IMG/VR virus record: IMGVR_UViG_3300037088_000559
Location: 1,370-65,369 of that record
Direction: 5' to 3' (one strand)
Length of the DNA stretch: 64,000 nucleotides
Source of the DNA: a virus
Taxonomy: Duplodnaviria > Caudoviricetes
Of the stretch, positions 1 through 64,000 are shown piece by piece. Positions within the stretch are counted from its first letter, which is position 1. Each line of letters opens with the position of its first letter. Both the position numbers and the translations under genes were made by a program. The notes beneath the pieces are model-generated. The model made no database searches and had not been told where the DNA came from. It saw only the letters and a program-made list of their open reading frames with translations.

Positions 1-354
1 GCGCTCGTCGGTGTTGAGGGTGATCGTATCGTTCTGGCGATCATCGGGAGGTTAAGCGTCGAGGCGCATTGCGTGATCCGCCCCGACGAGCCCAACGGCG
101 CCCGCAAGGTCAAGCGCGCCCAGGAGTCATCGGAGGGTTATATCCTCGCGGTATCGGAGCGTATGCAGCGTTTCGGTTTCCCCGCGGTAACCGACGCCCA
201 AGCGTACGTTCCCGCCTGGATGACGAAGTTTCGGCGGGTTATGGAGCGTTTCTTAGGCTGGCTGCCAGAACCCGAGGGTTATGCGGTATACTATAAGCGG
301 CTGGGCGCGGGGAGTGAGGAGGCTTCTGACGCCCGGAAGAGGAGCGTTACATGA
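1..354 (+). CDS. 5'-truncated protein preceding the ejection genes (position of T7 gp13-like proteins)
   Basis: Frame 1 is open from base 1 to the stop at 354, which overlaps the next ATG (ATGA). Function inferred from synteny only. Confidence 0.5.
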   Translation, partial: ALVGVEGDRIVLAIIGRLSVEAHCVIRPDEPNGARKVKRAQESSEGYILAVSERMQRFGFPAVTDAQAYVPAWMTKFRRVMERFLGWLPEPEGYAVYYKRLGAGSEEASDARKRSVT

Positions 355-944
355 GTCGAGCGGCCCAGAATCAGCTACAACAAATACAGTTGCAAGCGCT
401 TCCCTTAAATCAGCAGCTTCAGCGTGGTACGAGCAATATCGAAGCGATAGCTCAGAATCTACCGAGCGATTTAACTCCCGCGCAGAAAGCCGCCGCTGTT
501 GCTCAGCAAACATCGGGCGCGGCGGCGACGTTCGGCCAAGGGCGGCAGCGCTCACGTGATACCTTGGCGCGAACGGGATCGCTTGCAGGCGAGCAGGAAA
601 CCAATGCGAATTTAACGCGCGGCCAAGCAGAACAAAACGCCACAAACATGCAGAAGCTTCAGTCTTATTTTGCCAACGTACCCTTCCAGTTCGGCCAAGC
701 AAAGGCGAATATTTTTGGCCAAGGTATGCAACCCACGGAATCAGCGCTCGGGGCAAATACCCAACTGCAAAGCTCATTGATTCCACAGGCATACGCTCCG
801 GGGTTATTCAGCCAAGTCCTGAACGGTGTCGTTCAAGGCGTAGGTGGGGCGATACCCAAAGCAATGATGGGCGGGGCGGGCGGAGGGGGAGGCGGCCCCA
901 ATCCCTACATCGATATGAGCGGTATGGAACCCATCGCGGGCTAA
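351..944 (+). CDS. Putative small DNA ejection/internal virion protein
   Basis: 197 aa, Q/A/G-rich and helical with a Gly-rich hydrophobic C-terminus; first of three size-graded genes (197/398/1482 aa) as in P22 gp7/20/16 or T7 gp14/15/16. Confidence 0.65.
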   Translation: MSRAAQNQLQQIQLQALPLNQQLQRGTSNIEAIAQNLPSDLTPAQKAAAVAQQTSGAAATFGQGRQRSRDTLARTGSLAGEQETNANLTRGQAEQNATNMQKLQSYFANVPFQFGQAKANIFGQGMQPTESALGANTQLQSSLIPQAYAPGLFSQVLNGVVQGVGGAIPKAMMGGAGGGGGGPNPYIDMSGMEPIAG

Positions 945-960
945 GACGGAGGCTAATCTA

Positions 961-2157
961 ATGGGTGGCGCACTACAGAACGTTCCCAACGACCAAGATA
1001 TCTGGATGCAGCTTGCTCGATACGGTACACCCGGACCCGCGAGCCCGTTTAGCGCGGTTCCTCCGCCGGGTCAATCTCCAACTCCGGCGGTCGCCTCCGT
1101 ACCCACTGCGAGTCCGTTCAATCCAAGTGACACGTATCTCAAAGCGTTGCAGACAGAACAAGCGAATGTTCCCCAAGAGGGACCGATTAGTACGAAGCGT
1201 CGATTACTTGGCGTGTTACTCGGCGGGTTAGCAGGAGGCTCGCAATATGGCAATCGCCAGCCGGGCGCGGCGCGGGAGGTTGGTAGTGAAGCGACCGATG
1301 CGTATCTCCACGGCCCCTACGAACGTGCTATGGCCGCGCACGATAAGCGTCTTGGTGAGCTAGGCCAACAGGAGCAAATTGAAGAGAAGCGTAACGTCTT
1401 CGGTATGGGGCAGCAACGGGAAACCGAAGAGCAGGCGTATCGGACGTCGCAGCTAGGGCTCGAAGGACAACGCGTAGGGTTCGAGAAGACCCGTGCGGAA
1501 GCGGAGGAGGCAAGAGCGCGGGCGGAAGAAGCGCGGGCAGAGCGGGAGATACCTGGGAAGATCCCGACGAAAGAACAAGCCGAGACTGATTTCCTACTCG
1601 GTAACCTACCCGTCGGCGTCTCCCCCGATGCTTTCCTATCGCGCGCCAAACTTCTACAGAGAGCTACGGCGCGCCCCGAGGCGTCGGGTACGAACTCCTT
1701 AATCTGGCTGAATACCGGCGGCGGCGTGCCTACGCCGATGGTCTGGAATAACAAGCTTGGGAGAATGGTCCCGGCGCGGGACGTTCCCCCCGGCGCCCAA
1801 CCTATCGCCGAAGCCCGCACCGACGAAGCGAACGTCATGCAGCGTATGAACAGCGCTCGATCGGAGGTTGAGAAGTTTTTCAGTGAGAGTTACGCCGACC
1901 CCCTACACTTAACCGACGAAGAGAAGCAGAAGGTTGGGGCTATCTACGGTAAATATAACCTACAGGCAGACGCGCAAGGGAACGTCGCGCCGATAGCCCA
2001 GCAGCAGGCGGTTACGCCGGGGCAGGGTCAAGGCGGGCCGCCGCAAGCCGCTGGGCCGCAAATTACGCAATTCGCGCGTAACGCTCAAGGACAGCGTGTC
2101 GGCTGGAACGGGCAGCAATGGATACCCGTAGACGCGCAGGGGAATCCCGTAAAGTGA
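961..2157 (+). CDS. Putative middle DNA ejection protein
   Basis: 398 aa; LLGVLLGGLAGG segment, coiled coil, C-terminal ARNAQGQRVGWNGQQWIPV; RBS GGAGG. Confidence 0.65.
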   Translation: MGGALQNVPNDQDIWMQLARYGTPGPASPFSAVPPPGQSPTPAVASVPTASPFNPSDTYLKALQTEQANVPQEGPISTKRRLLGVLLGGLAGGSQYGNRQPGAAREVGSEATDAYLHGPYERAMAAHDKRLGELGQQEQIEEKRNVFGMGQQRETEEQAYRTSQLGLEGQRVGFEKTRAEAEEARARAEEARAEREIPGKIPTKEQAETDFLLGNLPVGVSPDAFLSRAKLLQRATARPEASGTNSLIWLNTGGGVPTPMVWNNKLGRMVPARDVPPGAQPIAEARTDEANVMQRMNSARSEVEKFFSESYADPLHLTDEEKQKVGAIYGKYNLQADAQGNVAPIAQQQAVTPGQGQGGPPQAAGPQITQFARNAQGQRVGWNGQQWIPVDAQGNPVK

Positions 2158-2158
2158 T

Positions 2159-5100
2159 ATGGGAAACACGTTTAATACTACGCCTCCTCCGCCCCCTCCT
2201 GGCTTCGCTTTAGAGCCTTCTGTGCAGCAGTTCGCCCCGCCTCCTCCACCCCCGGGTTTTACCCCGGAACCAGCGAAGCAGCGCGTGCAAATGGCCGATG
2301 GGACGGCGTACCACGTCGCGACGGATCAACCTCCCGCCGCAGCACCAGCTATCGGCCCCCGCGGTACGTCTTTCGTCGAGCGGCTTGAAGACGCCAAGAA
2401 CAAACTTCTGTATGAAGGCGTTCCCTCGATAGGAATGCCGCCGTTGACATCGGGTGTGAGCCAGCGTACCGCCGAGGCAATGGGTTCGCCTGTACTCGGG
2501 CCTATCGAAACGGCAAGTGGCGTAACGCGTCTTCTCGGGTCGAAAGCTCCCACCGATATTCGTCCCTACCGCCAACGTGCGGCGCAAGGTGGAGCGGAGG
2601 TTCTAGGCGGGGCCTTCCAAACCGCGCAGATACCCCTTGCTGCAACGACACCTGCGTTCATCCCCGCTGTAACTGCTATGGCCCCTGTACAAGCGGCTGC
2701 TGAAAAAGCGACTTCTTATCTACCCGTATCTCCCGAAACTAAGCAACTTCTTAATATCGCTGCGCCTGTTGCCGCGTTTGGCGTAGGTATGAGGGCGGCG
2801 GAACCCGGCGCCTTTAGCGCGAAATATTGGGGTAAGGAGAAACCGGCTATCATCCCACCGGAAGAAATAACAAAGCTCGCACAGGGAGCCCCTACGCAAG
2901 CGCCAGCGCCAACCACAGCGACTCCGACGCCTCCCCCGCCACCTCAACCCCTCCCCGTCGATATGGCGCGCGTACGGGCCGAGAACGCGGCGTTAGAGCA
3001 GCGTCCGGCGAGGCAGGCGGCGGGGCAACTCGCGGATCAAACTATAGCAAACGCACCAGTTAAGCGCCCTACTACGCCCGAGGTTAAGTGGGATGATCAG
3101 GGACCTCCTACACAAGCACAGTTACCAGGGCCGGCGCCGCGTACGGATACGGGCGGGCCGCCTCTAACCGTACAAGGCCCACCCGCGCCGATATCCTTTA
3201 CGCCGGATATGCGTGAACAACTCTCGCGGCAACTACAACTTAGTAATATGTTAGGGGAGGTGGAACGCGGGAAGGAGGCACAGGCTCCACAGCCCTCGCC
3301 ATTTACAGTACGCGACTTGCGCCCCGTGCAACCTAAGCCCGGAGAGCTAGACTTTCTAGGAAGGAACGAACCACCTACGCCGACGCCAACACCACCCGTC
3401 GTACCTCCGCCGCCTCCCGCTGAGCCGACGCTTCTCCAGAAGTTCGCCAAGGGGGAGGAGGGGTACCTCGATACTGATCGCCTACGGGAGCTGGCGGCGA
3501 AGGGGGCGGATTTAATCGTACGCTTAGGAGCCGACCGTAAAGTCTGGACCGCTTCGATGGTTCAACAGTTCGGTGAAGGGATACGCCCACATTTAGATCG
3601 TCTGTATACGGCCGCTCTCCAACAGTCTACGGGGAGGCGCTTGGAGGAGGCCGTTGCCGCGCATCCCGATTACGCGACCTATAAATCTCCCACCGCCGTA
3701 ACCGACCCCTCCCCGCACGGCTGGCTCCATACGAACGGCGAAGTCACGACTTTACCCTTTGATCGGACGCACAATAACGTCCACGAGGCATTTCCTCCCG
3801 ACTTACATCAAGAAGCCGTACGTTCCAAGGGGCCGCTCGATTCACGGTTCTCCGACTACTTTATGGAGAAAACCGGCGCCGCACGTTTCCGAGTTACGCC
3901 GGGCCAGGGGTTAGACGTGTCATTCGATCCGCGCGCCCCGCGGGCGCTGGGCTTAATCGACTCATTAAAGCAAATGGCATCCAAGTATGGTAACGAAGGG
4001 ATACGAATCGAGGATACGAAACGACCTAACAATAACCCGGTGAATATCGGCCCTGACTTCATCGAGCGTTTCGGACCGGAGAATGCGGCGTTGCGGGCGG
4101 CGAACGAAACGCGGCGGATGATTCTAGGAACGGAGCCGTCGGGTACGACGTTAGGTTCCGGCTTCGGTGCGTTACAACCTTTGTACGATAAGGTCGCTAC
4201 TGGGGCAAAAGGGTTTAAGGATAGCCTCCTACCTGAGATTAGTGATCGCTGGCAGCATATCCGCGGGTACGATCCCGCGTTCGCCAACGCCGCCCGCGTA
4301 TGGGCCAACGCTGTCCCGAACCTCGCGGAGAACGGCAAGGGGATAGCCGCGGATATCACGCGGGGGTTGTCGCCCGACCAAAGCCGCCTACTCTCGCTGT
4401 GGGCCGATAGCGAATCGCGCGAGAATCTACGTATCAACCACCCCGAGGAATATGCCCAAGCCCGGAGTGATCCGGCGATCCAGCAGGCGATGGTTAAGTA
4501 CAAGCCTCACATGGATGCGATTACACAAATACGCGTGGCGAACGGCGGGGAAGTCCTACCCGACGATTATCTAATGCGCGTGTTCGATCAGCAGCCTTGG
4601 CTGCGGTCGCGTACTTCCATCGACGATTTTATAACGCGCCGCAACGAGCGCAACGTGGATCGCGTGGCGACGGCGGAGCAACATTACCAGATCGGCGATC
4701 ACGATTTCGCCAAGGCGTTCACCAAGAAATACGTTACGGAGAATCTGATAAGCGCCAAGAATCGCCTCTTCGATACGTTCGCCAATAACATCGACGCCGA
4801 TCAGCACCTTATCGCGCCCGGCGATCCGATGCCGCCGTTCATCGATTATAAAGGGAAGCGATTCTTTAGCCCGGAGACGATGCGCCAAGCGCGGGGATAC
4901 GTGGACGCGCAAGGAACACACCCCGCCGATACGAAGCTCGCCCAGGCACTAGGAATCGATAAAACGGCGGAGGCGTACGGCGTATACGATCCCAACGCCG
5001 CACGGTCATTCGGCAAAGCCTCCCCGCAACTGCGCCCTGAGCTTAAGGAGAGTTCCGGTTACAGGTTAATCGGGCCGCGTTCCGTAGTAGATGTCCTTAA

Positions 5101-6607
5101 TGGAATGGACGCGCGCGATCCGTATCGGATGGACCCGTTCGCGCGTTGGTATCGGTCACAGATTTTAGGTGTGGGCTTCCCCATCCATGTCGAGAATATC
5201 TTAAGGCGCGTGGGCCAGGAAGCGGGTGGCCCAATGTGGACCTTTAATCCTAAAGCCTGGACCACGATGTATCGTACGCTAATGAACCCCGAGTTAATGA
5301 AGCGTGCGCAAGACCCGCTCGATCCGGCAGCGATGGCGTTGCGTGAGCAGGGATCGTATCCCTCGTCGAATGCGAATATGGGCGCGATCCGCGACTACTG
5401 GGGAGGGAACGCGAATCCGGCGAATTGGCTCGTCAAAGCGAATCGCTTCGGCCATAAGATGCTATTCGATCCTAATTTTTTAGGGGGGCTCGGGGGAATC
5501 GACCAACGTGCGCGTATCGAGTTGCACGATATGCTTCTCGACCGCTACCCGGATAAGAACGCGACGCAGATCGCTTCGGCGGTCGATGACGTCCTCGCCC
5601 AGTACAACCAAACAAACTGGACCGACTTCAAGCGGCGGCTGGCCCCGTATCTCGTATTTCCGGGGTGGGACGCTTCCTCGATGCGTTACGTTCTCCAGCA
5701 CCCGTTTAAGACCACCGTACCCTCGGCGTTGATGGTGCTCCTCGCGAACCAAGCCTCGTATCGACTGGGGCAAGCGACGCGCCAGGACGCCTACGACCCG
5801 TTTAACGTCCATATCGCGGGTAGGTCGATGGGGATGGGGCTGGTACGCGAGCCTTTGGGGAACGCGTTAGTACGGGCGCCGTATAACGCGCTTAGTGCCG
5901 CCGCCCAGGGGGAGAACGTCGCGGGGATCGAGTCGGCGGCGGCTCGCGGGCTACAGTCATCAGCGCGGCAAGCGGCGGGGATGTTACACCCGGCGATATC
6001 GGCGGTGACCGAACTGGGACTCGGGGCGAAGGATCTATTCGGGGGCGATATCGCGAATCGTGAATCGCGCGCTACGGGTGAAGCGTTACCGAACTTCGCC
6101 AAGGCGGTGGGCGCCCACGCTTTCCCGCTAACCTCGCGCTTTATGGACGAGGGCGGGGGGCTAGACTGGTTATCGGGGGTGGGATCGTCGCTCGGCGTAC
6201 CGAATTACGCCGCTGGCCCCGATGTAGCGCTTAAACGTGAACTATCGCGGGCGTCCGGGGTAAAACAGGCGTTGGAGGACTTCGGTAAAACCGATCCTGC
6301 ACGAGCGCGTGAGTTTAAGGCGGATAACGTTAACCGTTTATACCTACGCGCTTACCCGCAGTTACGTGATGCGGTAAAAGCGCTGGATGAAATTGACGAT
6401 GCGAAGAAACGGGCGCAGACAACGCTCAAAGGCGAGACACTCGATACGCGTCTTAAGTTCCTCGACGTTAAACGGGACCGGGCGCTACAGAACGCCGCGA
6501 AGCTTACGGGCAGGTTATTCGATCTTAAGTCGCAGGGAGCATCTAAGCCCGCACCTGCTGTATCGCCCGTTTCGCCGAACGCGTTTCTGTCATCTCCCTC
6601 AATGTGA
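2159..6607 (+). CDS. Large ejection / polyvalent internal virion protein
   Basis: 1482 aa; N-terminal PPPPGF repeats, Pro-rich linkers, helical C-terminal half; last and largest of the trio. Confidence 0.7.
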   Translation: MGNTFNTTPPPPPPGFALEPSVQQFAPPPPPPGFTPEPAKQRVQMADGTAYHVATDQPPAAAPAIGPRGTSFVERLEDAKNKLLYEGVPSIGMPPLTSGVSQRTAEAMGSPVLGPIETASGVTRLLGSKAPTDIRPYRQRAAQGGAEVLGGAFQTAQIPLAATTPAFIPAVTAMAPVQAAAEKATSYLPVSPETKQLLNIAAPVAAFGVGMRAAEPGAFSAKYWGKEKPAIIPPEEITKLAQGAPTQAPAPTTATPTPPPPPQPLPVDMARVRAENAALEQRPARQAAGQLADQTIANAPVKRPTTPEVKWDDQGPPTQAQLPGPAPRTDTGGPPLTVQGPPAPISFTPDMREQLSRQLQLSNMLGEVERGKEAQAPQPSPFTVRDLRPVQPKPGELDFLGRNEPPTPTPTPPVVPPPPPAEPTLLQKFAKGEEGYLDTDRLRELAAKGADLIVRLGADRKVWTASMVQQFGEGIRPHLDRLYTAALQQSTGRRLEEAVAAHPDYATYKSPTAVTDPSPHGWLHTNGEVTTLPFDRTHNNVHEAFPPDLHQEAVRSKGPLDSRFSDYFMEKTGAARFRVTPGQGLDVSFDPRAPRALGLIDSLKQMASKYGNEGIRIEDTKRPNNNPVNIGPDFIERFGPENAALRAANETRRMILGTEPSGTTLGSGFGALQPLYDKVATGAKGFKDSLLPEISDRWQHIRGYDPAFANAARVWANAVPNLAENGKGIAADITRGLSPDQSRLLSLWADSESRENLRINHPEEYAQARSDPAIQQAMVKYKPHMDAITQIRVANGGEVLPDDYLMRVFDQQPWLRSRTSIDDFITRRNERNVDRVATAEQHYQIGDHDFAKAFTKKYVTENLISAKNRLFDTFANNIDADQHLIAPGDPMPPFIDYKGKRFFSPETMRQARGYVDAQGTHPADTKLAQALGIDKTAEAYGVYDPNAARSFGKASPQLRPELKESSGYRLIGPRSVVDVLNGMDARDPYRMDPFARWYRSQILGVGFPIHVENILRRVGQEAGGPMWTFNPKAWTTMYRTLMNPELMKRAQDPLDPAAMALREQGSYPSSNANMGAIRDYWGGNANPANWLVKANRFGHKMLFDPNFLGGLGGIDQRARIELHDMLLDRYPDKNATQIASAVDDVLAQYNQTNWTDFKRRLAPYLVFPGWDASSMRYVLQHPFKTTVPSALMVLLANQASYRLGQATRQDAYDPFNVHIAGRSMGMGLVREPLGNALVRAPYNALSAAAQGENVAGIESAAARGLQSSARQAAGMLHPAISAVTELGLGAKDLFGGDIANRESRATGEALPNFAKAVGAHAFPLTSRFMDEGGGLDWLSGVGSSLGVPNYAAGPDVALKRELSRASGVKQALEDFGKTDPARAREFKADNVNRLYLRAYPQLRDAVKALDEIDDAKKRAQTTLKGETLDTRLKFLDVKRDRALQNAAKLTGRLFDLKSQGASKPAPAVSPVSPNAFLSSPSM

Positions 6608-6618
6608 GGTTTACCCTT

Positions 6619-6963
6619 ATGGCTCTCGATCCGGCGATCAGTATTGGCATTGGAATAGCAGCGACGTTAGTCAGCCAGCAGGCCTATCGGGTTATCGGGA
6701 GTTGGCTGGGGGTAGAGGGCGGGACAAACGGAAAAATCACGCTGGAACGCGTGCGGGCGCTTATTAAGGAGACGCATATGGAATTCGCGACATCGACAGG
6801 CCAGCGGGAGATTCTCACGTCGATAGAATCGGCGAAGGAGCGGGAGATCGCGGCGCTCATACGGATCGAAACGACGAACGCGCAGATTCGTGACGCGTGC
6901 ATAGGGATAAAGAGTACGGCGGAGACGACGCTAAAGACACTGATTGATTTGCTGGCGCGGTGA
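6619..6963 (+). CDS. Single-pass membrane protein with coiled coil (holin/antiholin-like)
   Basis: N-terminal ISIGIGIAATLV hydrophobic stretch then a helical region; GAGGT RBS before ATG 6619. Confidence 0.5.
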   Translation: MALDPAISIGIGIAATLVSQQAYRVIGSWLGVEGGTNGKITLERVRALIKETHMEFATSTGQREILTSIESAKEREIAALIRIETTNAQIRDACIGIKSTAETTLKTLIDLLAR

Positions 6964-6979
6964 TAGGATAGGTCGGAGA

Positions 6980-7126
6980 ATGGAAACGCGCTACGTTATC
7001 GTAAAGACGAAAGCGTGGTGCGTGGAGGAGCACCGCGAGCGTAACGTGATTCTAACCTATGAAGTTACGTCGCTACGTGCGGGTTGGGAGAGGTGGTTTT
7101 TGGTGAGGCAGGATTGGGCAAATTAG
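6980..7126 (+). CDS. Small hypothetical protein (48 aa)
   Basis: GGAG RBS; METRYVIVK...; stop codon lies in the left target-site duplication. Confidence 0.35.
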   Translation: METRYVIVKTKAWCVEEHRERNVILTYEVTSLRAGWERWFLVRQDWAN

Positions 7127-7359
7127 GGGACCTATATAGTTGACTTCCTCAACTTCAATTTACTGGCTATTCTTCCAAGCTGCGTATTCACCTGCGCGCT
7201 GTTGGGCGTCCGGTCCTGAGAAAATCACAACAAAACAATCCCCAGATGAGAGGTCCATCGCTTCTGCCCGATAGTCTTCCCGGAAATTGCGGTCTTGAAC
7301 TACTTCATATTTCGATTTCATGCTCTTTTCCTTCCGAGGAAGTCAACTATATAAATCCC
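7127..7359. mobile_element. 233-bp non-autonomous IS1595-like (ISNwi1-type ends) insertion cassette
   Basis: 24-bp terminal inverted repeats GGGACCTATATAGTTGACTTCCTC / GGGATTTATATAGTTGACTTCCTC (22/24) and perfect 8-bp direct repeat CAAATTAG at 7119-7126 and 7360-7367; no transposase. Confidence 0.85.
7160..7321 (-). CDS. 53-aa passenger protein of the mini-element
   Basis: MKSKYEVVQDRNFREDYRAEAMDLSSGDCFVVIFSGPDAQQRAGEYAAWKNSQ; RBS GGAAGGA; fills the element; below ORF-track cutoff. Confidence 0.7.
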   Translation of the reverse strand: MKSKYEVVQDRNFREDYRAEAMDLSSGDCFVVIFSGPDAQQRAGEYAAWKNSQ

Positions 7360-7470
7360 CAAATTAGCAACTTGGCCCGTCCCCCGGCATTGGGGGCAGG
7401 GAATCGCCTGATATTTCCCCGCTGTCCACTTCGCCCACTTGCCTGTACCGTTACAGCCGGGGCAGGTCAT
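7318..7470 (-). CDS. Small CxxCxGxG zinc-finger protein whose C-terminus is supplied by the insertion
   Basis: MTCPGCNGTGK...CPQCRGTGQV, two DnaJ-type CxxCxGxG motifs; RBS GAGGG. Confidence 0.55.
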   Translation of the reverse strand: MTCPGCNGTGKWAKWTAGKYQAIPCPQCRGTGQVANLGIYIVDFLGRKRA

Positions 7471-7479
7471 ACACCCTCG

Positions 7480-7725
7480 CTACTTTTTATCGTCGGTAGT
7501 GGCCTTTTGGACTTCGGCGATAGTCGAATGTGTCGAGGAATCCTTCGCCACCATCAAACCCGCGCCCCCGGCCGCAATCGCCACCGCAACTAAAACCGAC
7601 CGCCAGTCAACGGGTTGGTGATTGCCCCAGGCCTGGATCGCTGCCACGAAGGCAGGAACGCTTAACAGGAACGTTACGATCCCCGCCAACGTTGTCTTCC
7701 AATTTGCTAAGATCGCTTTCCACAT
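7480..7725 (-). CDS. Holin-like two-TM protein
   Basis: 81 aa, NWKTTLAG start, two hydrophobic helices, charged tail. Confidence 0.65.
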   Translation of the reverse strand: MWKAILANWKTTLAGIVTFLLSVPAFVAAIQAWGNHQPVDWRSVLVAVAIAAGGAGLMVAKDSSTHSTIAEVQKATTDDKK

Positions 7726-7734
7726 ATTGCCCCC

Positions 7735-7890
7735 TTACCGCGGTAGATGCAGACCACCGAACAGGTAGAGTAGAACGATGACGAGCAGAACGAAACCCAA
7801 GCCGCCGCCGCCCCAAGCTGGGCCGCCCCGGTAGTACCCGAACGTGGGAAGGCCGAACAACAGGATCAAAATAATAATCAAGAGAAGCAT
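7735..7890 (-). CDS. DUF3309-like small membrane protein (51 aa)
   Basis: MLLLIIILILLFGLPTFGYYRGGPAWGGGGLGFVLLVIVLLYLFGGLHLPR matches the family pattern; not in ORF track. Confidence 0.7.
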   Translation of the reverse strand: MLLLIIILILLFGLPTFGYYRGGPAWGGGGLGFVLLVIVLLYLFGGLHLPR

Positions 7891-7893
7891 GGG

Positions 7894-8181
7894 TTATTTT
7901 CCTTTCTCTATTCTCGTTACGAGATCATCCAGAGTCAACCCTGTCTCGCCGGGGGCGACTACCGCCGCCAAGCGATTGATGGCCTGCTGGAGGTGGTCGC
8001 CGGTTTTCTCGATGCCCAACTCGGCCAGGCCGCTCTTGTGCTCGGACCACTTGATGGCTTCCCAGAAAAACTCTCCGGCTATCGTTTTGTCATCGGCATA
8101 AAAATGAGTCGCTTTGAACTTCTTCCACAGCCACTTGAAATACTGTTCGGTATTGATCGGATTGGGGCGAGGCCCGCTCAT
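7894..8181 (-). CDS. Hypothetical protein
   Basis: 95 aa, tightly packed in the leftward operon. Confidence 0.55.
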   Translation of the reverse strand: MSGPRPNPINTEQYFKWLWKKFKATHFYADDKTIAGEFFWEAIKWSEHKSGLAELGIEKTGDHLQQAINRLAAVVAPGETGLTLDDLVTRIEKGK

Positions 8182-8282
8182 TTCTTCCCCTTAAACAGCC
8201 CCTTGAGCCAATAGTAAGGCGTGGTGACGATGATAATAATCGCCGCCACCACGCCCGATCCCGCTTCTTGTTGGTCAGCCAT
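8178..8282 (-). CDS. 34-aa membrane peptide
   Basis: MADQQEAGSGVVAAIIIIVTTPYYWLKGLFKGKK; GAGG RBS; ATGA overlap with the next gene. Confidence 0.45.
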   Translation of the reverse strand: MADQQEAGSGVVAAIIIIVTTPYYWLKGLFKGKK

Positions 8283-8290
8283 TGTGAACC

Positions 8291-8941
8291 TCACACGCGA
8301 ACCGGCCCGATGTGATGGGCCAGTTTATGGTTAACGTGATCCTGTCCGGCTTTGATAGACACCGAGTCCAAACCGCTATCGGCGAGGGCGGCGGTGTAAT
8401 CGGCCCGTAACTTACTCGCGAGCCCTTTGAGCTGATCGTCGAGATTCTTCGCCGGTACGTCGTTACCCACGATGTGAGCTTCCAGAGCGGCGGGTACGTT
8501 GGGGAGAATCGCCGTCGCCACTTCCTCCAAAACCGTCCCGATCAGTGATACGACTTTCAGAATAAGTGATTGCAGCGAGGCGTTGTCGATGTGAGCGGCC
8601 GCTTCGAGCTGAGTAAGAGTCTGCTTGACGGCGGTTACAGCCGCCTGCAACGCGGCGAGTAGCCCCGTGCCTGCCTTGTCCTTCACGTAGTTGTCGTAGG
8701 CGGTCTTTAATGCGTTCACGGCGCCTTGAACGATATCATCGGCGATCTCTATCGCCGCAACGATCGAGGTGGGGAACTGGGTTTGGATCGTCGCCAGAAC
8801 CACGTTGACCGATCCCAGTATCGCTAGGATCGTTTGGGCGAGGGAGTCGAACCCCGAACAGGCGGTTACAGATAAAGCGAGGAGACATATACCAATGAGT
8901 AGAAAGGGGATACGGGTAAGTCGATTCTTCGATTCGGTCAT
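8291..8941 (-). CDS. Lipoprotein, helical
   Basis: Signal with lipobox LLALSVTA-C-SG; AGGAGG RBS before ATG 8941. Confidence 0.7.
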   Translation of the reverse strand: MTESKNRLTRIPFLLIGICLLALSVTACSGFDSLAQTILAILGSVNVVLATIQTQFPTSIVAAIEIADDIVQGAVNALKTAYDNYVKDKAGTGLLAALQAAVTAVKQTLTQLEAAAHIDNASLQSLILKVVSLIGTVLEEVATAILPNVPAALEAHIVGNDVPAKNLDDQLKGLASKLRADYTAALADSGLDSVSIKAGQDHVNHKLAHHIGPVRV

Positions 8942-9028
8942 AACGATAACCCTCCTTTGTGTGTCTTTGGTTTTCATCAGAACGTTCAGTTCCAGCAGCT
9001 ACTAATATAGCACCGTCCCGCGTGCCGG

Positions 9029-9238
9029 TCAAGCGGGTTTTAGCGGGTCGGTGATCCACAACCACAGCACGAGGACCATCCCCGCGGCGAGTAATCCCCA
9101 CCCGGGGCTCGCTTTGCTACAGGCATAATACGCGGCGAATGCGGCGATAACACCGGCGAAGGTAACGAAGAACGGGCGCAAACGATGGAAGAGACGATCA
9201 AAACGGGCTCGTACGCTCATAGGCTTAACCTCCTTCAC
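9029..9238 (-). CDS. Two-TM small membrane protein
   Basis: Two hydrophobic helices in 69 aa. Confidence 0.55.
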   Translation of the reverse strand: MKEVKPMSVRARFDRLFHRLRPFFVTFAGVIAAFAAYYACSKASPGWGLLAAGMVLVLWLWITDPLKPA

Positions 9239-9824
9239 GCTTTAGGAACCCGCGTAGGGACGGGACGCGGTAATCCTCGAAGTCGGTCGTAACGCGGTTC
9301 CACGGCTGATCGAGGAGATAGGCGTTAACTCCGGCGTTCCGTAGATCATAAACCGTCTCCAAGTTATCGTCGATGATCGCCGAGAACTTCAGCGTTACGG
9401 CGATCAGAGTCTTATCCTCCATACGATCCACGACGATCACATTCGCGTTCGGTATCCCCTGGCCACGCAGCCATGCGCACGTTTGATATTGCGCCGATTC
9501 TCCGCCGGTTGCGAAACGCGAGGTTAGAAAGTAAACCTCGCGGCTCCAGGGGGCGGACGACTTCGTGAGATATTCGCGTAAATCCAAGACGTTATCGCGG
9601 TAGGCGTCCAATCGTAACCAGAACGATGGCGTATCGCGTACCTTGCCCCACGCGCCGCGATACTCATCGGGGGTAACATCGAGGCTCTCTTCAACGAACG
9701 CGTTCCAACTTGACGGCTGGTAGCCGAGGGGGATCGCGCCGGGGTGGATATCGTTAAGAATACGCGCGAAGCCTTCGACGAATCGCGCGAGGATACCGTC
9801 AATGTCGATTGCCAGGCGCACCAT
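9225..9824 (-). CDS. HAD-family 5'(3')-deoxyribonucleotidase-like protein
   Basis: Motif I DIDGIL, LTSR, K, IIDD and C-terminal QPWN; GGAGG RBS. Confidence 0.8.
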   Translation of the reverse strand: MVRLAIDIDGILARFVEGFARILNDIHPGAIPLGYQPSSWNAFVEESLDVTPDEYRGAWGKVRDTPSFWLRLDAYRDNVLDLREYLTKSSAPWSREVYFLTSRFATGGESAQYQTCAWLRGQGIPNANVIVVDRMEDKTLIAVTLKFSAIIDDNLETVYDLRNAGVNAYLLDQPWNRVTTDFEDYRVPSLRGFLKREGG

Positions 9825-10053
9825 ATTTGAATCCTCCCTCAAGCAAAGCATTCCGCGCCGTCATCAGATACACGAGCTGATCCACGGCCTCTTTACTCCC
9901 CTCCTCAATCAGAGCAAGGGGCGACAACTCAAACAGGTTCCCGCCATGCTCCTCTTGCTCGTGGCGGTACTTCGCGTCCATGATTGCGCCGGTTTCCTTG
10001 ATGAGTTGGTGCAGATGTGCCTCTTGCGCGTTGGTCATTGTTGATGTAGCCAT
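9799..10053 (-). CDS. Small all-alpha protein, possibly MazG/dUTPase-like
   Basis: LIEEGSKEAVDQLVYL resembles the ExxD motif of all-alpha NTP pyrophosphatases. Confidence 0.45.
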   Translation of the reverse strand: MATSTMTNAQEAHLHQLIKETGAIMDAKYRHEQEEHGGNLFELSPLALIEEGSKEAVDQLVYLMTARNALLEGGFKYGAPGNRH

Positions 10054-10360
10054 GAATCGCCTCCTTTACGTTGTCGGTCGCCAACCCGGCGAGCGTGCAA
10101 ACCTCGTCGAGCCGCTCGTCATCCTCGTCCCCGGTGAGCCAGTCCAAAGCGTGGGCTTTGATCGCCCGGGCCTCGCGGGCGCTGCCATGCCCACGGAGAT
10201 CTTTACCGAGGACATCGTATACAGCACGTAGGAGAGTAGCCCGCGCCAGATTCGTATGGGCGTCTTCGCTGGGGACGCTTAGAAACTGTCCGAGGCGCGC
10301 GAGGGTCCATAAGGTAGGCACGTTTGGATAGGGCTCCTTTAAGTGGTGGTAGAGTAACAT
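9929..10360 (-). CDS. Hypothetical phage protein
   Basis: 143-aa ORF; LRAVYD...ALDW...EVC pattern common in phage replication regions. Confidence 0.5.
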   Translation of the reverse strand: MLLYHHLKEPYPNVPTLWTLARLGQFLSVPSEDAHTNLARATLLRAVYDVLGKDLRGHGSAREARAIKAHALDWLTGDEDDERLDEVCTLAGLATDNVKEAIHGYINNDQRARGTSAPTHQGNRRNHGREVPPRARGAWREPV

Positions 10361-10386
10361 AACGGGGCGGAGAGGTCAAGAGTGAT

Positions 10387-10878
10387 CTAACCGCGCATGT
10401 CCCATACAATCCCGTCGATACTGCTGGCAATAAGGATATTCACGTTCGCGCCTCCAAAGGCCACAAGGATCGAATCCGCGACATTCCCTGCGACGGGTTT
10501 CCGGGTTTCGGGATGGATAAAAGCGATCCGGCCTTTCACAAATAGAATCCCCGCGCAATGGGCAAGAACAATCTCGTGAAACCATTTCGAGCCTAGACGC
10601 GGGATGATTAACGCGATGCCATTTCCGTGCTCAGCGAGGCGTTTTAGCCAGAGAAGCGCCTGCGTCCCGTAAGGCGGATTTAACCATACGCGCCCTCTCC
10701 ATTCACGCGATAGACCGTTTTCGCAATAGCCAACTTTTGCGCAACGGGTCGGATACTTCCGGCTGGCGGCAGGATCGAGGTCAAATAGGCCAAGCGCGTC
10801 AAGAATTGACTTTGGTGTTTCCCAATCATCGCGGGTAATCGCACCACGAGAATTGAATTGTTGGCTCATCGTAACCAT
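10387..10878 (-). CDS. Phage DNA N6-adenine methyltransferase (Dam-like, NPPY type)
   Basis: DDWETP, FDLDPAAS, VWLNPPYG, GRIAF motifs. Confidence 0.88.
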   Translation of the reverse strand: MVTMSQQFNSRGAITRDDWETPKSILDALGLFDLDPAASRKYPTRCAKVGYCENGLSREWRGRVWLNPPYGTQALLWLKRLAEHGNGIALIIPRLGSKWFHEIVLAHCAGILFVKGRIAFIHPETRKPVAGNVADSILVAFGGANVNILIASSIDGIVWDMRG

Positions 10879-12842
10879 TTACCTCCCTTATACACCGTCT
10901 CGATCTCCCCCAGGTTCTTCCCCGACCAGGCGATCTCCACCGGACAGTGGAAACCCGGCATCTCGGGCATGTCGATATCCTCCTGATATTCGCGGACCCA
11001 CGCACAAGCGCGTTTCACCGGGATCGAACGCGGGACGTTATACAAGATCAGATCGTGAACCTGCAGCGTCACCAGTACCTTCGCGTGCTGGCGGGCGCGT
11101 AGCATCGCGAGCTTCGTAAGGTGGGCGACTGGCTGCTGGCCGTAGCACGCCGCGGCGATCTTCAGGCGATCCGTCGGCTCACCGAAGCTCAACCCATAGT
11201 AGCCGTTGGGTGGGCGGAAAGCCCCGTCGTTCTCGATCTGGCGCGTGATTCGCCGGTGGACCTTATGTACCCCCGGATAAGCGTCGAAGTAAGCCCGTTG
11301 CATCGCCAACACCGCCGCGCGATTCTCCAACGTCGCTTTGCCGAACAGCCGCTGGGCCAAGTTAATCGCCGTAAACGTCACGATCTGACCCTCGAAGGTC
11401 CAATCACGGTAAACGATCCGCGCCCCCGCATCGATCTCCTGGCGTATCTTCCAGCTTTGTAACTGGCTTGGGTCGATGAGCGACAGGCCTTCAAGATTGT
11501 TGGCCCCGTGAGTTACGCTCTTAGCCGCCTCGCGCGCGTTCCCCCTTTGGATCGCGAGCCTATCGGTATCTTTAATCCCCATGCGCTCGGCTGTAGCCTT
11601 GTGGAAATCACCGATAGGAAGCGGGTGGCCCCCCTGATAGAGGTAATTGTTCCCCTCGGCATTACTATAATCGGCCGCGACTAGGTAATGGCCGGGGTAG
11701 GGGACGATGCACTTGGGGACGTCCTTTGCCCCCCAGCCGCGCGTGGCCTTCGTCCCGGCGTCGTCCACGCGGCGCTTCATAAGATTCTGGAGGTTGGGAG
11801 ACGTACATTGTAAGCGGGCGGTTGAGGTAAACGGCCCGAGGCGCGGGTGTACGTAATCGCCGCCATCAACGTACCCGTCGTACTCACCCGTCTTGTCATT
11901 CCAAACACGATCCGCGAACCACGAGTCTATCCCCTTGCCAAGATCCTTGCATTCGAGGGCGCGGTGGAGATCGGGATCGTCGTATGTACCGCACGCCTCC
12001 CGTACGGTCTCCTCCTGCCAGTCGTCGAGGTGGATACCACGCGCATGAAAGTAAGCTAACGCCGCCTTGGGCGATCTGACGTTGAACGGCGACTTTTCCT
12101 CCAGCGCCGTTTTCTCCCGCGCGAAGGTTGTACGCATTTCGCTGATACGTTTACGATCTACGTGTACCCCACGAGTCTGGATCTCGTATAAGAAGTCCAT
12201 AAGCTCGACGTGCAGGGGGTACAAGTGAGAAACGCGGCGCGTCTCCATATGGCGGTGCAGACCAGGCAAAGCGAACAAAGTCTCGAACGCGTCGAGGCCG
12301 TTGTACCAGTAAGGAGCGTGCTCGGGACAGGGGCGGTTTACACACCACGTTTTACCGGGGCAAACTTTGTGGTCGGGGAACGAGGTGTATAAGCTCAACA
12401 TCGTCCACATATTCATAAACCCGCGGCCCTTGTAATCCGAATCGGAATCGGAGATCTTACCTTCACTCTTACAAGCCCACATATTCGTGAGCCAGTATAA
12501 AAGAATCGTATCGTCGATCTTCTCGTACGGTAATGCGATCCTTAACTTATCGAGGATAGGCTTCTCCGCCTGGGTGAGGTTATGCCCGCAGATACGCCCC
12601 GGTCGCTCAATAAACTCACGGAGATACGGGGCGCCTGCGTCGAACGGCGCGGATACGGCGATTTGGGGGGACGCGAATCCTATGATCGTGGGCTCGCCTG
12701 TCTTGACGTTCCACTCGAAGTCAAGTCCGCGTTGAGGCGAGGCGAACGTCTTGGGGATATCCGCGGGGTTCGTCGAGACAGGCGGGTAGGCGCGTAGGGG
12801 GCGGAACGTCGGGCGCGCGGCTTGGGCGAGGACGTTAGCCAT
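10866..12842 (-). CDS. polA: Family A DNA polymerase with 3'-5' exonuclease domain
   Basis: ExoI DFE, ExoIII YNGLD, TARLQCTSPNLQN, motif A ADYSNAE, motif B REAAKSVTHG, motif C LQVHD; RBS before ATG 12842. Confidence 0.9.
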   Translation of the reverse strand: MANVLAQAARPTFRPLRAYPPVSTNPADIPKTFASPQRGLDFEWNVKTGEPTIIGFASPQIAVSAPFDAGAPYLREFIERPGRICGHNLTQAEKPILDKLRIALPYEKIDDTILLYWLTNMWACKSEGKISDSDSDYKGRGFMNMWTMLSLYTSFPDHKVCPGKTWCVNRPCPEHAPYWYNGLDAFETLFALPGLHRHMETRRVSHLYPLHVELMDFLYEIQTRGVHVDRKRISEMRTTFAREKTALEEKSPFNVRSPKAALAYFHARGIHLDDWQEETVREACGTYDDPDLHRALECKDLGKGIDSWFADRVWNDKTGEYDGYVDGGDYVHPRLGPFTSTARLQCTSPNLQNLMKRRVDDAGTKATRGWGAKDVPKCIVPYPGHYLVAADYSNAEGNNYLYQGGHPLPIGDFHKATAERMGIKDTDRLAIQRGNAREAAKSVTHGANNLEGLSLIDPSQLQSWKIRQEIDAGARIVYRDWTFEGQIVTFTAINLAQRLFGKATLENRAAVLAMQRAYFDAYPGVHKVHRRITRQIENDGAFRPPNGYYGLSFGEPTDRLKIAAACYGQQPVAHLTKLAMLRARQHAKVLVTLQVHDLILYNVPRSIPVKRACAWVREYQEDIDMPEMPGFHCPVEIAWSGKNLGEIETVYKGGKWLR

Positions 12843-13203
12843 TTTCAACTCCATCGTGCGCATCAAGGATAATCTGGCGGGCAGAGATCCAGGCGGCGAT
12901 TCCGTAAGAGGGCTCCATAGAGGACACGCGATTATAAACATTGAGCAGAAAAGAGCGGGCTACCTTTTTCTCTGCCCATTTCTGTAGAATCGTCCTCTCC
13001 TCGCACGGGCCTAGGTCACGGATCGCCTCGTGTAAGGTAAAGATCGCGTAGGGAGTCCGTATCGAAGTATCCGATGGATTCCCCCGGCAGGGGATAATCT
13101 GTCCGGGTTTGGACTTGGCGATAGCAAGGGGATCAATCCGCGTCGCATCCACCAGGAGAAGGCGCCCCTGCCACTCGATTTGTACCCAATCGTCAGTTGC
13201 CAT
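12835..13203 (-). CDS. Hypothetical protein
   Basis: AGGAG RBS before ATG 13203 (MATDDWVQ...). Confidence 0.5.
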   Translation of the reverse strand: MATDDWVQIEWQGRLLLVDATRIDPLAIAKSKPGQIIPCRGNPSDTSIRTPYAIFTLHEAIRDLGPCEERTILQKWAEKKVARSFLLNVYNRVSSMEPSYGIAAWISARQIILDAHDGVENG

Positions 13204-13726
13204 TGGGGGGAATCTCCTTCTGCGTTGCCACGCCGGGAACCTGCCCGCGCACGGACCTCTCGTATTCCTGCGCCAGCACCGTCGAGAGTAATGTTGTCCC
13301 TTTGCAGACCTGGCACGTCTCGCCCTCACGCATCACTTTACCCGCGCACACCGGGCACACCGCTAACTCGCCGTTTTGCAGTTTCTCCATTACGAACGCC
13401 AGACGCGATAAGTAGTTGGCGAATGAAGCGACGGTCATCGATAATGATAGACCTTCACCCTTGACGAATTCACCGAGCTTCTCCTGTACTCGGCGCGTCT
13501 CCTTATCGAATCCCTCGGGGGTACGGTGCTCGACTTCGTATAGGACGGCCCCCTCGACGTGCCGACGTAGGCGCGCCCAGGTACGGTCCTGCTCGGCGCG
13601 GGCTTTGGCGATACGCTTACGTTCGGCGGCTTTAAGGCGCCCCGCTTGCTGGCGCAGCTCCTTACGGGATAGCGGGCGCTTATTTACTTCTTCAAGATTG
13701 ATCTTAGGTGCCTTTTCTGTGTTCAT
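13193..13726 (-). CDS. Coiled-coil protein with C-terminal CxxC-CxxC zinc finger
   Basis: Own GAGGAGG RBS before ATG 13726; CPVCAG...CQVCKG. Confidence 0.65.
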   Translation of the reverse strand: MNTEKAPKINLEEVNKRPLSRKELRQQAGRLKAAERKRIAKARAEQDRTWARLRRHVEGAVLYEVEHRTPEGFDKETRRVQEKLGEFVKGEGLSLSMTVASFANYLSRLAFVMEKLQNGELAVCPVCAGKVMREGETCQVCKGTTLLSTVLAQEYERSVRGQVPGVATQKEIPPNGN

Positions 13727-14413
13727 CGTGAACCTCCTCAAACATAAACAGGCGTTCGATTCTCGGGTCCTTGTTTCCAGTGGCGTCCCCATATCCGTTC
13801 GTGTGGGGAACTCTGCGATTAAAACTGCATCAACCGGAGCCTTGTACTCGGAGACGACTACGGTATTCATCCGCGACCATTGCCGAACGATACTCCAGAA
13901 TGTCTCGTTATCGAATTGGTGTGTATATCCCGTGGCTCCGGCATACGGCGGATCACAGTAGACAAAGCACCCGCGTAGTTTGATCGTTCGATAATCAGCG
14001 CAGCGAAAGTGAACATTCCGCAGATAGCGGATTTTCTTTAGCAGCGAGTTTCGGGCATTGCTCGTGTAGTTTCTATCACTCTTTGGGTCTCGCGCATATC
14101 CTCCAAAGAACTTCCCACTGAATGAACACCCAAAACCAATGAAACCACGCAGCGCAGAGGGAGGCTCCGTCCGTATCCGTGCGTATTCTTCCTCGGAAAC
14201 AACTTCTGGAGGAACCCACCCGCGCTGCAACGCCTGCCACAGCATAATTAAATCGGGGTGAACATCAGAAGCGTAACGTGGGTCGTCCATACGCTGGGTA
14301 ATCCAGCACGCCCCGCAGAAAGGCTCGACGAAGATCTGCCCGGGCTTACGGAGGCGCGAGAGAACCTCGCTGATTCGCGCCGCCGTTCTAGCTTTTCCTC
14401 CGAGATAGTGCAT
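13704..14413 (-). CDS. D12-class DNA adenine methyltransferase with apparent frameshift near the 3' end
   Basis: MHYLGGK, VEPFCG, YCDPPY, VVVSEY; the expected RIERLF tail sits in another frame after 13787. Confidence 0.8.
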
Positions 14414-14624
14414 CCCGCTCCTTATCAATCACCGCACACAGCCTCTCGAATCGTCCGATATGTAGATCGCGTAACCGTGTCAACATCTCCACCGTCACCC
14501 GCCGAACACTCTCCGAGCAGGGTGGCGATACCCCCGGCCGCTGCCACTCGGCGTCCAGAAGAAGATCGTCGAGCCAGTGGGCCAGCCGCCGACGAAGATC
14601 GTTTCGATTTAGCCATCGTAGCAT
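14388..14624 (-). CDS. Hypothetical protein
   Basis: 78-aa ORF overlapping the run-on tail of the UDG ORF. Confidence 0.4.
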   Translation of the reverse strand: MLRWLNRNDLRRRLAHWLDDLLLDAEWQRPGVSPPCSESVRRVTVEMLTRLRDLHIGRFERLCAVIDKERDALSRRKS

Positions 14625-15336
14625 CGCGCAACCTCGTGAGCGTCGCGTTATACCAGTCGCGTGTTAACCAGGCGTAGTGACCCTGGAAACGCGTAACCGA
14701 ATCGAAGTACCCCAACCAGAGCTTCACCGATTTGCCCCCGCAGAGCAGCGCCGCACGTATCCCCTGCGCCCCGCAGTCACGTAACTTCTCACAGGAGCGG
14801 ATCAGGAGTGGCAAGGGGGTAATCGAGCGGGTTAACGCCGCGGGGTGTATCGTCAAAATCACGAGTTTTGGGTTGTACGCTTTGAGCGCGGCGTCGTATT
14901 GTCTGCATATCGCCTCGGCCTTCTTACGGTCGTCGCCTGTAGGATACGGCTCGCCAGCTTTAGATTTGCTCGGGCAGCAGCGTAAAACGTTGAATATTAG
15001 TAAATCGTCGCGTTTGATCCCCAGCCGCCGGAAGCACCATTGCGCCATGATCCCCCACGATTTACCGACCAACGCCATCCCCTTGCGGCGGAACTCGTCG
15101 GGTAGCTGCGGGTATAGTTTCCTACGGCGCGTTAGTTCTGCCGTGTTGTATCGGTCCCTATCGGGATCGTGGTAGGCGGGGGCCGTGAGCCTATAAGCGA
15201 TCTCGTCTTTGCCCGCCGCCTCCAAACCGATTGCGTACTTGGCGCGCAGAGGATCGCCGCAGTCTAAGGCGAACCCGAAAGACTTGGCGAATAACGGGCA
15301 CGGGGCGCATTGGGGGGGCTTATCGCCCATCGTCAC
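14425..15336 (-). CDS. Uracil-DNA glycosylase family 4-like protein (SPO1 polymerase-associated type)
   Basis: CAPCPL, GLEAAG, LVGKSWG, NVLRCCP, AIC and TIHPAA motifs. Confidence 0.75.
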   Translation of the reverse strand: MTMGDKPPQCAPCPLFAKSFGFALDCGDPLRAKYAIGLEAAGKDEIAYRLTAPAYHDPDRDRYNTAELTRRRKLYPQLPDEFRRKGMALVGKSWGIMAQWCFRRLGIKRDDLLIFNVLRCCPSKSKAGEPYPTGDDRKKAEAICRQYDAALKAYNPKLVILTIHPAALTRSITPLPLLIRSCEKLRDCGAQGIRAALLCGGKSVKLWLGYFDSVTRFQGHYAWLTRDWYNATLTRLRDATMAKSKRSSSAAGPLARRSSSGRRVAAAGGIATLLGECSAGDGGDVDTVTRSTYRTIREAVCGD

Positions 15337-15619
15337 CCGCCTCCAACGGATACACCGCCAGCTTCGACCATCGTTCGATGGGCTTTACCGGCGGCCCGTC
15401 CGCGACTTTCCCGTAGACTCTGCGCGCCCCGCAGGTGAGGCAGCGATAGACAGTTAACGGGCCGCTGAACCCCTCGGTGAAGTAGCCCTCCAGCTCGTGG
15501 CGTTGGGTAATCGTTACTAACGCGATCTTGTCCATGTTACAGCCTTTCAGCGCCAGGAGATCGCGCGTGTCTTGCGTCTCGGCGAAGCACGTGATTAGTG
15601 GGTGATATTCGGCGGTCAT
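15320..15619 (-). CDS. Hypothetical CxxC protein
   Basis: YRCLTCGA; start uncertain. Confidence 0.4.
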   Translation of the reverse strand: MTAEYHPLITCFAETQDTRDLLALKGCNMDKIALVTITQRHELEGYFTEGFSGPLTVYRCLTCGARRVYGKVADGPPVKPIERWSKLAVYPLEAGDDGR

Positions 15620-15622
15620 ACC

Positions 15623-16492
15623 TCACCTCCCAAGGATAGAATCTAGGACTCGACGACCCTCTTGATACGGGAGCTGGAACCCGGCAGCGTTCTTATGCCC
15701 ACCTCCGCCGTACGTTTTGGCGATGGCGCTGACATCGATCTCGCCGATGGAACGCAGCGAGAATTGGATTTGTGAATCGCCGCGCTCGAACCACCCCACG
15801 CCAACGCCGCCCCAAGTCTCGCATAACTTGTTACAGACGTCGGAGATATTCGGGTACGCCGCGCACACCACTCGCACCGAATATCCCCCAATCTCACCGC
15901 GTTGGACTTGGGCCGTGACCTTCTCGATATAGTGATCGATGTGAAGGCGAATCGCTTTCCCCAACTCGCGGGCGTCGGCGGACATCATATCCCGTAGCCG
16001 ATCCCACGCTTCGATCGTGTGGGGTAGGGCCATCAGATACGCGTTGATCTCGCGGGAATCGGGTAGCGCGAAACACCAAAGATCGCGATCTTGGACATAA
16101 TCGACGTACCAGGGACGACTCGTCACAGGCCAATCGGGATCCTCCTGTGGGTGTAACTCATCCCACGTAATCGCCGCGCCCGACCTCTCCATATCGAAGA
16201 CGATCCGCGTCCCGAGCGCCGGATGCTCCACGAAGTTCTTAAGTTCTTCCTGGGCGGTTTTGTGATGGTCAAATACCGTAAGGGAACGCGTAACTTGGCA
16301 AAGTGCGAAAGTCGTGGCGCGGGGGTAGGAGAAGTCAACCATCAGCACGTCTTTGCCCGTAACCCCGCTCACGTTAATCGGGGGCCCGCCGTAAGTCGCG
16401 CCGATGAGCCGGGCCTCGGGGTAGCGTTTGGAAGCGATGTACGCCGAACACCAGCCGTCGGGACAATCTCTATGGTAGATAACTATATCCAT
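15623..16492 (-). CDS. DHH/DHHA1 phosphoesterase
   Basis: YHRDCPDG, VDFS, FDHHKT, DRDLW, GGGGHKNAAGF. Confidence 0.92.
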   Translation of the reverse strand: MDIVIYHRDCPDGWCSAYIASKRYPEARLIGATYGGPPINVSGVTGKDVLMVDFSYPRATTFALCQVTRSLTVFDHHKTAQEELKNFVEHPALGTRIVFDMERSGAAITWDELHPQEDPDWPVTSRPWYVDYVQDRDLWCFALPDSREINAYLMALPHTIEAWDRLRDMMSADARELGKAIRLHIDHYIEKVTAQVQRGEIGGYSVRVVCAAYPNISDVCNKLCETWGGVGVGWFERGDSQIQFSLRSIGEIDVSAIAKTYGGGGHKNAAGFQLPYQEGRRVLDSILGR

Positions 16493-17754
16493 CGTATAAC
16501 CTCCGGATGAACGTTGATCCGCATCGGCAGCAACTCGGGGCCACCGACGATTCTCAAACCTTGGGGCGTTCGTACCCGCGACAACGACACGTAGGTCATG
16601 TTGGGAGCCTGCATAAAATGCCCCCGGATATCGACCTGGCAGCGGTCGAGGGTCAACCCCTGCGACTTGTGTACGGTCGAGGCGTACGCGAGGCGCAGGG
16701 GGATATACTTTATACCGCCCATCACGTACCTCTCCTTAATCTCGTCCCAGGCGGGCACGAACGCGGGCGTCGTATAACGGTCGAATTCGCCGGGGGTAGG
16801 CTCCTCGCGCTGTAGGAACAGCCGCCGGCACCAACCTACCTCCACCGTTTGGACGTTGCGTACGAGCTTAACGTGGAAACGCGGGGCGCCTTTATCGCTG
16901 TTCTCGAAGTCTACGATATGCCCGCAGTCTCCGTTGGCGTACTTGAACTCCCCATAGTCCGTATCGTTGCTCAACAACATCACGTACGCGCCCTTCTTGG
17001 CGACGAACTCCTGCGGGATCTGCCGCCATTCACCGCGCTGCTTACCCCAGCGGGCGTTCGCCACCTTGATCTCGGGTCCGGGGAGATCCATCAGGGCTAG
17101 AGCGTTATGACGATCAACTTCGTCGTTCTTACCCACGATCGTCGTACCGTCGAATTTACGGGCCAGTAAAGGCGCCCAGGTTACGCCCGCGCACGCCTTT
17201 AACGCGTCTCTACACGCCGCTCCGTCACCTCGTCGGGCCAGTGACAACGCCTCCAGGAACAAAGGATTCGTTTGCCTCCATATCTTATCGAGGCGGGTCA
17301 TGTTGGCGGCGAACTCGGGCCAGGCAGGTGATTGGAATGCGTACGTGTCCTTGACGGGCGAGAGTTGGCAGAAGTCTCCGGTTAGGACCAGCCTGAACGC
17401 CTGCTTCACCGAGGCGTACTTGTTAACCTCGTTTACAGCGCGGTGGAGAAGCGTTAACTGATCCGCGGGCATCATCGATACCTCGTCAATCGCCAAGTTG
17501 CGATACTGGCGGGCGAGATCCGCGAGCTTCGACGTAAGCTTCCCCTTGAGGTACAGGCCACGTAACGAATCCGTATCGAAGTATCCGAGAACGCTATTGA
17601 TCGTGGTCGTACCCAGGTTAACAGCGCTGATCCCCGTGGTCGAGCAGAGTTGGGCGTACTTGGGATCGTCGATGATGCGCTGCTTGAGCCGATACGTCTT
17701 CCCTGAGCCCGCCGGCCCCGAGATGTAGGAGAACATCGGTTCGTTTTGGGCCAT
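16483..17754 (-). CDS. Pif1/RecD-like SF1B helicase
   Basis: GPAGSGKT, IDEVSM, GDFCQLSPV, WRQ, YASTVHKSQGLTLD, YVSLSR. Confidence 0.93.
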   Translation of the reverse strand: MAQNEPMFSYISGPAGSGKTYRLKQRIIDDPKYAQLCSTTGISAVNLGTTTINSVLGYFDTDSLRGLYLKGKLTSKLADLARQYRNLAIDEVSMMPADQLTLLHRAVNEVNKYASVKQAFRLVLTGDFCQLSPVKDTYAFQSPAWPEFAANMTRLDKIWRQTNPLFLEALSLARRGDGAACRDALKACAGVTWAPLLARKFDGTTIVGKNDEVDRHNALALMDLPGPEIKVANARWGKQRGEWRQIPQEFVAKKGAYVMLLSNDTDYGEFKYANGDCGHIVDFENSDKGAPRFHVKLVRNVQTVEVGWCRRLFLQREEPTPGEFDRYTTPAFVPAWDEIKERYVMGGIKYIPLRLAYASTVHKSQGLTLDRCQVDIRGHFMQAPNMTYVSLSRVRTPQGLRIVGGPELLPMRINVHPEVIRWI

Positions 17755-17777
17755 GAAGAATATCCTCCCTAGTATCG

Positions 17778-18005
17778 CTAGGAATCTTTCTTATCGGAAC
17801 TAGCAATGTAGAAATTAGATTTCTGACCATCCGTCGAGAAGGTTCGCCTCTCCTCGCGCTCTTTATCCGCCAGCCGCCAGGAGGCGCGCTGTAACACATT
17901 AACCGCCTCGGCGATCTTTGACGCGAGCCAAGGAAGTGCGTAGATCACAACACCTACGATCACCACCCAGTTGATGAATGTCTGCATAAGGCCATCGGTT
18001 ACCAT
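17778..18005 (-). CDS. Small membrane protein
   Basis: AAGGAG RBS before ATG 18005; one TM helix. Confidence 0.45.
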   Translation of the reverse strand: MVTDGLMQTFINWVVIVGVVIYALPWLASKIAEAVNVLQRASWRLADKEREERRTFSTDGQKSNFYIASSDKKDS

Positions 18006-18090
18006 AAGGAGTCTCCTTTGAATCGCCAACCGGGACTTGACGGTTAGGACTTGAGCGCCTTCCAGATCGCGATAACTGCTGATCGTCTGG

Positions 18091-18894
18091 TCATGGCTTC
18101 GGCTCCCTCCACTTCGCCTCTTCCAGCCGCACCTTGCGCTCAATCTCCGCGACTATCCTGGCTGCACCCTCATCAAGATTGTTGTTTTTGAAACCAATAC
18201 CCATCCCCAAATGCCCGACGGCTTTCCCCAGGGCAATCGCCCAGTCGCCATCACGCTGGATTCGAGTCATCTGGTCGTGCTTCTCCAGGGCGATGGTGGG
18301 TCCGAGCAGTCTGATTCGTTCTGCTGATTCTGCGACAGATTCATCGACGTATTCCCTGACACGCCCGCCTTCTCCTTCAGCAATGTAATCCAGGCAAATC
18401 TTTCCGTACCTCTCCCTCTCCGCCGCCGCGACGGCCTCAATCTTCTGACACCCAATACATTTCTCATTACCGGCGTACTCAGGAGTGCCATACTGTGAGT
18501 CACGAAAATCCCCCCGCGAGTGCCCGCAGGACATTAACTCGTGCGCAGCTTCAAAGCCAATATTCTCAATTCGTAAGGCTTCCATATAGATAGGGTCGGG
18601 AGGGTCGTTTTGAGCGGCGCAAAAACCCCACTCGCCATATGAGCGGAGTTGATTGACTGTCTTGACCTGGACGGCCATCGCGACCTCCTCACGCTCCTGG
18701 CAGCGGAGACAAATAATTGGGCAAGCACAAGGAGCAGAACGCCCCTTGAACGAACAGGTGAGTTCATGTTCTCTCTTGCAGGTCGCCATCGTGTGACCCT
18801 CGGCCCCGCAAGGGCTGGGCTTGTCGCACCCGGCTGCGGCTTCCGCAAGGGCGGCGTCAAAAAACTCCTCAAACGTCTTGTCTTGTTCGCTCAT
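18091..18894 (-). CDS. Cys-rich hypothetical protein
   Basis: GGAGG RBS before MSEQDK; several Cys clusters. Confidence 0.55.
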   Translation of the reverse strand: MSEQDKTFEEFFDAALAEAAAGCDKPSPCGAEGHTMATCKREHELTCSFKGRSAPCACPIICLRCQEREEVAMAVQVKTVNQLRSYGEWGFCAAQNDPPDPIYMEALRIENIGFEAAHELMSCGHSRGDFRDSQYGTPEYAGNEKCIGCQKIEAVAAAERERYGKICLDYIAEGEGGRVREYVDESVAESAERIRLLGPTIALEKHDQMTRIQRDGDWAIALGKAVGHLGMGIGFKNNNLDEGAARIVAEIERKVRLEEAKWREPKP

Positions 18895-19493
18895 GCCGTC
18901 CTCCTTTCTCTCAGACATTTGCAACCCAATGTTCCCCATTGTGCAGCCATGGCGTCAGCGATTCCCTGATAGGTCCGGCTCCGATTCTTCCAACGGCCAG
19001 GAGAGGGAGGTTCTCTCCACATCCTGCCGTTCCGGCCTTCCACGATGTTGGTCGGTTCCAGATTGGAAAGGTTTTTGAGCCAGAGACACGTTGCCTTTGT
19101 CTCGCCATGTCCGAACATCCACGGTTGGATTATCTGGTCGGGTTTGCGCCAACGAGTAGACATGATGCCAATCGGATTTTCAATCGCAATGCGCCCAATC
19201 GTCGAGCAGGCAATCTCCAAAAAGAATTTAACAGCGGCATCCTGGTATTTGATTCTATCCTCTGACCTTTTGAACCATCTCGCCCCCGACACAGCAAGAT
19301 AGGTACAAGGAGGAAACGCAATCATCAGGTCAAATGCCGGTTTGTGTAATACCAGTAAATCGCGGCAGTCGCCTTCAATGTGTGGGCCTTCACGCTCGCT
19401 TGGAAGCAAGTCACACGACCAAGCATCATGCCCGAGCGCCCGGAAAGCCTCACGGACTATTCCTGAGAATTCACACGCGATTAAAACTCTCAC
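18891..19493 (-). CDS. DNA cytosine methyltransferase-like protein
   Basis: VLIACEFSG, SCD, catalytic PPC, IENP, QPWMFG, RSRTY. Confidence 0.8.
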   Translation of the reverse strand: MRVLIACEFSGIVREAFRALGHDAWSCDLLPSEREGPHIEGDCRDLLVLHKPAFDLMIAFPPCTYLAVSGARWFKRSEDRIKYQDAAVKFFLEIACSTIGRIAIENPIGIMSTRWRKPDQIIQPWMFGHGETKATCLWLKNLSNLEPTNIVEGRNGRMWREPPSPGRWKNRSRTYQGIADAMAAQWGTLGCKCLRERRTA

Positions 19494-19506
19494 AGTCCTC
19501 CCTGAA

Positions 19507-19704
19507 TCAACCTGGCCGCGGTGGCCGGACTTGTTGAAGTTGGTCGATTATCTCCGGCCATCCTTCCCGTACAACCAACCATTTAGCCCCACCAAATATG
19601 CTATATCCGCGAATTAAAATTCGGCAATGCTCGAACATGATAATGTTCTCGATTAGAACGATTACTTTGGCGGCATTTGGTTTGGTAAGAGTTATCGTTT
19701 TCAT
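19507..19704 (-). CDS. Small hypothetical protein
   Basis: AAGGA RBS; last codons lie within repeat A. Confidence 0.5.
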   Translation of the reverse strand: MKTITLTKPNAAKVIVLIENIIMFEHCRILIRGYSIFGGAKWLVVREGWPEIIDQLQQVRPPRPG

Positions 19705-19789
19705 GTTGTCCTTTCACGCCGCACCGCAGCCAGCCTGGCTCAAGCTCCTTCCGCGTGCGCTTCTCTACTCCGCAAGCTTTGTGGAATGC

Positions 19790-20023
19790 TCATGCTTCAC
19801 AAGTTGGCAGCACGCACTTTACAAAATAGAGGAAGTGCTTTTCTAACGTGCCGCCAATCAATACGCATACAGTGCACACGCGAAAGATGCTGAGCAATTC
19901 CCCTAATTGTTGAGAATCTGCGGAGGCAGGAATCCGAGTTTGCATATCTGTAAAGCGGGCAAATCCTTGCTTGCACAACTGATTCACTATCTCTCGGTCG
20001 CAATAACTTTGACATAATCCCAT
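19790..20023 (-). CDS. Small Cys-rich hypothetical protein
   Basis: GGGAG upstream; 77 aa. Confidence 0.4.
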   Translation of the reverse strand: MGLCQSYCDREIVNQLCKQGFARFTDMQTRIPASADSQQLGELLSIFRVCTVCVLIGGTLEKHFLYFVKCVLPTCEA

Positions 20024-20038
20024 CTCCCTTCGATTGAA

Positions 20039-20332
20039 TCAGGAAAACTTTGCCGCAATGAGTTCGTCAGCCTGTTTCTTAATGCGAGGGTCATCTATAG
20101 GCACTCCTAGTTTTCTCCAACCGTTCTTCTCGAACTCGACCAACTCTTCGCGGACTTCTTTGGCGTTCAAAGTAAGGAAGAGTTTTAAGAGGTCCACGGC
20201 CAGAGACTCGTATAGGGCCTGAAAATACTCCTGATGGATGGATGGGGGTACAATCTTTCCGGTAGCATCCTGCCATTCTGAGTACGCTCCTTCTCTGTCA
20301 ACCATTCTTGCTATTTTCTCGACTATATTCAT
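20039..20332 (-). CDS. Hypothetical protein
   Basis: GGAGG RBS from repeat A; 97 aa. Confidence 0.6.
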   Translation of the reverse strand: MNIVEKIARMVDREGAYSEWQDATGKIVPPSIHQEYFQALYESLAVDLLKLFLTLNAKEVREELVEFEKNGWRKLGVPIDDPRIKKQADELIAAKFS

Positions 20333-20468
20333 GCCGTCCTCCCTGAATCAACCTGGCCGCGGTGGCCGGATTCCCCACTCGGCTTCCCCCTAATGGACAT
20401 CTCCCACCTCCAACCCGGCGATGCCACGCCGCACCGCAGCCAGATTGACTCAAGATCCTTTCGCGGAC

Positions 20469-20738
20469 TTAGACTTCTCCGCCCTCACCTTCTGCAGCCG
20501 GAATAAATAAGTGTGCCATGGCTCGTTCTCCCGTAGCCACGGCAGCAAGTAACGGTGCATCGTCGTCTCCTTCCACGTGCTGCCAGAACTGGTGGGCTTG
20601 GTTGGGGGCCGGGATTGATTCCGGCTTTGGTTCGACCCACCAACCTAGTGTGCCTGCCAGGGCCTGAGCCTTATGTTCTTTCCGGCACACGATCAGGCGT
20701 ATCCTTCTACGCCGCACCCAACCTTGCCCATATCTCAA
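20469..20738 (-). CDS. Hypothetical protein
   Basis: 89 aa, coupled to the upstream gene. Confidence 0.4.
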   Translation of the reverse strand: MRYGQGWVRRRRIRLIVCRKEHKAQALAGTLGWWVEPKPESIPAPNQAHQFWQHVEGDDDAPLLAAVATGERAMAHLFIPAAEGEGGEV

Positions 20739-21073
20739 TCCTGCTTCACTTCCTTGGCCTTCTCGTAGGAAGTTACGGCTTGTCGAAGGCCCTCAACGTA
20801 AATTTCTGTTCGCTCGGGATCGGGTTCTCCGCAACGCGCTAATTCAGTCAGGATGTTTTCAGCAGTATCTTTCAGCCTATCGGCCGCCTCCAGCCTCTCG
20901 GTCATCGCGGCAAGGACAGTGTTCAGGTGATCGATTTCGGCACGGAGGATTTCTTTCCCTGCTTTGAACGCCTCATAGGCCGTCTTTGCTGTCCGATACC
21001 TCGGCTTCGCGTCCATTCCGGCTATGAGGAAATTCTCTGACCACCATTTGTCGAACTCAGGACAATCGCTCAC
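20735..21073 (-). CDS. Hypothetical coiled-coil protein
   Basis: EFDKWW start, GAGGGAAG RBS. Confidence 0.55.
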   Translation of the reverse strand: MSDCPEFDKWWSENFLIAGMDAKPRYRTAKTAYEAFKAGKEILRAEIDHLNTVLAAMTERLEAADRLKDTAENILTELARCGEPDPERTEIYVEGLRQAVTSYEKAKEVKQD

Positions 21074-21099
21074 GCTTGGCTTCCCTCTACTCCGCCGAC

Positions 21100-21798
21100 T
21101 CAGGTATAAATCGCCGCCTCGGGCTCCTCCCAGATCGTTAAGCCTTTAATCTGGCGTATCCCCGCTTTCACCACGCGTCGTATCTTGGCTTCGTCGAGCA
21201 TCAGGTACTCGGGATCAACATCGTCGATTTTGGCGGCAAGCTTGAACTTCGGGACCATACGGGTAGCAGCGGCGGCCGATTCGGTTTGTACGCCCGCTTG
21301 GTAGGAAACGGCCCCGGGTTCGGGCGGGGGGACGAAGGCGTTTCCGGTTTTGGCCGCTTTCTGCTCAGCCTTGGCGAATTGGTGTTCGTACGCTTCCGCA
21401 TCGATACGGACCCTCTCGTCGGCTCGGCGCTTCTCTTCCCGCAGGTACGTGTTGAGTTTGGTACGGCCTGCGTCCTCCGCTTCTTGCGCTGGCCCGGTGA
21501 TCTTCTTGAAGAACGAGTTGATGAATTTAACGTGTTCGTTGAGCGGATCAACGAAGCGTTTACGGATCGCTTCGGTCGTTTTGAAGACCCGTATACACTG
21601 GGCGATCAAATCGGTCATCGCCTCGGACGACTTCTGATCGGTGACCGCAAGCGAATCGATCTTGCGGCGAATCGGCGGGGTCCCGGACGACGCGGCTAAA
21701 ACTGCGGGATCGCGTTTGATAATCGCCAGATCCGAGGTCAAGGCGGGAACTTCAACCGCGGCTTTGGCGCCAGACGGCTTGGTTGCGACGGTTTTCAT
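21100..21798 (-). CDS. Coiled-coil phage protein of recombination modules
   Basis: RKRFVDPLN...INSFFK...IKGLTIWEE pattern; AAGGAGG RBS. Confidence 0.65.
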   Translation of the reverse strand: MKTVATKPSGAKAAVEVPALTSDLAIIKRDPAVLAASSGTPPIRRKIDSLAVTDQKSSEAMTDLIAQCIRVFKTTEAIRKRFVDPLNEHVKFINSFFKKITGPAQEAEDAGRTKLNTYLREEKRRADERVRIDAEAYEHQFAKAEQKAAKTGNAFVPPPEPGAVSYQAGVQTESAAAATRMVPKFKLAAKIDDVDPEYLMLDEAKIRRVVKAGIRQIKGLTIWEEPEAAIYT

Positions 21799-21836
21799 TA
21801 TGAGCCTCCTTTTAAGGCGTTGGTGGGCCAGGGTTA

Positions 21837-21875
21837 AGGAAGCCCCGGCAACCCGACGTTAACGCGGGGCTTCCT
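21837..21875. terminator. Intergenic hairpin (terminator or processing site)
   Basis: AGGAAGCCCCG ... CGGGGCTTCCT, 11-bp perfect inverted repeat. Confidence 0.55.
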
Positions 21876-21909
21876 ACACATGAGAAGCGGGGCAGAGCCA
21901 ACACGTCCT

Positions 21910-21932
21910 AAATTGCGGTTAACCTCCACAAC
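21910..21932 (-). repeat. 23-bp element, copy 1 (copy 2 at 46626-46648)
   Basis: GTTGTGGAGGTTAACCGCAATTT read on the minus strand. Confidence 0.85.
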
Positions 21933-21950
21933 CTCGGTCGAGGGGTTAGC

Positions 21951-22869
21951 TTACGCCTCCCACGCGAACACGTATCCCGACTTCCCGTTGAACGGCTTCA
22001 ACATCTTCTGCCTGGGGTCGTCGAGGACCGACGGAGCGAGTACCCCCTGGACGCGCAAGTTATTCGCGAACGCCGGGTCTTGCGGGTTGCGGTCTTTCCG
22101 GCATAAAGCGATCACCCGCACACCGACGAGAATCGCGTTGGTGATCTCGAACCACGAGTCAACGCTATCCGGGGCCGCGTCGATACCGAGTTGTTTACGC
22201 GTGTGACCCTGCTCCGTACCGATCGCCATCAACTTCTGCATCACCGCCGTCTTGTCCCCCGAGGCGACATTGCGGAGGTATTGGTTGAGCTGCATATTCC
22301 CCTTGACCGGGGGCGTCGCGTCCCGATCACCCTCCTCGTTGGGCAGCGTACCCTCGGGGCCCGCCACGACCTCCATGAAGTTGGTCACGAACAGCGGAGG
22401 GAGCCAAATCGTGAAGTTGTCCTCGCGGTCGTTATCCTCGAATCGAAGCTTGAGGATCGCGGCGACGGCGCCGGAATCGAAATCCCTGCGCTCGAAGCCC
22501 TCGACTTGGGCGAGGTGGGCGGTGGGGTTGGGCGGGGGGAGCTTGACGGCGGGGGTGGGGATAAGATCGTCCGATTCGTCAACGGGCACATTCCCGGTGG
22601 AATCGGGCTCGGAGGATCCCGATTGGCCTGTGACGAGTCGTCCCTGGTACGTGGAATCGGGCTGGTCCTGCGGCGTCTCCTCATATACGATCTCGCCCTC
22701 GACAGGCTCGGGATCGGGGAGAGGCGGGGCGGGGGTGGGGGCGACGGGCTTGCGGAATACGGCGGGCGCCAGCGCGGGTTTGACGGGTTTGGTTACGGCG
22801 GGCCTGGCAGGGGGCGCAGGGGCCGGTTTGGTTACGATAGGTGATGCTTTCTTGACCAGCTTGGGCATA
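21951..22869 (-). CDS. Putative ssDNA-binding protein with long disordered N-terminus
   Basis: Follows the Sak4-like ATPase; Pro-rich N-terminus, beta-rich C-terminus; AAGGAG RBS. Function inferred from synteny; start approximate. Confidence 0.5.
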
Positions 22870-22914
22870 TGCCACACTCCTTTGAGTTATAGAGTTACGT
22901 ACGTTGGTACATCG

Positions 22915-23130
22915 TTAACGAAACTTACGGTTGCGCATTAAATACGCGCTTACAGCAGTCATAGGGCCTATTCCCGGCGTCGCCGTATGTTTCTCTCGCC
23001 AATGTTTCTTCCATTCACGTTCGTCCTTCGTCGAGAACAGACAAGCCGGACAGGCGAAGATATGCCGCTTTTTCCATTGGTAGCGGCTCTTGTGTTGATG
23101 CAAAGTCGCGCCCTTAAAAGCGTGCTGCAT
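22915..23130 (-). CDS. C2H2 zinc-finger protein
   Basis: FACPACLFSTKDEREWKKHWREKH. Confidence 0.6.
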   Translation of the reverse strand: MQHAFKGATLHQHKSRYQWKKRHIFACPACLFSTKDEREWKKHWREKHTATPGIGPMTAVSAYLMRNRKFR

Positions 23131-23131
23131 A

Positions 23132-24118
23132 CTATTCCTCCGTTGTGCGAACCTTCTCCCAGAACGCGCGTAGATCCAAAGGCTCGCGTAACGCCAGCAA
23201 AGGTTGCTTCCCCTTCTCCACCTTACAGTATTGCAGGGGGAGTTTATGCTTGGCGAATATACGGCGCATTTTCGTCGCCTCTTTGCCGGTTTTGGGGTCT
23301 TGGTATCGGAAGGGTATCTCGATCTCCGTGGTCACGAGCTTGTAATGATCGTCGATGTAAAGCACAAACTCAAAGTCTGTATCGACCATATTGCCCATCT
23401 TGGGGGGCAAATCCGGCCAGATTCGCTCGTTACCGTCGATCTGCGAGGGGAAGCTAACCGCCATCGCCACGCACCCGAAGTGCATGGGCTTATCGAGGAC
23501 GCCACGTATGATATCCTTCATCGCGTCTTTGGCGGCTCGATGTATCTGCCGGAGATCCTTAACCTCGCGCTCGTTCCCCGCCGCGTCCACGGTCGTCTCG
23601 CTATCCTCCAGGATCATATCCTTAAGCTGGGTGAGATCATCGAGCATCAGGTAACGGTCGGTCAACTTCGCCCACTCGGGCCACAGAGCCTCGGGATGCA
23701 GTAACGCCTCCTGGGCCTTATCGAGTGTCGGACAGTGAGCGATCTCCTTATATCCCAAATCGCGTAGGGGCAGCATCTGCTCTTTACGGCGCAGGAGGAC
23801 TATACGCGTGTGATCAGGATCGGAGAATAACGCCGCCGTCGTCGTCTTGTAGCGCGACGTCTCGGCGTACAAGACGAAGCGGAAGTAACTCTGGGTTAGA
23901 GACGAAGCATCGAATAACTCGATCTTGGAGCGTAGGGACGTGGCGACGGGGCGTACGGCGGTTGCGGCGTTGACTTGCCGGCGGAGCAACGTTCCCGTTG
24001 ATATCAGGGGCTTGGCCGTACCCAACTTGGGAACGTTCGTACCCGGAGCGGGGACAGCGCGACCGACGATTAACGGCTGGGGCGCGATCTTACGCAAGGG
24101 TAGGGGAATGGTAGACAT
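23132..24118 (-). CDS. AAA_24 / Sak4-like ATPase
   Basis: FVLYAETSRYKTT (variant Walker A), LMLDDLT (Walker B), FEFVLY; lies between nuclease and SSB-like genes. Confidence 0.75.
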   Translation of the reverse strand: MSTIPLPLRKIAPQPLIVGRAVPAPGTNVPKLGTAKPLISTGTLLRRQVNAATAVRPVATSLRSKIELFDASSLTQSYFRFVLYAETSRYKTTTAALFSDPDHTRIVLLRRKEQMLPLRDLGYKEIAHCPTLDKAQEALLHPEALWPEWAKLTDRYLMLDDLTQLKDMILEDSETTVDAAGNEREVKDLRQIHRAAKDAMKDIIRGVLDKPMHFGCVAMAVSFPSQIDGNERIWPDLPPKMGNMVDTDFEFVLYIDDHYKLVTTEIEIPFRYQDPKTGKEATKMRRIFAKHKLPLQYCKVEKGKQPLLALREPLDLRAFWEKVRTTEE

Positions 24119-24132
24119 CGTGAGATCCTCCT

Positions 24133-24450
24133 CTATTTCCAGTTGGCGAATATCTTACGCGCTTCCTCGACGCTGATCTCTCCGCAGGCTAGTCTTTCCA
24201 GAACTGCGGCCTTGCCGAGAATCTCCTCTTCGGTGATAGGCGGAGGCGTTTCTAGGCAAAGCTTCACGGACAACGCGTCAGCAACGAGCGAAGACGGAGC
24301 CACGAGAAAGGCAAGCCGTACTTCCGGTAGCTCTGGGCAACTTGCAACAACAATCTCTTGGTTGGGGCGGCGAAGGAATTTAACGTGGGATGGAAACTGC
24401 GCCTCAATCATACCTAGTGTATCTATAGTTAATTCGATAATTGAGGACAT
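24133..24450 (-). CDS. Hypothetical protein
   Basis: 105 aa; AAGGG upstream. Confidence 0.5.
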   Translation of the reverse strand: MSSIIELTIDTLGMIEAQFPSHVKFLRRPNQEIVVASCPELPEVRLAFLVAPSSLVADALSVKLCLETPPPITEEEILGKAAVLERLACGEISVEEARKIFANWK

Positions 24451-24504
24451 CCCTTAGCTACCCCTTTCCGCTGTGGAATCGCGCGCATAGTGACGATCAA
24501 TACG

Positions 24505-24660
24505 TTAAAGTGTACGCTTTGTGGCGAGCGAAGTCAAGTAAATTCCCGCCGTTTGCGCCAGAGCCTCCGCCACGCGCCAGAGCACGCAGGCGAAGATTAC
24601 CAGGAACGGCGTCCAGAGGAGCACGACGAAGACGATAAGGAACAGGTTAAAACGGGTCAT
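24505..24660 (-). CDS. 51-aa membrane peptide
   Basis: MTRFNLFLIVFVVLLWTPFLVIFACVLW...; ATGA overlap with upstream gene; AAGGAG RBS. Confidence 0.5.
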   Translation of the reverse strand: MTRFNLFLIVFVVLLWTPFLVIFACVLWRVAEALAQTAGIYLTSLATKRTL

Positions 24661-24938
24661 TTGTTACGCTCCTTTTCTTCCACGGCACGTAAGGCCGCCC
24701 ATAGTAAATCGCGCGTATCCATCGCCTCAACGAGCGCCATCAGCCACTCCCGCGTACGTTGATAGATCGCATCCCGCTCCGGGTCGGCGTGGAAGGGAAC
24801 GGGGCCGCAACTTTTGATCGCGCCGGCGAGCAGCGTTTCAGCTTCTTCGTAGGCTTTCCGCAGCACGGTAACGCGCTCAGACGCTTTTTGGTAAGCCGTA
24901 TATGCTTTCATCCAGCGCTCACGGCGATTATTCGGCAT
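24657..24938 (-). CDS. Hypothetical coiled-coil protein
   Basis: 93 aa; GGAGGG RBS. Confidence 0.55.
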   Translation of the reverse strand: MPNNRRERWMKAYTAYQKASERVTVLRKAYEEAETLLAGAIKSCGPVPFHADPERDAIYQRTREWLMALVEAMDTRDLLWAALRAVEEKERNK

Positions 24939-25961
24939 TTACTTACCCTCCTTCATAATACGGTAGAATTCAGCGAGCCCGCTGTGCGTACTACCGCCGA
25001 TCTGAAGCGCCAAGTCGTTAGTCTCCTCACGTCGGCCGAGCCCTTTGGTGATACGCCACTTCTCATGGCACGTGGCCCAAGTCTTATAGGAAGACGCGGA
25101 GAGGATCACGGTACGGGCATCACGCTTTAGCCGCGCCAGGCCAAACTTCTCCAGGTAATCGAACTCGTCGGAATCGGGATCGTAAACGCGGTACGGACCA
25201 GTAAAGTATGCGTGTGTGCGGCAAGTTTCGAGGAAAGAACAATCGTGCCCGTATTGATGGAAGCATTGGCCGCCCGTATGCTGCCACGGGAGACCCGTGT
25301 CCTTCGCACGTAACGCACGGATGACACGCGCGGCGTTAAGATAGGCGATTCTCGCGGCTTCGATATCTCCGGCGTCGTATTCATACAAACCTGCCTCCGT
25401 TTTCGCGTACTCGTTCTCGCCGGGCCAGAAATCGGGGGGAGACTTCTTAACCGCGGCGCGTACCCGGACCCGCACGCTGGAGAGTCTCGCCGCATCTTTG
25501 ATCATGAACGGGGCGAGACCGCGCTTAAGCGCGAGCCGACCGTATTTGGCGGCTAAGGCGTACGTCGGTAACTGTATCCCCGAGGTGATCTCACTCAGCC
25601 ACTTACGCTCGCCCCAAGCCCACGGCCCTGGGCGATCCGACTCTGCCCGCGCCGTCTTCCACTCGTTCACCACGTATACGCCGTCGTCGGGATCGTAGCT
25701 AATACGGTCGATTACGCCAACGGCGAACGTGTAAGAATCGAGTTGAACGTTGAACGCCGCCTCTACCGCCATCGTGCGCTCCTGGCGATCGTGGTCCTCG
25801 AAGCGGTCGATCCAGCAGCCAACGAGTTCAGCGGCGGTTTCGACGGCGGAGGGAGAAGCGCCGGGGTGCGATTCGATAGCGCGCTGGATACGGGTCAGGG
25901 CGGCGCGGTTGGTACGGATCGAGGTGTGGGGGATTGACGGTTGCATTCGTCGATTTGACAT
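24939..25961 (-). CDS. PD-(D/E)XK Cas4/AddB-like exonuclease, circularly permuted
   Basis: AVE, GVIDRI, NEWKT, QLPTY and a three-Cys cluster; the usual N-terminal LSxS..C..G..H block is at the C-terminus. Confidence 0.85.
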   Translation of the reverse strand: MSNRRMQPSIPHTSIRTNRAALTRIQRAIESHPGASPSAVETAAELVGCWIDRFEDHDRQERTMAVEAAFNVQLDSYTFAVGVIDRISYDPDDGVYVVNEWKTARAESDRPGPWAWGERKWLSEITSGIQLPTYALAAKYGRLALKRGLAPFMIKDAARLSSVRVRVRAAVKKSPPDFWPGENEYAKTEAGLYEYDAGDIEAARIAYLNAARVIRALRAKDTGLPWQHTGGQCFHQYGHDCSFLETCRTHAYFTGPYRVYDPDSDEFDYLEKFGLARLKRDARTVILSASSYKTWATCHEKWRITKGLGRREETNDLALQIGGSTHSGLAEFYRIMKEGK

Positions 25962-25996
25962 GCGTATAATATACTCGCGTTACAAAACGCTGTCAA
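25941..25996. promoter_or_regulatory. Overlapping divergent sigma70-type promoters
   Basis: Minus strand TTGACA-17-TATATT (25996-25968); plus strand TTGCAT-18-TATAAT (25941-25970). Confidence 0.7.
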
Positions 25997-26029
25997 GTTT
26001 TATTTTGGCCGCCAAAAAGGAGCCCGCCA

Positions 26030-26236
26030 ATGATCGTCAAGGAGCCGGAGATCAATCCCAAGTTACGCGAGACGCTGCTCGATACCAACGAACTTGCCCT
26101 AGAGCTGAACGTCGGTCCGTCTACGGTGCGCGTGTGGGTCAGCCGTAAGCTCGTCCCGTATGTCCAATGGGGAAAGCGGATATACTTCGTGCGGGAACAC
26201 CTTCCCTTAATCAAGATGCGTATGTTGATGCGTTGA
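26030..26236 (+). CDS. Excisionase/MerR-like HTH DNA-binding protein
   Basis: LLDTNELALELNVGPSTVRVWVSRKLVP...GKRIYF; AAGGAG RBS. Confidence 0.85.
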   Translation: MIVKEPEINPKLRETLLDTNELALELNVGPSTVRVWVSRKLVPYVQWGKRIYFVREHLPLIKMRMLMR

Positions 26237-26264
26237 ACCGAATCACCGATTAAGGAGCCCGTCG

Positions 26265-27413
26265 ATGCCCGATACGCCCGTTAAACCGAAGCTGCCTTCA
26301 GATCGTTACGTCAAGTCTCTCAAGCCGTTTATCTTCGATCCCACGGCCCCGCGTCTACCCTCGGATTTTATCTATGAATACTTCCTCAAGCCAAGCGCGA
26401 CCATAGTATGGCTGGGTCGGGAGAAGCACCGCAAGACAAACCTCGTTCTACAACTTGCGATGTGCGTGGCGCTGGGGCGTGATTTCCTATGGATGAAGTA
26501 CCGCCGGGAGAAGCCCATTCGCGCCGTGTTCTTTGATTACGAGTCGAGTACCGAGGGTCTGCAAATGCGCTATGACGCGCTATGTCAAGCAATGAAGTTA
26601 TCCGATGAGGAACGTATTACTTTAAGGACTAACCTTAAGATTATCGCGTTGCACCGGGTAAGCGAAGAAGGCAACGAGATACCCCACTTCCCCGCAAAGG
26701 AAAGCGCCGTCGAAATTGAACTTGGCTGGTGGCGCCAACAGATCGCGGATAACCCGGCCGAGATGTACATTATCGATCCATTGCGGTCCTTCCATATGTC
26801 CGACGAGAACGACTCGACGATTAGTAACCTCCTCACGAAGATCCGCCGGCTGTTCCGTAAGTCGCTCGTGGTTGTTACTCACCATATGCGAAAAGACAAC
26901 TTCGCGCGGGAGACGGCGGTTACACTCGCCGACGACATGCGGGCTTGGTCGGATGGCGCCAGGGGATCGAGCGCGATTAAAGCCGCCGCGGATATCATCG
27001 TTTGCCAGGAGCGAGTCAGCGACGACGGGAACGAGGTCGTGTGGCTGGGGGCGTATATGAAGGACGGCCCGGAGATTATGCCGACTCCGTTAGAGGAAAC
27101 CGACGCTGTATCGTTCTACTGGCAAATGGCCTCGTCAATGCCAGGACACTTACGGTCAACCGTTGAACTCCTCAAGCGCCAAGGAACATTCAAGGCATAC
27201 AGTGACGCGCGGAAACTTCTCGTGACTCTCGGAATGAAACGGGCCACGGCGTACCTACACCTGGAGGAGCTAAAGCAGAAAGGCTTCTTCATTCAAGGGG
27301 CGTCGGGTGCGTGGGTACTACGCGGGATTGCGGTTCCAGCGCCTACCGCAGCACAAGCGAGGTCGATCTGCCGGAGTCTCCTCGGTGAGTTCGACGAGCC
27401 CGTAGTCCTGTAG
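26265..27413 (+). CDS. AAA_25 RepA-like replicative helicase with possible C-terminal winged helix
   Basis: GREKHRKT, FDYE, IIDPL, THHMRK, GARGSSAI. Confidence 0.82.
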   Translation: MPDTPVKPKLPSDRYVKSLKPFIFDPTAPRLPSDFIYEYFLKPSATIVWLGREKHRKTNLVLQLAMCVALGRDFLWMKYRREKPIRAVFFDYESSTEGLQMRYDALCQAMKLSDEERITLRTNLKIIALHRVSEEGNEIPHFPAKESAVEIELGWWRQQIADNPAEMYIIDPLRSFHMSDENDSTISNLLTKIRRLFRKSLVVVTHHMRKDNFARETAVTLADDMRAWSDGARGSSAIKAAADIIVCQERVSDDGNEVVWLGAYMKDGPEIMPTPLEETDAVSFYWQMASSMPGHLRSTVELLKRQGTFKAYSDARKLLVTLGMKRATAYLHLEELKQKGFFIQGASGAWVLRGIAVPAPTAAQARSICRSLLGEFDEPVVL

Positions 27414-27444
27414 CTCAAGGTTTTAACTTTCTCCGACCCGGATA

Positions 27445-27652
27445 TGTTGGACGGTACGTTAGAATCGAGGCTATCTTATGTGGACTCAGTTAGTTAACCC
27501 GTCCAACTGTCTAATTGGACGCTGGACAGACGGGGTTGGATGGTTCGACAGTGAGACCGTCCAAGTCGTCCAAGTCCGTCTAAGCCTCGTCTACCTTAAA
27601 GTCTAAGTAGTAAGTATATATAATAATATATACTTACCTTATCTGTCCAACT
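27445..27652. other. Putative replication origin (iterons plus AT-rich palindrome)
   Basis: At least nine GTCYAA/TTGGAC hexamers; GTAAGTATATA-N6-TATATACTTAC at 27610-27637; non-coding, directly after the helicase. Confidence 0.65.
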
Positions 27653-27744
27653 AGAACCGGAGTTTTAGGGAAAGTCCCTTACACTCGCCCCCTCGATCAC
27701 ATCATCGCCGCTATTCATGCGCCTTTCGTACAGTTTTAGGGGGC

Positions 27745-27966
27745 TTAATCGTTCGTCTCCCCCGTCAGCATCGACCACCCGCGGCGTAATCTCGAACCAT
27801 AGCGCCGGGGGGCTGTGTAGGCGGTGACGCTCATTAGGTCCAATGTATCGCGTTTTAACGAGGAGCGTAAGGCGAGCGGTGTTAGTGGCGGGGCATCGGG
27901 TGCTGTGAATCGCGTATCGAGCGTCGCATCCGTATCGCGATCATCGTCCGGGGTGATTCGATCCAT
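27745..27966 (-). CDS. Hypothetical protein
   Basis: AAGGAGG RBS. Confidence 0.5.
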   Translation of the reverse strand: MDRITPDDDRDTDATLDTRFTAPDAPPLTPLALRSSLKRDTLDLMSVTAYTAPRRYGSRLRRGWSMLTGETND

Positions 27967-27987
27967 CGTTAACCCTCCTTTATTCGT

Positions 27988-28140
27988 TTAGTGATTATCG
28001 TGCCGCGCATCGCGCGCGTGATTCGTCGTGACCATCGGGCGGCGCGAACGCGCGGCGAGGTAATAGACAATACTCCCGAGTATCGGTACGCCCAGGGCGA
28101 CGGTGATCAACGTTAAGATAAACGCGAGTATCGGATTCAT
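27988..28140 (-). CDS. Small membrane protein
   Basis: MNPILAFILTLITVALG..., one TM helix. Confidence 0.5.
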   Translation of the reverse strand: MNPILAFILTLITVALGVPILGSIVYYLAARSRRPMVTTNHARDARHDNH

Positions 28141-28346
28141 ATATTCCCCCTTCCTTCCCGCTCCTCGATGTACCGACAGCACTCCTCGAACGTCGCAGCG
28201 TTGAATACCGGCGGGGCGCTTTCGTCGGCTTTGTCAAAGACGATCCAGCGGCCGGGGGTAGAGACGAGCCGCTTTCGTCCCGATTTGCGAACGTGGGCGA
28301 CCCCGGCCGCGCGAGGATCGAAGGTGATCTTGAGCCACGGGGTCAT
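28137..28346 (-). CDS. Hypothetical protein
   Basis: AGGAG RBS; coupled to the next gene. Confidence 0.5.
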   Translation of the reverse strand: MTPWLKITFDPRAAGVAHVRKSGRKRLVSTPGRWIVFDKADESAPPVFNAATFEECCRYIEEREGRGNI

Positions 28347-28397
28347 GCGACACCGCCGTCTCCTAGGGTGATTGTCTGGCGCATATATGTTACCTCC

Positions 28398-28778
28398 TCA
28401 GACAGGTTTTAGATTCATCTGTACGCTTATGTCCTTACCTTCCAAATGGGCGTACAACGCGAACGATACGGTATCGAGTAAAGCCGCGGTCACCTTCGTA
28501 ACCGCCAGTAACTCCGCCTGGCGATCCAGCGCCTCTTTGTGGGCGCGGATCAGGACCAGTAAATTCGCGTTATTATGCTCCTGATAGGCGAGGAGACGCG
28601 CGGTTAACACGTCGAGATCCGTGCGAAGAGGATCGGTGGGGGCGGCGGTTGCCGTAAGAAGATCGTTTTGGGCCAGAAGATCGCCGTTGCGGGCGGCGCG
28701 GAGAAGCGCCCATACCATGATCAGTGTGATGCCAGCCAGCAAGGCGAAGCCTATGAGGATCGGATGTGATAACAGCAT
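28398..28778 (-). CDS. Membrane-anchored coiled-coil protein
   Basis: N-terminal TM helix; GGAGG RBS. Confidence 0.55.
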   Translation of the reverse strand: MLLSHPILIGFALLAGITLIMVWALLRAARNGDLLAQNDLLTATAAPTDPLRTDLDVLTARLLAYQEHNNANLLVLIRAHKEALDRQAELLAVTKVTAALLDTVSFALYAHLEGKDISVQMNLKPV

Positions 28779-29001
28779 CGGGTTGTACCTCCGGGGTGTG
28801 GTGGGTGCCTTGATGCGCCTCCAGGATTAGGATACGCCATTCGAGCCGGTGAGCGCGCTTTGTGAGAGCTTCAACGGCGCGATATTGTAATGTCGTGAGC
28901 GTCGTAAGATCGTGCATCGAATCGTTATAGCGCGTCTCGGTGTAAGCGAGATTCACGCACGCAGTGAAGATTAAAACGGCGCAGGTATAGCGAGTCGTCA
29001 T
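28573..29001 (-). CDS. Hypothetical protein
   Basis: AAGGAG RBS; its N-terminus is duplicated at 29634-29711. Confidence 0.45.
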   Translation of the reverse strand: MTTRYTCAVLIFTACVNLAYTETRYNDSMHDLTTLTTLQYRAVEALTKRAHRLEWRILILEAHQGTHHTPEVQPDAVITSDPHRLRLAGWHHTDHGMGASPRRPQRRSSGPKRSSYGNRRPHRSSSHGSRRVNRASPRLSGA

Positions 29002-29012
29002 AATTCGGCTCC

Positions 29013-29621
29013 TTAGCTCGGGATCGTAAGCATCCGGCGAATAATCGCCGCCATTTCGAGATGGGCTTTAGTATAGGCGGCGTCAGCGTCGGGGGTGGCG
29101 TCGGGGGCACGGGCGGCGTAGGCGGCGGCGGCGGCGGCGCGGGTGAAGGCATAGACGGCGTTGGCGGCGGCGTTGGCGGCGGCGTAGGCGTCGTCGGTGG
29201 CGGCGTAGGCGGCGGCGTAGATGGCGGCGTAAGCGGCGTAGGCGGCGGCGTAGATGGCGGCGTCGATATCGTAGGCGGCGTAGGCGTAGGCGTAGGCGGC
29301 GCGGGCGGCGCCTCGAACCTCTTGTAACGTTGCTTCCCCCCGTGCCCACTTCCGTGCCATTTCCAACGCTTTTGCCGGACGCTTTTCTTCCGGGGGTACA
29401 TATTGCAACGCGGTTTCGGCGCACGCGCACGCCGCAAGCACCAGTTGTCGGCGAGTCGGCCACCCCTTTACACCGATCTGTCTCGCGCACAGCCAAAGCA
29501 GCCCGTCGGCGCGGGGACACGTCTCCCAGGCTTCGGTTAGGGTCTGGCTCGCGACAAAGCCCCGCGCTTCTGAACAAGCGCTGAATTCGCGGAGTAATCG
29601 TACTAATGCTCGATTCGTCAT
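29013..29621 (-). CDS. Imm5-like protein with Ala-rich tract, copy A
   Basis: LAACACAE...RPAKALEMARKWARGE followed by an AAYAAA tract; GGAGG RBS. Confidence 0.75.
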   Translation of the reverse strand: MTNRALVRLLREFSACSEARGFVASQTLTEAWETCPRADGLLWLCARQIGVKGWPTRRQLVLAACACAETALQYVPPEEKRPAKALEMARKWARGEATLQEVRGAARAAYAYAYAAYDIDAAIYAAAYAAYAAIYAAAYAATDDAYAAANAAANAVYAFTRAAAAAAYAARAPDATPDADAAYTKAHLEMAAIIRRMLTIPS

Positions 29622-29633
29622 GGTGAAATCCTC

Positions 29634-29711
29634 CTAATGGCGCGCCTCGGTGTAGGCGAGGTTTAGTACTGTGGCGAGGGTAAGGGTAACATAGGTGTAG
29701 CGAGCGGACAT
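29634..29711 (-). pseudogene. Truncated paralog of the 28573-29001 gene
   Basis: MSARYTYVTLTLATVLNLAYTEARH* versus MTTRYTCAVLIFTACVNLAYTETRY. Confidence 0.6.
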
Positions 29712-29723
29712 ACGTGAAGCTCC

Positions 29724-30371
29724 TTAGCTCGGGATCGTAAGCATCCGGCGAATAATCGCCGCCATTTCGAGATGGGCGGCGGCGGCGGCGTAGGCGGTGT
29801 GGGCGGCGGCGGCGGCGTAGGCGGTGTGGGCGGCGGCGTCGGCGATGGCGTCGGTGTAGGCGACGGCGGTGTGGGCGGCGTCGGTGTGGGCGGCGGCGGC
29901 GTAGGCGGCGGCGTCGGCGATGGCGTCGGTGTAGGCGACGGCGTAGGCGGCGGCGGTGGTGCAGGCGGCGGCGGCGGCGGCGTAGGCGGCGTTGGCGGCG
30001 TTGGTGGCGTTGGTGGCGGTGTGGGCGGCGTAGGCGTAGGCGTAGGCGGCGCGGGCGGCGCCTCGAACCTCTTGTAACGTTGCTTCCCCCCGTGCCCACT
30101 TCCGTGCCATTTCCAACGCTTTTGCCGGACGCTTTTCTTCCGGGGGAATGTACTGCAACGTGGTTTCGGCGCACGCGCACGCCGCAAGCACCACCTGCTG
30201 ATGCGTCGGCCACCCTTTTACGCCCAGCTGTTTCGTGCATAGCCATAACATCCAGTCGGCGCGGGGACACGTCTCCCAGGCTTCGGTTAGGGTCTGGCTC
30301 GCGACAAAGGCGCACGCTTCTGAGCAGGCGCCGAGTTTACGGAGCAATCGTAACAATGTTGGATTCGTCAT
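29724..30371 (-). CDS. Imm5-like protein with Ala-rich tract, copy B
   Basis: Tandem paralog of copy A with the same RBS context. Confidence 0.75.
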   Translation of the reverse strand: MTNPTLLRLLRKLGACSEACAFVASQTLTEAWETCPRADWMLWLCTKQLGVKGWPTHQQVVLAACACAETTLQYIPPEEKRPAKALEMARKWARGEATLQEVRGAARAAYAYAYAAHTATNATNAANAAYAAAAAACTTAAAYAVAYTDAIADAAAYAAAAHTDAAHTAVAYTDAIADAAAHTAYAAAAAHTAYAAAAAHLEMAAIIRRMLTIPS

Positions 30372-30405
30372 GGTGAAATCCTCCTGTTTGATGTGTCGTA
30401 CTGGG

Positions 30406-30774
30406 TTATAAATCCCGCACTGTCCAGCGCTTGGTGCGGGATTTGGCGGTGTGGTCAACACATTTAATCACCTGTCCCACGTTGCCGACCGCCGCCAGAG
30501 TCACGGGTTCGTAGCGGTTATACGCCGGGGTGAGATCGCGAATGGCGTGATCGGTTTGGTAAATCATCCACTTGCGGTCGCGGGTGGCAATATAGTGCTG
30601 CGTATCGCTCACCAGATGCCCATCACGCACCATGGGTATCTTGATCCAATCGAGCCCGCTAACCGTGCGGAGTTTGCATTTAAGCCTATAGAGAAGCTGG
30701 GAATCGCGTGAGACACGCGGCTCGCCTTTGTCGCGCTGGATCGTGAGGGTACTGGCGTCGGTGGTGATCGTCAT
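30406..30774 (-). CDS. Hypothetical early protein
   Basis: GGAGG RBS; 122 aa. Confidence 0.6.
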   Translation of the reverse strand: MTITTDASTLTIQRDKGEPRVSRDSQLLYRLKCKLRTVSGLDWIKIPMVRDGHLVSDTQHYIATRDRKWMIYQTDHAIRDLTPAYNRYEPVTLAAVGNVGQVIKCVDHTAKSRTKRWTVRDL

Positions 30775-30777
30775 GGG

Positions 30778-31551
30778 TTAGACCTCCGTAGCTAAGACCT
30801 CTTGTAAAAGGTGAGTTAAATCGTAAGAAAATTTCTCAAGGACGTTGGCGGCGGCGGCGGCGGCGTAGGCGGCGGTGTAGGCGGCGTCGGCTTTGGCGGC
30901 GGCGGCGGCGTAGGCGGCGGTGTAGGCGGCGTCGGCTTTGGCGGCGGCGGCGGCGGCGGCGTAGGCGGCGGCGTAGGCGGCGTCGGCTTTGGCGGCGGCG
31001 GCGGCGTAGGCGGCGTTGGCGGCGTTGGCGTTGGCGGCGTTGGCGGCGGCGGTGTAGGCGGCGGTGTAGGCGGCGGCGTTGGCGTTGGCGGCGTTGGCGT
31101 TGGCGGCGTAGGCGGCGTCGTAAGTTCGATCTTTCCCGCTTTTCCAATCTTCGGCCCATTTCGTAAACACCTCTTTTCCTGGCCAGTCTCCGGTTAGTTC
31201 TAAAGCGATCCGCAAAGCAGCGAGGATTCGTTGATGTTTAGTGAATTGCGGGAGCGCGAACCGTTCGCGCAAGGTAAGGGTCTTAACACCAATTTTAGTG
31301 CCGCTGTTGGCCACGACTTCCGGGGTTTCGGCGGCGTAGAGGTGTGGGTGATCGAATGCGGCGTGTATAGGATTCATAAACGCCGTAATTTCGGGCGAGA
31401 GATAGGCGTGGATAATTTCGGAGGTGCATAGCGCCGTCCCGTCACCCGCAACGGTTACGGTTTCGCCAATACGCCAGTGCGTCTCGCCATCTTGACCTCG
31501 GCGGGTGTAGCCGTCGGAATCGGTGAGTTTATACACGGTGATCATCGTCAT
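30778..31551 (-). CDS. Early protein with C-terminal Ala-rich tract
   Basis: YKLTD...LC...IHAY...MNPIHA domain, then AANANAAAYT repeats. Confidence 0.7.
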   Translation of the reverse strand: MTMITVYKLTDSDGYTRRGQDGETHWRIGETVTVAGDGTALCTSEIIHAYLSPEITAFMNPIHAAFDHPHLYAAETPEVVANSGTKIGVKTLTLRERFALPQFTKHQRILAALRIALELTGDWPGKEVFTKWAEDWKSGKDRTYDAAYAANANAANANAAAYTAAYTAAANAANANAANAAYAAAAAKADAAYAAAYAAAAAAAKADAAYTAAYAAAAAKADAAYTAAYAAAAAANVLEKFSYDLTHLLQEVLATEV

Positions 31552-31592
31552 GGGTTATAACGCTCCTTTTTGGACGGACGTTAATCGTGGTA

Positions 31593-31608
31593 AGCACGCG
31601 AGGGGCCG
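31593..31608 (-). promoter_or_regulatory. Sigma54-type promoter
   Basis: CGGC-N7-GTGCT, 42 nt upstream of ATG 31551. Confidence 0.55.
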
Positions 31609-32028
31609 TTAGATTCCCCAACCGTCCTCTTGACCTCCCCGAGTGTTAAATGAGCCATCGGGGAAGTGTATCTTGACGGCGTACCCACGGGGATCGTGAT
31701 TGCGCATATGCTTAAGGCCGTACGATTCGAGTATTCGCGTTACCTCGGCGTTGAGGCGTACGTTACGGGCCTGCTCGCGGTTTGATACTTCGCGGTTGCA
31801 GAATGCTTCGTCAAGCCGACTAATCGCGCGTGCGAGGCTCTTAAGCTTGGCGGCGTGAAAGCAGACGAGGCGAGCGTGGAAAGCCTCGCGTATCGTTGGT
31901 TCATAGTGGCGATATTCTTGAACAATGCGAGGAACGGCGGAATTGGCCATAGGATCGTAATAACGGATAACTTGATAAAGCTTCAGAGCAAGTAGACATT
32001 CTTCGTTGATTTTAGGCATTGTAACCAC
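31609..32028 (-). CDS. Hypothetical early protein
   Basis: 139 aa; DPRGYAVKI pattern. Confidence 0.6.
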   Translation of the reverse strand: MVTMPKINEECLLALKLYQVIRYYDPMANSAVPRIVQEYRHYEPTIREAFHARLVCFHAAKLKSLARAISRLDEAFCNREVSNREQARNVRLNAEVTRILESYGLKHMRNHDPRGYAVKIHFPDGSFNTRGGQEDGWGI

Positions 32029-32099
32029 CTTCTGAGCGTATCTGCGGCGCTCCCCGGTTTTGCGCGGTGGGTTATATCCCCCCGCTGCGTGAGGTGAGT

Positions 32100-32115
32100 A
32101 GCATGTAAGGGGCCG
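32100..32115 (-). promoter_or_regulatory. Sigma54-type promoter
   Basis: CGGC-N7-ATGCT, intergenic. Confidence 0.55.
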
Positions 32116-32123
32116 TACGTACG

Positions 32124-32453
32124 CTAATCCTCCGACGGGTACATACAGTCAGCATACGTTAGCTCGCTGTCTTCGCTGACCCAAGGAATCTCGCGTTTAC
32201 CGCATACCGCGCGAAAGTCGGTGATCACTTGGAAGTCACCGGCATTCGTTGCTAACCACCGATCAACGTTGCGGCGGGTGAAGGCGCCGATATTCGCGAG
32301 GTCATAATTGCGCAGCTCGTAACGGTACGCGCACGTTGTAGCGGGCATCCATATGGTTCCGATAACCTCAACGTAGGCGATACGTACCCGAGCGCGAATA
32401 TACGGATTGGGATGAAGCTGTTTCGGAACTGCGGGAATTTGTGAGGTTGACAT
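32124..32453 (-). CDS. Hypothetical early protein
   Basis: AAGGAG RBS. Confidence 0.6.
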   Translation of the reverse strand: MSTSQIPAVPKQLHPNPYIRARVRIAYVEVIGTIWMPATTCAYRYELRNYDLANIGAFTRRNVDRWLATNAGDFQVITDFRAVCGKREIPWVSEDSELTYADCMYPSED

Positions 32454-32497
32454 CGTTGTAAGCTCCTTCGTATCGTGAGTGATCTAACTGTGATGTG

Positions 32498-32857
32498 CTA
32501 CCCGCCGAACCGCCGGTAAACCTCGAAGCTTAGATACTCTGCGTGCTGGGCGCAATAGTCGCGTTGGATTTTGGTGTACCGCGCGAAATACTCCGCATCG
32601 GTATCGCCTGGGCGCAAGGTGAGAAACGTCATCAGCGATTTAATGCAATCGTCGGAATCTTGCGCGTGTAAAGGGGAACATCGGAAGTCTTCACCCTCGA
32701 ATAGCAAGGTCGTAACGCGGTGTTCCTTCATGGTGAGCTTGTATCCCAGGTGGTTATCCGACTGCCCGAGGGAATAAAGCTTGAGAGTGAAGATCGGCCC
32801 CTCACCCTTGCGGTAGGGGAAGAATCGAACCGTACGCATACAATCTGAGGTGTTCAT
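32498..32857 (-). CDS. Hypothetical early protein
   Basis: GAGGA RBS; FLTLRPGDTD. Confidence 0.6.
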   Translation of the reverse strand: MNTSDCMRTVRFFPYRKGEGPIFTLKLYSLGQSDNHLGYKLTMKEHRVTTLLFEGEDFRCSPLHAQDSDDCIKSLMTFLTLRPGDTDAEYFARYTKIQRDYCAQHAEYLSFEVYRRFGG

Positions 32858-32876
32858 TAGCGTTGTCCTCTTAGGC

Positions 32877-33152
32877 TCACGTTTCTGCCTGATCCGACTG
32901 TCGAGCTGTCACTACTCGGCAGCGGGGCCAAGTGGTCGTGAAAAGTTTTTCAGGCGCAATCTCACCATCTTGCATTGGGCGATACTGGCCGCGCGAAGTT
33001 GTGCGATAGATACAGCCATCGACTCCAAGTGCCCACATCTTTTGAAACCTCCCATCGTGATTGTGGGTGAGGTGAAGACCCTGGTTCACCTTCTTTAGAA
33101 TTTCTACCTGCTTGCGTATGCCGTGTTCGCTTATCGTGATTGTCATCTTCAT
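32877..33152 (-). CDS. Hypothetical early protein
   Basis: AGGAGG RBS before ATG 33152; the longer ORF-track start crosses a promoter. Confidence 0.55.
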   Translation of the reverse strand: MKMTITISEHGIRKQVEILKKVNQGLHLTHNHDGRFQKMWALGVDGCIYRTTSRGQYRPMQDGEIAPEKLFTTTWPRCRVVTARQSDQAET

Positions 33153-33209
33153 TCCCTCCTGCCCTATTTCACGACCCTGGGGGATTTGACTCCGTACGTT
33201 AGAGGATAG

Positions 33210-33226
33210 AGCACGTTGCTCGCCAT
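33210..33226 (-). promoter_or_regulatory. Sigma54-type promoter
   Basis: ATGGCGAGCAACGTGCT, identical to 34871-34887. Confidence 0.65.
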
Positions 33227-33521
33227 TGGGCGGCAGTAAATAACTACCGACCGGACGGTGGGTAAACGTCGTAATTTCTAAGGTGTGTCTATTAAACCAC
33301 AAAGTGTGGTAAATTAACCACAGTCGAGTTTTAACTCGTTTGTTATCATATACTTACAGAGACCGAAGTCGGCGCGTGAGTAGGTTAACGTTAGGTGATA
33401 TTAGCTAACGTATAGCTTAACTAGATAACGTTAACGGGGAGGCGATACGGACGCGGGGGTGAGGATAGGCGCGGGAATCGCGGGGACGGTAGGAATCGTG
33501 GGGAAGATGCCAGGTAGGGGG

Positions 33522-33563
33522 AAAAGAAAACGCGCACCAGGTGATACGGGCTGGTGCGCGTTT
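33522..33563 (-). terminator. Rho-independent terminator
   Basis: 13-bp stem AAACGCGCACCAG/CTGGTGCGCGTTT running into a U-rich tail on the minus strand. Confidence 0.75.
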
Positions 33564-33578
33564 AGCGGTGGAGGCTGG

Positions 33579-33797
33579 TCAGCGTTCTTCGCGGAAGTTA
33601 GCGCGGGCGATTTTCGCGCGTTTCGTTCGCAGCGTTTCGCGATCACGCCAGCCGTCGTAACGGTCAACGGTGGCAGGCTCAAGCTTATCGAAGCACGTGA
33701 AGCATACGTAGCGTGGACGTGGCTCGCGTGTGGCGTAGAGGCCGTTATGGGCGGTGGTATGGCACTGGGCGCAAGGGTCCATTAGACAATCCCCCAT
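33579..33797 (-). CDS. Small CxxC protein
   Basis: CAQC...CFTC; precedes the terminator. Confidence 0.5.
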   Translation of the reverse strand: MGDCLMDPCAQCHTTAHNGLYATREPRPRYVCFTCFDKLEPATVDRYDGWRDRETLRTKRAKIARANFREER

Positions 33798-34255
33798 ATC
33801 TCGCGCATCGTACCGTATCGCGGTTTATAGTACAGCGTAAGGTTACCGTGGTCGGAAAAATGGAGGACTTCGCCGACATAGCGCGCGGGAACTTCTGAGG
33901 TATCACTAACCTTTAGGCCGTTGAAGTCCTCCTCGAAAGTCTCGCTGAGCCATACGCCATAATCGGCACCATCGCCAGTATGCGAGCCGAAGTACATATA
34001 AGGTGGGCAGTGGTTATTGAGGATATCGAATAACGCCTCTAGGTCGTATCCGACGCCTACGCTCTGCCAGTATTCAGCATCCTCGTTAACGTCCGAGGCT
34101 TTCCGAATCGCGTTGACTTGTTTACGTTCGTCCTGTGTTGGCGCCAGGTGCTGGGCTTCCCATAGGAAGCTTGGTATAAGATCCTCGGTTCGCATCGTAC
34201 CCGAGCTTACCGAGCCGATTGAAAGGGTATCGTTCTTACGTCGTTTAGTGGCCAT
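33782..34255 (-). CDS. Hypothetical early phage protein
   Basis: SSGTMRTEDLIP...YFGSHTGDGADYGVW pattern; AGGAG RBS. Confidence 0.7.
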   Translation of the reverse strand: MATKRRKNDTLSIGSVSSGTMRTEDLIPSFLWEAQHLAPTQDERKQVNAIRKASDVNEDAEYWQSVGVGYDLEALFDILNNHCPPYMYFGSHTGDGADYGVWLSETFEEDFNGLKVSDTSEVPARYVGEVLHFSDHGNLTLYYKPRYGTMREIWGIV

Positions 34256-34278
34256 TGTAGCCTTGCTCCTCTCGTTTT

Positions 34279-34294
34279 AGCAATAGTTAAACCA
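34279..34294 (-). promoter_or_regulatory. Sigma54-type promoter
   Basis: TGGT-N7-TTGCT, 24 nt upstream of ATG 34255. Confidence 0.6.
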
Positions 34295-34325
34295 ATTCGC
34301 GGCTGTGGGTACATCTCGCGTCGGT

Positions 34326-34631
34326 TTAGCCGGCTTGCGTGCTTGTGTCATCACACCAGAGTTGGTACTTTTGAATCCAGCTTTCGTTCGGATTGTGCTT
34401 GAAGCTATAGAGGTTCAGTTTGCGAGCCTGAAGACGCAGGAGTGTCAGCTTCACGAAGTCATCCTTGATTGTTTGTTTGGGAGTGGTGGCGCAAAGGGAA
34501 TTTTCAAAGCGTTCAAGTTTACCGCAGAGAGCGGACCATTCGGGCTCGAAAGACTTCCCGATATAGCGGGTATCGAATCTTACCGTGTCTCTGAGTTCCT
34601 GAACGGCCTTAAAAAGTTCTTTTCGTGTCAT
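34326..34631 (-). CDS. Hypothetical protein
   Basis: 101-aa ORF in the early operon. Confidence 0.5.
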   Translation of the reverse strand: MTRKELFKAVQELRDTVRFDTRYIGKSFEPEWSALCGKLERFENSLCATTPKQTIKDDFVKLTLLRLQARKLNLYSFKHNPNESWIQKYQLWCDDTSTQAG

Positions 34632-34699
34632 CGGTCTACCCTTAGGGTTAAACTCCTCACCTTAGCGCCTGGTGGGGGATTAGGCGCTAACGTCGGAAG

Positions 34700-34846
34700 C
34701 TAGTACGCCAAGGCCCAACCGATAACCTGTTCGGGCGTCATATGAAGATTACGCCAGTACCACAATGTGTCAGCATTCGGCAGTAGAACCAAATGCGCTG
34801 CGGCTGCCCGCTCTTTCAATTCTTTTAACCAAGTATCATAGTCCAT
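34700..34846 (-). CDS. 48-aa hypothetical protein
   Basis: MDYDTWLKELKER...; GAGGTGA RBS directly after a promoter. Confidence 0.5.
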   Translation of the reverse strand: MDYDTWLKELKERAAAAHLVLLPNADTLWYWRNLHMTPEQVIGWALAY

Positions 34847-34870
34847 TTCGCTCACCTCACCTTACTCCGT

Positions 34871-34887
34871 AGCACGTTGCTCGCCAT
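34871..34887 (-). promoter_or_regulatory. Sigma54-type promoter
   Basis: ATGGCGAGCAACGTGCT; heads the leftward early region. Confidence 0.65.
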
Positions 34888-35148
34888 CACGTAACGTACC
34901 ACGGCCGCGTTATATCCCGCGCCCGTGATACTGGTACGTGACGCTTGGGACCCGGGACCCATAGTCGTGAGCATCGTAACTCTGCCGGCCAGCGCGCCCA
35001 CGGGTAGGCGTGCACCCCCACCCTATCACCGGCGGTACCCCCCATAGGGGCGCGCGGGCCGTCGCCCGCAAAATTTCCAGGATATACGGCCTGAAAACTA
35101 TTATCTATTCTATCAACGTTTCTACTCTACGTAATATGCGATTAAAAT

Positions 35149-35196
35149 GTTGATTTCGCCTGGCACCTATGCTACGATACCGGGCACTAAAAGGAG
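35149..35196 (+). promoter_or_regulatory. Sigma70-type promoter plus RBS, copy 1
   Basis: TTGATT-17-TACGAT with extended TG, then AAGGAG. Confidence 0.7.
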
Positions 35197-35202
35197 CCGT
35201 AC

Positions 35203-35790
35203 ATGGAACCGGCGTTTTCCTGTTGGCGTGTTCAACTCGCGAGCCGTTCCGCTATTGATCCATTCATTAAGAAGCACTATCTGCGCCGCTGGCCCGGAGT
35301 TGTAACACTGAACCTCGGTTTATTCGACGGGCAGAGGAATATCGGTTGTGCCGTGTTCGCTTTGCCTCCACGCGAGACGATGAAGCGTTACGGTGTCCCG
35401 CTCGTTTGGGAACTCGCGCGGTTGTACATCGAAGACACGACACCGGCCAATGCTGAGACTTGGTTCGTGGCGCGGGCGATTCGCTGGATTCAACGGGACT
35501 ATCCAGACGTTACATGTCTGGTCTCATACGCCGATCCTTCGGCCGGGCATCGCGGGACGATCTATCAAGCCGGAAGTTGGATTGCCGACGGGCGTACTGA
35601 CCAGGAACGGAAGACCCCGCGCTTCGATTATCGTAACCCCATAACCAAGAAGATGTACTCCCGGCGTTCGCACGTTCCTGATGATGTCGTTCCCGAGCGC
35701 GTCCCGCGTATCTCAAAACTCCGGTATGTTTATTGGTTGGATGGCTCGCACGAGAAACGTAGACAAGTCCAACGATTAAGTTTACGTTGA
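35203..35790 (+). CDS. Mom-family (GNAT-fold) DNA modification protein
   Basis: HYL, WELARL, NAETWFV, LVSYADPSAGHRGTIYQA..W, K.RY. Confidence 0.85.
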   Translation: MEPAFSCWRVQLASRSAIDPFIKKHYLRRWPGVVTLNLGLFDGQRNIGCAVFALPPRETMKRYGVPLVWELARLYIEDTTPANAETWFVARAIRWIQRDYPDVTCLVSYADPSAGHRGTIYQAGSWIADGRTDQERKTPRFDYRNPITKKMYSRRSHVPDDVVPERVPRISKLRYVYWLDGSHEKRRQVQRLSLR

Positions 35791-35833
35791 TTTCTCCGGG
35801 TTAACATGCTACGCTATCGGGCACTTAAAGGAG
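35786..35833 (+). promoter_or_regulatory. Sigma70-type promoter plus RBS, copy 2
   Basis: TTGATT-17-TACGCT; 38/48 identical to copy 1. Confidence 0.7.
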
Positions 35834-35843
35834 ACCTCGCATA

Positions 35844-36590
35844 ATGCGCCGCGTCGATAAACGATTCAAGTCCAACAAAGGCAACAAGGTAACGCCCCCA
35901 ACAGCAAAGCTTCCGTCACCAAATCGCCGGTCTATTCGTGACAAGATCCGCGCGATGTTGGCCGCTAAACCTCAGCCTTTGCCGCCAACTCCCGAGGTTC
36001 CGTCAACGTCCGGGTCAAGTAAAGTGTCGGAAAAACTCGACAAGCTTCGGACAGAGCGTAACCAGCCCGGCCGTCCCGCGCGCCCCTTACGCTACGTTAC
36101 GGTCCCCGGCCCCGATGGTCCGATCCGCCTCACTTCTGAGCAGTTGGTATTCGTCAAAGCGTACACCGACCCCGCGGCGTCCACGTATATGAAGGCGAAC
36201 GAATCATATCGGCTCGCGTATCCCAACATACAGGGCAATCCGCCGGGGATCAAAGAGACTGCAAGAAAGTCCCCGAATTTATCCCGCGCGATAGAATTCG
36301 CTTTGGAGAAAGCGGGTGTTACCGATGATCTCCTCGCGACGAAGCTCCGCGAGGGGCTCGACGCGATGAAGACCGAACTCGTCACGTTCCAGGGGGCGGT
36401 TACCGATCAAGTTGATATGATCGCGTGGGACTCGCGGCATCGCTATCTCGATACGGCGCTCAAAGTTAAAGGTCACTTTCCGAAAGAGGATGTCAACGTG
36501 CAGACGGCGCTGATACTCAAGATCCCCCCGCGTACGGGCGCCGAGGAATTCGAGAAGGAGTTCGCCACAACGGTAGACGCGAAACCGTAA
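35844..36590 (+). CDS. terS: Terminase small subunit
   Basis: LTSEQLVFVKAY...ESYRLAY HTH-like segment; immediately upstream of TerL. Confidence 0.7.
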   Translation: MRRVDKRFKSNKGNKVTPPTAKLPSPNRRSIRDKIRAMLAAKPQPLPPTPEVPSTSGSSKVSEKLDKLRTERNQPGRPARPLRYVTVPGPDGPIRLTSEQLVFVKAYTDPAASTYMKANESYRLAYPNIQGNPPGIKETARKSPNLSRAIEFALEKAGVTDDLLATKLREGLDAMKTELVTFQGAVTDQVDMIAWDSRHRYLDTALKVKGHFPKEDVNVQTALILKIPPRTGAEEFEKEFATTVDAKP

Positions 36591-36595
36591 CGTTT

Positions 36596-38245
36596 ATGCC
36601 CCTTCCCACGATTCAAGAACTCGCTCGACGCGCCGAGACTCTCCGCAAGTGGGAGCCCCAGCCCGGCCCCCAGTCCGCGCTATTCAAATGCCCCGCACAA
36701 GTGATCCTCTACGGCGGGGCGGCTGGCGGGGGCAAATCGGACGGCGCGATCGTCTGGGCGGCCCAAGACTACGATAAGCCGGGATATCGCGCCGTGATCT
36801 TCCGGCGTTCCTATCCCGAGTTGAATCGCCATATTATCCCCCGCACGCGCACGTTATTCAAAGACGTCGGCCGTTACCGCGAGACCGACCACACGTGGAC
36901 GTTCCGTACCGACGGCGGCGGTGAGTCCACGCTGGAGCTGGCGTTCCTCGAATCAGCGGGCGACGTCTACAATCACCAGGGCGTTCCCAATGCCCGCTTC
37001 GCCTTCGACGAGTCCACGCGTTATCTCTCCGAGAATATGATGCGTTCGTTGCTGGCGTGGCAGCGTACCGAAGCCGAGGGTGTTAAATGTCAGATGGGTT
37101 TATTCACGAATCCCATCGGTCCGGGGTTCGCGTTTCATCACCATCTATTCATCAAGAAGCCCCATAAGGCGTTTCGTGTATACGGCGATGCAACGTGGTA
37201 CGAGGATAAGAAGCCCCTCGGCAAAACCACGTGCTTTATTCCCTCACACTTCTACGATAACCAGATCAACCTCGCGCGTAACCCCGACTACGAGGCGAAT
37301 CTCGACTCTCTCCCCGAGGCGTTGCGCCAAGCTCTTAAAATCGGCTCGTGGGAGCAAAACCTGGGGATCGCTTTGGACTTCGATCCCGATATCCATACGT
37401 GCGATCCCGTCGCGATTCCCGCGTACGCCCCGCGCTGGATGTCGATCGACTGGGGCAAGGACGATATCGCCTGCGCCCTGTGGTACGCGTATTACAACGG
37501 TCGGGTCTATATCTACCGCACCTTTAAGCGTCCGGGGCTACGGATCGTCCCCTACGCCTGGGAGTGCATGGAGCGCTCACAATCGCGCGACGACGAGGGG
37601 CTGATGAAGTGCGAGGCTATAATGTTCTGCGTTCTCTCCCACGAGTGCTTCGCCGACAAAGGGACGGAGAAGACCCAGGCGGATGACTTTATGAAGGTCT
37701 TCGGTAAGTATGATGTTCCCTTGGTCAAGTCGGATAAAGACGCGGAGGGCCGGACGATGCTGATTCGTGAGTATTTTAGAACCGTACAACTCTCGGGTGT
37801 CGAGATGCGCAAAGACTTGGACTATGGGTACTGGGTCCAGCGTTTCCAGGCGCAGGGAGACGCGGCGTTCAAGGAGTATCGTGAATGTATGAATCGCGTG
37901 ACGGACGGTCCTTTACCGAAGTGTCTGATCTTCCGTGATGACGGTTCTAACGGCAACATGTACCTAATCGATACCCTGCCGCACCTTGTTACGGACGACG
38001 AGCACGGCAAGAATAAGACCCTCGCGCCCAAGCAGGACGACCACGGGTGGGATTCGCTGGGTTACGGTTTGAGAGTCGCCCCGGTGGTCGCGTCCAGCGA
38101 TGTGAACGATGTTTACCTGAAGCTGCTCGCCGGGCGTATCCCCGAGTCTACTGGAGACGTGGCTCGTACAATGGCCCAGGCGCAGGAGATCGCGGCGGAG
38201 TTCGAGGAGTTCAAGCCCGTAGACTGGAAACGCGAGCGTTCATAG
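36596..38245 (+). CDS. terL: Terminase large subunit
   Basis: PQPGPQ, YGGAAGGGKS, FDE, TNP, SIDWG, DDHGWDSLGY. Confidence 0.95.
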   Translation: MPLPTIQELARRAETLRKWEPQPGPQSALFKCPAQVILYGGAAGGGKSDGAIVWAAQDYDKPGYRAVIFRRSYPELNRHIIPRTRTLFKDVGRYRETDHTWTFRTDGGGESTLELAFLESAGDVYNHQGVPNARFAFDESTRYLSENMMRSLLAWQRTEAEGVKCQMGLFTNPIGPGFAFHHHLFIKKPHKAFRVYGDATWYEDKKPLGKTTCFIPSHFYDNQINLARNPDYEANLDSLPEALRQALKIGSWEQNLGIALDFDPDIHTCDPVAIPAYAPRWMSIDWGKDDIACALWYAYYNGRVYIYRTFKRPGLRIVPYAWECMERSQSRDDEGLMKCEAIMFCVLSHECFADKGTEKTQADDFMKVFGKYDVPLVKSDKDAEGRTMLIREYFRTVQLSGVEMRKDLDYGYWVQRFQAQGDAAFKEYRECMNRVTDGPLPKCLIFRDDGSNGNMYLIDTLPHLVTDDEHGKNKTLAPKQDDHGWDSLGYGLRVAPVVASSDVNDVYLKLLAGRIPESTGDVARTMAQAQEIAAEFEEFKPVDWKRERS

Positions 38246-38316
38246 TTGGAATACTCCGCGTGAACGGCGTCCGAAAATGTACGTAGCTTTTTCCCCACGC
38301 TAAAGGAGGCGCGCTG

Positions 38317-38688
38317 GTGACTGTCTTAATCTGTGGCTCGCGTACGTGGTCTTCTTTCAAGTCGGTCCATGACAAGATTCTCGCGCTCGCTGATGAAGCG
38401 GGCGGCCTTGACGGGCTTCTTATTATTGAAGGTGAATGCCGAGGGGCCGATGCGATGGCCCGCCAGGTATGCCAGCGCGAGGAGATCGACTTTCACGCAT
38501 ATCCGGCGCGGTGGCGGCGCGAGGGTAAAAGCGCCGGGGCGCGCCGGAACAAACGTATGCTCGATCACGAACCACGCATAGAACGTATTGTCGCTTTCCA
38601 CAAGGATATCGCTTCATCGGTGGGAACGAAGGACATGATCGAACGCGCCGCGTTTCGGAATATCCCCGTTGAAATTATCGCGTCTTGA
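38317..38688 (+). CDS. YspA/SLOG family (DUF2493-like) protein
   Basis: VLICGSR, IIEGECRGAD, AGARRN..ML, GTKDMI. Confidence 0.85.
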   Translation: MTVLICGSRTWSSFKSVHDKILALADEAGGLDGLLIIEGECRGADAMARQVCQREEIDFHAYPARWRREGKSAGARRNKRMLDHEPRIERIVAFHKDIASSVGTKDMIERAAFRNIPVEIIAS

Positions 38689-38706
38689 CACAGTGCGCGG
38701 TGGTTC

Positions 38707-38856
38707 GCCCCCACCTGTCGTGGTTGCATTCCCCTCCCCCTTTACGTTACCCTTATAGTTGCATAGTGAATGCCCCTCCCACAAGTTACCGGGGTGGTGG
38801 TTTCCTCCTCCTTTTCCACCACCCCGGTTCTCATATGCGTGGGGGCCGCAGGAGGA
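38707..38856 (+). other. Structured intergenic RNA / 5' leader
   Basis: 13-bp hairpin 38788-38828 with a CCUCCUCC loop; outer 8-bp stem 38707-38714/38839-38846. Confidence 0.5.
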
Positions 38857-38865
38857 TCGTGATAT

Positions 38866-39198
38866 ATGGCGAAGAAGACAACGAATCCCGAGAACGATCA
38901 GCTCGCGATACTCGATGACGATGATGATCTTGAAAACGATCCTGATATGTGCCTCCGCCATATCGATACCCGCTCGGCGGAGAACGTTGACGGTAAGCCC
39001 GGGTTCGTGATCACCTGCCATTACCATCTCGATCCCGACAAGATCGACAAAGATACGCCGTACGATCAGACGCACAAAGACGAGGAGTACATCGCCACCA
39101 CCAAGGAGAAGGCACTCGCGTACTTTGAGGAGCAGTTGGATAAGCTGAGCGGCGAGGATTACGATAAAGACGCGATCACTGGTACGAGCCCTGCGTAA
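38866..39198 (+). CDS. Acidic hypothetical protein
   Basis: AGGAGG RBS. Confidence 0.65.
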   Translation: MAKKTTNPENDQLAILDDDDDLENDPDMCLRHIDTRSAENVDGKPGFVITCHYHLDPDKIDKDTPYDQTHKDEEYIATTKEKALAYFEEQLDKLSGEDYDKDAITGTSPA

Positions 39199-39464
39199 TG
39201 GCCTACAACAGCTTCGCCAATTCGATTCCATTCAAATGGCCGTGGTCGGCGAACGATAACCAGCCCCAGGGCCAGGACGGCCAGACGGCGGGGACAACGG
39301 CTTCGTTCCGCTTCCCTTCCAACATGGCGCAGGCGGAGGAGGAGCCCCAGGCGGCGTTTAACCAGCCCGCGCAGGGACAACGCCGCGGGCCTCGTCAATA
39401 CGCCCCGTCGTTCGGCGCATCGTCGGGTGGCGGATCACATTTCCGTAGTATGGGTGGTGGTTGA
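39198..39464 (+). CDS. Disordered small protein with FRFPSN motif
   Basis: TAATG coupling to the upstream gene. Confidence 0.6.
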   Translation: MAYNSFANSIPFKWPWSANDNQPQGQDGQTAGTTASFRFPSNMAQAEEEPQAAFNQPAQGQRRGPRQYAPSFGASSGGGSHFRSMGGG

Positions 39465-39757
39465 TGGCGGCGGAGAGAAGCGTCAACGCGTATAACCTGA
39501 TCCCCCCGCAGTCGCAGCAGACTTCCGACGCGATGTCGCCGTACGTTCTAGGGATGCAGCGCGAGGGTAACCCGTTAAGCGCTGGCTACCTCGGTTACTC
39601 AGGCGCGGGCCAGTCCCCCTTAACGTTCTCCTACGGCCCGTACGGGTTTGGATCGTACGGGTTCGATCCCGGCCAGGCTCAAATGGGCTTCTCGAATCCG
39701 ATCCCCGCGAAGACGTTCGATACGGCACGGGGAGAGATATGGCAGCCGAAACAGTAA
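39464..39757 (+). CDS. G/Y/S-rich small protein
   Basis: TGATG coupling. Confidence 0.55.
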   Translation: MAAERSVNAYNLIPPQSQQTSDAMSPYVLGMQREGNPLSAGYLGYSGAGQSPLTFSYGPYGFGSYGFDPGQAQMGFSNPIPAKTFDTARGEIWQPKQ

Positions 39758-39773
39758 ACGGAGGTTTATCGCA

Positions 39774-40106
39774 ATGGCACAGTTAGCGCTTCACATAGGG
39801 CCGCCCGCGACGACGATTATGGCGGGGACTACGGGCACAGGGGCGGGCGCATCATACGCTGTCCCGCCGTTCCCCGGCGAAGGTAGGCGCGGCACGATCG
39901 TGTGGGAGGTGATCACCGCCTGTACGGCGTTAACCGCCGTCTTGCAGGGATCGCTCGATAATAGCCGCTGGTTTCCGCTCGACTCGTATATCACGGCGGC
40001 CGGCGGGAACGCCTTACAAGTGGCCGTCAATAACCCCGTGAACTTCGTCCGGGCGAATGTAACGGCGACCGATGGCGGCGCCACGAGCGTTGCGGTACAA
40101 TTATAA
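39774..40106 (+). CDS. Small beta-rich virion protein
   Basis: LQGSLDNSRW...FVRANVT pattern typical of head-region genes; GGAGG RBS. Confidence 0.6.
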   Translation: MAQLALHIGPPATTIMAGTTGTGAGASYAVPPFPGEGRRGTIVWEVITACTALTAVLQGSLDNSRWFPLDSYITAAGGNALQVAVNNPVNFVRANVTATDGGATSVAVQL

Positions 40107-40115
40107 CGTACGGCG

Positions 40116-40140
40116 AATCCCCCGATAAAGGGGGTTTTGT
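40116..40140 (+). terminator. Possible intrinsic terminator
   Basis: ATCCCCC-GATAAA-GGGGGT followed by TTTGT. Confidence 0.5.
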
Positions 40141-40154
40141 AACGGAGAATATCA

Positions 40155-40343
40155 ATGCCCGCAACTTCCGTAAAGCAGCGTAGGATGATGGCGATTGCCG
40201 AGCATCACCCGGAGAAGCTCAATAAGGAGAATCGTGGCGTTTTGTCAATGTCGCACGGGCAGCTTCACGATTTCGCTTCCACCTCGGAGGGTAATCTGCC
40301 GAAGGAATCCAAGGGCTTTCGTTTCCCCAGCCGGAGGAATTAA
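40155..40343 (+). CDS. DUF3008-like small protein ending FRFPSRRN
   Basis: MPATSVKQRRMM...LHDFAST. Confidence 0.65.
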   Translation: MPATSVKQRRMMAIAEHHPEKLNKENRGVLSMSHGQLHDFASTSEGNLPKESKGFRFPSRRN

Positions 40344-40553
40344 ATGGCGATGAGTTTACGTTCCAAGGGCAAGGCGTCGGGCGCGGCGGGTTCGATTCTC
40401 GGCAAGATGCACGATGAATACGGGAAGAAGACGGGCCAACGCGTGTTCGCGATGCCGGAGAACGAACAGAATAAGAAGCAGCGTAAGACGCTATCGCCAA
40501 CCCCGGGCGCGGCCTCGACCTCGCACGGCTTCAAGTTTCCCTCGCGGGGCTAA
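40344..40553 (+). CDS. Small basic protein ending FKFPSRG
   Basis: Abuts the previous gene; GGAGG RBS. Confidence 0.6.
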   Translation: MAMSLRSKGKASGAAGSILGKMHDEYGKKTGQRVFAMPENEQNKKQRKTLSPTPGAASTSHGFKFPSRG

Positions 40554-40595
40554 CACGCGAGGCTGGATCGACAAATCACGTTAAGGAGCTTCACC

Positions 40596-41717
40596 ATGTC
40601 TAAAGTCAAGCGTTTCGTTCTGGCCTTGGTTGCGGCGGCCCTGTTCGCGGGGGCGTCGTTCGGCCAAGACCCTTCCAAGTTGTACAGTGTCAGCACGTAT
40701 CACGGGCCGTTCAGTCCTAGTTACGGCTATACCGCCTTACAGTATCTGGGGCCGTTCTTCGAGATGCCATTCGTGCTTCAGCCGACTGATGCGAACGCAC
40801 CCACGGCAGGAGGCACGGCGGCGCTATCCGTCTCCTACACCTCGGGTAAGATCTTCGTTGGTGGGACAGCGGTGTACGTTACCGCTGGCACGCTCGGCTC
40901 GCTTACCGCCTCCGCCACAAGCTGCTCCGCTCCGACGTTCTCAAGCTGCGATATCGTCTACGCCAATAGTTCGGGAACCGTCGCCTTCACCCAGACGTTC
41001 GCTACGGCCTTGGGGAGCGCAAATTCGATCCTCGCGTTCGTAACGACCAGCGGCACAACGGTCACGGGCGTAACCTATCCCTACGAGGATACGACTCGTT
41101 ACAGTCAAACCGCTGGACCTACCGCGATCACCGGATCACTCACGGTATCGACGACTCTCGGCGTTACGGGGGCGTCAACCTTGACGGGAAACACCTCCGT
41201 CGGAGGGACGCTCGGCGTTACGGGGGCGGCAACGCTGAATAGTACGCTCGATCAAAAAGGCGCAGCGACCTTTGAGAGTACGGTCGTGGGAGAGTTGCAG
41301 CCGGCGGTCGCCGTGGGAGCAACCTTATCCCCAACCTGCGCGCAATCTGGTTCGTTGATTCTCGTCGGAGCGGCCTCGGGTGAAGTCGTGACTCTTCCGG
41401 CTGCTGGCGCGGGAACCGTTGGTTGCTGGTTCGATTTCGTTATCACCGTTTCCAATACTTCCGCTGCCAACGAAATCGCGACCACCGGCTCCAATTACTT
41501 ACTGGGTTCCGTCGCGCATTCCGCTACGGGTATCGCCGCATTAACTTTCTGGGCGGACGGTTCCAGCATTAAAGCGCTTAAAATGGATGGCGCGCACCTG
41601 GGCGGCCTAATTGGCAGCACGCTCCGCGTCGTCGGTATTTCCGCGACGCAATGGGCGATCTCCGGTACGAATCTCTGTACGTCGCCTTGCACCACGGGAT
41701 TCACCGCAACGCCGTAA
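40596..41717 (+). CDS. Putative head fibre/decoration protein with signal peptide
   Basis: MSKVKRFVLALVAAALFAGASFG-QD; TLGVTGA repeats; VTLPAA..G..F.F C-terminal domain. Confidence 0.65.
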   Translation: MSKVKRFVLALVAAALFAGASFGQDPSKLYSVSTYHGPFSPSYGYTALQYLGPFFEMPFVLQPTDANAPTAGGTAALSVSYTSGKIFVGGTAVYVTAGTLGSLTASATSCSAPTFSSCDIVYANSSGTVAFTQTFATALGSANSILAFVTTSGTTVTGVTYPYEDTTRYSQTAGPTAITGSLTVSTTLGVTGASTLTGNTSVGGTLGVTGAATLNSTLDQKGAATFESTVVGELQPAVAVGATLSPTCAQSGSLILVGAASGEVVTLPAAGAGTVGCWFDFVITVSNTSAANEIATTGSNYLLGSVAHSATGIAALTFWADGSSIKALKMDGAHLGGLIGSTLRVVGISATQWAISGTNLCTSPCTTGFTATP

Positions 41718-41744
41718 GCGTGGTAACAGAGAGAGGTTCGTGCT

Positions 41745-41930
41745 ATGGTAACGCTCCTTCCGGCGTCGAGGGCGAGCGAGGATGATAAGGGTAGCAGCGC
41801 CAAGCCTGCCCGCCATATCCGTTTCGCCCTCGATGCGCCCCAAGACGCGAAAAAGGTCAAGGTAAAGGCGAAGTTTACGTTTCCCTCACGGAAAAAGGCG
41901 GATAACGATGAGCGCATGGGCGGCGGTTAA
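41745..41930 (+). CDS. Small basic protein with FTFPSR motif
   Basis: GAGG RBS; 61 aa. Confidence 0.5.
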   Translation: MVTLLPASRASEDDKGSSAKPARHIRFALDAPQDAKKVKVKAKFTFPSRKKADNDERMGGG

Positions 41931-42246
41931 GCGTATCCTCTATCGGCTCGTTCCTCTTTTGGCGTACGTTGATCGCTTGGAGGACGAGGTTGCAGCGTTA
42001 AAATCCCAACGCGATACGTTGCAGGGGTACGTGCTGGAAATGACGAAACGCGCCTACTTCCCCGATTCGTCTCCTCTCTCCCCCGCGGAACCTGCGTCGA
42101 TCCCAACCGACGATCTACGCACCTACGTCGAGCGGCGCGAACGCCAAACTTTGAACGCCCACCTTAAAGGGCTGGGTTTCGCCGACCTCGCCGAGTACGA
42201 GCGCTCGTTAACCGAGGAGCCTGCGCCTACTGAGGGAGCCCGTTAA
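41908..42246 (+). CDS. Hypothetical coiled-coil protein
   Basis: TAATG-coupled to the portal gene. Confidence 0.6.
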   Translation: MSAWAAVKRILYRLVPLLAYVDRLEDEVAALKSQRDTLQGYVLEMTKRAYFPDSSPLSPAEPASIPTDDLRTYVERRERQTLNAHLKGLGFADLAEYERSLTEEPAPTEGAR

Positions 42247-44666
42247 TGGCAACCGCGATCATGGCCCGCCCGTCCGATAACAGCGCCGTAGCCGCGTCTT
42301 CCCCTCCCCAGCCCCAGCGTACAGAAGACGATATCATCAACGAAGGTCTCGATGGGCCCGACGGTCAAGACGAGCTGATGCCCGGCGTAACCAAGGATTT
42401 AGAGGACGCCTTAATCTCGATTATCGTGGACGAGTACGAGCGTGAGTCGTACCCAACGTGGCGTTTCCAGAACCGCGACGTGATGCAGGCGGAGGCTTTC
42501 TGGAAGGATCTCCAGTATAACTTTTACGATTGGGAGACCGATACCTACCGAATCCCCTCGTTAAAGGACGTGACTCATGGAGCCGACGATGGAGAGAAGA
42601 CCAAGTACGTTACTAACCTCTATCGCGCGCTGGGCTGGACCGTCATTAGTATCCTGGGCCAGCGCGTCCCGTCTACTATCTTCCTACCCGTCGATTACAC
42701 GAAGTCCGTTGACGTTCTTGCAGCAGCGGCGGCCTCAGACGTTGCCCCGATCATCGAGCGCAACAACCGCGTAAGTCTCCAGCATATCAAAGCGTGCTAT
42801 TACCTGTTTACGGGGGGACTCTTCGGAGGGTACGTCCGCTGGGTCGCCGATCCTGAGAAGTTCGGATATGAAGCGAACGATGAGGTTGGGCTCGCGAGCT
42901 TCGTACGCTGCCCCAACTGCGGCGAGATGACTCCGCTGGAGAAGGCTCAGCAGGCACAGATGTGTGATTCTTGCGGGCAGCCTCTACCCCCCGATGCCCA
43001 GACGCAGACGATCCAAGTGCCGCGGATCACAGGGGCGCGCAAAACGGCGAAGGGACAGGAAACGATCACGTTGCACGGCCAGCTTGAGCTGCGCCTGCCG
43101 CCGTGGGTGCAGGAGACGGGTGATTGTCCCTATATCGGGCTGGTGAATGAGGTTCATGTCTCCAAGTTACGCCAGCTTTATGGGAAGCGCGCGGAGAAGG
43201 TCCAAGGTGGGTACGGGACGTCGGGAGCGTACGATATCGATGATCGATTCTACCGTTTATCGCTACTCGAACCGTCGATTATCTACAACTCCTTCGCCAA
43301 CACGAACCTCGTAACATTCAAGCGCTACTGGATCGAACCGTCGAGTTTCTATCTTCTACCCGACGACGATAAAAACGGCGCGACGGACGAAAACGGCGAA
43401 CCCGTACGGTCCAAGCGCCAACGTTTACTCGATCTCTTCCCCGACGGCGCATATGTCGCGTTCGTCGGCGGCCAGAATATCATCCTCGATCTGAAGAACG
43501 AATCGAAGCGCGAGCACTGGGATATCTGCCGGGGGATGGAGGGGCATGGGATGTTCACACCTGCCCTCGGCCGTTCCGCCGTGTCGATTCAGAAGCGTCT
43601 CAATGAGTTGATGAATTTCGTCATGGAATGGATCGAGTATAGCGCGGCCGGCGCAGGGACGTTCGTGAACGTCGGGCTGATGAACGTCAACGCTTTAACG
43701 AAGCAGCGTAAGGCGCCGGGTAGGATATACCCCATACGCCTGCCAGGAGGCCAATCACTTGCCAACGCCGTCTACGAGTCCAAGCCCCCGTCGATGGCAG
43801 GAGAAGTGTTTAAGCATATCGACGATCTCACAAGCTTCGGCCAGCAAGTTACCGGAGCAGTTCCCACCGTTTCCGGTGGCACCGATATGTCTCTCAAACC
43901 TACCACGTATCTTGCAGATCGTGAACAAGCTTTGGGAAAGTTGTTCGTCCCCTGGCAGCATCTCCGCGAATTCTGGGCGCGGATGCAATATCTCGCGGTG
44001 AAGTGCTTCGCTGATAACCGCACCGACGATGAGAAGTATAGCTTACCGTCGGCTGATGGCGGCCAGATCCAGGGTGTCGTAAGACTCAGTGATCTATCGG
44101 GGGAATTTACCGCTTATCCCGAGGTCAACGATACGTTCCCACGTTTGTGGCACGATCAACAGGCACAATTTAAGGAGTTGATGAATAGCCAGGATCCGGT
44201 CGTACAGGCGTGGCTCGGCGATGCGGCGAATACGGGATATATCAAGTCGATGCTGGGCTCGCCGCAAATCTTTATCCCCGGCGCCGATGACGTGAAGAAG
44301 CAGAAGCTCGAAACGTCGCAGATGTTGATGGGTCAGCCCGCGATGTCAACCGACCCCGCCACGGGCCAGCAGCAGGTGATTCCGTCGGTGATACCCGATG
44401 AGTACGAGGATAGCCATCAGGAACATGAGCAGGAGGTTAAGCGCTGGGCGGTATCGAACGAGGGTACACGCGCCAAACGTGAGCAGCCGATGGGGTATAT
44501 GAATGTGATCGCCCACGGTAAGATGCACCACGAGATGGGTCTGATGCAGGCGGTTAAGGATCAGGCGACGGTTCAGTCGGCGCAGATGGCGATGGGCGGA
44601 GGGATGCCACAGCCGGGACAACCGGGGCAAGCGGGGCCGCCGCAAGCCGCCGGGCCGCCTAAATAA
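42246..44666 (+). CDS. Portal protein (P22-like) with zinc-ribbon insertion
   Basis: 806 aa between terminase and scaffold; Y.TN.YR, SIQKRLNE, GQQVTGA, Q/P/G-rich tail. Confidence 0.85.
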   Translation: MATAIMARPSDNSAVAASSPPQPQRTEDDIINEGLDGPDGQDELMPGVTKDLEDALISIIVDEYERESYPTWRFQNRDVMQAEAFWKDLQYNFYDWETDTYRIPSLKDVTHGADDGEKTKYVTNLYRALGWTVISILGQRVPSTIFLPVDYTKSVDVLAAAAASDVAPIIERNNRVSLQHIKACYYLFTGGLFGGYVRWVADPEKFGYEANDEVGLASFVRCPNCGEMTPLEKAQQAQMCDSCGQPLPPDAQTQTIQVPRITGARKTAKGQETITLHGQLELRLPPWVQETGDCPYIGLVNEVHVSKLRQLYGKRAEKVQGGYGTSGAYDIDDRFYRLSLLEPSIIYNSFANTNLVTFKRYWIEPSSFYLLPDDDKNGATDENGEPVRSKRQRLLDLFPDGAYVAFVGGQNIILDLKNESKREHWDICRGMEGHGMFTPALGRSAVSIQKRLNELMNFVMEWIEYSAAGAGTFVNVGLMNVNALTKQRKAPGRIYPIRLPGGQSLANAVYESKPPSMAGEVFKHIDDLTSFGQQVTGAVPTVSGGTDMSLKPTTYLADREQALGKLFVPWQHLREFWARMQYLAVKCFADNRTDDEKYSLPSADGGQIQGVVRLSDLSGEFTAYPEVNDTFPRLWHDQQAQFKELMNSQDPVVQAWLGDAANTGYIKSMLGSPQIFIPGADDVKKQKLETSQMLMGQPAMSTDPATGQQQVIPSVIPDEYEDSHQEHEQEVKRWAVSNEGTRAKREQPMGYMNVIAHGKMHHEMGLMQAVKDQATVQSAQMAMGGGMPQPGQPGQAGPPQAAGPPK

Positions 44667-44711
44667 GTTCGCAGGAAGCAGCAACGTTGTTGTTGTATAA
44701 ATCAAAAGGAG

Positions 44712-44996
44712 GTGCCTATGGCACAGGTGACGGAACAGGAGTTGGAACAAGCGAAGCGCGACGGCGCACAGAGAGAAGCGCGTTTGCAACAGGCGCGTGA
44801 GTATGGTGCGAGCCAAATTACGTATATTATGAACGAAAAAGCGCAACTTTACGCGCGTATCGCTGAACTCGATAAGCAACAGAACGAATTGCTTGGGGAT
44901 TTTGGTGGTTTGCAAACTGGGAAACTTGAAGCGCAGAAGGCCTGGCAAGCGCAGACACGCCCTGATCATCTTCCCTGCCCGATGTGCGGCCGGTAA
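44712..44996 (+). CDS. Coiled-coil protein with C-terminal CxxC
   Basis: AAGGAGG RBS; CPMCGR. Confidence 0.6.
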   Translation: MPMAQVTEQELEQAKRDGAQREARLQQAREYGASQITYIMNEKAQLYARIAELDKQQNELLGDFGGLQTGKLEAQKAWQAQTRPDHLPCPMCGR

Positions 44997-45085
44997 GAAA
45001 AAATAGGTTGGTTTTTCCAAATCGTCTTCCCGTAACAGTCGCGAGGAAGCGGCACGTACTCCAGGACTGCAAGGAGTAACATATT

Positions 45086-46585
45086 ATGGACAACGAAACA
45101 CTCTTCGGTATAAGCACGCCTGTTTTAGACTTCACCCCTTTCGCGAAATATAACCACCTTACGTCGGGCGACGGCGGCGCGGCTCCCGGCGGAGGTGCTT
45201 CGGCGGACCCCGGAGCGGGCGCGGGAGGCGGTGGCGATGCGGGCGGAGGCGCTTCCGACGCAGGCGCGGGCGGCGGCGGGCAACCGGACGCGGAAGCGGC
45301 TTTTCTAAGCGATGCTTCAACCACGCAGGAAGGCGATACCACAACTGCGGCGGAGGAGGTTACGCCCGGCGAAGGTGAGACTGCGGAGACAACGGAGGAG
45401 ATTGATCCGGCCACGGGCTTACCCAAGCCCAAAGCCGCTCCGCAGCTAACCCCCGAGCAGCAGGAACAACAACGGGTCGAGGATGAGACACTCAAAGACT
45501 TCTACGCCGCGACCCCGGCCCTAAAGGAGTTCCTTAAGACGAATCCGACCGCCCGTGCGCAGTTCTTCAAAGCCGCGCAGATGAATCAGATCTACTCGTC
45601 CGTGGACGATGCGCGTATGGCGGCTGAGTACGCTTCCGAGTTATCGAATTTCGATAAGCTGTATGCGTCGGGGAAGCCCGAGGATACCAAAGCGTTCGTC
45701 GATTCACTCTGGACGAATTCGTTGCAGAACCCCGATCAGGCGTATCACCCGACGGCGAATCCCTCACGCGGGAACTTTGAACGCATTGCTACGGCGATGA
45801 CCCAAGTTGGATTCCAGGGTGTACTCGGCAACATCGAGAAGGCGGCCCAGGCGGTGGGTCTGCAACCTGCCCAGGCTCAGCGGGCGCTCGAATACGTCGC
45901 GTCGATGCTGGGGATAAGCGTTAAAGGGTTAAACGCGGTACGGGGCGGGGGAGCGGCGCCAGGCGGGCAACCGGGCGCGCCCAATCCTCAAGACGAAGCT
46001 TTAACCGCGCGCGAGCAGGCTATAATCGCCCGTGAACAAGCTGCATCTACCCGCGATCAGCAAGCGTTTGAATCGAGTGTCTCGACGGCGGTTAATACGC
46101 ACGTCGCGGGCGAAGTCGATAAGCTGCTTAAGCCCGCGGCCGGGGCGCTTGCAAAACAGCCGAAATTCATTCAAGATAATATACGTCAGACGATTGTGTC
46201 CCGTACGGTGAACGCAATCGAGAACGACAAGCCTTTTCAGGTGCGGTTCAATACGGCGGAGCTTCGCGGGGATCGCAGTCCCGCGCACCAGACGGAGTTG
46301 GTTAGCCTCTGGAAGTCGCGCGTTAACGACGAGTTACCCCGGCAGGCTGCATCGGTGCTACAGGAAGCGGGCTTGAGTATTGTGACGGCGAATCAACAGA
46401 GGCTTAACGCCAAACTCGCTGCGGGAGGTAGGCGCGAAGTCCCGTCATCGTCGTCACCAGGACGTGTAACGGCACCCGGAGCAAGGCCAGGGGGACGCGG
46501 CACCCCACCCAACGCCGGCAAGGGCCAAAGCTGGGACGCACACGCGGATAAAGTGTTAGATCGATTCATCGAGACAGGTGAGTAA
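45086..46585 (+). CDS. Scaffolding protein
   Basis: Acidic disordered N-terminus, helical core, short C-terminal helix; directly upstream of the capsid gene. Confidence 0.75.
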   Translation: MDNETLFGISTPVLDFTPFAKYNHLTSGDGGAAPGGGASADPGAGAGGGGDAGGGASDAGAGGGGQPDAEAAFLSDASTTQEGDTTTAAEEVTPGEGETAETTEEIDPATGLPKPKAAPQLTPEQQEQQRVEDETLKDFYAATPALKEFLKTNPTARAQFFKAAQMNQIYSSVDDARMAAEYASELSNFDKLYASGKPEDTKAFVDSLWTNSLQNPDQAYHPTANPSRGNFERIATAMTQVGFQGVLGNIEKAAQAVGLQPAQAQRALEYVASMLGISVKGLNAVRGGGAAPGGQPGAPNPQDEALTAREQAIIAREQAASTRDQQAFESSVSTAVNTHVAGEVDKLLKPAAGALAKQPKFIQDNIRQTIVSRTVNAIENDKPFQVRFNTAELRGDRSPAHQTELVSLWKSRVNDELPRQAASVLQEAGLSIVTANQQRLNAKLAAGGRREVPSSSSPGRVTAPGARPGGRGTPPNAGKGQSWDAHADKVLDRFIETGE

Positions 46586-46625
46586 CAGGTACAAGGTAAA
46601 AGAGGAGTCAAAACTTACCACACGT

Positions 46626-46648
46626 GTTGTGGAGGTTAACCGCAATTT
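46626..46648 (+). repeat. 23-bp element, copy 2, in the capsid leader
   Basis: Identical to the reverse complement of 21910-21932. Confidence 0.85.
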
Positions 46649-46665
46649 CGTACGAGGTTCTATCA

Positions 46666-47937
46666 ATGGCCCAAGCAACAGCGGATGTCGTCGGCCTGCA
46701 ACTCGAAAAGGTGCGCCGCAAGCTCCCCGAGTTGTTTGAATACGAAGACACCCTTTTCAGTACTATCCAGAACCGCCAGGACGTGGAGAAGGTCTCCAGC
46801 CGCGTGACCCGCGTCCCGCTGCAAGTACGTCCCGGTTCGCGTTTTGGTATCGTTAATCTTGCGGGTGGACCGCTCGGACGCGGCACCGGCACCCACTATG
46901 ACTTCGCGTCTCTCGCACCTATTGCTTCCCGCATCGCGATCGAGATCAACGACGATGCTCTGGCGCAAACCGACGGTGAACCCAAAGCGATCCGTAAGCT
47001 TCTGGCACAGGAAATCAAGAACGGTATGCGCGAGTTTCGGCGCCAACTCAACGCCCAGCTTCAAACCGCGGGCGATTGCGTTCAGGCGACCGTCTCCGCC
47101 GCGACCGCTACCACCATCACCGTCAACAACGCGCCGTTCTACGCTCAGCTTCTCCGCGCGCAGCAGATCATCCAAGTGTATGATTCCACCATCACCACCA
47201 ACAAGGGATCATGCACGATCCAGTACATCGACTACCCCAACAACGTCCTCACTGTTGATGCCACGCCCACGGGCGGGGGTGGGGTGATCTCAACCGACGT
47301 GATCCTGCTTGAAGGTGTTTCCGGTGCCAACCCCGTCGGGTACTTTGGCATTCCCTATCACATCTCACCCTCGGCGATCGGCACGTGGCTGAATATGAGC
47401 CGCGTAACGACTCCCGAGATCCGCGCCAGTAACTTCGATGTCGGTGGAAACGCCCTCACTACGTTCCCGATACGCCTCTTGCTCACCAAGATCAGGCAGC
47501 GTATTGCGGGATCGGCGTCAGCGGGCGCGCTTAAGTCACTCCGCGCCCACCTCCACGATACCCAGGCGGCCGCGTACGAGGAGCTGGCCGTACTCGTCAC
47601 CAAGATCGAGAAGGGCTCGGGGAACGAGTCGATCGATATGCTGTTTGGCGATCAGCGTATGGCTGGAGTACCCCAGATGCGCGATATCCATGCGGCTCGC
47701 AATCGAATCGATTTCCTCCACCTCGATTCGTGGGGACGCGTTGAGTCTTTACCCGTGGACTTCATCAAGAAGCCCGACGGGACGTATATCGAGCGCCCGA
47801 TTGATTCGGCCACGGGATCGCCGATTGCGGCGATTCTGTTCTGGATCGTGTGGTTCGGCCAGTTTTTCGTCGAGAACCCCGCAACGCAAGGAGATATCAC
47901 AACCTTGGCAATCGCTGCCGGTTACGACGCGTTATAA
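46666..47937 (+). CDS. Major capsid protein
   Basis: 423 aa after the scaffold; HK97-like layout with an inserted beta domain and C-terminal NPATQGDI; GAGG RBS. Confidence 0.85.
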   Translation: MAQATADVVGLQLEKVRRKLPELFEYEDTLFSTIQNRQDVEKVSSRVTRVPLQVRPGSRFGIVNLAGGPLGRGTGTHYDFASLAPIASRIAIEINDDALAQTDGEPKAIRKLLAQEIKNGMREFRRQLNAQLQTAGDCVQATVSAATATTITVNNAPFYAQLLRAQQIIQVYDSTITTNKGSCTIQYIDYPNNVLTVDATPTGGGGVISTDVILLEGVSGANPVGYFGIPYHISPSAIGTWLNMSRVTTPEIRASNFDVGGNALTTFPIRLLLTKIRQRIAGSASAGALKSLRAHLHDTQAAAYEELAVLVTKIEKGSGNESIDMLFGDQRMAGVPQMRDIHAARNRIDFLHLDSWGRVESLPVDFIKKPDGTYIERPIDSATGSPIAAILFWIVWFGQFFVENPATQGDITTLAIAAGYDAL

Positions 47938-47962
47938 CCTTGACTAAAGGGAGAGGATTAGA

Positions 47963-48925
47963 ATGGTGCATAACTCTTACGTTCCTACGCTCCAGACTGA
48001 TCCTCTCCCCCTGCACTTCAACCGTGATTCCTTCGCCGCCGCGAACGATGCAAACCTGCCGTTCCTGAACATCGACGGCGAACCGGACGACGATGGGGGC
48101 GAGATTTGCAAGCAACCCTCAGACGGGCTTGGCTCGCCCCCTGCGTCGGGTTTGATTACGATAGGCGTTAACGATGGGCGCCTGCGTAAATCCGAGATCG
48201 AGGCACTCAATACTTACCTCGCGCGCCACGGCGGCCAGTATGAGGGGCATCAACTCTTTCGGATCTCCTGGGCGGCGGAGGACAACTATGGGCTGCTTAA
48301 GGCGCATGAGTCTACGTGCCCGAAACGCGACCCTGGTGATTTTGATTGTGGTTGTCCAATATCTACTGACGCTCGCATACCGATCTGCTTTCACCCGATA
48401 CAAGGTTGTTACCATCTATTGTCTTGGCAGCCTCCTACGGGCGAAGAAGTCATTGCTGCGGGTATACTTGGCCCCGCCCACGTCGAGCAGGCCAAGCAAG
48501 AAGCTAAAGAAGGATCGTGGTCTTGTGTGATGCACTTCTGTGATCCGCTGCCGCCGAATCTACCGTTCAATCCTACGGCGGCGATCTTGGAGACGATTGT
48601 TCCGATCATCAACGAGGAGGCGAAGCGGTACAAAGCGGCGTTACACGGTGCGAATGCGGTTTTAATGCGCGAACGGGCGAAACGTGTCGAGCAGATCAAG
48701 CGGGAACGCGCCCGGCAGGAGACGGCATACGATCAACGCGCTGATGATATTCTACGCGACGCGGAACCGGCGTTCGGCGGTGTCCCCTTCGCGGGCTCGG
48801 GAGAGAAGCATATGCAGGAATCCGACAAATCAGCGGGGGACGCGATACGGGACGGCGCCCAGAATCCCGCCCCCGAATTAGACGGCCCCGTACTGACGCT
48901 TGGGCGTATTAAACGCACCAAATAA
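47963..48925 (+). CDS. Hypothetical protein
   Basis: 320 aa; LFRISWA, Cys cluster, coiled coil. Confidence 0.6.
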   Translation: MVHNSYVPTLQTDPLPLHFNRDSFAAANDANLPFLNIDGEPDDDGGEICKQPSDGLGSPPASGLITIGVNDGRLRKSEIEALNTYLARHGGQYEGHQLFRISWAAEDNYGLLKAHESTCPKRDPGDFDCGCPISTDARIPICFHPIQGCYHLLSWQPPTGEEVIAAGILGPAHVEQAKQEAKEGSWSCVMHFCDPLPPNLPFNPTAAILETIVPIINEEAKRYKAALHGANAVLMRERAKRVEQIKRERARQETAYDQRADDILRDAEPAFGGVPFAGSGEKHMQESDKSAGDAIRDGAQNPAPELDGPVLTLGRIKRTK

Positions 48926-49017
48926 AGTACGTTTGGCAACTGAAAGGGGAACGACGTACGGCATAATTAACTTGCCGGCGTACAGCAACAAACACTTGTA
49001 TAAAGGAGGATACGGCG

Positions 49018-49584
49018 ATGGACAGACGCAACTTTCTGAGAAATCTCGCTCTCCCTGCGACGATTACGGCGGCGGGTTTATTGGTTCCGTCTCTACGCCT
49101 GCGCTCCTACTTCTTTACTCGCGACTGGCGGTCGCGGGATCGAACGCCGGTAACCGCAACGTTCAAGATGCTCCCCGACGGCTCGTGGGAGTTTGTATCA
49201 GCGCAAGGGGCGAGGTTATCGGAGCACGGGAAACTAGTTCCGCCGTGGGGTTGGGATAGGCAGGAATGGCGGCTAGACGATTATGCGTTCTATCGTTCGC
49301 AGAATCTCGGCGGAGAACGTCGAGATGAAGTTCAGCTTATTTACGTCCCGCAAAACGAGGTGCATCACTACAGTGTTGTTCCCGCGAGTAAATACCATTA
49401 TGTGAACGGCAGGCTACATGTTGCGCCGTTCGGCTCCGGGGCCAAATTCCCTAGCCGTGGCCCGAATCGCAAGAGCTGGGGGTCTGAGGTTTTCGCGGAG
49501 GATAATCCTGTTGCTCTCTGGCTATCCGGGGCAAACGATCTGGAAGAAGAGAAGAAATGGGTCGAGGAGGTTATCTCGATCTAA
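49018..49584 (+). CDS. Protein with twin-arginine-like N-terminus
   Basis: MDRRNFLRNLALPATITAAGLLVP; AAGGAGG RBS. Confidence 0.6.
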   Translation: MDRRNFLRNLALPATITAAGLLVPSLRLRSYFFTRDWRSRDRTPVTATFKMLPDGSWEFVSAQGARLSEHGKLVPPWGWDRQEWRLDDYAFYRSQNLGGERRDEVQLIYVPQNEVHHYSVVPASKYHYVNGRLHVAPFGSGAKFPSRGPNRKSWGSEVFAEDNPVALWLSGANDLEEEKKWVEEVISI

Positions 49585-49620
49585 GATACGGAAGCAAACT
49601 ATCTAAAGGAGGCTTTACCC

Positions 49621-50712
49621 ATGGCACTTACCGCCAAAATCGCAACCGTCAGTATGATCTCGGTCCACGAGGAGGACGATGGTGTGTTCTACGATGTCCC
49701 CAACGTCTTCCCAGGGAAGTTCTGGATTCCACCGATAACCGCCCCGCAACAAACGTTGATCTTACGCTGTAAGACCGCCGTGCGAACGCTGGGCTCGACC
49801 GCTCCTGAGCGCTTCCAATATGCGCATATCAAGGTTACGACCGAGAACCCGCCGCGCAAGTATATCCTCCTCACGATCCCCGAGGCGACTACGTTCCGCT
49901 ATGGGACGGAGAAGCAGCTCTTGGACGAGTACAACCAGAAGATGTTCCCCGATATCGAGCGCGCTCCGTTGTACGTCAAGCCCGAGCACGTCGCCAACGA
50001 TATCGAACGGGCGTTTGGGCGGATGGGGGTTATTGCCATCGCCAGTTACGATGGTGAGGCGTCGGCGACCCAGAAGGAGCTAAAACGCTCCCGCGATTTG
50101 TACCAAACGTGGATGATCCGCCGCATCAACGAAACCAACAGAAACTACGCCCGGCACGGGTTCGCCGAGGTCACGAAGCAGACGCTTAACATCGTGAATA
50201 GATTATACCGTGACCATCTGATCCCCGCATTACCCTCTTGGGCGTCGATCAACCCCGATATCGGCTCCTCATCGGGCCAACTCTCGTGCCCGAATTGCCA
50301 CCAGGTTGTGCTGCCGGGGACTGCGCAGTGTAAGTGCGGGGTGGTGATTAACTGGGCTTTGGCGTTGGAATACGGGCTGAAAACCGAAGCGGAAGTCCCC
50401 AAGAACAAGCGCCAGGAGGCGGGTTTAGAGGGGCCGGTTACTACGCCGTCCACGGCAGTCCCCGTGCCGGTGGTCGGGACGCTGCCCGATAACGCCGTTG
50501 TCGCCATCGTCGAAAAGGGCGCGGGGATACGAACGATTTCAGCCTCCGACGTTCCCCTCGATATGTCCGAGCAGTCGTTCGGCGGCGAGCAGATCCGCGG
50601 GACAAACGCCGATCAGGATCAAGTCGTAGAGGAGATTGCGGAGATGGATGATACGCCAGAGCCCGTAAGCGCGGGACGCGGGCCTAAAGCTGTACGTCGA
50701 GGAGGCCGATGA
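49621..50712 (+). CDS. Hypothetical zinc-ribbon protein
   Basis: CPNC...CKCG; AAGGAGG RBS. Confidence 0.65.
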   Translation: MALTAKIATVSMISVHEEDDGVFYDVPNVFPGKFWIPPITAPQQTLILRCKTAVRTLGSTAPERFQYAHIKVTTENPPRKYILLTIPEATTFRYGTEKQLLDEYNQKMFPDIERAPLYVKPEHVANDIERAFGRMGVIAIASYDGEASATQKELKRSRDLYQTWMIRRINETNRNYARHGFAEVTKQTLNIVNRLYRDHLIPALPSWASINPDIGSSSGQLSCPNCHQVVLPGTAQCKCGVVINWALALEYGLKTEAEVPKNKRQEAGLEGPVTTPSTAVPVPVVGTLPDNAVVAIVEKGAGIRTISASDVPLDMSEQSFGGEQIRGTNADQDQVVEEIAEMDDTPEPVSAGRGPKAVRRGGR

Positions 50713-51044
50713 TGGTAACAATATCCAGATTCGAGCATAAAGTATCGCCCGCCGTAAACGACTTCGGCACGGGACAGATGCACTCGTTCGCTTTCACGCT
50801 TGCGCCGCATCTACCCCGGGAGCATGAGAAGCTTCTACGGGTCTTCGATGCGGATGACGCGTCGGCGATTTTACGCGTCGTAGGCGGAGAGTTTCTGCTT
50901 CTCGTGGATGCGTATGTCTTCGATACGCCGGTAGTACCGGAGCCGCCGCCCACGCCCACACCCGGGGGAGAGACGGAGCCGCTACCGGGACCGGAACCCG
51001 CTCCAGAGTTGCAGTCAGAGCCGGAGTCAGAGCGAGGCGCGTAA
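50709..51044 (+). CDS. Hypothetical protein
   Basis: Coupled on both sides; Pro/Glu tail. Confidence 0.55.
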   Translation: MMVTISRFEHKVSPAVNDFGTGQMHSFAFTLAPHLPREHEKLLRVFDADDASAILRVVGGEFLLLVDAYVFDTPVVPEPPPTPTPGGETEPLPGPEPAPELQSEPESERGA

Positions 51045-51766
51045 TGCCTGCCGTAACCGTCCATGATGTCGGCGACGTGATCGAAAGCGCCGCTGCGAAA
51101 CTCAACGATACCCAGCAAGCGATCTGGACCGACGCGCGTCTAATGCCCCACGTTAAGGCGGCCGTAAACTGGCTCGCGTCCCAAATCGCCAACATCTCGA
51201 CGCAGTACTTCGAAAAGGTGGCGGGCCAGCCTTATTCGAGTGATATCGTCTACGCCGGTGGTACGGTCGATCTTACCTTGTCTTTACCCGCCGACCTCTA
51301 CGAGCCCGAGTCTCTCGAATATCGCCTCACTGCCGCCGAGGAGTGGTCGCCGATGGAGCGTACGTCGGCGTTACCGTCACAGGTGACATCACAGCCTGGC
51401 GTGCTCACTACATGGGAATGGTCGGGGAGGACGTTGCGCGTCAACCCCTGCACGGCGAACGCGCTGATACGTCTGCGGTATCTCGCGTTGATGCCCGATG
51501 TCGATGATGTGGGTAACCCGATCCCCATCGACAACTGCGTCCAAGCGTTAGCCTTCGCTACGGCCGCGAACGCTTATGCGGCACGTGGCCAGGCGACCCA
51601 GGCGGCGGCGATGTGGGGCAAGGAAGGCGACCCGCCGTCGGGCGCGTGTATGTATCTGGGGCTGGTTCTTGGTATAATTGTAAAGAACGAGCAGTTACTA
51701 CCGAGGCGGGCGGCCCCGTTCTCGTCGGGTACGTTCGGATCGCAATACGGCTGGCCCCGGCCTTAA
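51044..51766 (+). CDS. Head-tail adaptor (T7 gp11/P22 gp4-like)
   Basis: N-terminal helices (LND...WTD..L), beta insertion, C-terminal helices; synteny. Confidence 0.7.
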   Translation: MPAVTVHDVGDVIESAAAKLNDTQQAIWTDARLMPHVKAAVNWLASQIANISTQYFEKVAGQPYSSDIVYAGGTVDLTLSLPADLYEPESLEYRLTAAEEWSPMERTSALPSQVTSQPGVLTTWEWSGRTLRVNPCTANALIRLRYLALMPDVDDVGNPIPIDNCVQALAFATAANAYAARGQATQAAAMWGKEGDPPSGACMYLGLVLGIIVKNEQLLPRRAAPFSSGTFGSQYGWPRP

Positions 51767-51786
51767 CGCGGGCGAGGAGATGAACT

Positions 51787-52188
51787 ATGGCAGCTTTGAA
51801 GATCACGCTTCTACCCACGCTTATCGTCGAGGAAGGGAATATGCTCCTCGTGAAGGGCGAGGTCCGTTTTGATAATGGGGATTACGCCGCGGGTGGAATC
51901 AAGGCCCAGTGGGATTACACCACCACACCCAGTACCCACTTCGCCGTGTTCCGGCAGACGGGTTTGATCCACGCGTCCTTACCGGCGCTGGCGATGGATT
52001 TCCGCAGCGGCGACTCGGCGTATGCTTTGTACGGGCGGGTTTCCGTGGTTACGCCGTTGGCTACGCCGCGGGTCATGGTTACGACCGTCGCTACGGGCGT
52101 GGAGGTTGGTGCGGGCGCGTTAGCAGCGGGGATGCAATCGCCCACGGCGCCGCACGAATTCGCGCTTCGGTTCGCGAAGAATATCTAA
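51787..52188 (+). CDS. Small structural protein
   Basis: DYAAGGI...EVGAGAL pattern; GAGGAG RBS. Confidence 0.55.
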   Translation: MAALKITLLPTLIVEEGNMLLVKGEVRFDNGDYAAGGIKAQWDYTTTPSTHFAVFRQTGLIHASLPALAMDFRSGDSAYALYGRVSVVTPLATPRVMVTTVATGVEVGAGALAAGMQSPTAPHEFALRFAKNI

Positions 52189-52253
52189 CGGTAAAGGGCC
52201 GTGCGCGAGTCCAAGGTGTACGGCCCCTATCTCCCCGTAAGCGAGGCTTGCGT

Positions 52254-55200
52254 GTGTTTGTCGGTTTCAAAGCAACGAACTTCGAGAAGCTCGGTGGCTT
52301 ATTCTCCTTCCTTTTCACCGAGGATGTTCCCGACGGGTTTAGCCCCGCTCTCTCCAATATACGCTTCAAACCCGGCGCCGTGGAGTCGCGCCCTGGGCTA
52401 GGCTCTGGTGCCTGGTCCAAACCCGCCCATACGTTCTACGGTTTAAGCCAATTCCTCGATAATTTGGGAACGCAGCATAACCTTACGCTCGACGAGTCGG
52501 GGAACATCGACCAGCAGCTCGGGATGGGCGTAACGTCGGTAGCTTTGGGTGTATGCCTGCCGGGATCGCGTTTATCCACCACCAGTCTCAATAACCGCCA
52601 CTATATGGCGTTCTACCAGCCGGAGGTGCTGCCGGGGGGTTCGGTCGTGGCGCTCGATTCGCTCGGGAACCTCGATCCCGTCGCTCCCCTCGGCCCCGCG
52701 ACTAAAGATCACCTCGGATCGACGGGTTATATCACCGCAGGCTCGCCTACGATCACGAACGTCACCCAGATCCAAACGTGGTGCCTCGGCGACTTAATCG
52801 GCGACTCCCAGAACGCGATTGTGGGAACGACGAACCCTACAACGCTCGCGTACGTCATCGCCGTCGATTACGTCAACAACACCCTCACCGTCTCGCAAAA
52901 CGCCGTGAACGCGTCGAATCGCGGGCCGGATTTCCTCAGTGCGACTTTATTCTACCCGTTGCTCTACGTCCAAGACGATGTTCTACCGGGGCAGATTATC
53001 GCTGCGGCGCTCGTTAATCCCGGGACGCTCTATCACGCGGGCGATGTTTTAATGCCCACCGCCTTGGCGTTAGGCCCGATCTCGCTGTACGCGATCAACG
53101 CGCCCGGGACGGCGTATGCTATCAGTGACACATTCCTTCTGAATAATCCCTTGTATCCGGCTTCGGTTCTGGCCCAGGGGACTGTCACCTCCGTAGACTC
53201 ATCGGGAGTAGTTCTCGCGTTCTATCTAACGACGTTTGGTACGTTGTACTCCGTGGCGACGGGGTATGTGGCGGGTACGACTTTCGGCGCGGGGCACGGT
53301 TTAACCATCGACGTCACGGCGATTGGTACGGGCGGGGCGGGGACGGGCGGGACGATTACGATCAATACCGTAGACGCCATCACCGGGGCGATCCTCACCT
53401 ACACCGCTAACTTCGCCGGATCGTACAACTGGTATCCGGGGGCGAGTTTCGCGCTCGCGGGGGGCCACGGGATAGGCGCGACTCTGACGATCACGCAAGT
53501 CGCCGATAGCACGTACGTCTCGGGGGAGATATCGGCGGGTTTGCATGGGATTGCCGTATCGTTCCGCACACGGTCGGGGGCGTATACCGAACCGTGCGCG
53601 TTGTGCTTCTGGGAGGCGGCGGGTAACAGAAAGGTCGTGGTGAGTTATGCCAACGCGCAGTTTGATCTACTCAATACGTACGATCCCACATATACGGCGC
53701 TGACGTTCTTCTTCACCCAGGCCGATGATCTCCACATCTATCAAATCCCAGCGTCGATTGTGGGCGCTTCCAATTTGCTGACCGTAATCTTCGATTTCTA
53801 CGATACGGACCTTACGGGTGGTGATTTGCAGGATAACCTCTACGACAACGAACGTCTCAGCGACCAGGCGGGTTTAACTCAATACAACTCGCGTTTAGTA
53901 ACGTGGGGCGGCCTCGCAACACTTGATCTCGCCGGTATGGATCTCCTCGGGATCCTTGAACCGGGCTCGCACGCTTTCAAGGTTCCCTACGGGTGGGCGC
54001 CGGGGACTAATAATCACGCGGCTTTGTACTGGGAGGATAGTGTCGCAGGGCAGAACCCCGGCGCGCGTCCGGGGGTTATAATTCTCGCCGATGGAGCGAC
54101 GGCAACGGTCGGAGAAATATGGCAATCGGAGGCGGCTTCCGTTATGCGCCCCTTAACCTCGTACACCGTACGCTTATGGCTCAAGCAGATGGGCGGGATG
54201 AACGCCGGGGCACTGGCGATTAACCTCATCGGGACGAATATCGGCGGGGGAACAGGCGCGACGGCCGGCTTCGTTATCCCCTACACGTCGCTTACAACCT
54301 CTTGGCAGCAGTTCGAAGGGGCGATCTGCACGGCGTCGGATATACCCGTGGGCACCGTGAACAATCAAGTCGCCGTAGATCTACGCTTGCGGATCGCGCT
54401 CACAGGGACCGCCGGACCCTTCGGTACGGGCGTGATCATATCGCGTTTGCAGATCTATCCGACGGCGGCGCCGTACGACGCATCCGTTATCCGATTCTCC
54501 GATCCTTATAACGCCGACCGCTTCGACGGGATCAGCGGGTTTCAACAGGTTACCAAAGACGACGGCGAGCGCGTAACCTCGTGCCGCACTCTACGCTGGT
54601 ATTTCTACATTCATAAGGAACGGTCGATGCACGTGACATTCGACGATGGGCAGAATCCCCCGTCGTTGTGGACTTCTAATCTTGTGGATTCGTCGGCGGG
54701 AGCGGCTTCGCCAAACGCAACGCTGGCGACGGAATCGTTCATTATATCGGCGGCGCGTCCTGGCGCATATGTGTTCTTCGGTGGCAAGCCCACGAAACTC
54801 TCGCAGGAGATTCAGACCACGTGGGATCGGATCAACTGGACGTATGCGTCGGTGATACATATCGCTCTGGACCCTCGCCTGCACATCGTTTATATGCTCG
54901 TGCCGCTCGATGCCGAGACCATACCGAGCGCGGCTTTGATCCTCGATTATACGGAGGGTTTTGGGCAGGAGGATGAGCCGGGCGGGCGTAAGTGGGGATT
55001 CGATCAGTATCCCAGGAACGTAGGGCACACCGGCGTTGAGTTCGTGACACCCCACGCGCCGGTGTTGCCCCATACGATCAACGTCCTGTCGATTCTAATC
55101 GGCGAATCCCCCACCCACACTCAAAGCACGTGGTTCGCAGGTACGTCGATCGCTTCCCCGGGGACGGCGAAAGTTTACCTATTGGGTGCCCAGGGTGATC

Positions 55201-55574
55201 TCGACGACGGTCTCGCCGTCGATTCGTTTTACGAGACCTCGTATGCGCGCGCCACCCCTAACGGTACGTCGCTGTTCGGCGGAATCGCGTATACGCTGGC
55301 GGGATCGGGAACGTTGCTCAACTCACTGTTACCGCTGGGATCGCAAGCGGGTGATTCGCGCGAGGCTATTCTCCAGCCGCAGACTATGGACCTGCCGTTA
55401 ACGCGCGATTTGGAAGTTTACGCCGATCTGGAGACGGAGCGGGCGCGCGCGCGCTTCGAGACGAATCATCTACAACCCGCCGTGGAACAGAATCCCCCAA
55501 CTGCGTGCGATTACTTTCAGGTGAGGCGGGTGGGGATATACGCCGCGCCGTGGGCTCCCCAGAGGGTGCATTAA
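52254..55574 (+). CDS. Tail nozzle (T7 gp12/P22 gp10-like) with large inserted beta domains
   Basis: GGL..NIRF..G.V.SRPG N-terminus; IRFSDP, IHKERS, KLSQEIQ propeller-type segments; GTG start after GAGG. Confidence 0.75.
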   Translation: MFVGFKATNFEKLGGLFSFLFTEDVPDGFSPALSNIRFKPGAVESRPGLGSGAWSKPAHTFYGLSQFLDNLGTQHNLTLDESGNIDQQLGMGVTSVALGVCLPGSRLSTTSLNNRHYMAFYQPEVLPGGSVVALDSLGNLDPVAPLGPATKDHLGSTGYITAGSPTITNVTQIQTWCLGDLIGDSQNAIVGTTNPTTLAYVIAVDYVNNTLTVSQNAVNASNRGPDFLSATLFYPLLYVQDDVLPGQIIAAALVNPGTLYHAGDVLMPTALALGPISLYAINAPGTAYAISDTFLLNNPLYPASVLAQGTVTSVDSSGVVLAFYLTTFGTLYSVATGYVAGTTFGAGHGLTIDVTAIGTGGAGTGGTITINTVDAITGAILTYTANFAGSYNWYPGASFALAGGHGIGATLTITQVADSTYVSGEISAGLHGIAVSFRTRSGAYTEPCALCFWEAAGNRKVVVSYANAQFDLLNTYDPTYTALTFFFTQADDLHIYQIPASIVGASNLLTVIFDFYDTDLTGGDLQDNLYDNERLSDQAGLTQYNSRLVTWGGLATLDLAGMDLLGILEPGSHAFKVPYGWAPGTNNHAALYWEDSVAGQNPGARPGVIILADGATATVGEIWQSEAASVMRPLTSYTVRLWLKQMGGMNAGALAINLIGTNIGGGTGATAGFVIPYTSLTTSWQQFEGAICTASDIPVGTVNNQVAVDLRLRIALTGTAGPFGTGVIISRLQIYPTAAPYDASVIRFSDPYNADRFDGISGFQQVTKDDGERVTSCRTLRWYFYIHKERSMHVTFDDGQNPPSLWTSNLVDSSAGAASPNATLATESFIISAARPGAYVFFGGKPTKLSQEIQTTWDRINWTYASVIHIALDPRLHIVYMLVPLDAETIPSAALILDYTEGFGQEDEPGGRKWGFDQYPRNVGHTGVEFVTPHAPVLPHTINVLSILIGESPTHTQSTWFAGTSIASPGTAKVYLLGAQGDLDDGLAVDSFYETSYARATPNGTSLFGGIAYTLAGSGTLLNSLLPLGSQAGDSREAILQPQTMDLPLTRDLEVYADLETERARARFETNHLQPAVEQNPPTACDYFQVRRVGIYAAPWAPQRVH

Positions 55575-55575
55575 A

Positions 55576-58080
55576 ATGACAACGTTAAAACGCTTGCTTA
55601 CGATCCTCGCATGGTTTGCGCTTGCGGTGCCGTTATTCGCCACGCAGATTACCCTCAACGCTAATCTCGCGGATATCACGGGTACGGCGGTGACTTCCAA
55701 GGCGTACATGACCTTCACGCTTCAGAACACCGTGACGCAGATCCCGGTGGTCACGGGAGGCGGGGCGGTTATAGTACCTGCCGGTCCTCAATATCCCGAT
55801 AACACGGGCCTCGTAAGCGTCTCGCTGACCGCCAACGACACGATCACGCCGATCGCGACGTATTATAGGATATGTGTCTTCCAGAATGGTTTACAGTATC
55901 GCTGCAACGATTATCTGATCTCGACCGTTCACGGGCTAACCCAAGTTCTATCGACGCTTACGCCGCTCAATCCTCCGCCCGCCCCCGCGCCGCCGCTCGC
56001 GACCGTACCCCCCAACGAGGGAGGCACGGGCGCAACATCAAATCCCCCGGTGCACGGTGTCGCTGTTGCCGAGGGTGCGTTGCCATTCAACTTTATACCG
56101 CCGACGGGTTTGAATCAGTGTTTTATCGGCAGCGCCGGGAGCGATCCGTTGTGGGGATCGTGTTCCGGGTTACCATCGTCCCCGCAGATTGGGAACGGCG
56201 TGACGATGCTGGACGCCGCATCGTTCGCGGGGGGTTCGTCCACGGGTGGGATACAGGAGGCGATTAACGCCGTAACATCACCGGGTGAGGTGTACGTTTC
56301 GGCGCTGGTTAACGCGACGGCTGCGATCACGATGAAAGCGGGTGTAAATGTCCGGTGTCTTGGGGATAACGTCGGCGTGACCTTCACGGGGGCGACGGAT
56401 GGGTTCGTTTGGCCCAGCACGGCGGGACAAGCGCGTTTATACGGGTGCCGGGTTATCGCCGGAAACGCCTCGAACGGCAAGGCGCTGGATATCGAGGACG
56501 CGATACTGGCGGCGGGGAACGTGGTGGTAGAAGACGTGCGGGTTACGTCCGACAACCCCCCGACGCACGTATGGGCTTACGGGACGTTCCTTGAGAACGC
56601 GCTTCTGGAGCGGTTTGTCCGGGTCTTTTTTGAATCGGCGACGGTTCATATCCATACCGAGGGGGTATCGAATAGCGTAGACTTCGATTCGATCAACCTT
56701 ACGTCGAATATCGCCGGAGTGACCTACGTGGATATCCAAGGAGGCGAACCTATAACCTTTTTGGGTGGGGAGATCGAGGGAAACGCGTCGGGTGAGCTGG
56801 TAAAGGTCACGCAGCCGGGGGCGGCGGCGACGTTGGTGCGCTTCATCGGAACGGCCTTCGAGAACGCCAACGCCGCGGGGATAGGGATACACGCGAACGG
56901 CGCGGAGGTTGACTGTACGAGTTGTCAGATTCATGCGGCGACGCAGTTAGGATTCGTGATCGGCGATGTGTCGGTGACGCACCATTGTAAGGTTGTTGGT
57001 GGAGGGATATCGTCGTGGACACTGGGGGCGAACGCTTCCGAGAACACGATCCAGGGGTACGATTACACAGGGTCAGATCCGGTGGATAGCAGCACGGGAT
57101 TCAACGTACTCCTCAATAATAACCGCGTCACGGATCTTGCCTTCTACCCTACGCAGTCTTTACTTGTGGGGCCGGGCGGGTTTAAGTTCGTACCGCAGTC
57201 CACGGCCTCGACCCCGGTTCAATTCTTGCAGGCGACTGGAAGCACCCACGACCTCACGCAATGGCTCGATTCCGGCAGCGTGGTGCAGGCGGGGGTTACC
57301 AACGCGCTTCAAATATACTCGAATGCCGGATTCACCGTGGGCGCCAATACGATCACCAACGGCGGAGGGAGCCTTACGTTCGCCAGTCTCCTCCCCATCT
57401 TCTCGCAGAATAACGCGAACGTAGGGACACTGATCCCTATCCATCGTTTCCTTGCTCCTAATGCGCCCCTAGCGACGGCGGGTTTAGGTCCGTATATCAA
57501 CATCGGAATCGCCAGCTCGACGGACAACTCCGGCGCGGTGGGGTTCGCGAATCTGGGCGTGGGCACTACCGCTAATTATATGTGGCTGGGGATATACGGG
57601 CGTACTCCCGCGCTTTCCATATTTGGCTCGGGTGTGGGTATCGGAACGGGAGCAACCGCCCCACCGGCCGGTGGGTTGGGGGTCTCGGGGAATATGCTGG
57701 CGGGCGGAATAGTGGATGGTTTAACCTTTGTAGGTGTTACGACGGGGCCGGCGATTACCTTGGGCGCGACGTATAAGTCCGAGGATGTGTTCAACCAAGA
57801 CCCCACGCCTGCGGAAGCGGTTACTTTTGCCTTGCCTCCTGCCGAGAAAGGGCGGAAGGAGTGCGTGGCAAATAGCGATGTAGCAGGTACGCCCGACACA
57901 GGTGTGCTTCGAGTTGACGCCGACGGCGCGGGTCAGTATATCCACTACAATGGCGCCCGGAGTTTAACGGGAGGATACATTATCTCGAACGGCGCTGCCG
58001 GAGATAAGGGTTGTTTTATAGCCACCAGCGCTACGGACTGGGAATTCTATCCGCAGCTCGGGACGTGGACACTGCACTAA
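55576..58080 (+). CDS. Tail fibre/spike with beta-helix and signal peptide
   Basis: Hydrophobic N-terminus ending LFA-TQ; fibre-like N-domain (SVSLTANDTITP..TYY); GGTGA; IQEAINA beta-helix start. Confidence 0.75.
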   Translation: MTTLKRLLTILAWFALAVPLFATQITLNANLADITGTAVTSKAYMTFTLQNTVTQIPVVTGGGAVIVPAGPQYPDNTGLVSVSLTANDTITPIATYYRICVFQNGLQYRCNDYLISTVHGLTQVLSTLTPLNPPPAPAPPLATVPPNEGGTGATSNPPVHGVAVAEGALPFNFIPPTGLNQCFIGSAGSDPLWGSCSGLPSSPQIGNGVTMLDAASFAGGSSTGGIQEAINAVTSPGEVYVSALVNATAAITMKAGVNVRCLGDNVGVTFTGATDGFVWPSTAGQARLYGCRVIAGNASNGKALDIEDAILAAGNVVVEDVRVTSDNPPTHVWAYGTFLENALLERFVRVFFESATVHIHTEGVSNSVDFDSINLTSNIAGVTYVDIQGGEPITFLGGEIEGNASGELVKVTQPGAAATLVRFIGTAFENANAAGIGIHANGAEVDCTSCQIHAATQLGFVIGDVSVTHHCKVVGGGISSWTLGANASENTIQGYDYTGSDPVDSSTGFNVLLNNNRVTDLAFYPTQSLLVGPGGFKFVPQSTASTPVQFLQATGSTHDLTQWLDSGSVVQAGVTNALQIYSNAGFTVGANTITNGGGSLTFASLLPIFSQNNANVGTLIPIHRFLAPNAPLATAGLGPYINIGIASSTDNSGAVGFANLGVGTTANYMWLGIYGRTPALSIFGSGVGIGTGATAPPAGGLGVSGNMLAGGIVDGLTFVGVTTGPAITLGATYKSEDVFNQDPTPAEAVTFALPPAEKGRKECVANSDVAGTPDTGVLRVDADGAGQYIHYNGARSLTGGYIISNGAAGDKGCFIATSATDWEFYPQLGTWTLH

Positions 58081-58141
58081 ACGGGTGACAACGCACTCAA
58101 TCCCTATGTTAAAATGTTACTGTATCGAAGCGAGGCTCACA

Positions 58142-61100
58142 ATGAACAAACGGCGTAATCGACTTATTGGCTTGGGAACGTTGGCGATCCTGCTCCTCGC
58201 TTCGTTGAGCTTCGGCCAGAACCTGCCCGTTGCAGGCAATCAAACCGATCGTATCCAACCCCACACGATCCCTCTACCAACGGGGCGTTTAGTAGGGACG
58301 GTTTACACGACAACGAACGCCGCCTCGGCGACCGATTGCACCGCGGGAGGCGGTTCAACGGTGCATATGTGCCTGTGGAACGGTGCGGCGTGGGTAACGG
58401 CGAGTGGGAGTGGCGGCGGCGTCGGGACGGTTACGAGCGTCGGTCTGGCGGGAACGCCGAGTCAAGTCACGGTCACAGGAGCGTCGCCCATTACCGGATC
58501 GGGAAGCTGGACGCTGAGCCTTCCGAGCACAATCAATGTGAACGCGCAGACGGCAACAGCGCTGGCGGCTGCCGGTACGGACTGTGGACCGAATCAATAT
58601 CAATACGGCTCGGATGCCAGCGGGAACGCTCTTTGCACAACTTTGCCTACACAAACAGGCTCTCAGTATATCGCCCCGCAGCCTGTCACCGGATGCGGAG
58701 TTGAATGGACAGGGCTGCTTACATTCACCGTGGGGGCCTGCACTTACACGATTGGAGGAGTTACACAGACCAGCGCGGTGACGGCCTTGACGCTCACCGC
58801 CGCGAATGGCAGCAATCCTAGAATCGAGCTTATCTACATCGATGGGGCCACAAACACCGTAACTTTCGATGCGGGAACTCCCGCGCCAAGTCCTGCCGTC
58901 CCGACTGAAGACCCCAGCACTACTCTGGAATTGACTTCGGTTTACGTGGACACCAGCGCCACGGTGCCCACCAACGCCACGAAGTACGACATCTATCACT
59001 CGGACAGCGCCGATTGGACGGCCACCACAGGGGGAACGAACAGCGCTCGCGTTAACACGAATTCAACCAGCAACCCTTACACGGGCGATCCAGTGGAAGT
59101 CCTGCACGACATTGAGTTCGGCACCAGCGGGGTCGTGAACAGTACCACCTACGCGCAATTGGCCTATTCCTCGGCAGTGGACATCAGCACGGTCAACAAT
59201 CTGGTTTTCTATATCCGAAACAAGGCCCTATGGGTCGCTACTCGTTCTATCACAATTCAGTGGCTCTCGACGGGCACCGCAAAGGGGCAAGCGGTCGTTC
59301 TGAGCAACGGAGCATTCGGCTTCAACGCCACAACTAACTTCACGACCTACCAGCAGATTTCTATTCCGACTTCGATATTTGGAATCGCGGGGGTTGCGGT
59401 CAATGACTTGCGCTTCACGGTGAGCGGCACGGGCACAGCACTGACCGGCTTTTACATTGACGATGTGACCCTGCAAGGTGGCAACACTGGCCTTCCCCTC
59501 CCCGCCACGCTGATGAATTTCAAGGGAACGTGGAATTCCACGGCATCTTATCAAGCGAACGATACAGTGGTGAGCGCTGGCATCGGATATGTAGCTTTGG
59601 TCCCCAACGTCAACGTTGCGGTCACGACAACGGCAACCTGGGCGGCGGTGGGCAAGGCTGGAACAGTTACTTCCGTCGCCGTGAGTTCGCCTCTCGGTGG
59701 TGGTCCAATTACAGGTTCAGGGACTTTAACTTGTGCCACTTGCGCAATCGGACCAGGAACCTCGACAGCTAATCACTTAGCAAAATTCTCTGGGGTTGAT
59801 GGTTTAACCTTGGCTGATGGTGGAATAATCCCTGCTGGCAACCTTACCGCTACCACGCCGACGGCGAACGGCGTGATGACAGGCGCGGGAACCCAAGCCC
59901 TCAATGTAACCGCTGCTGGGAAAACGGGACAGGTTTTTACCTCGACGAATGCCGCGCAACCGGCCTTCGCGTCACCCGGCATCGGTAAGGGCAACGGAGG
60001 GGCAGATGTTACCGGGGCTTCTTATCTCCTTAAGTGTGACAGTAGCACGGCGATTCTTGACCGTGGAACCGAGGTGGTATTCGCCTCGGGTGCAAGTACG
60101 CCGGTTGTGCCTGATCCTACCGACACAGGTTGCGGCGCGAGCTACGCCGTCAAGGTTCTGGACAAAAATGCGGGTTCCCTTGTCTTCGGACGTGAGACGA
60201 GCGCTACGACGTTTGATGTGTACGGTGGAGCATCTACACTGCTCGCGCAAACATCTTTTACTTTGACCAATAGCCAGTCGGCTGTCGTGGCTGCCGACAG
60301 CACGACCCATTACATCGTGACGGTTACGGGCGGAGCCAGCGGCCTCAGTAGCGTCGGCCTCACCACGCCCACTGACATCCTCACCACGACGGGCTCGCCA
60401 TTGACCAGCAACGGCACGCTGGCGGTGACAAAGGCCATCCAATCACCTAACACTTTTTGGCGTGGCGGCACTTCGGCTTCAACTGGTAATATTGTTCAAT
60501 CCAATACGGGATTTGCAAACGCCCCCAGTACATTGACGGTTAGTTTCAATAATCCCAATACAGCAGGGGACCTTTTGATTGTTGCGTCTGCCGCAGATGC
60601 TTATTCGCAGACAATTTCAAGTACCAACGAAGGAAGCTCCTGGACGGCCCTACCTCAGCAAGTAGCCGGGTTTAGTTTAATGGTTTGGTATACCTGCAAC
60701 GCTGTAGGGGGGGCCAATTCTGTCACTGTTTCTGGACTCGGCGGGAATGCTACCGCTATTGCTATTGCTGAAATATCCGGGAATCCCACGTCAGCCTGTC
60801 TTGACCTAAGTGTTAAAGATGGCGGATACCCGCGTTCTACTTTAAGCGTCACAACCGCTGGTACTGCAGGACAAGCAACGGAGCAAGTAATTGCCTTCGG
60901 GAGTACCGCCAATGGCTTTTATTCTGGAGGATTTCTCGCCTCACCCCCGCCTCTGTCTCCCGGACCTGGATATCTACTGGTAAACAGTGCCTTAGACATG
61001 AGCGACAATCCCGGCTTATATTTGCCTGTCTATACTCTTTCGACGAATACCGGATTGAGTGGGACTCAAACAGCAGCGATAACCTGGAATCCGGCTTCCA

Positions 61101-61576
61101 CAGGACATCTGGATAATACACAATCAGGTTTGTCGCTTTACCTTCTAACTTTCAAATTAAATACGTCTAACAGTAGTATTCCTCCAGTTTTCGGCCCTCT
61201 TGTTGCTGCGGATATGCCCGCGCATACTCCGATAGCTGCTTTTGTGTCTACTTCTACGGCACAAACAACAGCCTTGACAGCATCATCAATGACGACAGTG
61301 GGTTCTGTGGCAGCCCTCTATGAATTCAAGGGTGAAATCAACTGCACCACGTCAAACGCCACGGCGACTGCAATTCTCACGGTCGGCTATACCGATACCT
61401 CAAACACAGCGCAAACCCCATCGGTAACAGCGGCATGTACAACGCTTGGCACGCTTTCCGTGGGAAATCTTGACCTGCTTATTCGGGCGAAAACGAATAC
61501 GACAATCACTTACGGCGTGGCCGTCGCAAACTCGCCCACTTACGATGTTGATGTTAGACTAGAACAATTACCTTAA
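58142..61576 (+). CDS. Modular tail fibre/adhesin with signal peptide
   Basis: Ends SFG-QN; GTVTSV repeats; FKGTWNSTASYQAND module; AGDLLIV domain. Confidence 0.75.
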   Translation: MNKRRNRLIGLGTLAILLLASLSFGQNLPVAGNQTDRIQPHTIPLPTGRLVGTVYTTTNAASATDCTAGGGSTVHMCLWNGAAWVTASGSGGGVGTVTSVGLAGTPSQVTVTGASPITGSGSWTLSLPSTINVNAQTATALAAAGTDCGPNQYQYGSDASGNALCTTLPTQTGSQYIAPQPVTGCGVEWTGLLTFTVGACTYTIGGVTQTSAVTALTLTAANGSNPRIELIYIDGATNTVTFDAGTPAPSPAVPTEDPSTTLELTSVYVDTSATVPTNATKYDIYHSDSADWTATTGGTNSARVNTNSTSNPYTGDPVEVLHDIEFGTSGVVNSTTYAQLAYSSAVDISTVNNLVFYIRNKALWVATRSITIQWLSTGTAKGQAVVLSNGAFGFNATTNFTTYQQISIPTSIFGIAGVAVNDLRFTVSGTGTALTGFYIDDVTLQGGNTGLPLPATLMNFKGTWNSTASYQANDTVVSAGIGYVALVPNVNVAVTTTATWAAVGKAGTVTSVAVSSPLGGGPITGSGTLTCATCAIGPGTSTANHLAKFSGVDGLTLADGGIIPAGNLTATTPTANGVMTGAGTQALNVTAAGKTGQVFTSTNAAQPAFASPGIGKGNGGADVTGASYLLKCDSSTAILDRGTEVVFASGASTPVVPDPTDTGCGASYAVKVLDKNAGSLVFGRETSATTFDVYGGASTLLAQTSFTLTNSQSAVVAADSTTHYIVTVTGGASGLSSVGLTTPTDILTTTGSPLTSNGTLAVTKAIQSPNTFWRGGTSASTGNIVQSNTGFANAPSTLTVSFNNPNTAGDLLIVASAADAYSQTISSTNEGSSWTALPQQVAGFSLMVWYTCNAVGGANSVTVSGLGGNATAIAIAEISGNPTSACLDLSVKDGGYPRSTLSVTTAGTAGQATEQVIAFGSTANGFYSGGFLASPPPLSPGPGYLLVNSALDMSDNPGLYLPVYTLSTNTGLSGTQTAAITWNPASTGHLDNTQSGLSLYLLTFKLNTSNSSIPPVFGPLVAADMPAHTPIAAFVSTSTAQTTALTASSMTTVGSVAALYEFKGEINCTTSNATATAILTVGYTDTSNTAQTPSVTAACTTLGTLSVGNLDLLIRAKTNTTITYGVAVANSPTYDVDVRLEQLP

Positions 61577-61587
61577 GGAGAATTCAT

Positions 61588-61917
61588 ATGTCAGCAATCA
61601 CAGTCAACAAACTCGTTAACGATCAGCTTCTCATCAGCGACCTTATTGTGTTGGACAAAGATGGGAAGTCTGCGCAGGATGTCACAACCAAACTGAATAT
61701 CGTTTCTGGACCTGCTGGAGGGCTTGGCCCGCTCATTATGACAATGAGCGGATTAGTTTCCGTCTGCACCGTTGCGGGGGCATATCAAATTACGCTGACA
61801 TCGACCAATTCCGCAGGCTCGATCACCTCGGACGCGGCGGGAGATACTGATGGGACGGTTGATGCAATCATTGTGGTTATTCCTGCTCCAGCTTCTCAGA
61901 CCTTCAAACTCTCGTAA
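61588..61917 (+). CDS. Small beta-rich (Ig-like?) protein
   Basis: AAGGAG RBS. Confidence 0.55.
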   Translation: MSAITVNKLVNDQLLISDLIVLDKDGKSAQDVTTKLNIVSGPAGGLGPLIMTMSGLVSVCTVAGAYQITLTSTNSAGSITSDAAGDTDGTVDAIIVVIPAPASQTFKLS

Positions 61918-61969
61918 GGTCAAGGCGCCAAAGAAGCAAAGCTGGCGGTACTCATAGGAGAGGTCTACT

Positions 61970-63436
61970 TTGAAGCGAACGATTCTCATTCTGGCGATGC
62001 TCTTGTGGGCGGGGACGCTGCACGCAACCCAATACTTTATCGACTTCGCCACGGGTGCCGACACCAACAACGGCACCGCGAAGGGTACGCCGTGGAAGCG
62101 CGCGCCGGGGATGACAGGCTGCGCTAACAACTGCGCCACCTATTCGCATTCGGCGGGCGACCAGTTCATCTTCAAGGGCGGGGTGACGTGGGATTCGACC
62201 ATCGCGCAGTGGGCCATCTCGAACAGCGGGACCAACGGCAATAATGACTACTATGGGGTGGACAAAACGTGGTACGCAGGCGGCTCTTGGGTGCAACCTA
62301 TCTTCGATGGAGGAAGCAAGAACCCTCCCGATGTGCAATATGGGTACTTTTTCATTGAAGGAAACTACATAACCCTCGACAACCTCAAGCTCCAGAACAT
62401 CGGGACGGCAGGGGTGAGCCCCGGAAATTACGCTGTCTGGATTGAAAATCATCATGACATCCTTATCGAGAATATGAGTTTTGCCACGGAAAGCTGGCTC
62501 AGCATTTATCTCAGCCAGCAGAACTCGGGAACTATCTCCAACTTTGAATTCAAGAACAACGACTTTACGAAATGCTCCATGGGGGTCGCCGGGGCTGTGA
62601 CTGTAACAGGAGCGGTCATCAGCAACCTTCTCATCCATGATAATTGGTTTCACGATTTCCACGACCAGCTTGCCAGTAGCCAGCATGGAAACGGCGTCTA
62701 TCTGTGGTCTTCGTCAGGCACCGATGCGACTGAGTATTTCGATCAGGTGAGCATCTATAACAATTCGTTCTATGGGGATTTCTCGTCTTACACTCCAGGA
62801 GACAGTGCGTCACACATGAGTTCCTTCATCTGGCCCGGAGCGACGGCGGCTGGCACGGCCTACGTTTACAACAATCATATTACCTACTCTGCAGCGAATA
62901 ACATCGGAGGCGCATTCCTGGCAGGTGGGACTTTCAGCGGCTTCACTCCCACCGGCAGTGTCTATCTGTACAACAATTCGATGATTCTTGACGCGAACAC
63001 AAACTACTTTCTCTATTCCAACGGGGTCGGAACGCTCACCGTCGAGAACAATGCCATCGTGGGGAGCAGCACCTATGCCTATACGGTGGGGGCCACGGTT
63101 CCGGTGACCACGTTCATCAGTGATTACAACGACTTCTACAACTGGACGGGTGGGTCAAGCTTCGCTGTTGTCGGCGCGAGTAATTATACCTACACGCAGT
63201 TCAAGGCAATCCCGCAAGAGGCGCATGGCCTCAATACCTCGCCACTTTTCGTGTCATCGACCGACTTGCACTTGCAGGCGGGTTCGCCGCTCATCGGCCA
63301 AGGGGTAAATCTCTCGGCAGTGTTTACAACCGACGCAGCCGGGGCAGTCCGCACGGTGCCTTGGGACATGGGAGCCTATATCCCTGGCGTTACGCCACCT
63401 CAAGCGCCGCTGATGATTAACCTGTTGAATCAGTAG
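61970..63436 (+). CDS. Secreted-type right-handed beta-helix (pectin lyase-like) protein
   Basis: Signal ending TLHA-TQYFID; G.DTNNG..TPWK; IYNN/VYNN repeats; DLHLQAGSP...WDMGAY end. Confidence 0.8.
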   Translation: MKRTILILAMLLWAGTLHATQYFIDFATGADTNNGTAKGTPWKRAPGMTGCANNCATYSHSAGDQFIFKGGVTWDSTIAQWAISNSGTNGNNDYYGVDKTWYAGGSWVQPIFDGGSKNPPDVQYGYFFIEGNYITLDNLKLQNIGTAGVSPGNYAVWIENHHDILIENMSFATESWLSIYLSQQNSGTISNFEFKNNDFTKCSMGVAGAVTVTGAVISNLLIHDNWFHDFHDQLASSQHGNGVYLWSSSGTDATEYFDQVSIYNNSFYGDFSSYTPGDSASHMSSFIWPGATAAGTAYVYNNHITYSAANNIGGAFLAGGTFSGFTPTGSVYLYNNSMILDANTNYFLYSNGVGTLTVENNAIVGSSTYAYTVGATVPVTTFISDYNDFYNWTGGSSFAVVGASNYTYTQFKAIPQEAHGLNTSPLFVSSTDLHLQAGSPLIGQGVNLSAVFTTDAAGAVRTVPWDMGAYIPGVTPPQAPLMINLLNQ

Positions 63437-63452
63437 TTTCAAGGAGGGCAAC

Positions 63453-63623
63453 TTGCCCACAGAGGACGGTGAGGCCATTGACATCACAACACCTCCGGGC
63501 AAAAACGAAGGTCCTGGCTTTGGCACTGGCGTTAAGTTGCTATGGTGCAGCCCGACCGGGATTTGCCCAGATTGTCCCGCGCAGGGGCGTGGTACTGCAC
63601 GCGGGATAGAGAAATCCACGTGA
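63453..63623 (+). CDS. Possible small Cys-containing protein
   Basis: AAGGAGG then TTG; 56 aa. Confidence 0.3.
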   Translation: MPTEDGEAIDITTPPGKNEGPGFGTGVKLLWCSPTGICPDCPAQGRGTARGIEKST

Positions 63624-63637
63624 TAAATGGAGGCACG

Positions 63638-64000
63638 ATGAAGAATCTAGCTCTGTTGATTGGGCTTATCATATCGAGCGTGGTCTGGACCTGCGCTCAG
63701 ACTCCGCATGGTGTCCTGGTGACGTGGACGAATCCCTCCATTCCGACTGGGGGCGCAGCGCTTGCGGGGCTCAACCTTTTCCGAGCGGTGCAGACGGCTG
63801 GCGTCTGTGGCACCTTCACGCAGTTGAACGCGAACCCAATTCCTGGGAGTTCATATCTTGACCCGGCGGCGGGACTGTCACTCACAACCAGCTACTGCTA
63901 TTCCGCCACCGAGCAGGATATCAATGGGAACATGGGGGCACCAGGAACAGGAACCATTACAACCCCGGTGGCATGGCCCGTCAACCCCGGAGCCTCGGCG
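63638..64000 (+). CDS. 3'-truncated FN3-like protein with signal peptide
   Basis: MKNLALLIGLIISSVVWTCA-QTPHGVLVTW...NLFR...YLD...YCYSAT; GGAGG RBS; open to the window end. Confidence 0.7.
   Translation, partial: MKNLALLIGLIISSVVWTCAQTPHGVLVTWTNPSIPTGGAALAGLNLFRAVQTAGVCGTFTQLNANPIPGSSYLDPAAGLSLTTSYCYSATEQDINGNMGAPGTGTITTPVAWPVNPGASA

Follow-up and report, generated by a model that had tools for sequence, protein, structure and literature searches.

Candidate Sec leaders on fibre-, tailspike- and capsid-spike-type proteins of an uncultivated tailed phage: a possible route of export and late arming of the particle

Introduction

The assembly of tailed phages is taught as a wholly cytoplasmic process. 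To our knowledge, ordinary tail fibres and tailspikes lack leaders and are attached to the particle inside the cytoplasm, in contrast to the leader-bearing fibre and spike genes described here. Tailspikes attach in vitro to finished particles, so that late arming is physically possible. In late-operon position, carbohydrate-binding or spike folds and modular shuffling, the genes described here resemble those of P22 gp9, CBA120 TSP4 and the Pa223 capsid spike. Virion proteins with cleavable leaders are known from the filamentous (Ff) phages, whose g3p and g8p undergo inner-membrane export and form periplasmic disulfides, g3p being the receptor-binding protein. The likeness to our phage is that virion proteins, a receptor-binding one included, carry leaders, export being predicted in our case; the difference is that Ff phages lack a terminase, a head and a tail and are extruded through the envelope, whereas the phage described here has a terminase and would be filled in the cytoplasm.

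Other phage-encoded proteins also use the host export machinery. The available text of one report (PMC6116005) describes secreted and signal-anchor-release endolysins, such as Lys44 of Oenococcus phage fOg44, that are exported through the Sec pathway of the host and gather outside the cytoplasm ahead of lysis. These are lysis enzymes, whereas here the leaders are on proteins of fibre, tailspike and capsid-spike type, and no lysin family was found in the leader-bearing proteins. For prophage genes of Porphyromonas gingivalis, Sec/signal-peptidase-I leaders with Gln at +1 (the Bacteroidetes Q-rule) were taken as an adaptation to host secretion, and the five leader genes, of unknown function, were read as host-surface modifiers (available text of PMC10367356). 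The genes described here differ in being of fibre or spike type, in their likely acidobacterial host and in a trait found across a family, in which about 100 of the best 150 cluster representatives bear leaders. A survey of prophage CAZymes counted signal peptides on 3261 of 64,678 (available text of PMC13507307); these are likewise phage-borne, glycan-active proteins with signal peptides, and our gene 61970 is the best fit to them. According to the same text, tail fibres and other structural proteins were deliberately excluded, so the survey says nothing on fibre leaders. In the literature searched, we found no published description of export signals on tailed-phage fibre or spike proteins.

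Results and discussion

Genome and late gene block

The stretch of DNA analysed (the window, 64,000 nt) covers nearly the whole of a circular genome, about 65.2 kb in length, of an uncultivated tailed phage, probably one of soil Acidobacteria. The following features frame the genes of interest.

36596..38245, + strand: terminase large subunit (phrog_979, E 1.4e-35)
40119..40134, + strand: terminator-like hairpin with T-run
46624..47937, + strand: major-capsid-like protein, without leader (phrog_14242, E 4.5e-4, a weak match)
51909..55574, + strand: virion structural protein, 1221 aa, without leader (phrog_3287, E 9.9e-9)
61588..61917, + strand: 109-aa ORF without leader, between two leader-bearing genes

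The terminase gene identifies a tailed dsDNA phage, and its product is less than 31% identical to phage terminases (tblastn). Among the late ORFs, the terminase, 46624 (weak major head) and 51909 were the only structural matches in PHROGs. About 460 nt of non-coding DNA separate the hairpin from gene 40596, and 51909 lies directly 5' of the leader-bearing block, the ATG of 55576 falling 1 nt past its stop. All five leader-bearing genes sit in the late structural block beside the tail genes. A sigma-70 promoter scan returned fewer sites than in shuffles and was uninformative.

Leaders of five late genes

The earlier note had reported that five late ORFs open with a basic stretch, a hydrophobic core and a plausible cleavage site, and the translations confirm this. 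The genes are listed below, with the predicted cleavage marked by a slash.

40596..41717, + strand: 373-aa pre-protein with a fibre-like middle and a C-terminal domain (about 230-373) of capsid-spike/tailspike-XD type; N-terminus MSKVKRFVLALVAAALFAGASFG/QDPS, leader residues 1-23 (SFG/Q)
55576..58080, + strand: 834-aa pre-protein with a tailspike-like centre (214-597); N-terminus MTTLKRLLTILAWFALAVPLFA/TQIT, leader residues 1-22 (LFA/T)
58142..61576, + strand: 1144-aa fibre-like pre-protein; N-terminus MNKRRNRLIGLGTLAILLLASLSFG/QNLP, leader residues 1-25 (SFG/Q)
61970..63436, + strand: 488-aa pre-protein with TTG start, right-handed beta-helix of a secreted family; N-terminus MKRTILILAMLLWAGTLHA/TQYF, leader residues 1-19 (LHA/T)
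63638..64000, + strand: 127-aa pre-protein, its last 7 codons past the window end, across the circular junction; N-terminus MKNLALLIGLIISSVVWTCA/QTPH, leader residues 1-20 (TCA/Q)

In all five, an n-region of net charge +1 to +4 precedes an uncharged core of 14-16 residues (a membrane anchor is usually longer), and a small-x-small site follows with no Pro at +1; two have Leu at -3, which is allowed if less typical. None has Cys at +1, and they are thus not of the signal-peptidase-II type; none carries the Tat motif (S/T-R-R-x-F-L-K), the KRRNRL of 58142 being no fit. In the AF2 model of the 40596 protein, residues 3-18 form a lone N-terminal helix.

A home-made score of n-, h- and c-regions, a crude stand-in for SignalP, was applied to all six-frame ORFs of at least 80 aa in the window. 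The five leader ORFs scored 4.75-6.09. Three minus-strand entries fell in the same range, namely a lipoprotein-like ORF (8291-8941, VTA/C site), a small membrane ORF (7480-7725) and, at 4.7, ORF 17778-18143 read from a downstream start; so did two ORFs that overlap others or run antisense and were judged false. As controls, 0 of 58 ORFs were flagged in the leaderless relatives L011, L012 and L007, and 28 of 375 in 400 kb of a Bryobacterales genome. Gln stands at +1 in eight of these 28 (background 3.7%) and in three of the five phage leaders; the phage leaders thus resemble those of the candidate host genome, Gln at +1 included. Judging from these sequences, export of the five proteins through Sec is likely and well supported.

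Three proteins of virion type

The C-terminal domain of 40596 was modelled with a pLDDT of about 90 (AF2), and its matches to capsid spikes and tailspikes span Z 9.4-10.2: Z 10.2 to the Pa223 capsid spike 9ny6_C (rmsd 2.5, 100 aligned; VIA-align), 9.8 to 9f4a_Le and 9.7 to CBA120 TSP4 (7rej_A). A tblastn search matched it to a 143-aa ORF that directly follows the capsid gene in Rhizobium phage RHph_I1_23, and leaders are present on 15 of 17 close relatives of the protein.

The only relative found for 55576 was P0006, 55% identical over residues 214-597. The two have only the central domain in common, yet P0006 bears a leader of its own, unrelated to that of 55576. Its gene lies in L001, where it directly follows a tail module of siphovirus type that includes a match to a major tail protein. 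ESM Atlas look-alikes of 55576 include P22-type tailspikes, all with scores below 0.9, so this resemblance is a lead only.

The third protein, 58142, contains a conserved domain.

58634..59686, + strand: conserved domain of the 58142 protein, residues 165-515 (alignment A1), a carbohydrate-binding-module-like beta-sandwich

Its AF2 model (pLDDT 87.5) matched CBM8 (7t7y; E 4.3e-7, TMt 0.79) and CBA120 TSP4 (5w6h_A; E 8.9e-6) in Foldseek. The domain is common to leader-bearing and leaderless fibre proteins, and no match to it was found among 50,697 GenBank phage records. The 58142 protein had 1779 library matches at E <= 1e-3, and our scorer divided the best 150 of them, counted as cluster representatives, into 99 with a leader, 36 without and 15 partial. 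After relabelling by eye, in which four rows were moved to leader-bearing and two dropped as unclear, 100 carried a leader and 28 did not (130 rows).

At least three of the proteins, 40596, 55576 and 58142, are virion-type receptor-binding or spike proteins, the modelled parts with virion-type folds being the 40596 C-terminal domain and the 58142 domain. The interpretation in the earlier note stands to the extent that proteins of fibre, tailspike and capsid-spike type bear real-looking Sec/signal-peptidase-I leaders, but the five are not one class, as 61970 makes clear.

A beta-helix of a secreted family and a small protein

In the scan of the five proteins, the only match was that of 61970 to NCBIfam choice_anch_Q (25.1, cut-off 25); its Pfam Beta_helix score, 19.7, lies below the cut-off of 25.9. 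The other four have no family at curated thresholds in PHROGs, Pfam or NCBIfam, 63638 among them, and the NCBIfam scan showed no C-terminal sorting domain (T9SS, PEP-CTERM and similar). Look-alikes of 61970 in the ESM Atlas (score 0.98) are mostly from Acidobacteriota, and no match was found among the 50,697 GenBank phage records. Our scorer flagged 71 of 110 homologs; several unflagged ones, among the 52 listed, also show by eye a leader followed by (A)TYYIDF, and nearly all relatives thus appear to carry leaders. Throughout the family, the leader abuts this conserved mature start. Members are also present on long contigs (200 kb to 1.6 Mb), named bacterial MAGs among them, so 61970 need not be part of the virion.

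Cysteines

Closely spaced cysteine pairs had been noted in all five proteins. Pairs are present in the mature parts of 40596 (6 Cys, three neighbour pairs), 55576 (11 Cys, five pairs and one more), 58142 (14 Cys, seven neighbour pairs) and 61970 (3 Cys, one C-x3-C pair and one single), but the two cysteines of mature 63638 lie thirty residues apart, too loose for the description. The raw association of cysteines with leaders among the 58142 relatives is strong. Before the relabelling by eye, Fisher p for Cys pair with leader was 5e-5 and Cys density came to 1.43% with a leader against 0.65% without; after it, 60 of the 100 leader-bearing rows, but none of the 28 leaderless ones, have the C185/C200 pair. 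A tree-based independent-pairs test, however, with 5-10 usable pairs of which the state differed in fewer than about one, gave no co-variation of Cys pair and leader, and the raw association may rest on a few events. Because of this result, the co-variation of Cys pairs with leaders is not used as evidence here. Leaderless virion ORFs also have Cys clusters, 47963 with 8 Cys among them.

Relatives and recurrence

Three distant relatives (L010-L012) share with this phage the capsid protein (38% identity), a 51909 homolog and the gene order, and they carry an equivalent fibre domain, in a position matching the leader gene, without a leader. The 38% identity of the 46624 protein to the ORF of L010/L011 extends over its full length. 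Homologs of the 51909 protein occupy the equivalent position in L010-L012 and L005; as a query in the related-locus search of viral contigs, the 1221-aa protein returned no relative. The N-termini of mature 58142 and of the leaderless L011 fibre align in register (19-45/19-45), at an E of 1.2 that is not significant. In L002-L006, most large distal ORFs are also leader-bearing, and unrelated viral contigs show clusters of leader-bearing genes at the fibre position.

In a tree built on one fibre domain, the leader was gained or lost at least nine times; if exported fibres do follow a second assembly route, as proposed below, the leader would be a movable module able to shift a fibre from one route to the other. 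Self-BLAST found no shared N-terminal docking domain among the five proteins. Relatives with otherwise unrelated N-termini likewise bear leaders. Since leaders recur in relatives of 58142, 40596 and 61970, the pattern is not due to chance.

Host

The host is likely acidobacterial and Bryobacterales-like, an indirect assignment. Of 301 Acidobacteriota genomes, one has the fibre domain, as has one of the 201 genomes searched within the order, a rarity that points to a mobile rather than a housekeeping element. A scan of genome contigs with alignment A2 gave three chromosomal matches, all in Bryobacterales MAGs. Chromosomal copies in a Bryobacterales MAG adjoin an integrase or IS110 transposase; no structural module was found within their 10-kb flanks, so the proteins can persist without a virion. 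Behind two of the three copies lies a second ORF with a leader (261-276 aa). The 46624 capsid protein had no match in the 201 genomes of the order of the Bryobacterales MAG, leaving no related prophage to fix the host. A Bacteroidota host, considered owing to Gln at +1, was rejected as the best guess because the phage genes use Shine-Dalgarno motifs, because all three chromosomal matches are in Bryobacterales MAGs and because the Bryobacterales MAG itself favours Gln at +1.

Proposed export and late arming

Because 40596, 55576 and 58142 are of virion type, late arming is their likeliest use. We propose, tentatively and near the balance point between belief and doubt, that these three are exported and then arm the virion, the export being predicted from sequence and the docking at lysis conjectural. 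The ribosome would initiate at the mapped codons and yield true Sec pre-proteins, the leader would direct the chain to and across SecYEG, with cleavage by signal peptidase I after SFG, LFA, SFG, LHA and TCA. The mature proteins would fold in the acidobacterial periplasm, probably with disulfides. Meanwhile, heads and tails would be built and filled in the cytoplasm without fibres or spikes, which would be held in the periplasm and dock once holin and the lysis machinery merge the compartments. The 61970 beta-helix and small 63638 may be exported helpers, for example a glycan-cutting enzyme, and not virion parts.

Alternatively, the proteins are exported without being virion parts and act on the envelope of the infected or lysogenic cell, the virion binding its host through the 1221-aa protein or another part. 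They might release progeny by cutting or binding surface glycans, hide receptors from superinfecting phages or serve as secreted carbohydrate-active 'auxiliary' enzymes. The secreted 61970 family, found also in named bacterial MAGs, suits this reading, as do the chromosomal fibre-domain copies, small mobile remnants whose flanks lack structural genes and two of which precede a second leader-bearing ORF, and the CBM-like fold would suit any glycan binding. Signal peptides on 5% of prophage CAZymes (available text of PMC13507307) and the P. gingivalis phage leader genes, which follow the Q-rule and were read as host-surface modifiers (available text of PMC10367356), are further precedents. Nevertheless, we consider it unlikely that envelope action is the whole explanation: the particles of this phage and of L002-L006 would have almost no fibre-type protein, and about 8 kb of genome (12%) would be spent on non-virion proteins. 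No leaderless fibre-like ORF was seen in this genome. Moreover, the leader gene occupies the fibre site of the leaderless relatives, and the 40596 C-terminal domain matches parts solved in virions.

It is improbable that the N-termini are not export signals at all, the proteins staying in the cytoplasm and the segment serving assembly as a trimer core, a tail plug or a transient inner-membrane tether of the signal-anchor-release kind. Such a reading accords with the textbook cytoplasmic assembly of tailed phages, with the Ala/Gly-rich core of 40596, reminiscent of signal-anchor-release segments, and with the Cys-leader link losing support once ancestry is allowed for. It fits poorly with the short cores, basic n-regions and small-x-small sites found in dozens of relatives with unrelated leader sequences, with the exact leader/mature junction kept in the 61970 family and with a Gln at +1 that mirrors host pre-proteins; leaderless orthologues, in turn, manage without such a segment.

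An annotation artefact, with the real starts 3' of the hydrophobic segments as the earlier note had envisaged, is very improbable: although ORFs 58085-61576 and 63542-64021 hold several in-frame candidate starts, each of the five leader starts has a Shine-Dalgarno-like motif 4-8 nt ahead of it, unlike the alternatives examined, such as the GTG upstream at 58085; 55576 begins 1 nt after the preceding stop, the leaders are conserved across relatives, and for 40596, 55576, 58142 and 61970 the source gene callers chose the same start codons in the proteins on record.

Returning to export with arming at lysis, we put forward, a shade more cautiously than for this phage, that a sizeable set of uncultivated tailed phages linked to Acidobacteriota may send fibres, tailspikes and capsid spikes through Sec, mature them with periplasmic disulfides and join them to particles only at lysis. 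If true, tailed phages would have an assembly route that uses two compartments. Were receptor-binding proteins routinely exported in some hosts, particles would be armed only at lysis, and exported fibres could be disulfide-stabilised for life in soil or could remove or cover the receptors of the dying cell. Soil-virome surveys score signal-peptide-bearing, glycan-active phage genes as metabolic 'auxiliary' genes, and a leader-bearing fibre can be misfiled either way. The leaders also offer a concrete, testable handle on phages of Acidobacteriota.

Head and tail genes

The capsid, portal, adaptor and nozzle genes had been described as free of leaders; portal, adaptor and nozzle are putative names, the family matches covering the terminase, 46624 and 51909. 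The description holds for the large ORFs 42246, 45086, 46624, 47963, 49621, 51044 and 51909, but not for ORF 49018-49584. This ORF, inside the head-tail block, opens with the Tat-like leader MDRRNFLRNL, which contains RRNFLR.

Genome organization and identity

The source contig is 65,369 bases long, with the window spanning bases 1370-65369. Its two ends (contig bases 1-132 and window 63869-64000) share 132 bases, identical but for one mismatch, indicating that the genome is circular or terminally redundant at about 65.2 kb; gene 63638 (ORFs are named by start coordinate) crosses the circular junction. The following PHROGs matches were obtained.

36596-38245, +, terminase large subunit (phrog_979, E 1.4e-35)
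46624-47937, +, weak major-head match (phrog_14242, E 4.5e-4)
51909-55574, +, "virion structural protein", 1221 aa (phrog_3287, E 9.9e-9)

Nearly all remaining ORFs had no family in PHROGs, Pfam, or NCBIfam, and the best matches of the terminase among 50,697 GenBank phage records were below 31% identity. The genome is that of a highly divergent tailed phage that has not been cultivated. Pfam matches were also found to a 5'-deoxynucleotidase (NT5C; 9225-9851, -, E 8.8e-6), a Dam-type adenine methyltransferase (10387-10878, -, E 6e-17), and a YspA/SLOG-family domain (38317-38688, +, E 1.2e-9). Four late ORFs for which no family was found (2159-6607, 961-2157, 351-944, and 45086-46585, all +) encode no Cys; the 1482-aa protein among them opens with PPPPPPGF-type repeats, and the four may be a scaffold together with internal or ejection proteins. 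ORF 42246-44666 (+, 806 aa), at the expected portal place, gave no portal family match and contains a zinc-ribbon-like CxxC...CxxC motif (Cys 222/225/240/243), with Pfam Zn_ribbon_3 below cut-off.

Predicted signal peptides and start codons

The earlier note described basic-hydrophobic N-termini with cleavage sites in ORFs 40596, 55576, 58142, 61970, and 63638, and the translations bear this out for all five. Each N-terminus has 1-5 basic residues and then an uncharged hydrophobic run of 14-16 residues, with the cleavage motifs SFG-Q (40596), LFA-T (55576), SFG-Q (58142), LHA-T (61970), and TCA-Q (63638). As a stand-in for SignalP, a simple home-made leader scorer (n-region charge, core hydropathy, small residues at -3/-1) was applied to all six-frame ORFs of ≥80 aa in the window. 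The five ORFs scored 4.75-6.09, and the following entries fell in the same range.

8291-8941, -, lipoprotein-like ORF, VTA-C
7480-7725, -, 81-aa membrane ORF
17778-18143, -, downstream start of the ORF, score 4.7

Two more ORFs in this range, lying across real genes in a different frame, were taken as false. In three related loci without leaders the scorer flagged 0 of 58 ORFs, and in 400 kb of a Bryobacterales genome 28 of 375. The helical lipoprotein-like ORF 8291-8941 (-), with its VTA-C lipobox, lies near two small membrane ORFs, 9029-9238 (-) and 7480-7725 (-); no family was found for this group, which could be a spanin/lysis set or a superinfection-exclusion lipoprotein.

Ribosome-site motifs stand 4-8 nt 5' of the five starts (AAGGAG, GAGGGTG, GCGAGG, TAGGAGAGG, and TGGAGG), and none was found upstream of an alternative GTG at 58085. 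The 55576 ATG is one base beyond the stop of the preceding gene, and recorded proteins have exactly matching starts for four of the five ORFs. The five starts are thus sound, and true starts downstream of the hydrophobic segments are unlikely.

Capsid, portal, adaptor, and nozzle genes had been said to lack leaders. This holds for the large late ORFs, whose names are putative, but not for ORF 49018-49584, which is Tat-like. This ORF (+, 188 aa, no Cys) lies in the head-tail block behind a strong AAGGAGG ribosome site; its N-terminus, MDRRNFLRNL plus a mildly hydrophobic stretch, resembles a twin-arginine (Tat) leader, and no family was found in PHROGs or Pfam.

Recurrence of leaders in relatives and in other phages

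Leaders recur in relatives of these proteins more than by chance. An exhaustive HMMER search with the 58142 protein (E ≤ 1e-3) returned 1779 cluster representatives, all sharing residues ~165-515; in the best 150 of these, the home-made scorer distinguished 99 leader-bearing, 36 leaderless, and 15 partial sequences, the leaderless ones having mostly classic polar fibre N-termini. For 40596, leaders were present in 15 of 17 close relatives (59-74% identity, C-terminal third), while distant relatives are 602-aa, fibre-like, and leaderless. The sole relative found for 55576 is 55% identical to it across the central 380 residues; the relative's N-terminus is unrelated in sequence, yet again basic-hydrophobic and ending in Gln. 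Its gene lies directly behind the tail module of a viral contig of 35 kb, in which a match to a major tail protein and a long tape-measure-like ORF stand with a distal ORF of 735 aa. Among 110 homologs of 61970, 71 were flagged by the scorer, and several unflagged sequences among the 52 listed are also leader-bearing by eye, followed directly by (A)TYYIDF; this conserved mature start right behind the leader fixes the cleavage point in the family.

Scanning IMG/VR for the fibre domain gave 13 loci, and a leader was present in 7 of the 12 whose fibre homolog has its N-terminus. The contigs of the leader-bearing homologs are unrelated to this phage in their other genes and carry runs of 2-4 further large leader-bearing ORFs in distal, fibre-type position; two of them have clear major-head matches.

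Further leader-bearing ORFs on two viral contigs
L004: 710, 782, 224, 632 aa
L006: 558, 746, 1485, 647 aa

Three other IMG/VR contigs, L010-L012 (GC 0.40-0.46), are distantly related to this phage and have in common with it the capsid protein (38% identity), a 51909 homolog, and the gene order (capsid, 232-aa, large structural, fibre, and very large, 1578-aa, genes). Their fibre has the domain of 58142 and no leader, and their other ORFs are leaderless too, making them suitable as a natural control group. The leader is thus something added to a fibre gene that is ordinary in other respects. In a FastTree phylogeny built from 130 domain sequences, leader state changes at least 9 times (15 before four truncated starts were relabelled by eye and two unclear sequences dropped).

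Predicted folds

The conserved domain of 58142 (model pLDDT 87.5) is a beta-sandwich resembling those of carbohydrate-binding modules (7t7y: E 4.3e-7, TMt 0.79); CBA120 tailspike 4 matches it more weakly. In the 40596 model, residues 3-18 form a single N-terminal helix, the middle shows fibre-like repeats at low confidence, and the C-terminal domain is predicted with confidence. The closest structures to this C-terminal domain are the Pa223 capsid spike (Z 10.2; rmsd 2.5 over 100 residues), a baseplate chain of KP1 (Z 9.8), and CBA120 TSP4 in its N-terminal part (Z 9.7), well above the next matches (Z 6.5); the domain also matches a 143-aa leaderless, Cys-free ORF directly 3' of the capsid gene in two Rhizobium phages. 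For 55576, tailspike-like look-alikes were found at lead level only. For 61970, a right-handed beta-helix protein, a choice-of-anchor-Q domain scored at cut-off. Its secreted family also has members on contigs between 200 kb and 1.6 Mb in length, of which some belong to named bacterial MAGs; the protein may be an exported enzyme rather than a virion part. The small leader-bearing protein 63638 gave no family.

Cysteine content

Closely spaced Cys pairs, claimed for all five proteins, were present in four: in mature form, 40596 has three neighbour pairs, 55576 five pairs plus one Cys, 58142 seven pairs, and 61970 one C-x3-C plus a single Cys. The two Cys of mature 63638 are 30 residues apart. 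Among relatives of 58142, Cys density was 1.43% in leader-bearing versus 0.65% in leaderless proteins (Mann-Whitney p 1.5e-9), and one Cys pair was present in 60 of 100 leader-bearing versus 0 of 28 leaderless sequences, the leaderless L011 fibre having Gly and Ala at the two positions of that pair. This pattern of Cys with leaders is seen in the 40596 family alignment as well. When ancestry was allowed for by independent pairs on the tree, however, Cys and leader did not co-vary, Cys state differing in fewer than about 1 of the 5-10 usable pairs; we therefore regard the pattern as compatible with export, not as evidence beyond shared ancestry.

Export and possible destinations

The observation is confirmed and extends far beyond a single genome: host-type leaders stand at well-supported starts, recur on unrelated N-termini, and accompany virion-type folds in fibre position, with leaderless orthologues in related phages. 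The proposed periplasmic maturation is partly supported, in that export is likely: the five pre-proteins would probably undergo Sec export with cleavage, and two readings of their later destination may be considered.

For 40596, 55576, and 58142, we tentatively prefer a route in which exported fibres or spikes dock at lysis onto particles built in the cytoplasm, since without them the phage would have no fibre-type protein on its particles, and since the leader-bearing gene occupies the very position of the fibre gene in relatives. A less probable reading is that the exported proteins act on the envelope, by receptor masking, glycan cutting, or as "auxiliary" enzymes; it fits 61970 and 63638 best and is supported by the chromosomal copies, which persist without structural genes. 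That the leader-bearing proteins are not exported at all is unlikely with leaders so recurrent, and a start-codon artefact is highly improbable with starts so well supported.

Tail fibres and Sec-exported phage proteins are known kinds; the present case is a variant of these, with a fair chance of being a new assembly route. In the openly accessible article texts that were searched, Sec leaders on tailed-phage fibres were not described. Secreted and signal-anchor-release endolysins are among the nearest precedents (PMC6116005). Other studies describe prophage genes in P. gingivalis whose function is unknown and whose leaders follow the Q-rule (PMC10367356), a 5% share of signal peptides among prophage CAZymes once fibres had been set aside (PMC13507307), and signal peptides counted, not placed, in two Bacteroides phages (PMC5723332).

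Host and chromosomal copies

In 185,579 species genomes, the fibre domain had three chromosomal matches, all in Bryobacterales/Bryobacteraceae MAGs and adjoining an integrase, or an IS110 transposase and a DNA methylase. Of the genomes searched, 1 of 301 in the phylum and 1 of 201 in the order had the domain, a rarity in keeping with a mobile gene carried by phages. A search for the capsid protein in the 201 genomes of the order revealed no related prophage, so the assignment of Bryobacterales as host group is indirect. In 400 kb of one Bryobacterales MAG (G001, loci L038-L057), Gln was the commonest residue after the cleavage site predicted by the home-made scorer (8 of 28, versus 3.7% background), and the phage leaders appear to match the style of this candidate host's leaders. 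The Q-rule was described as specific to Bacteroidetes (PMC5837995).

A second leader-bearing ORF of 261-276 aa lies directly 3' of the leader-bearing fibre homolog in two Bryobacterales MAG loci (L015, 9755-12335; L017, 9533-12144) and in a viral contig (L003, 8571-11938). The second ORFs of L015 and L017 had no Pfam family, and no structural genes were found in the flanks of these two pairs; that of L015 stands beside an integrase, and that of L017 beside a DNA methylase and an IS110 transposase.
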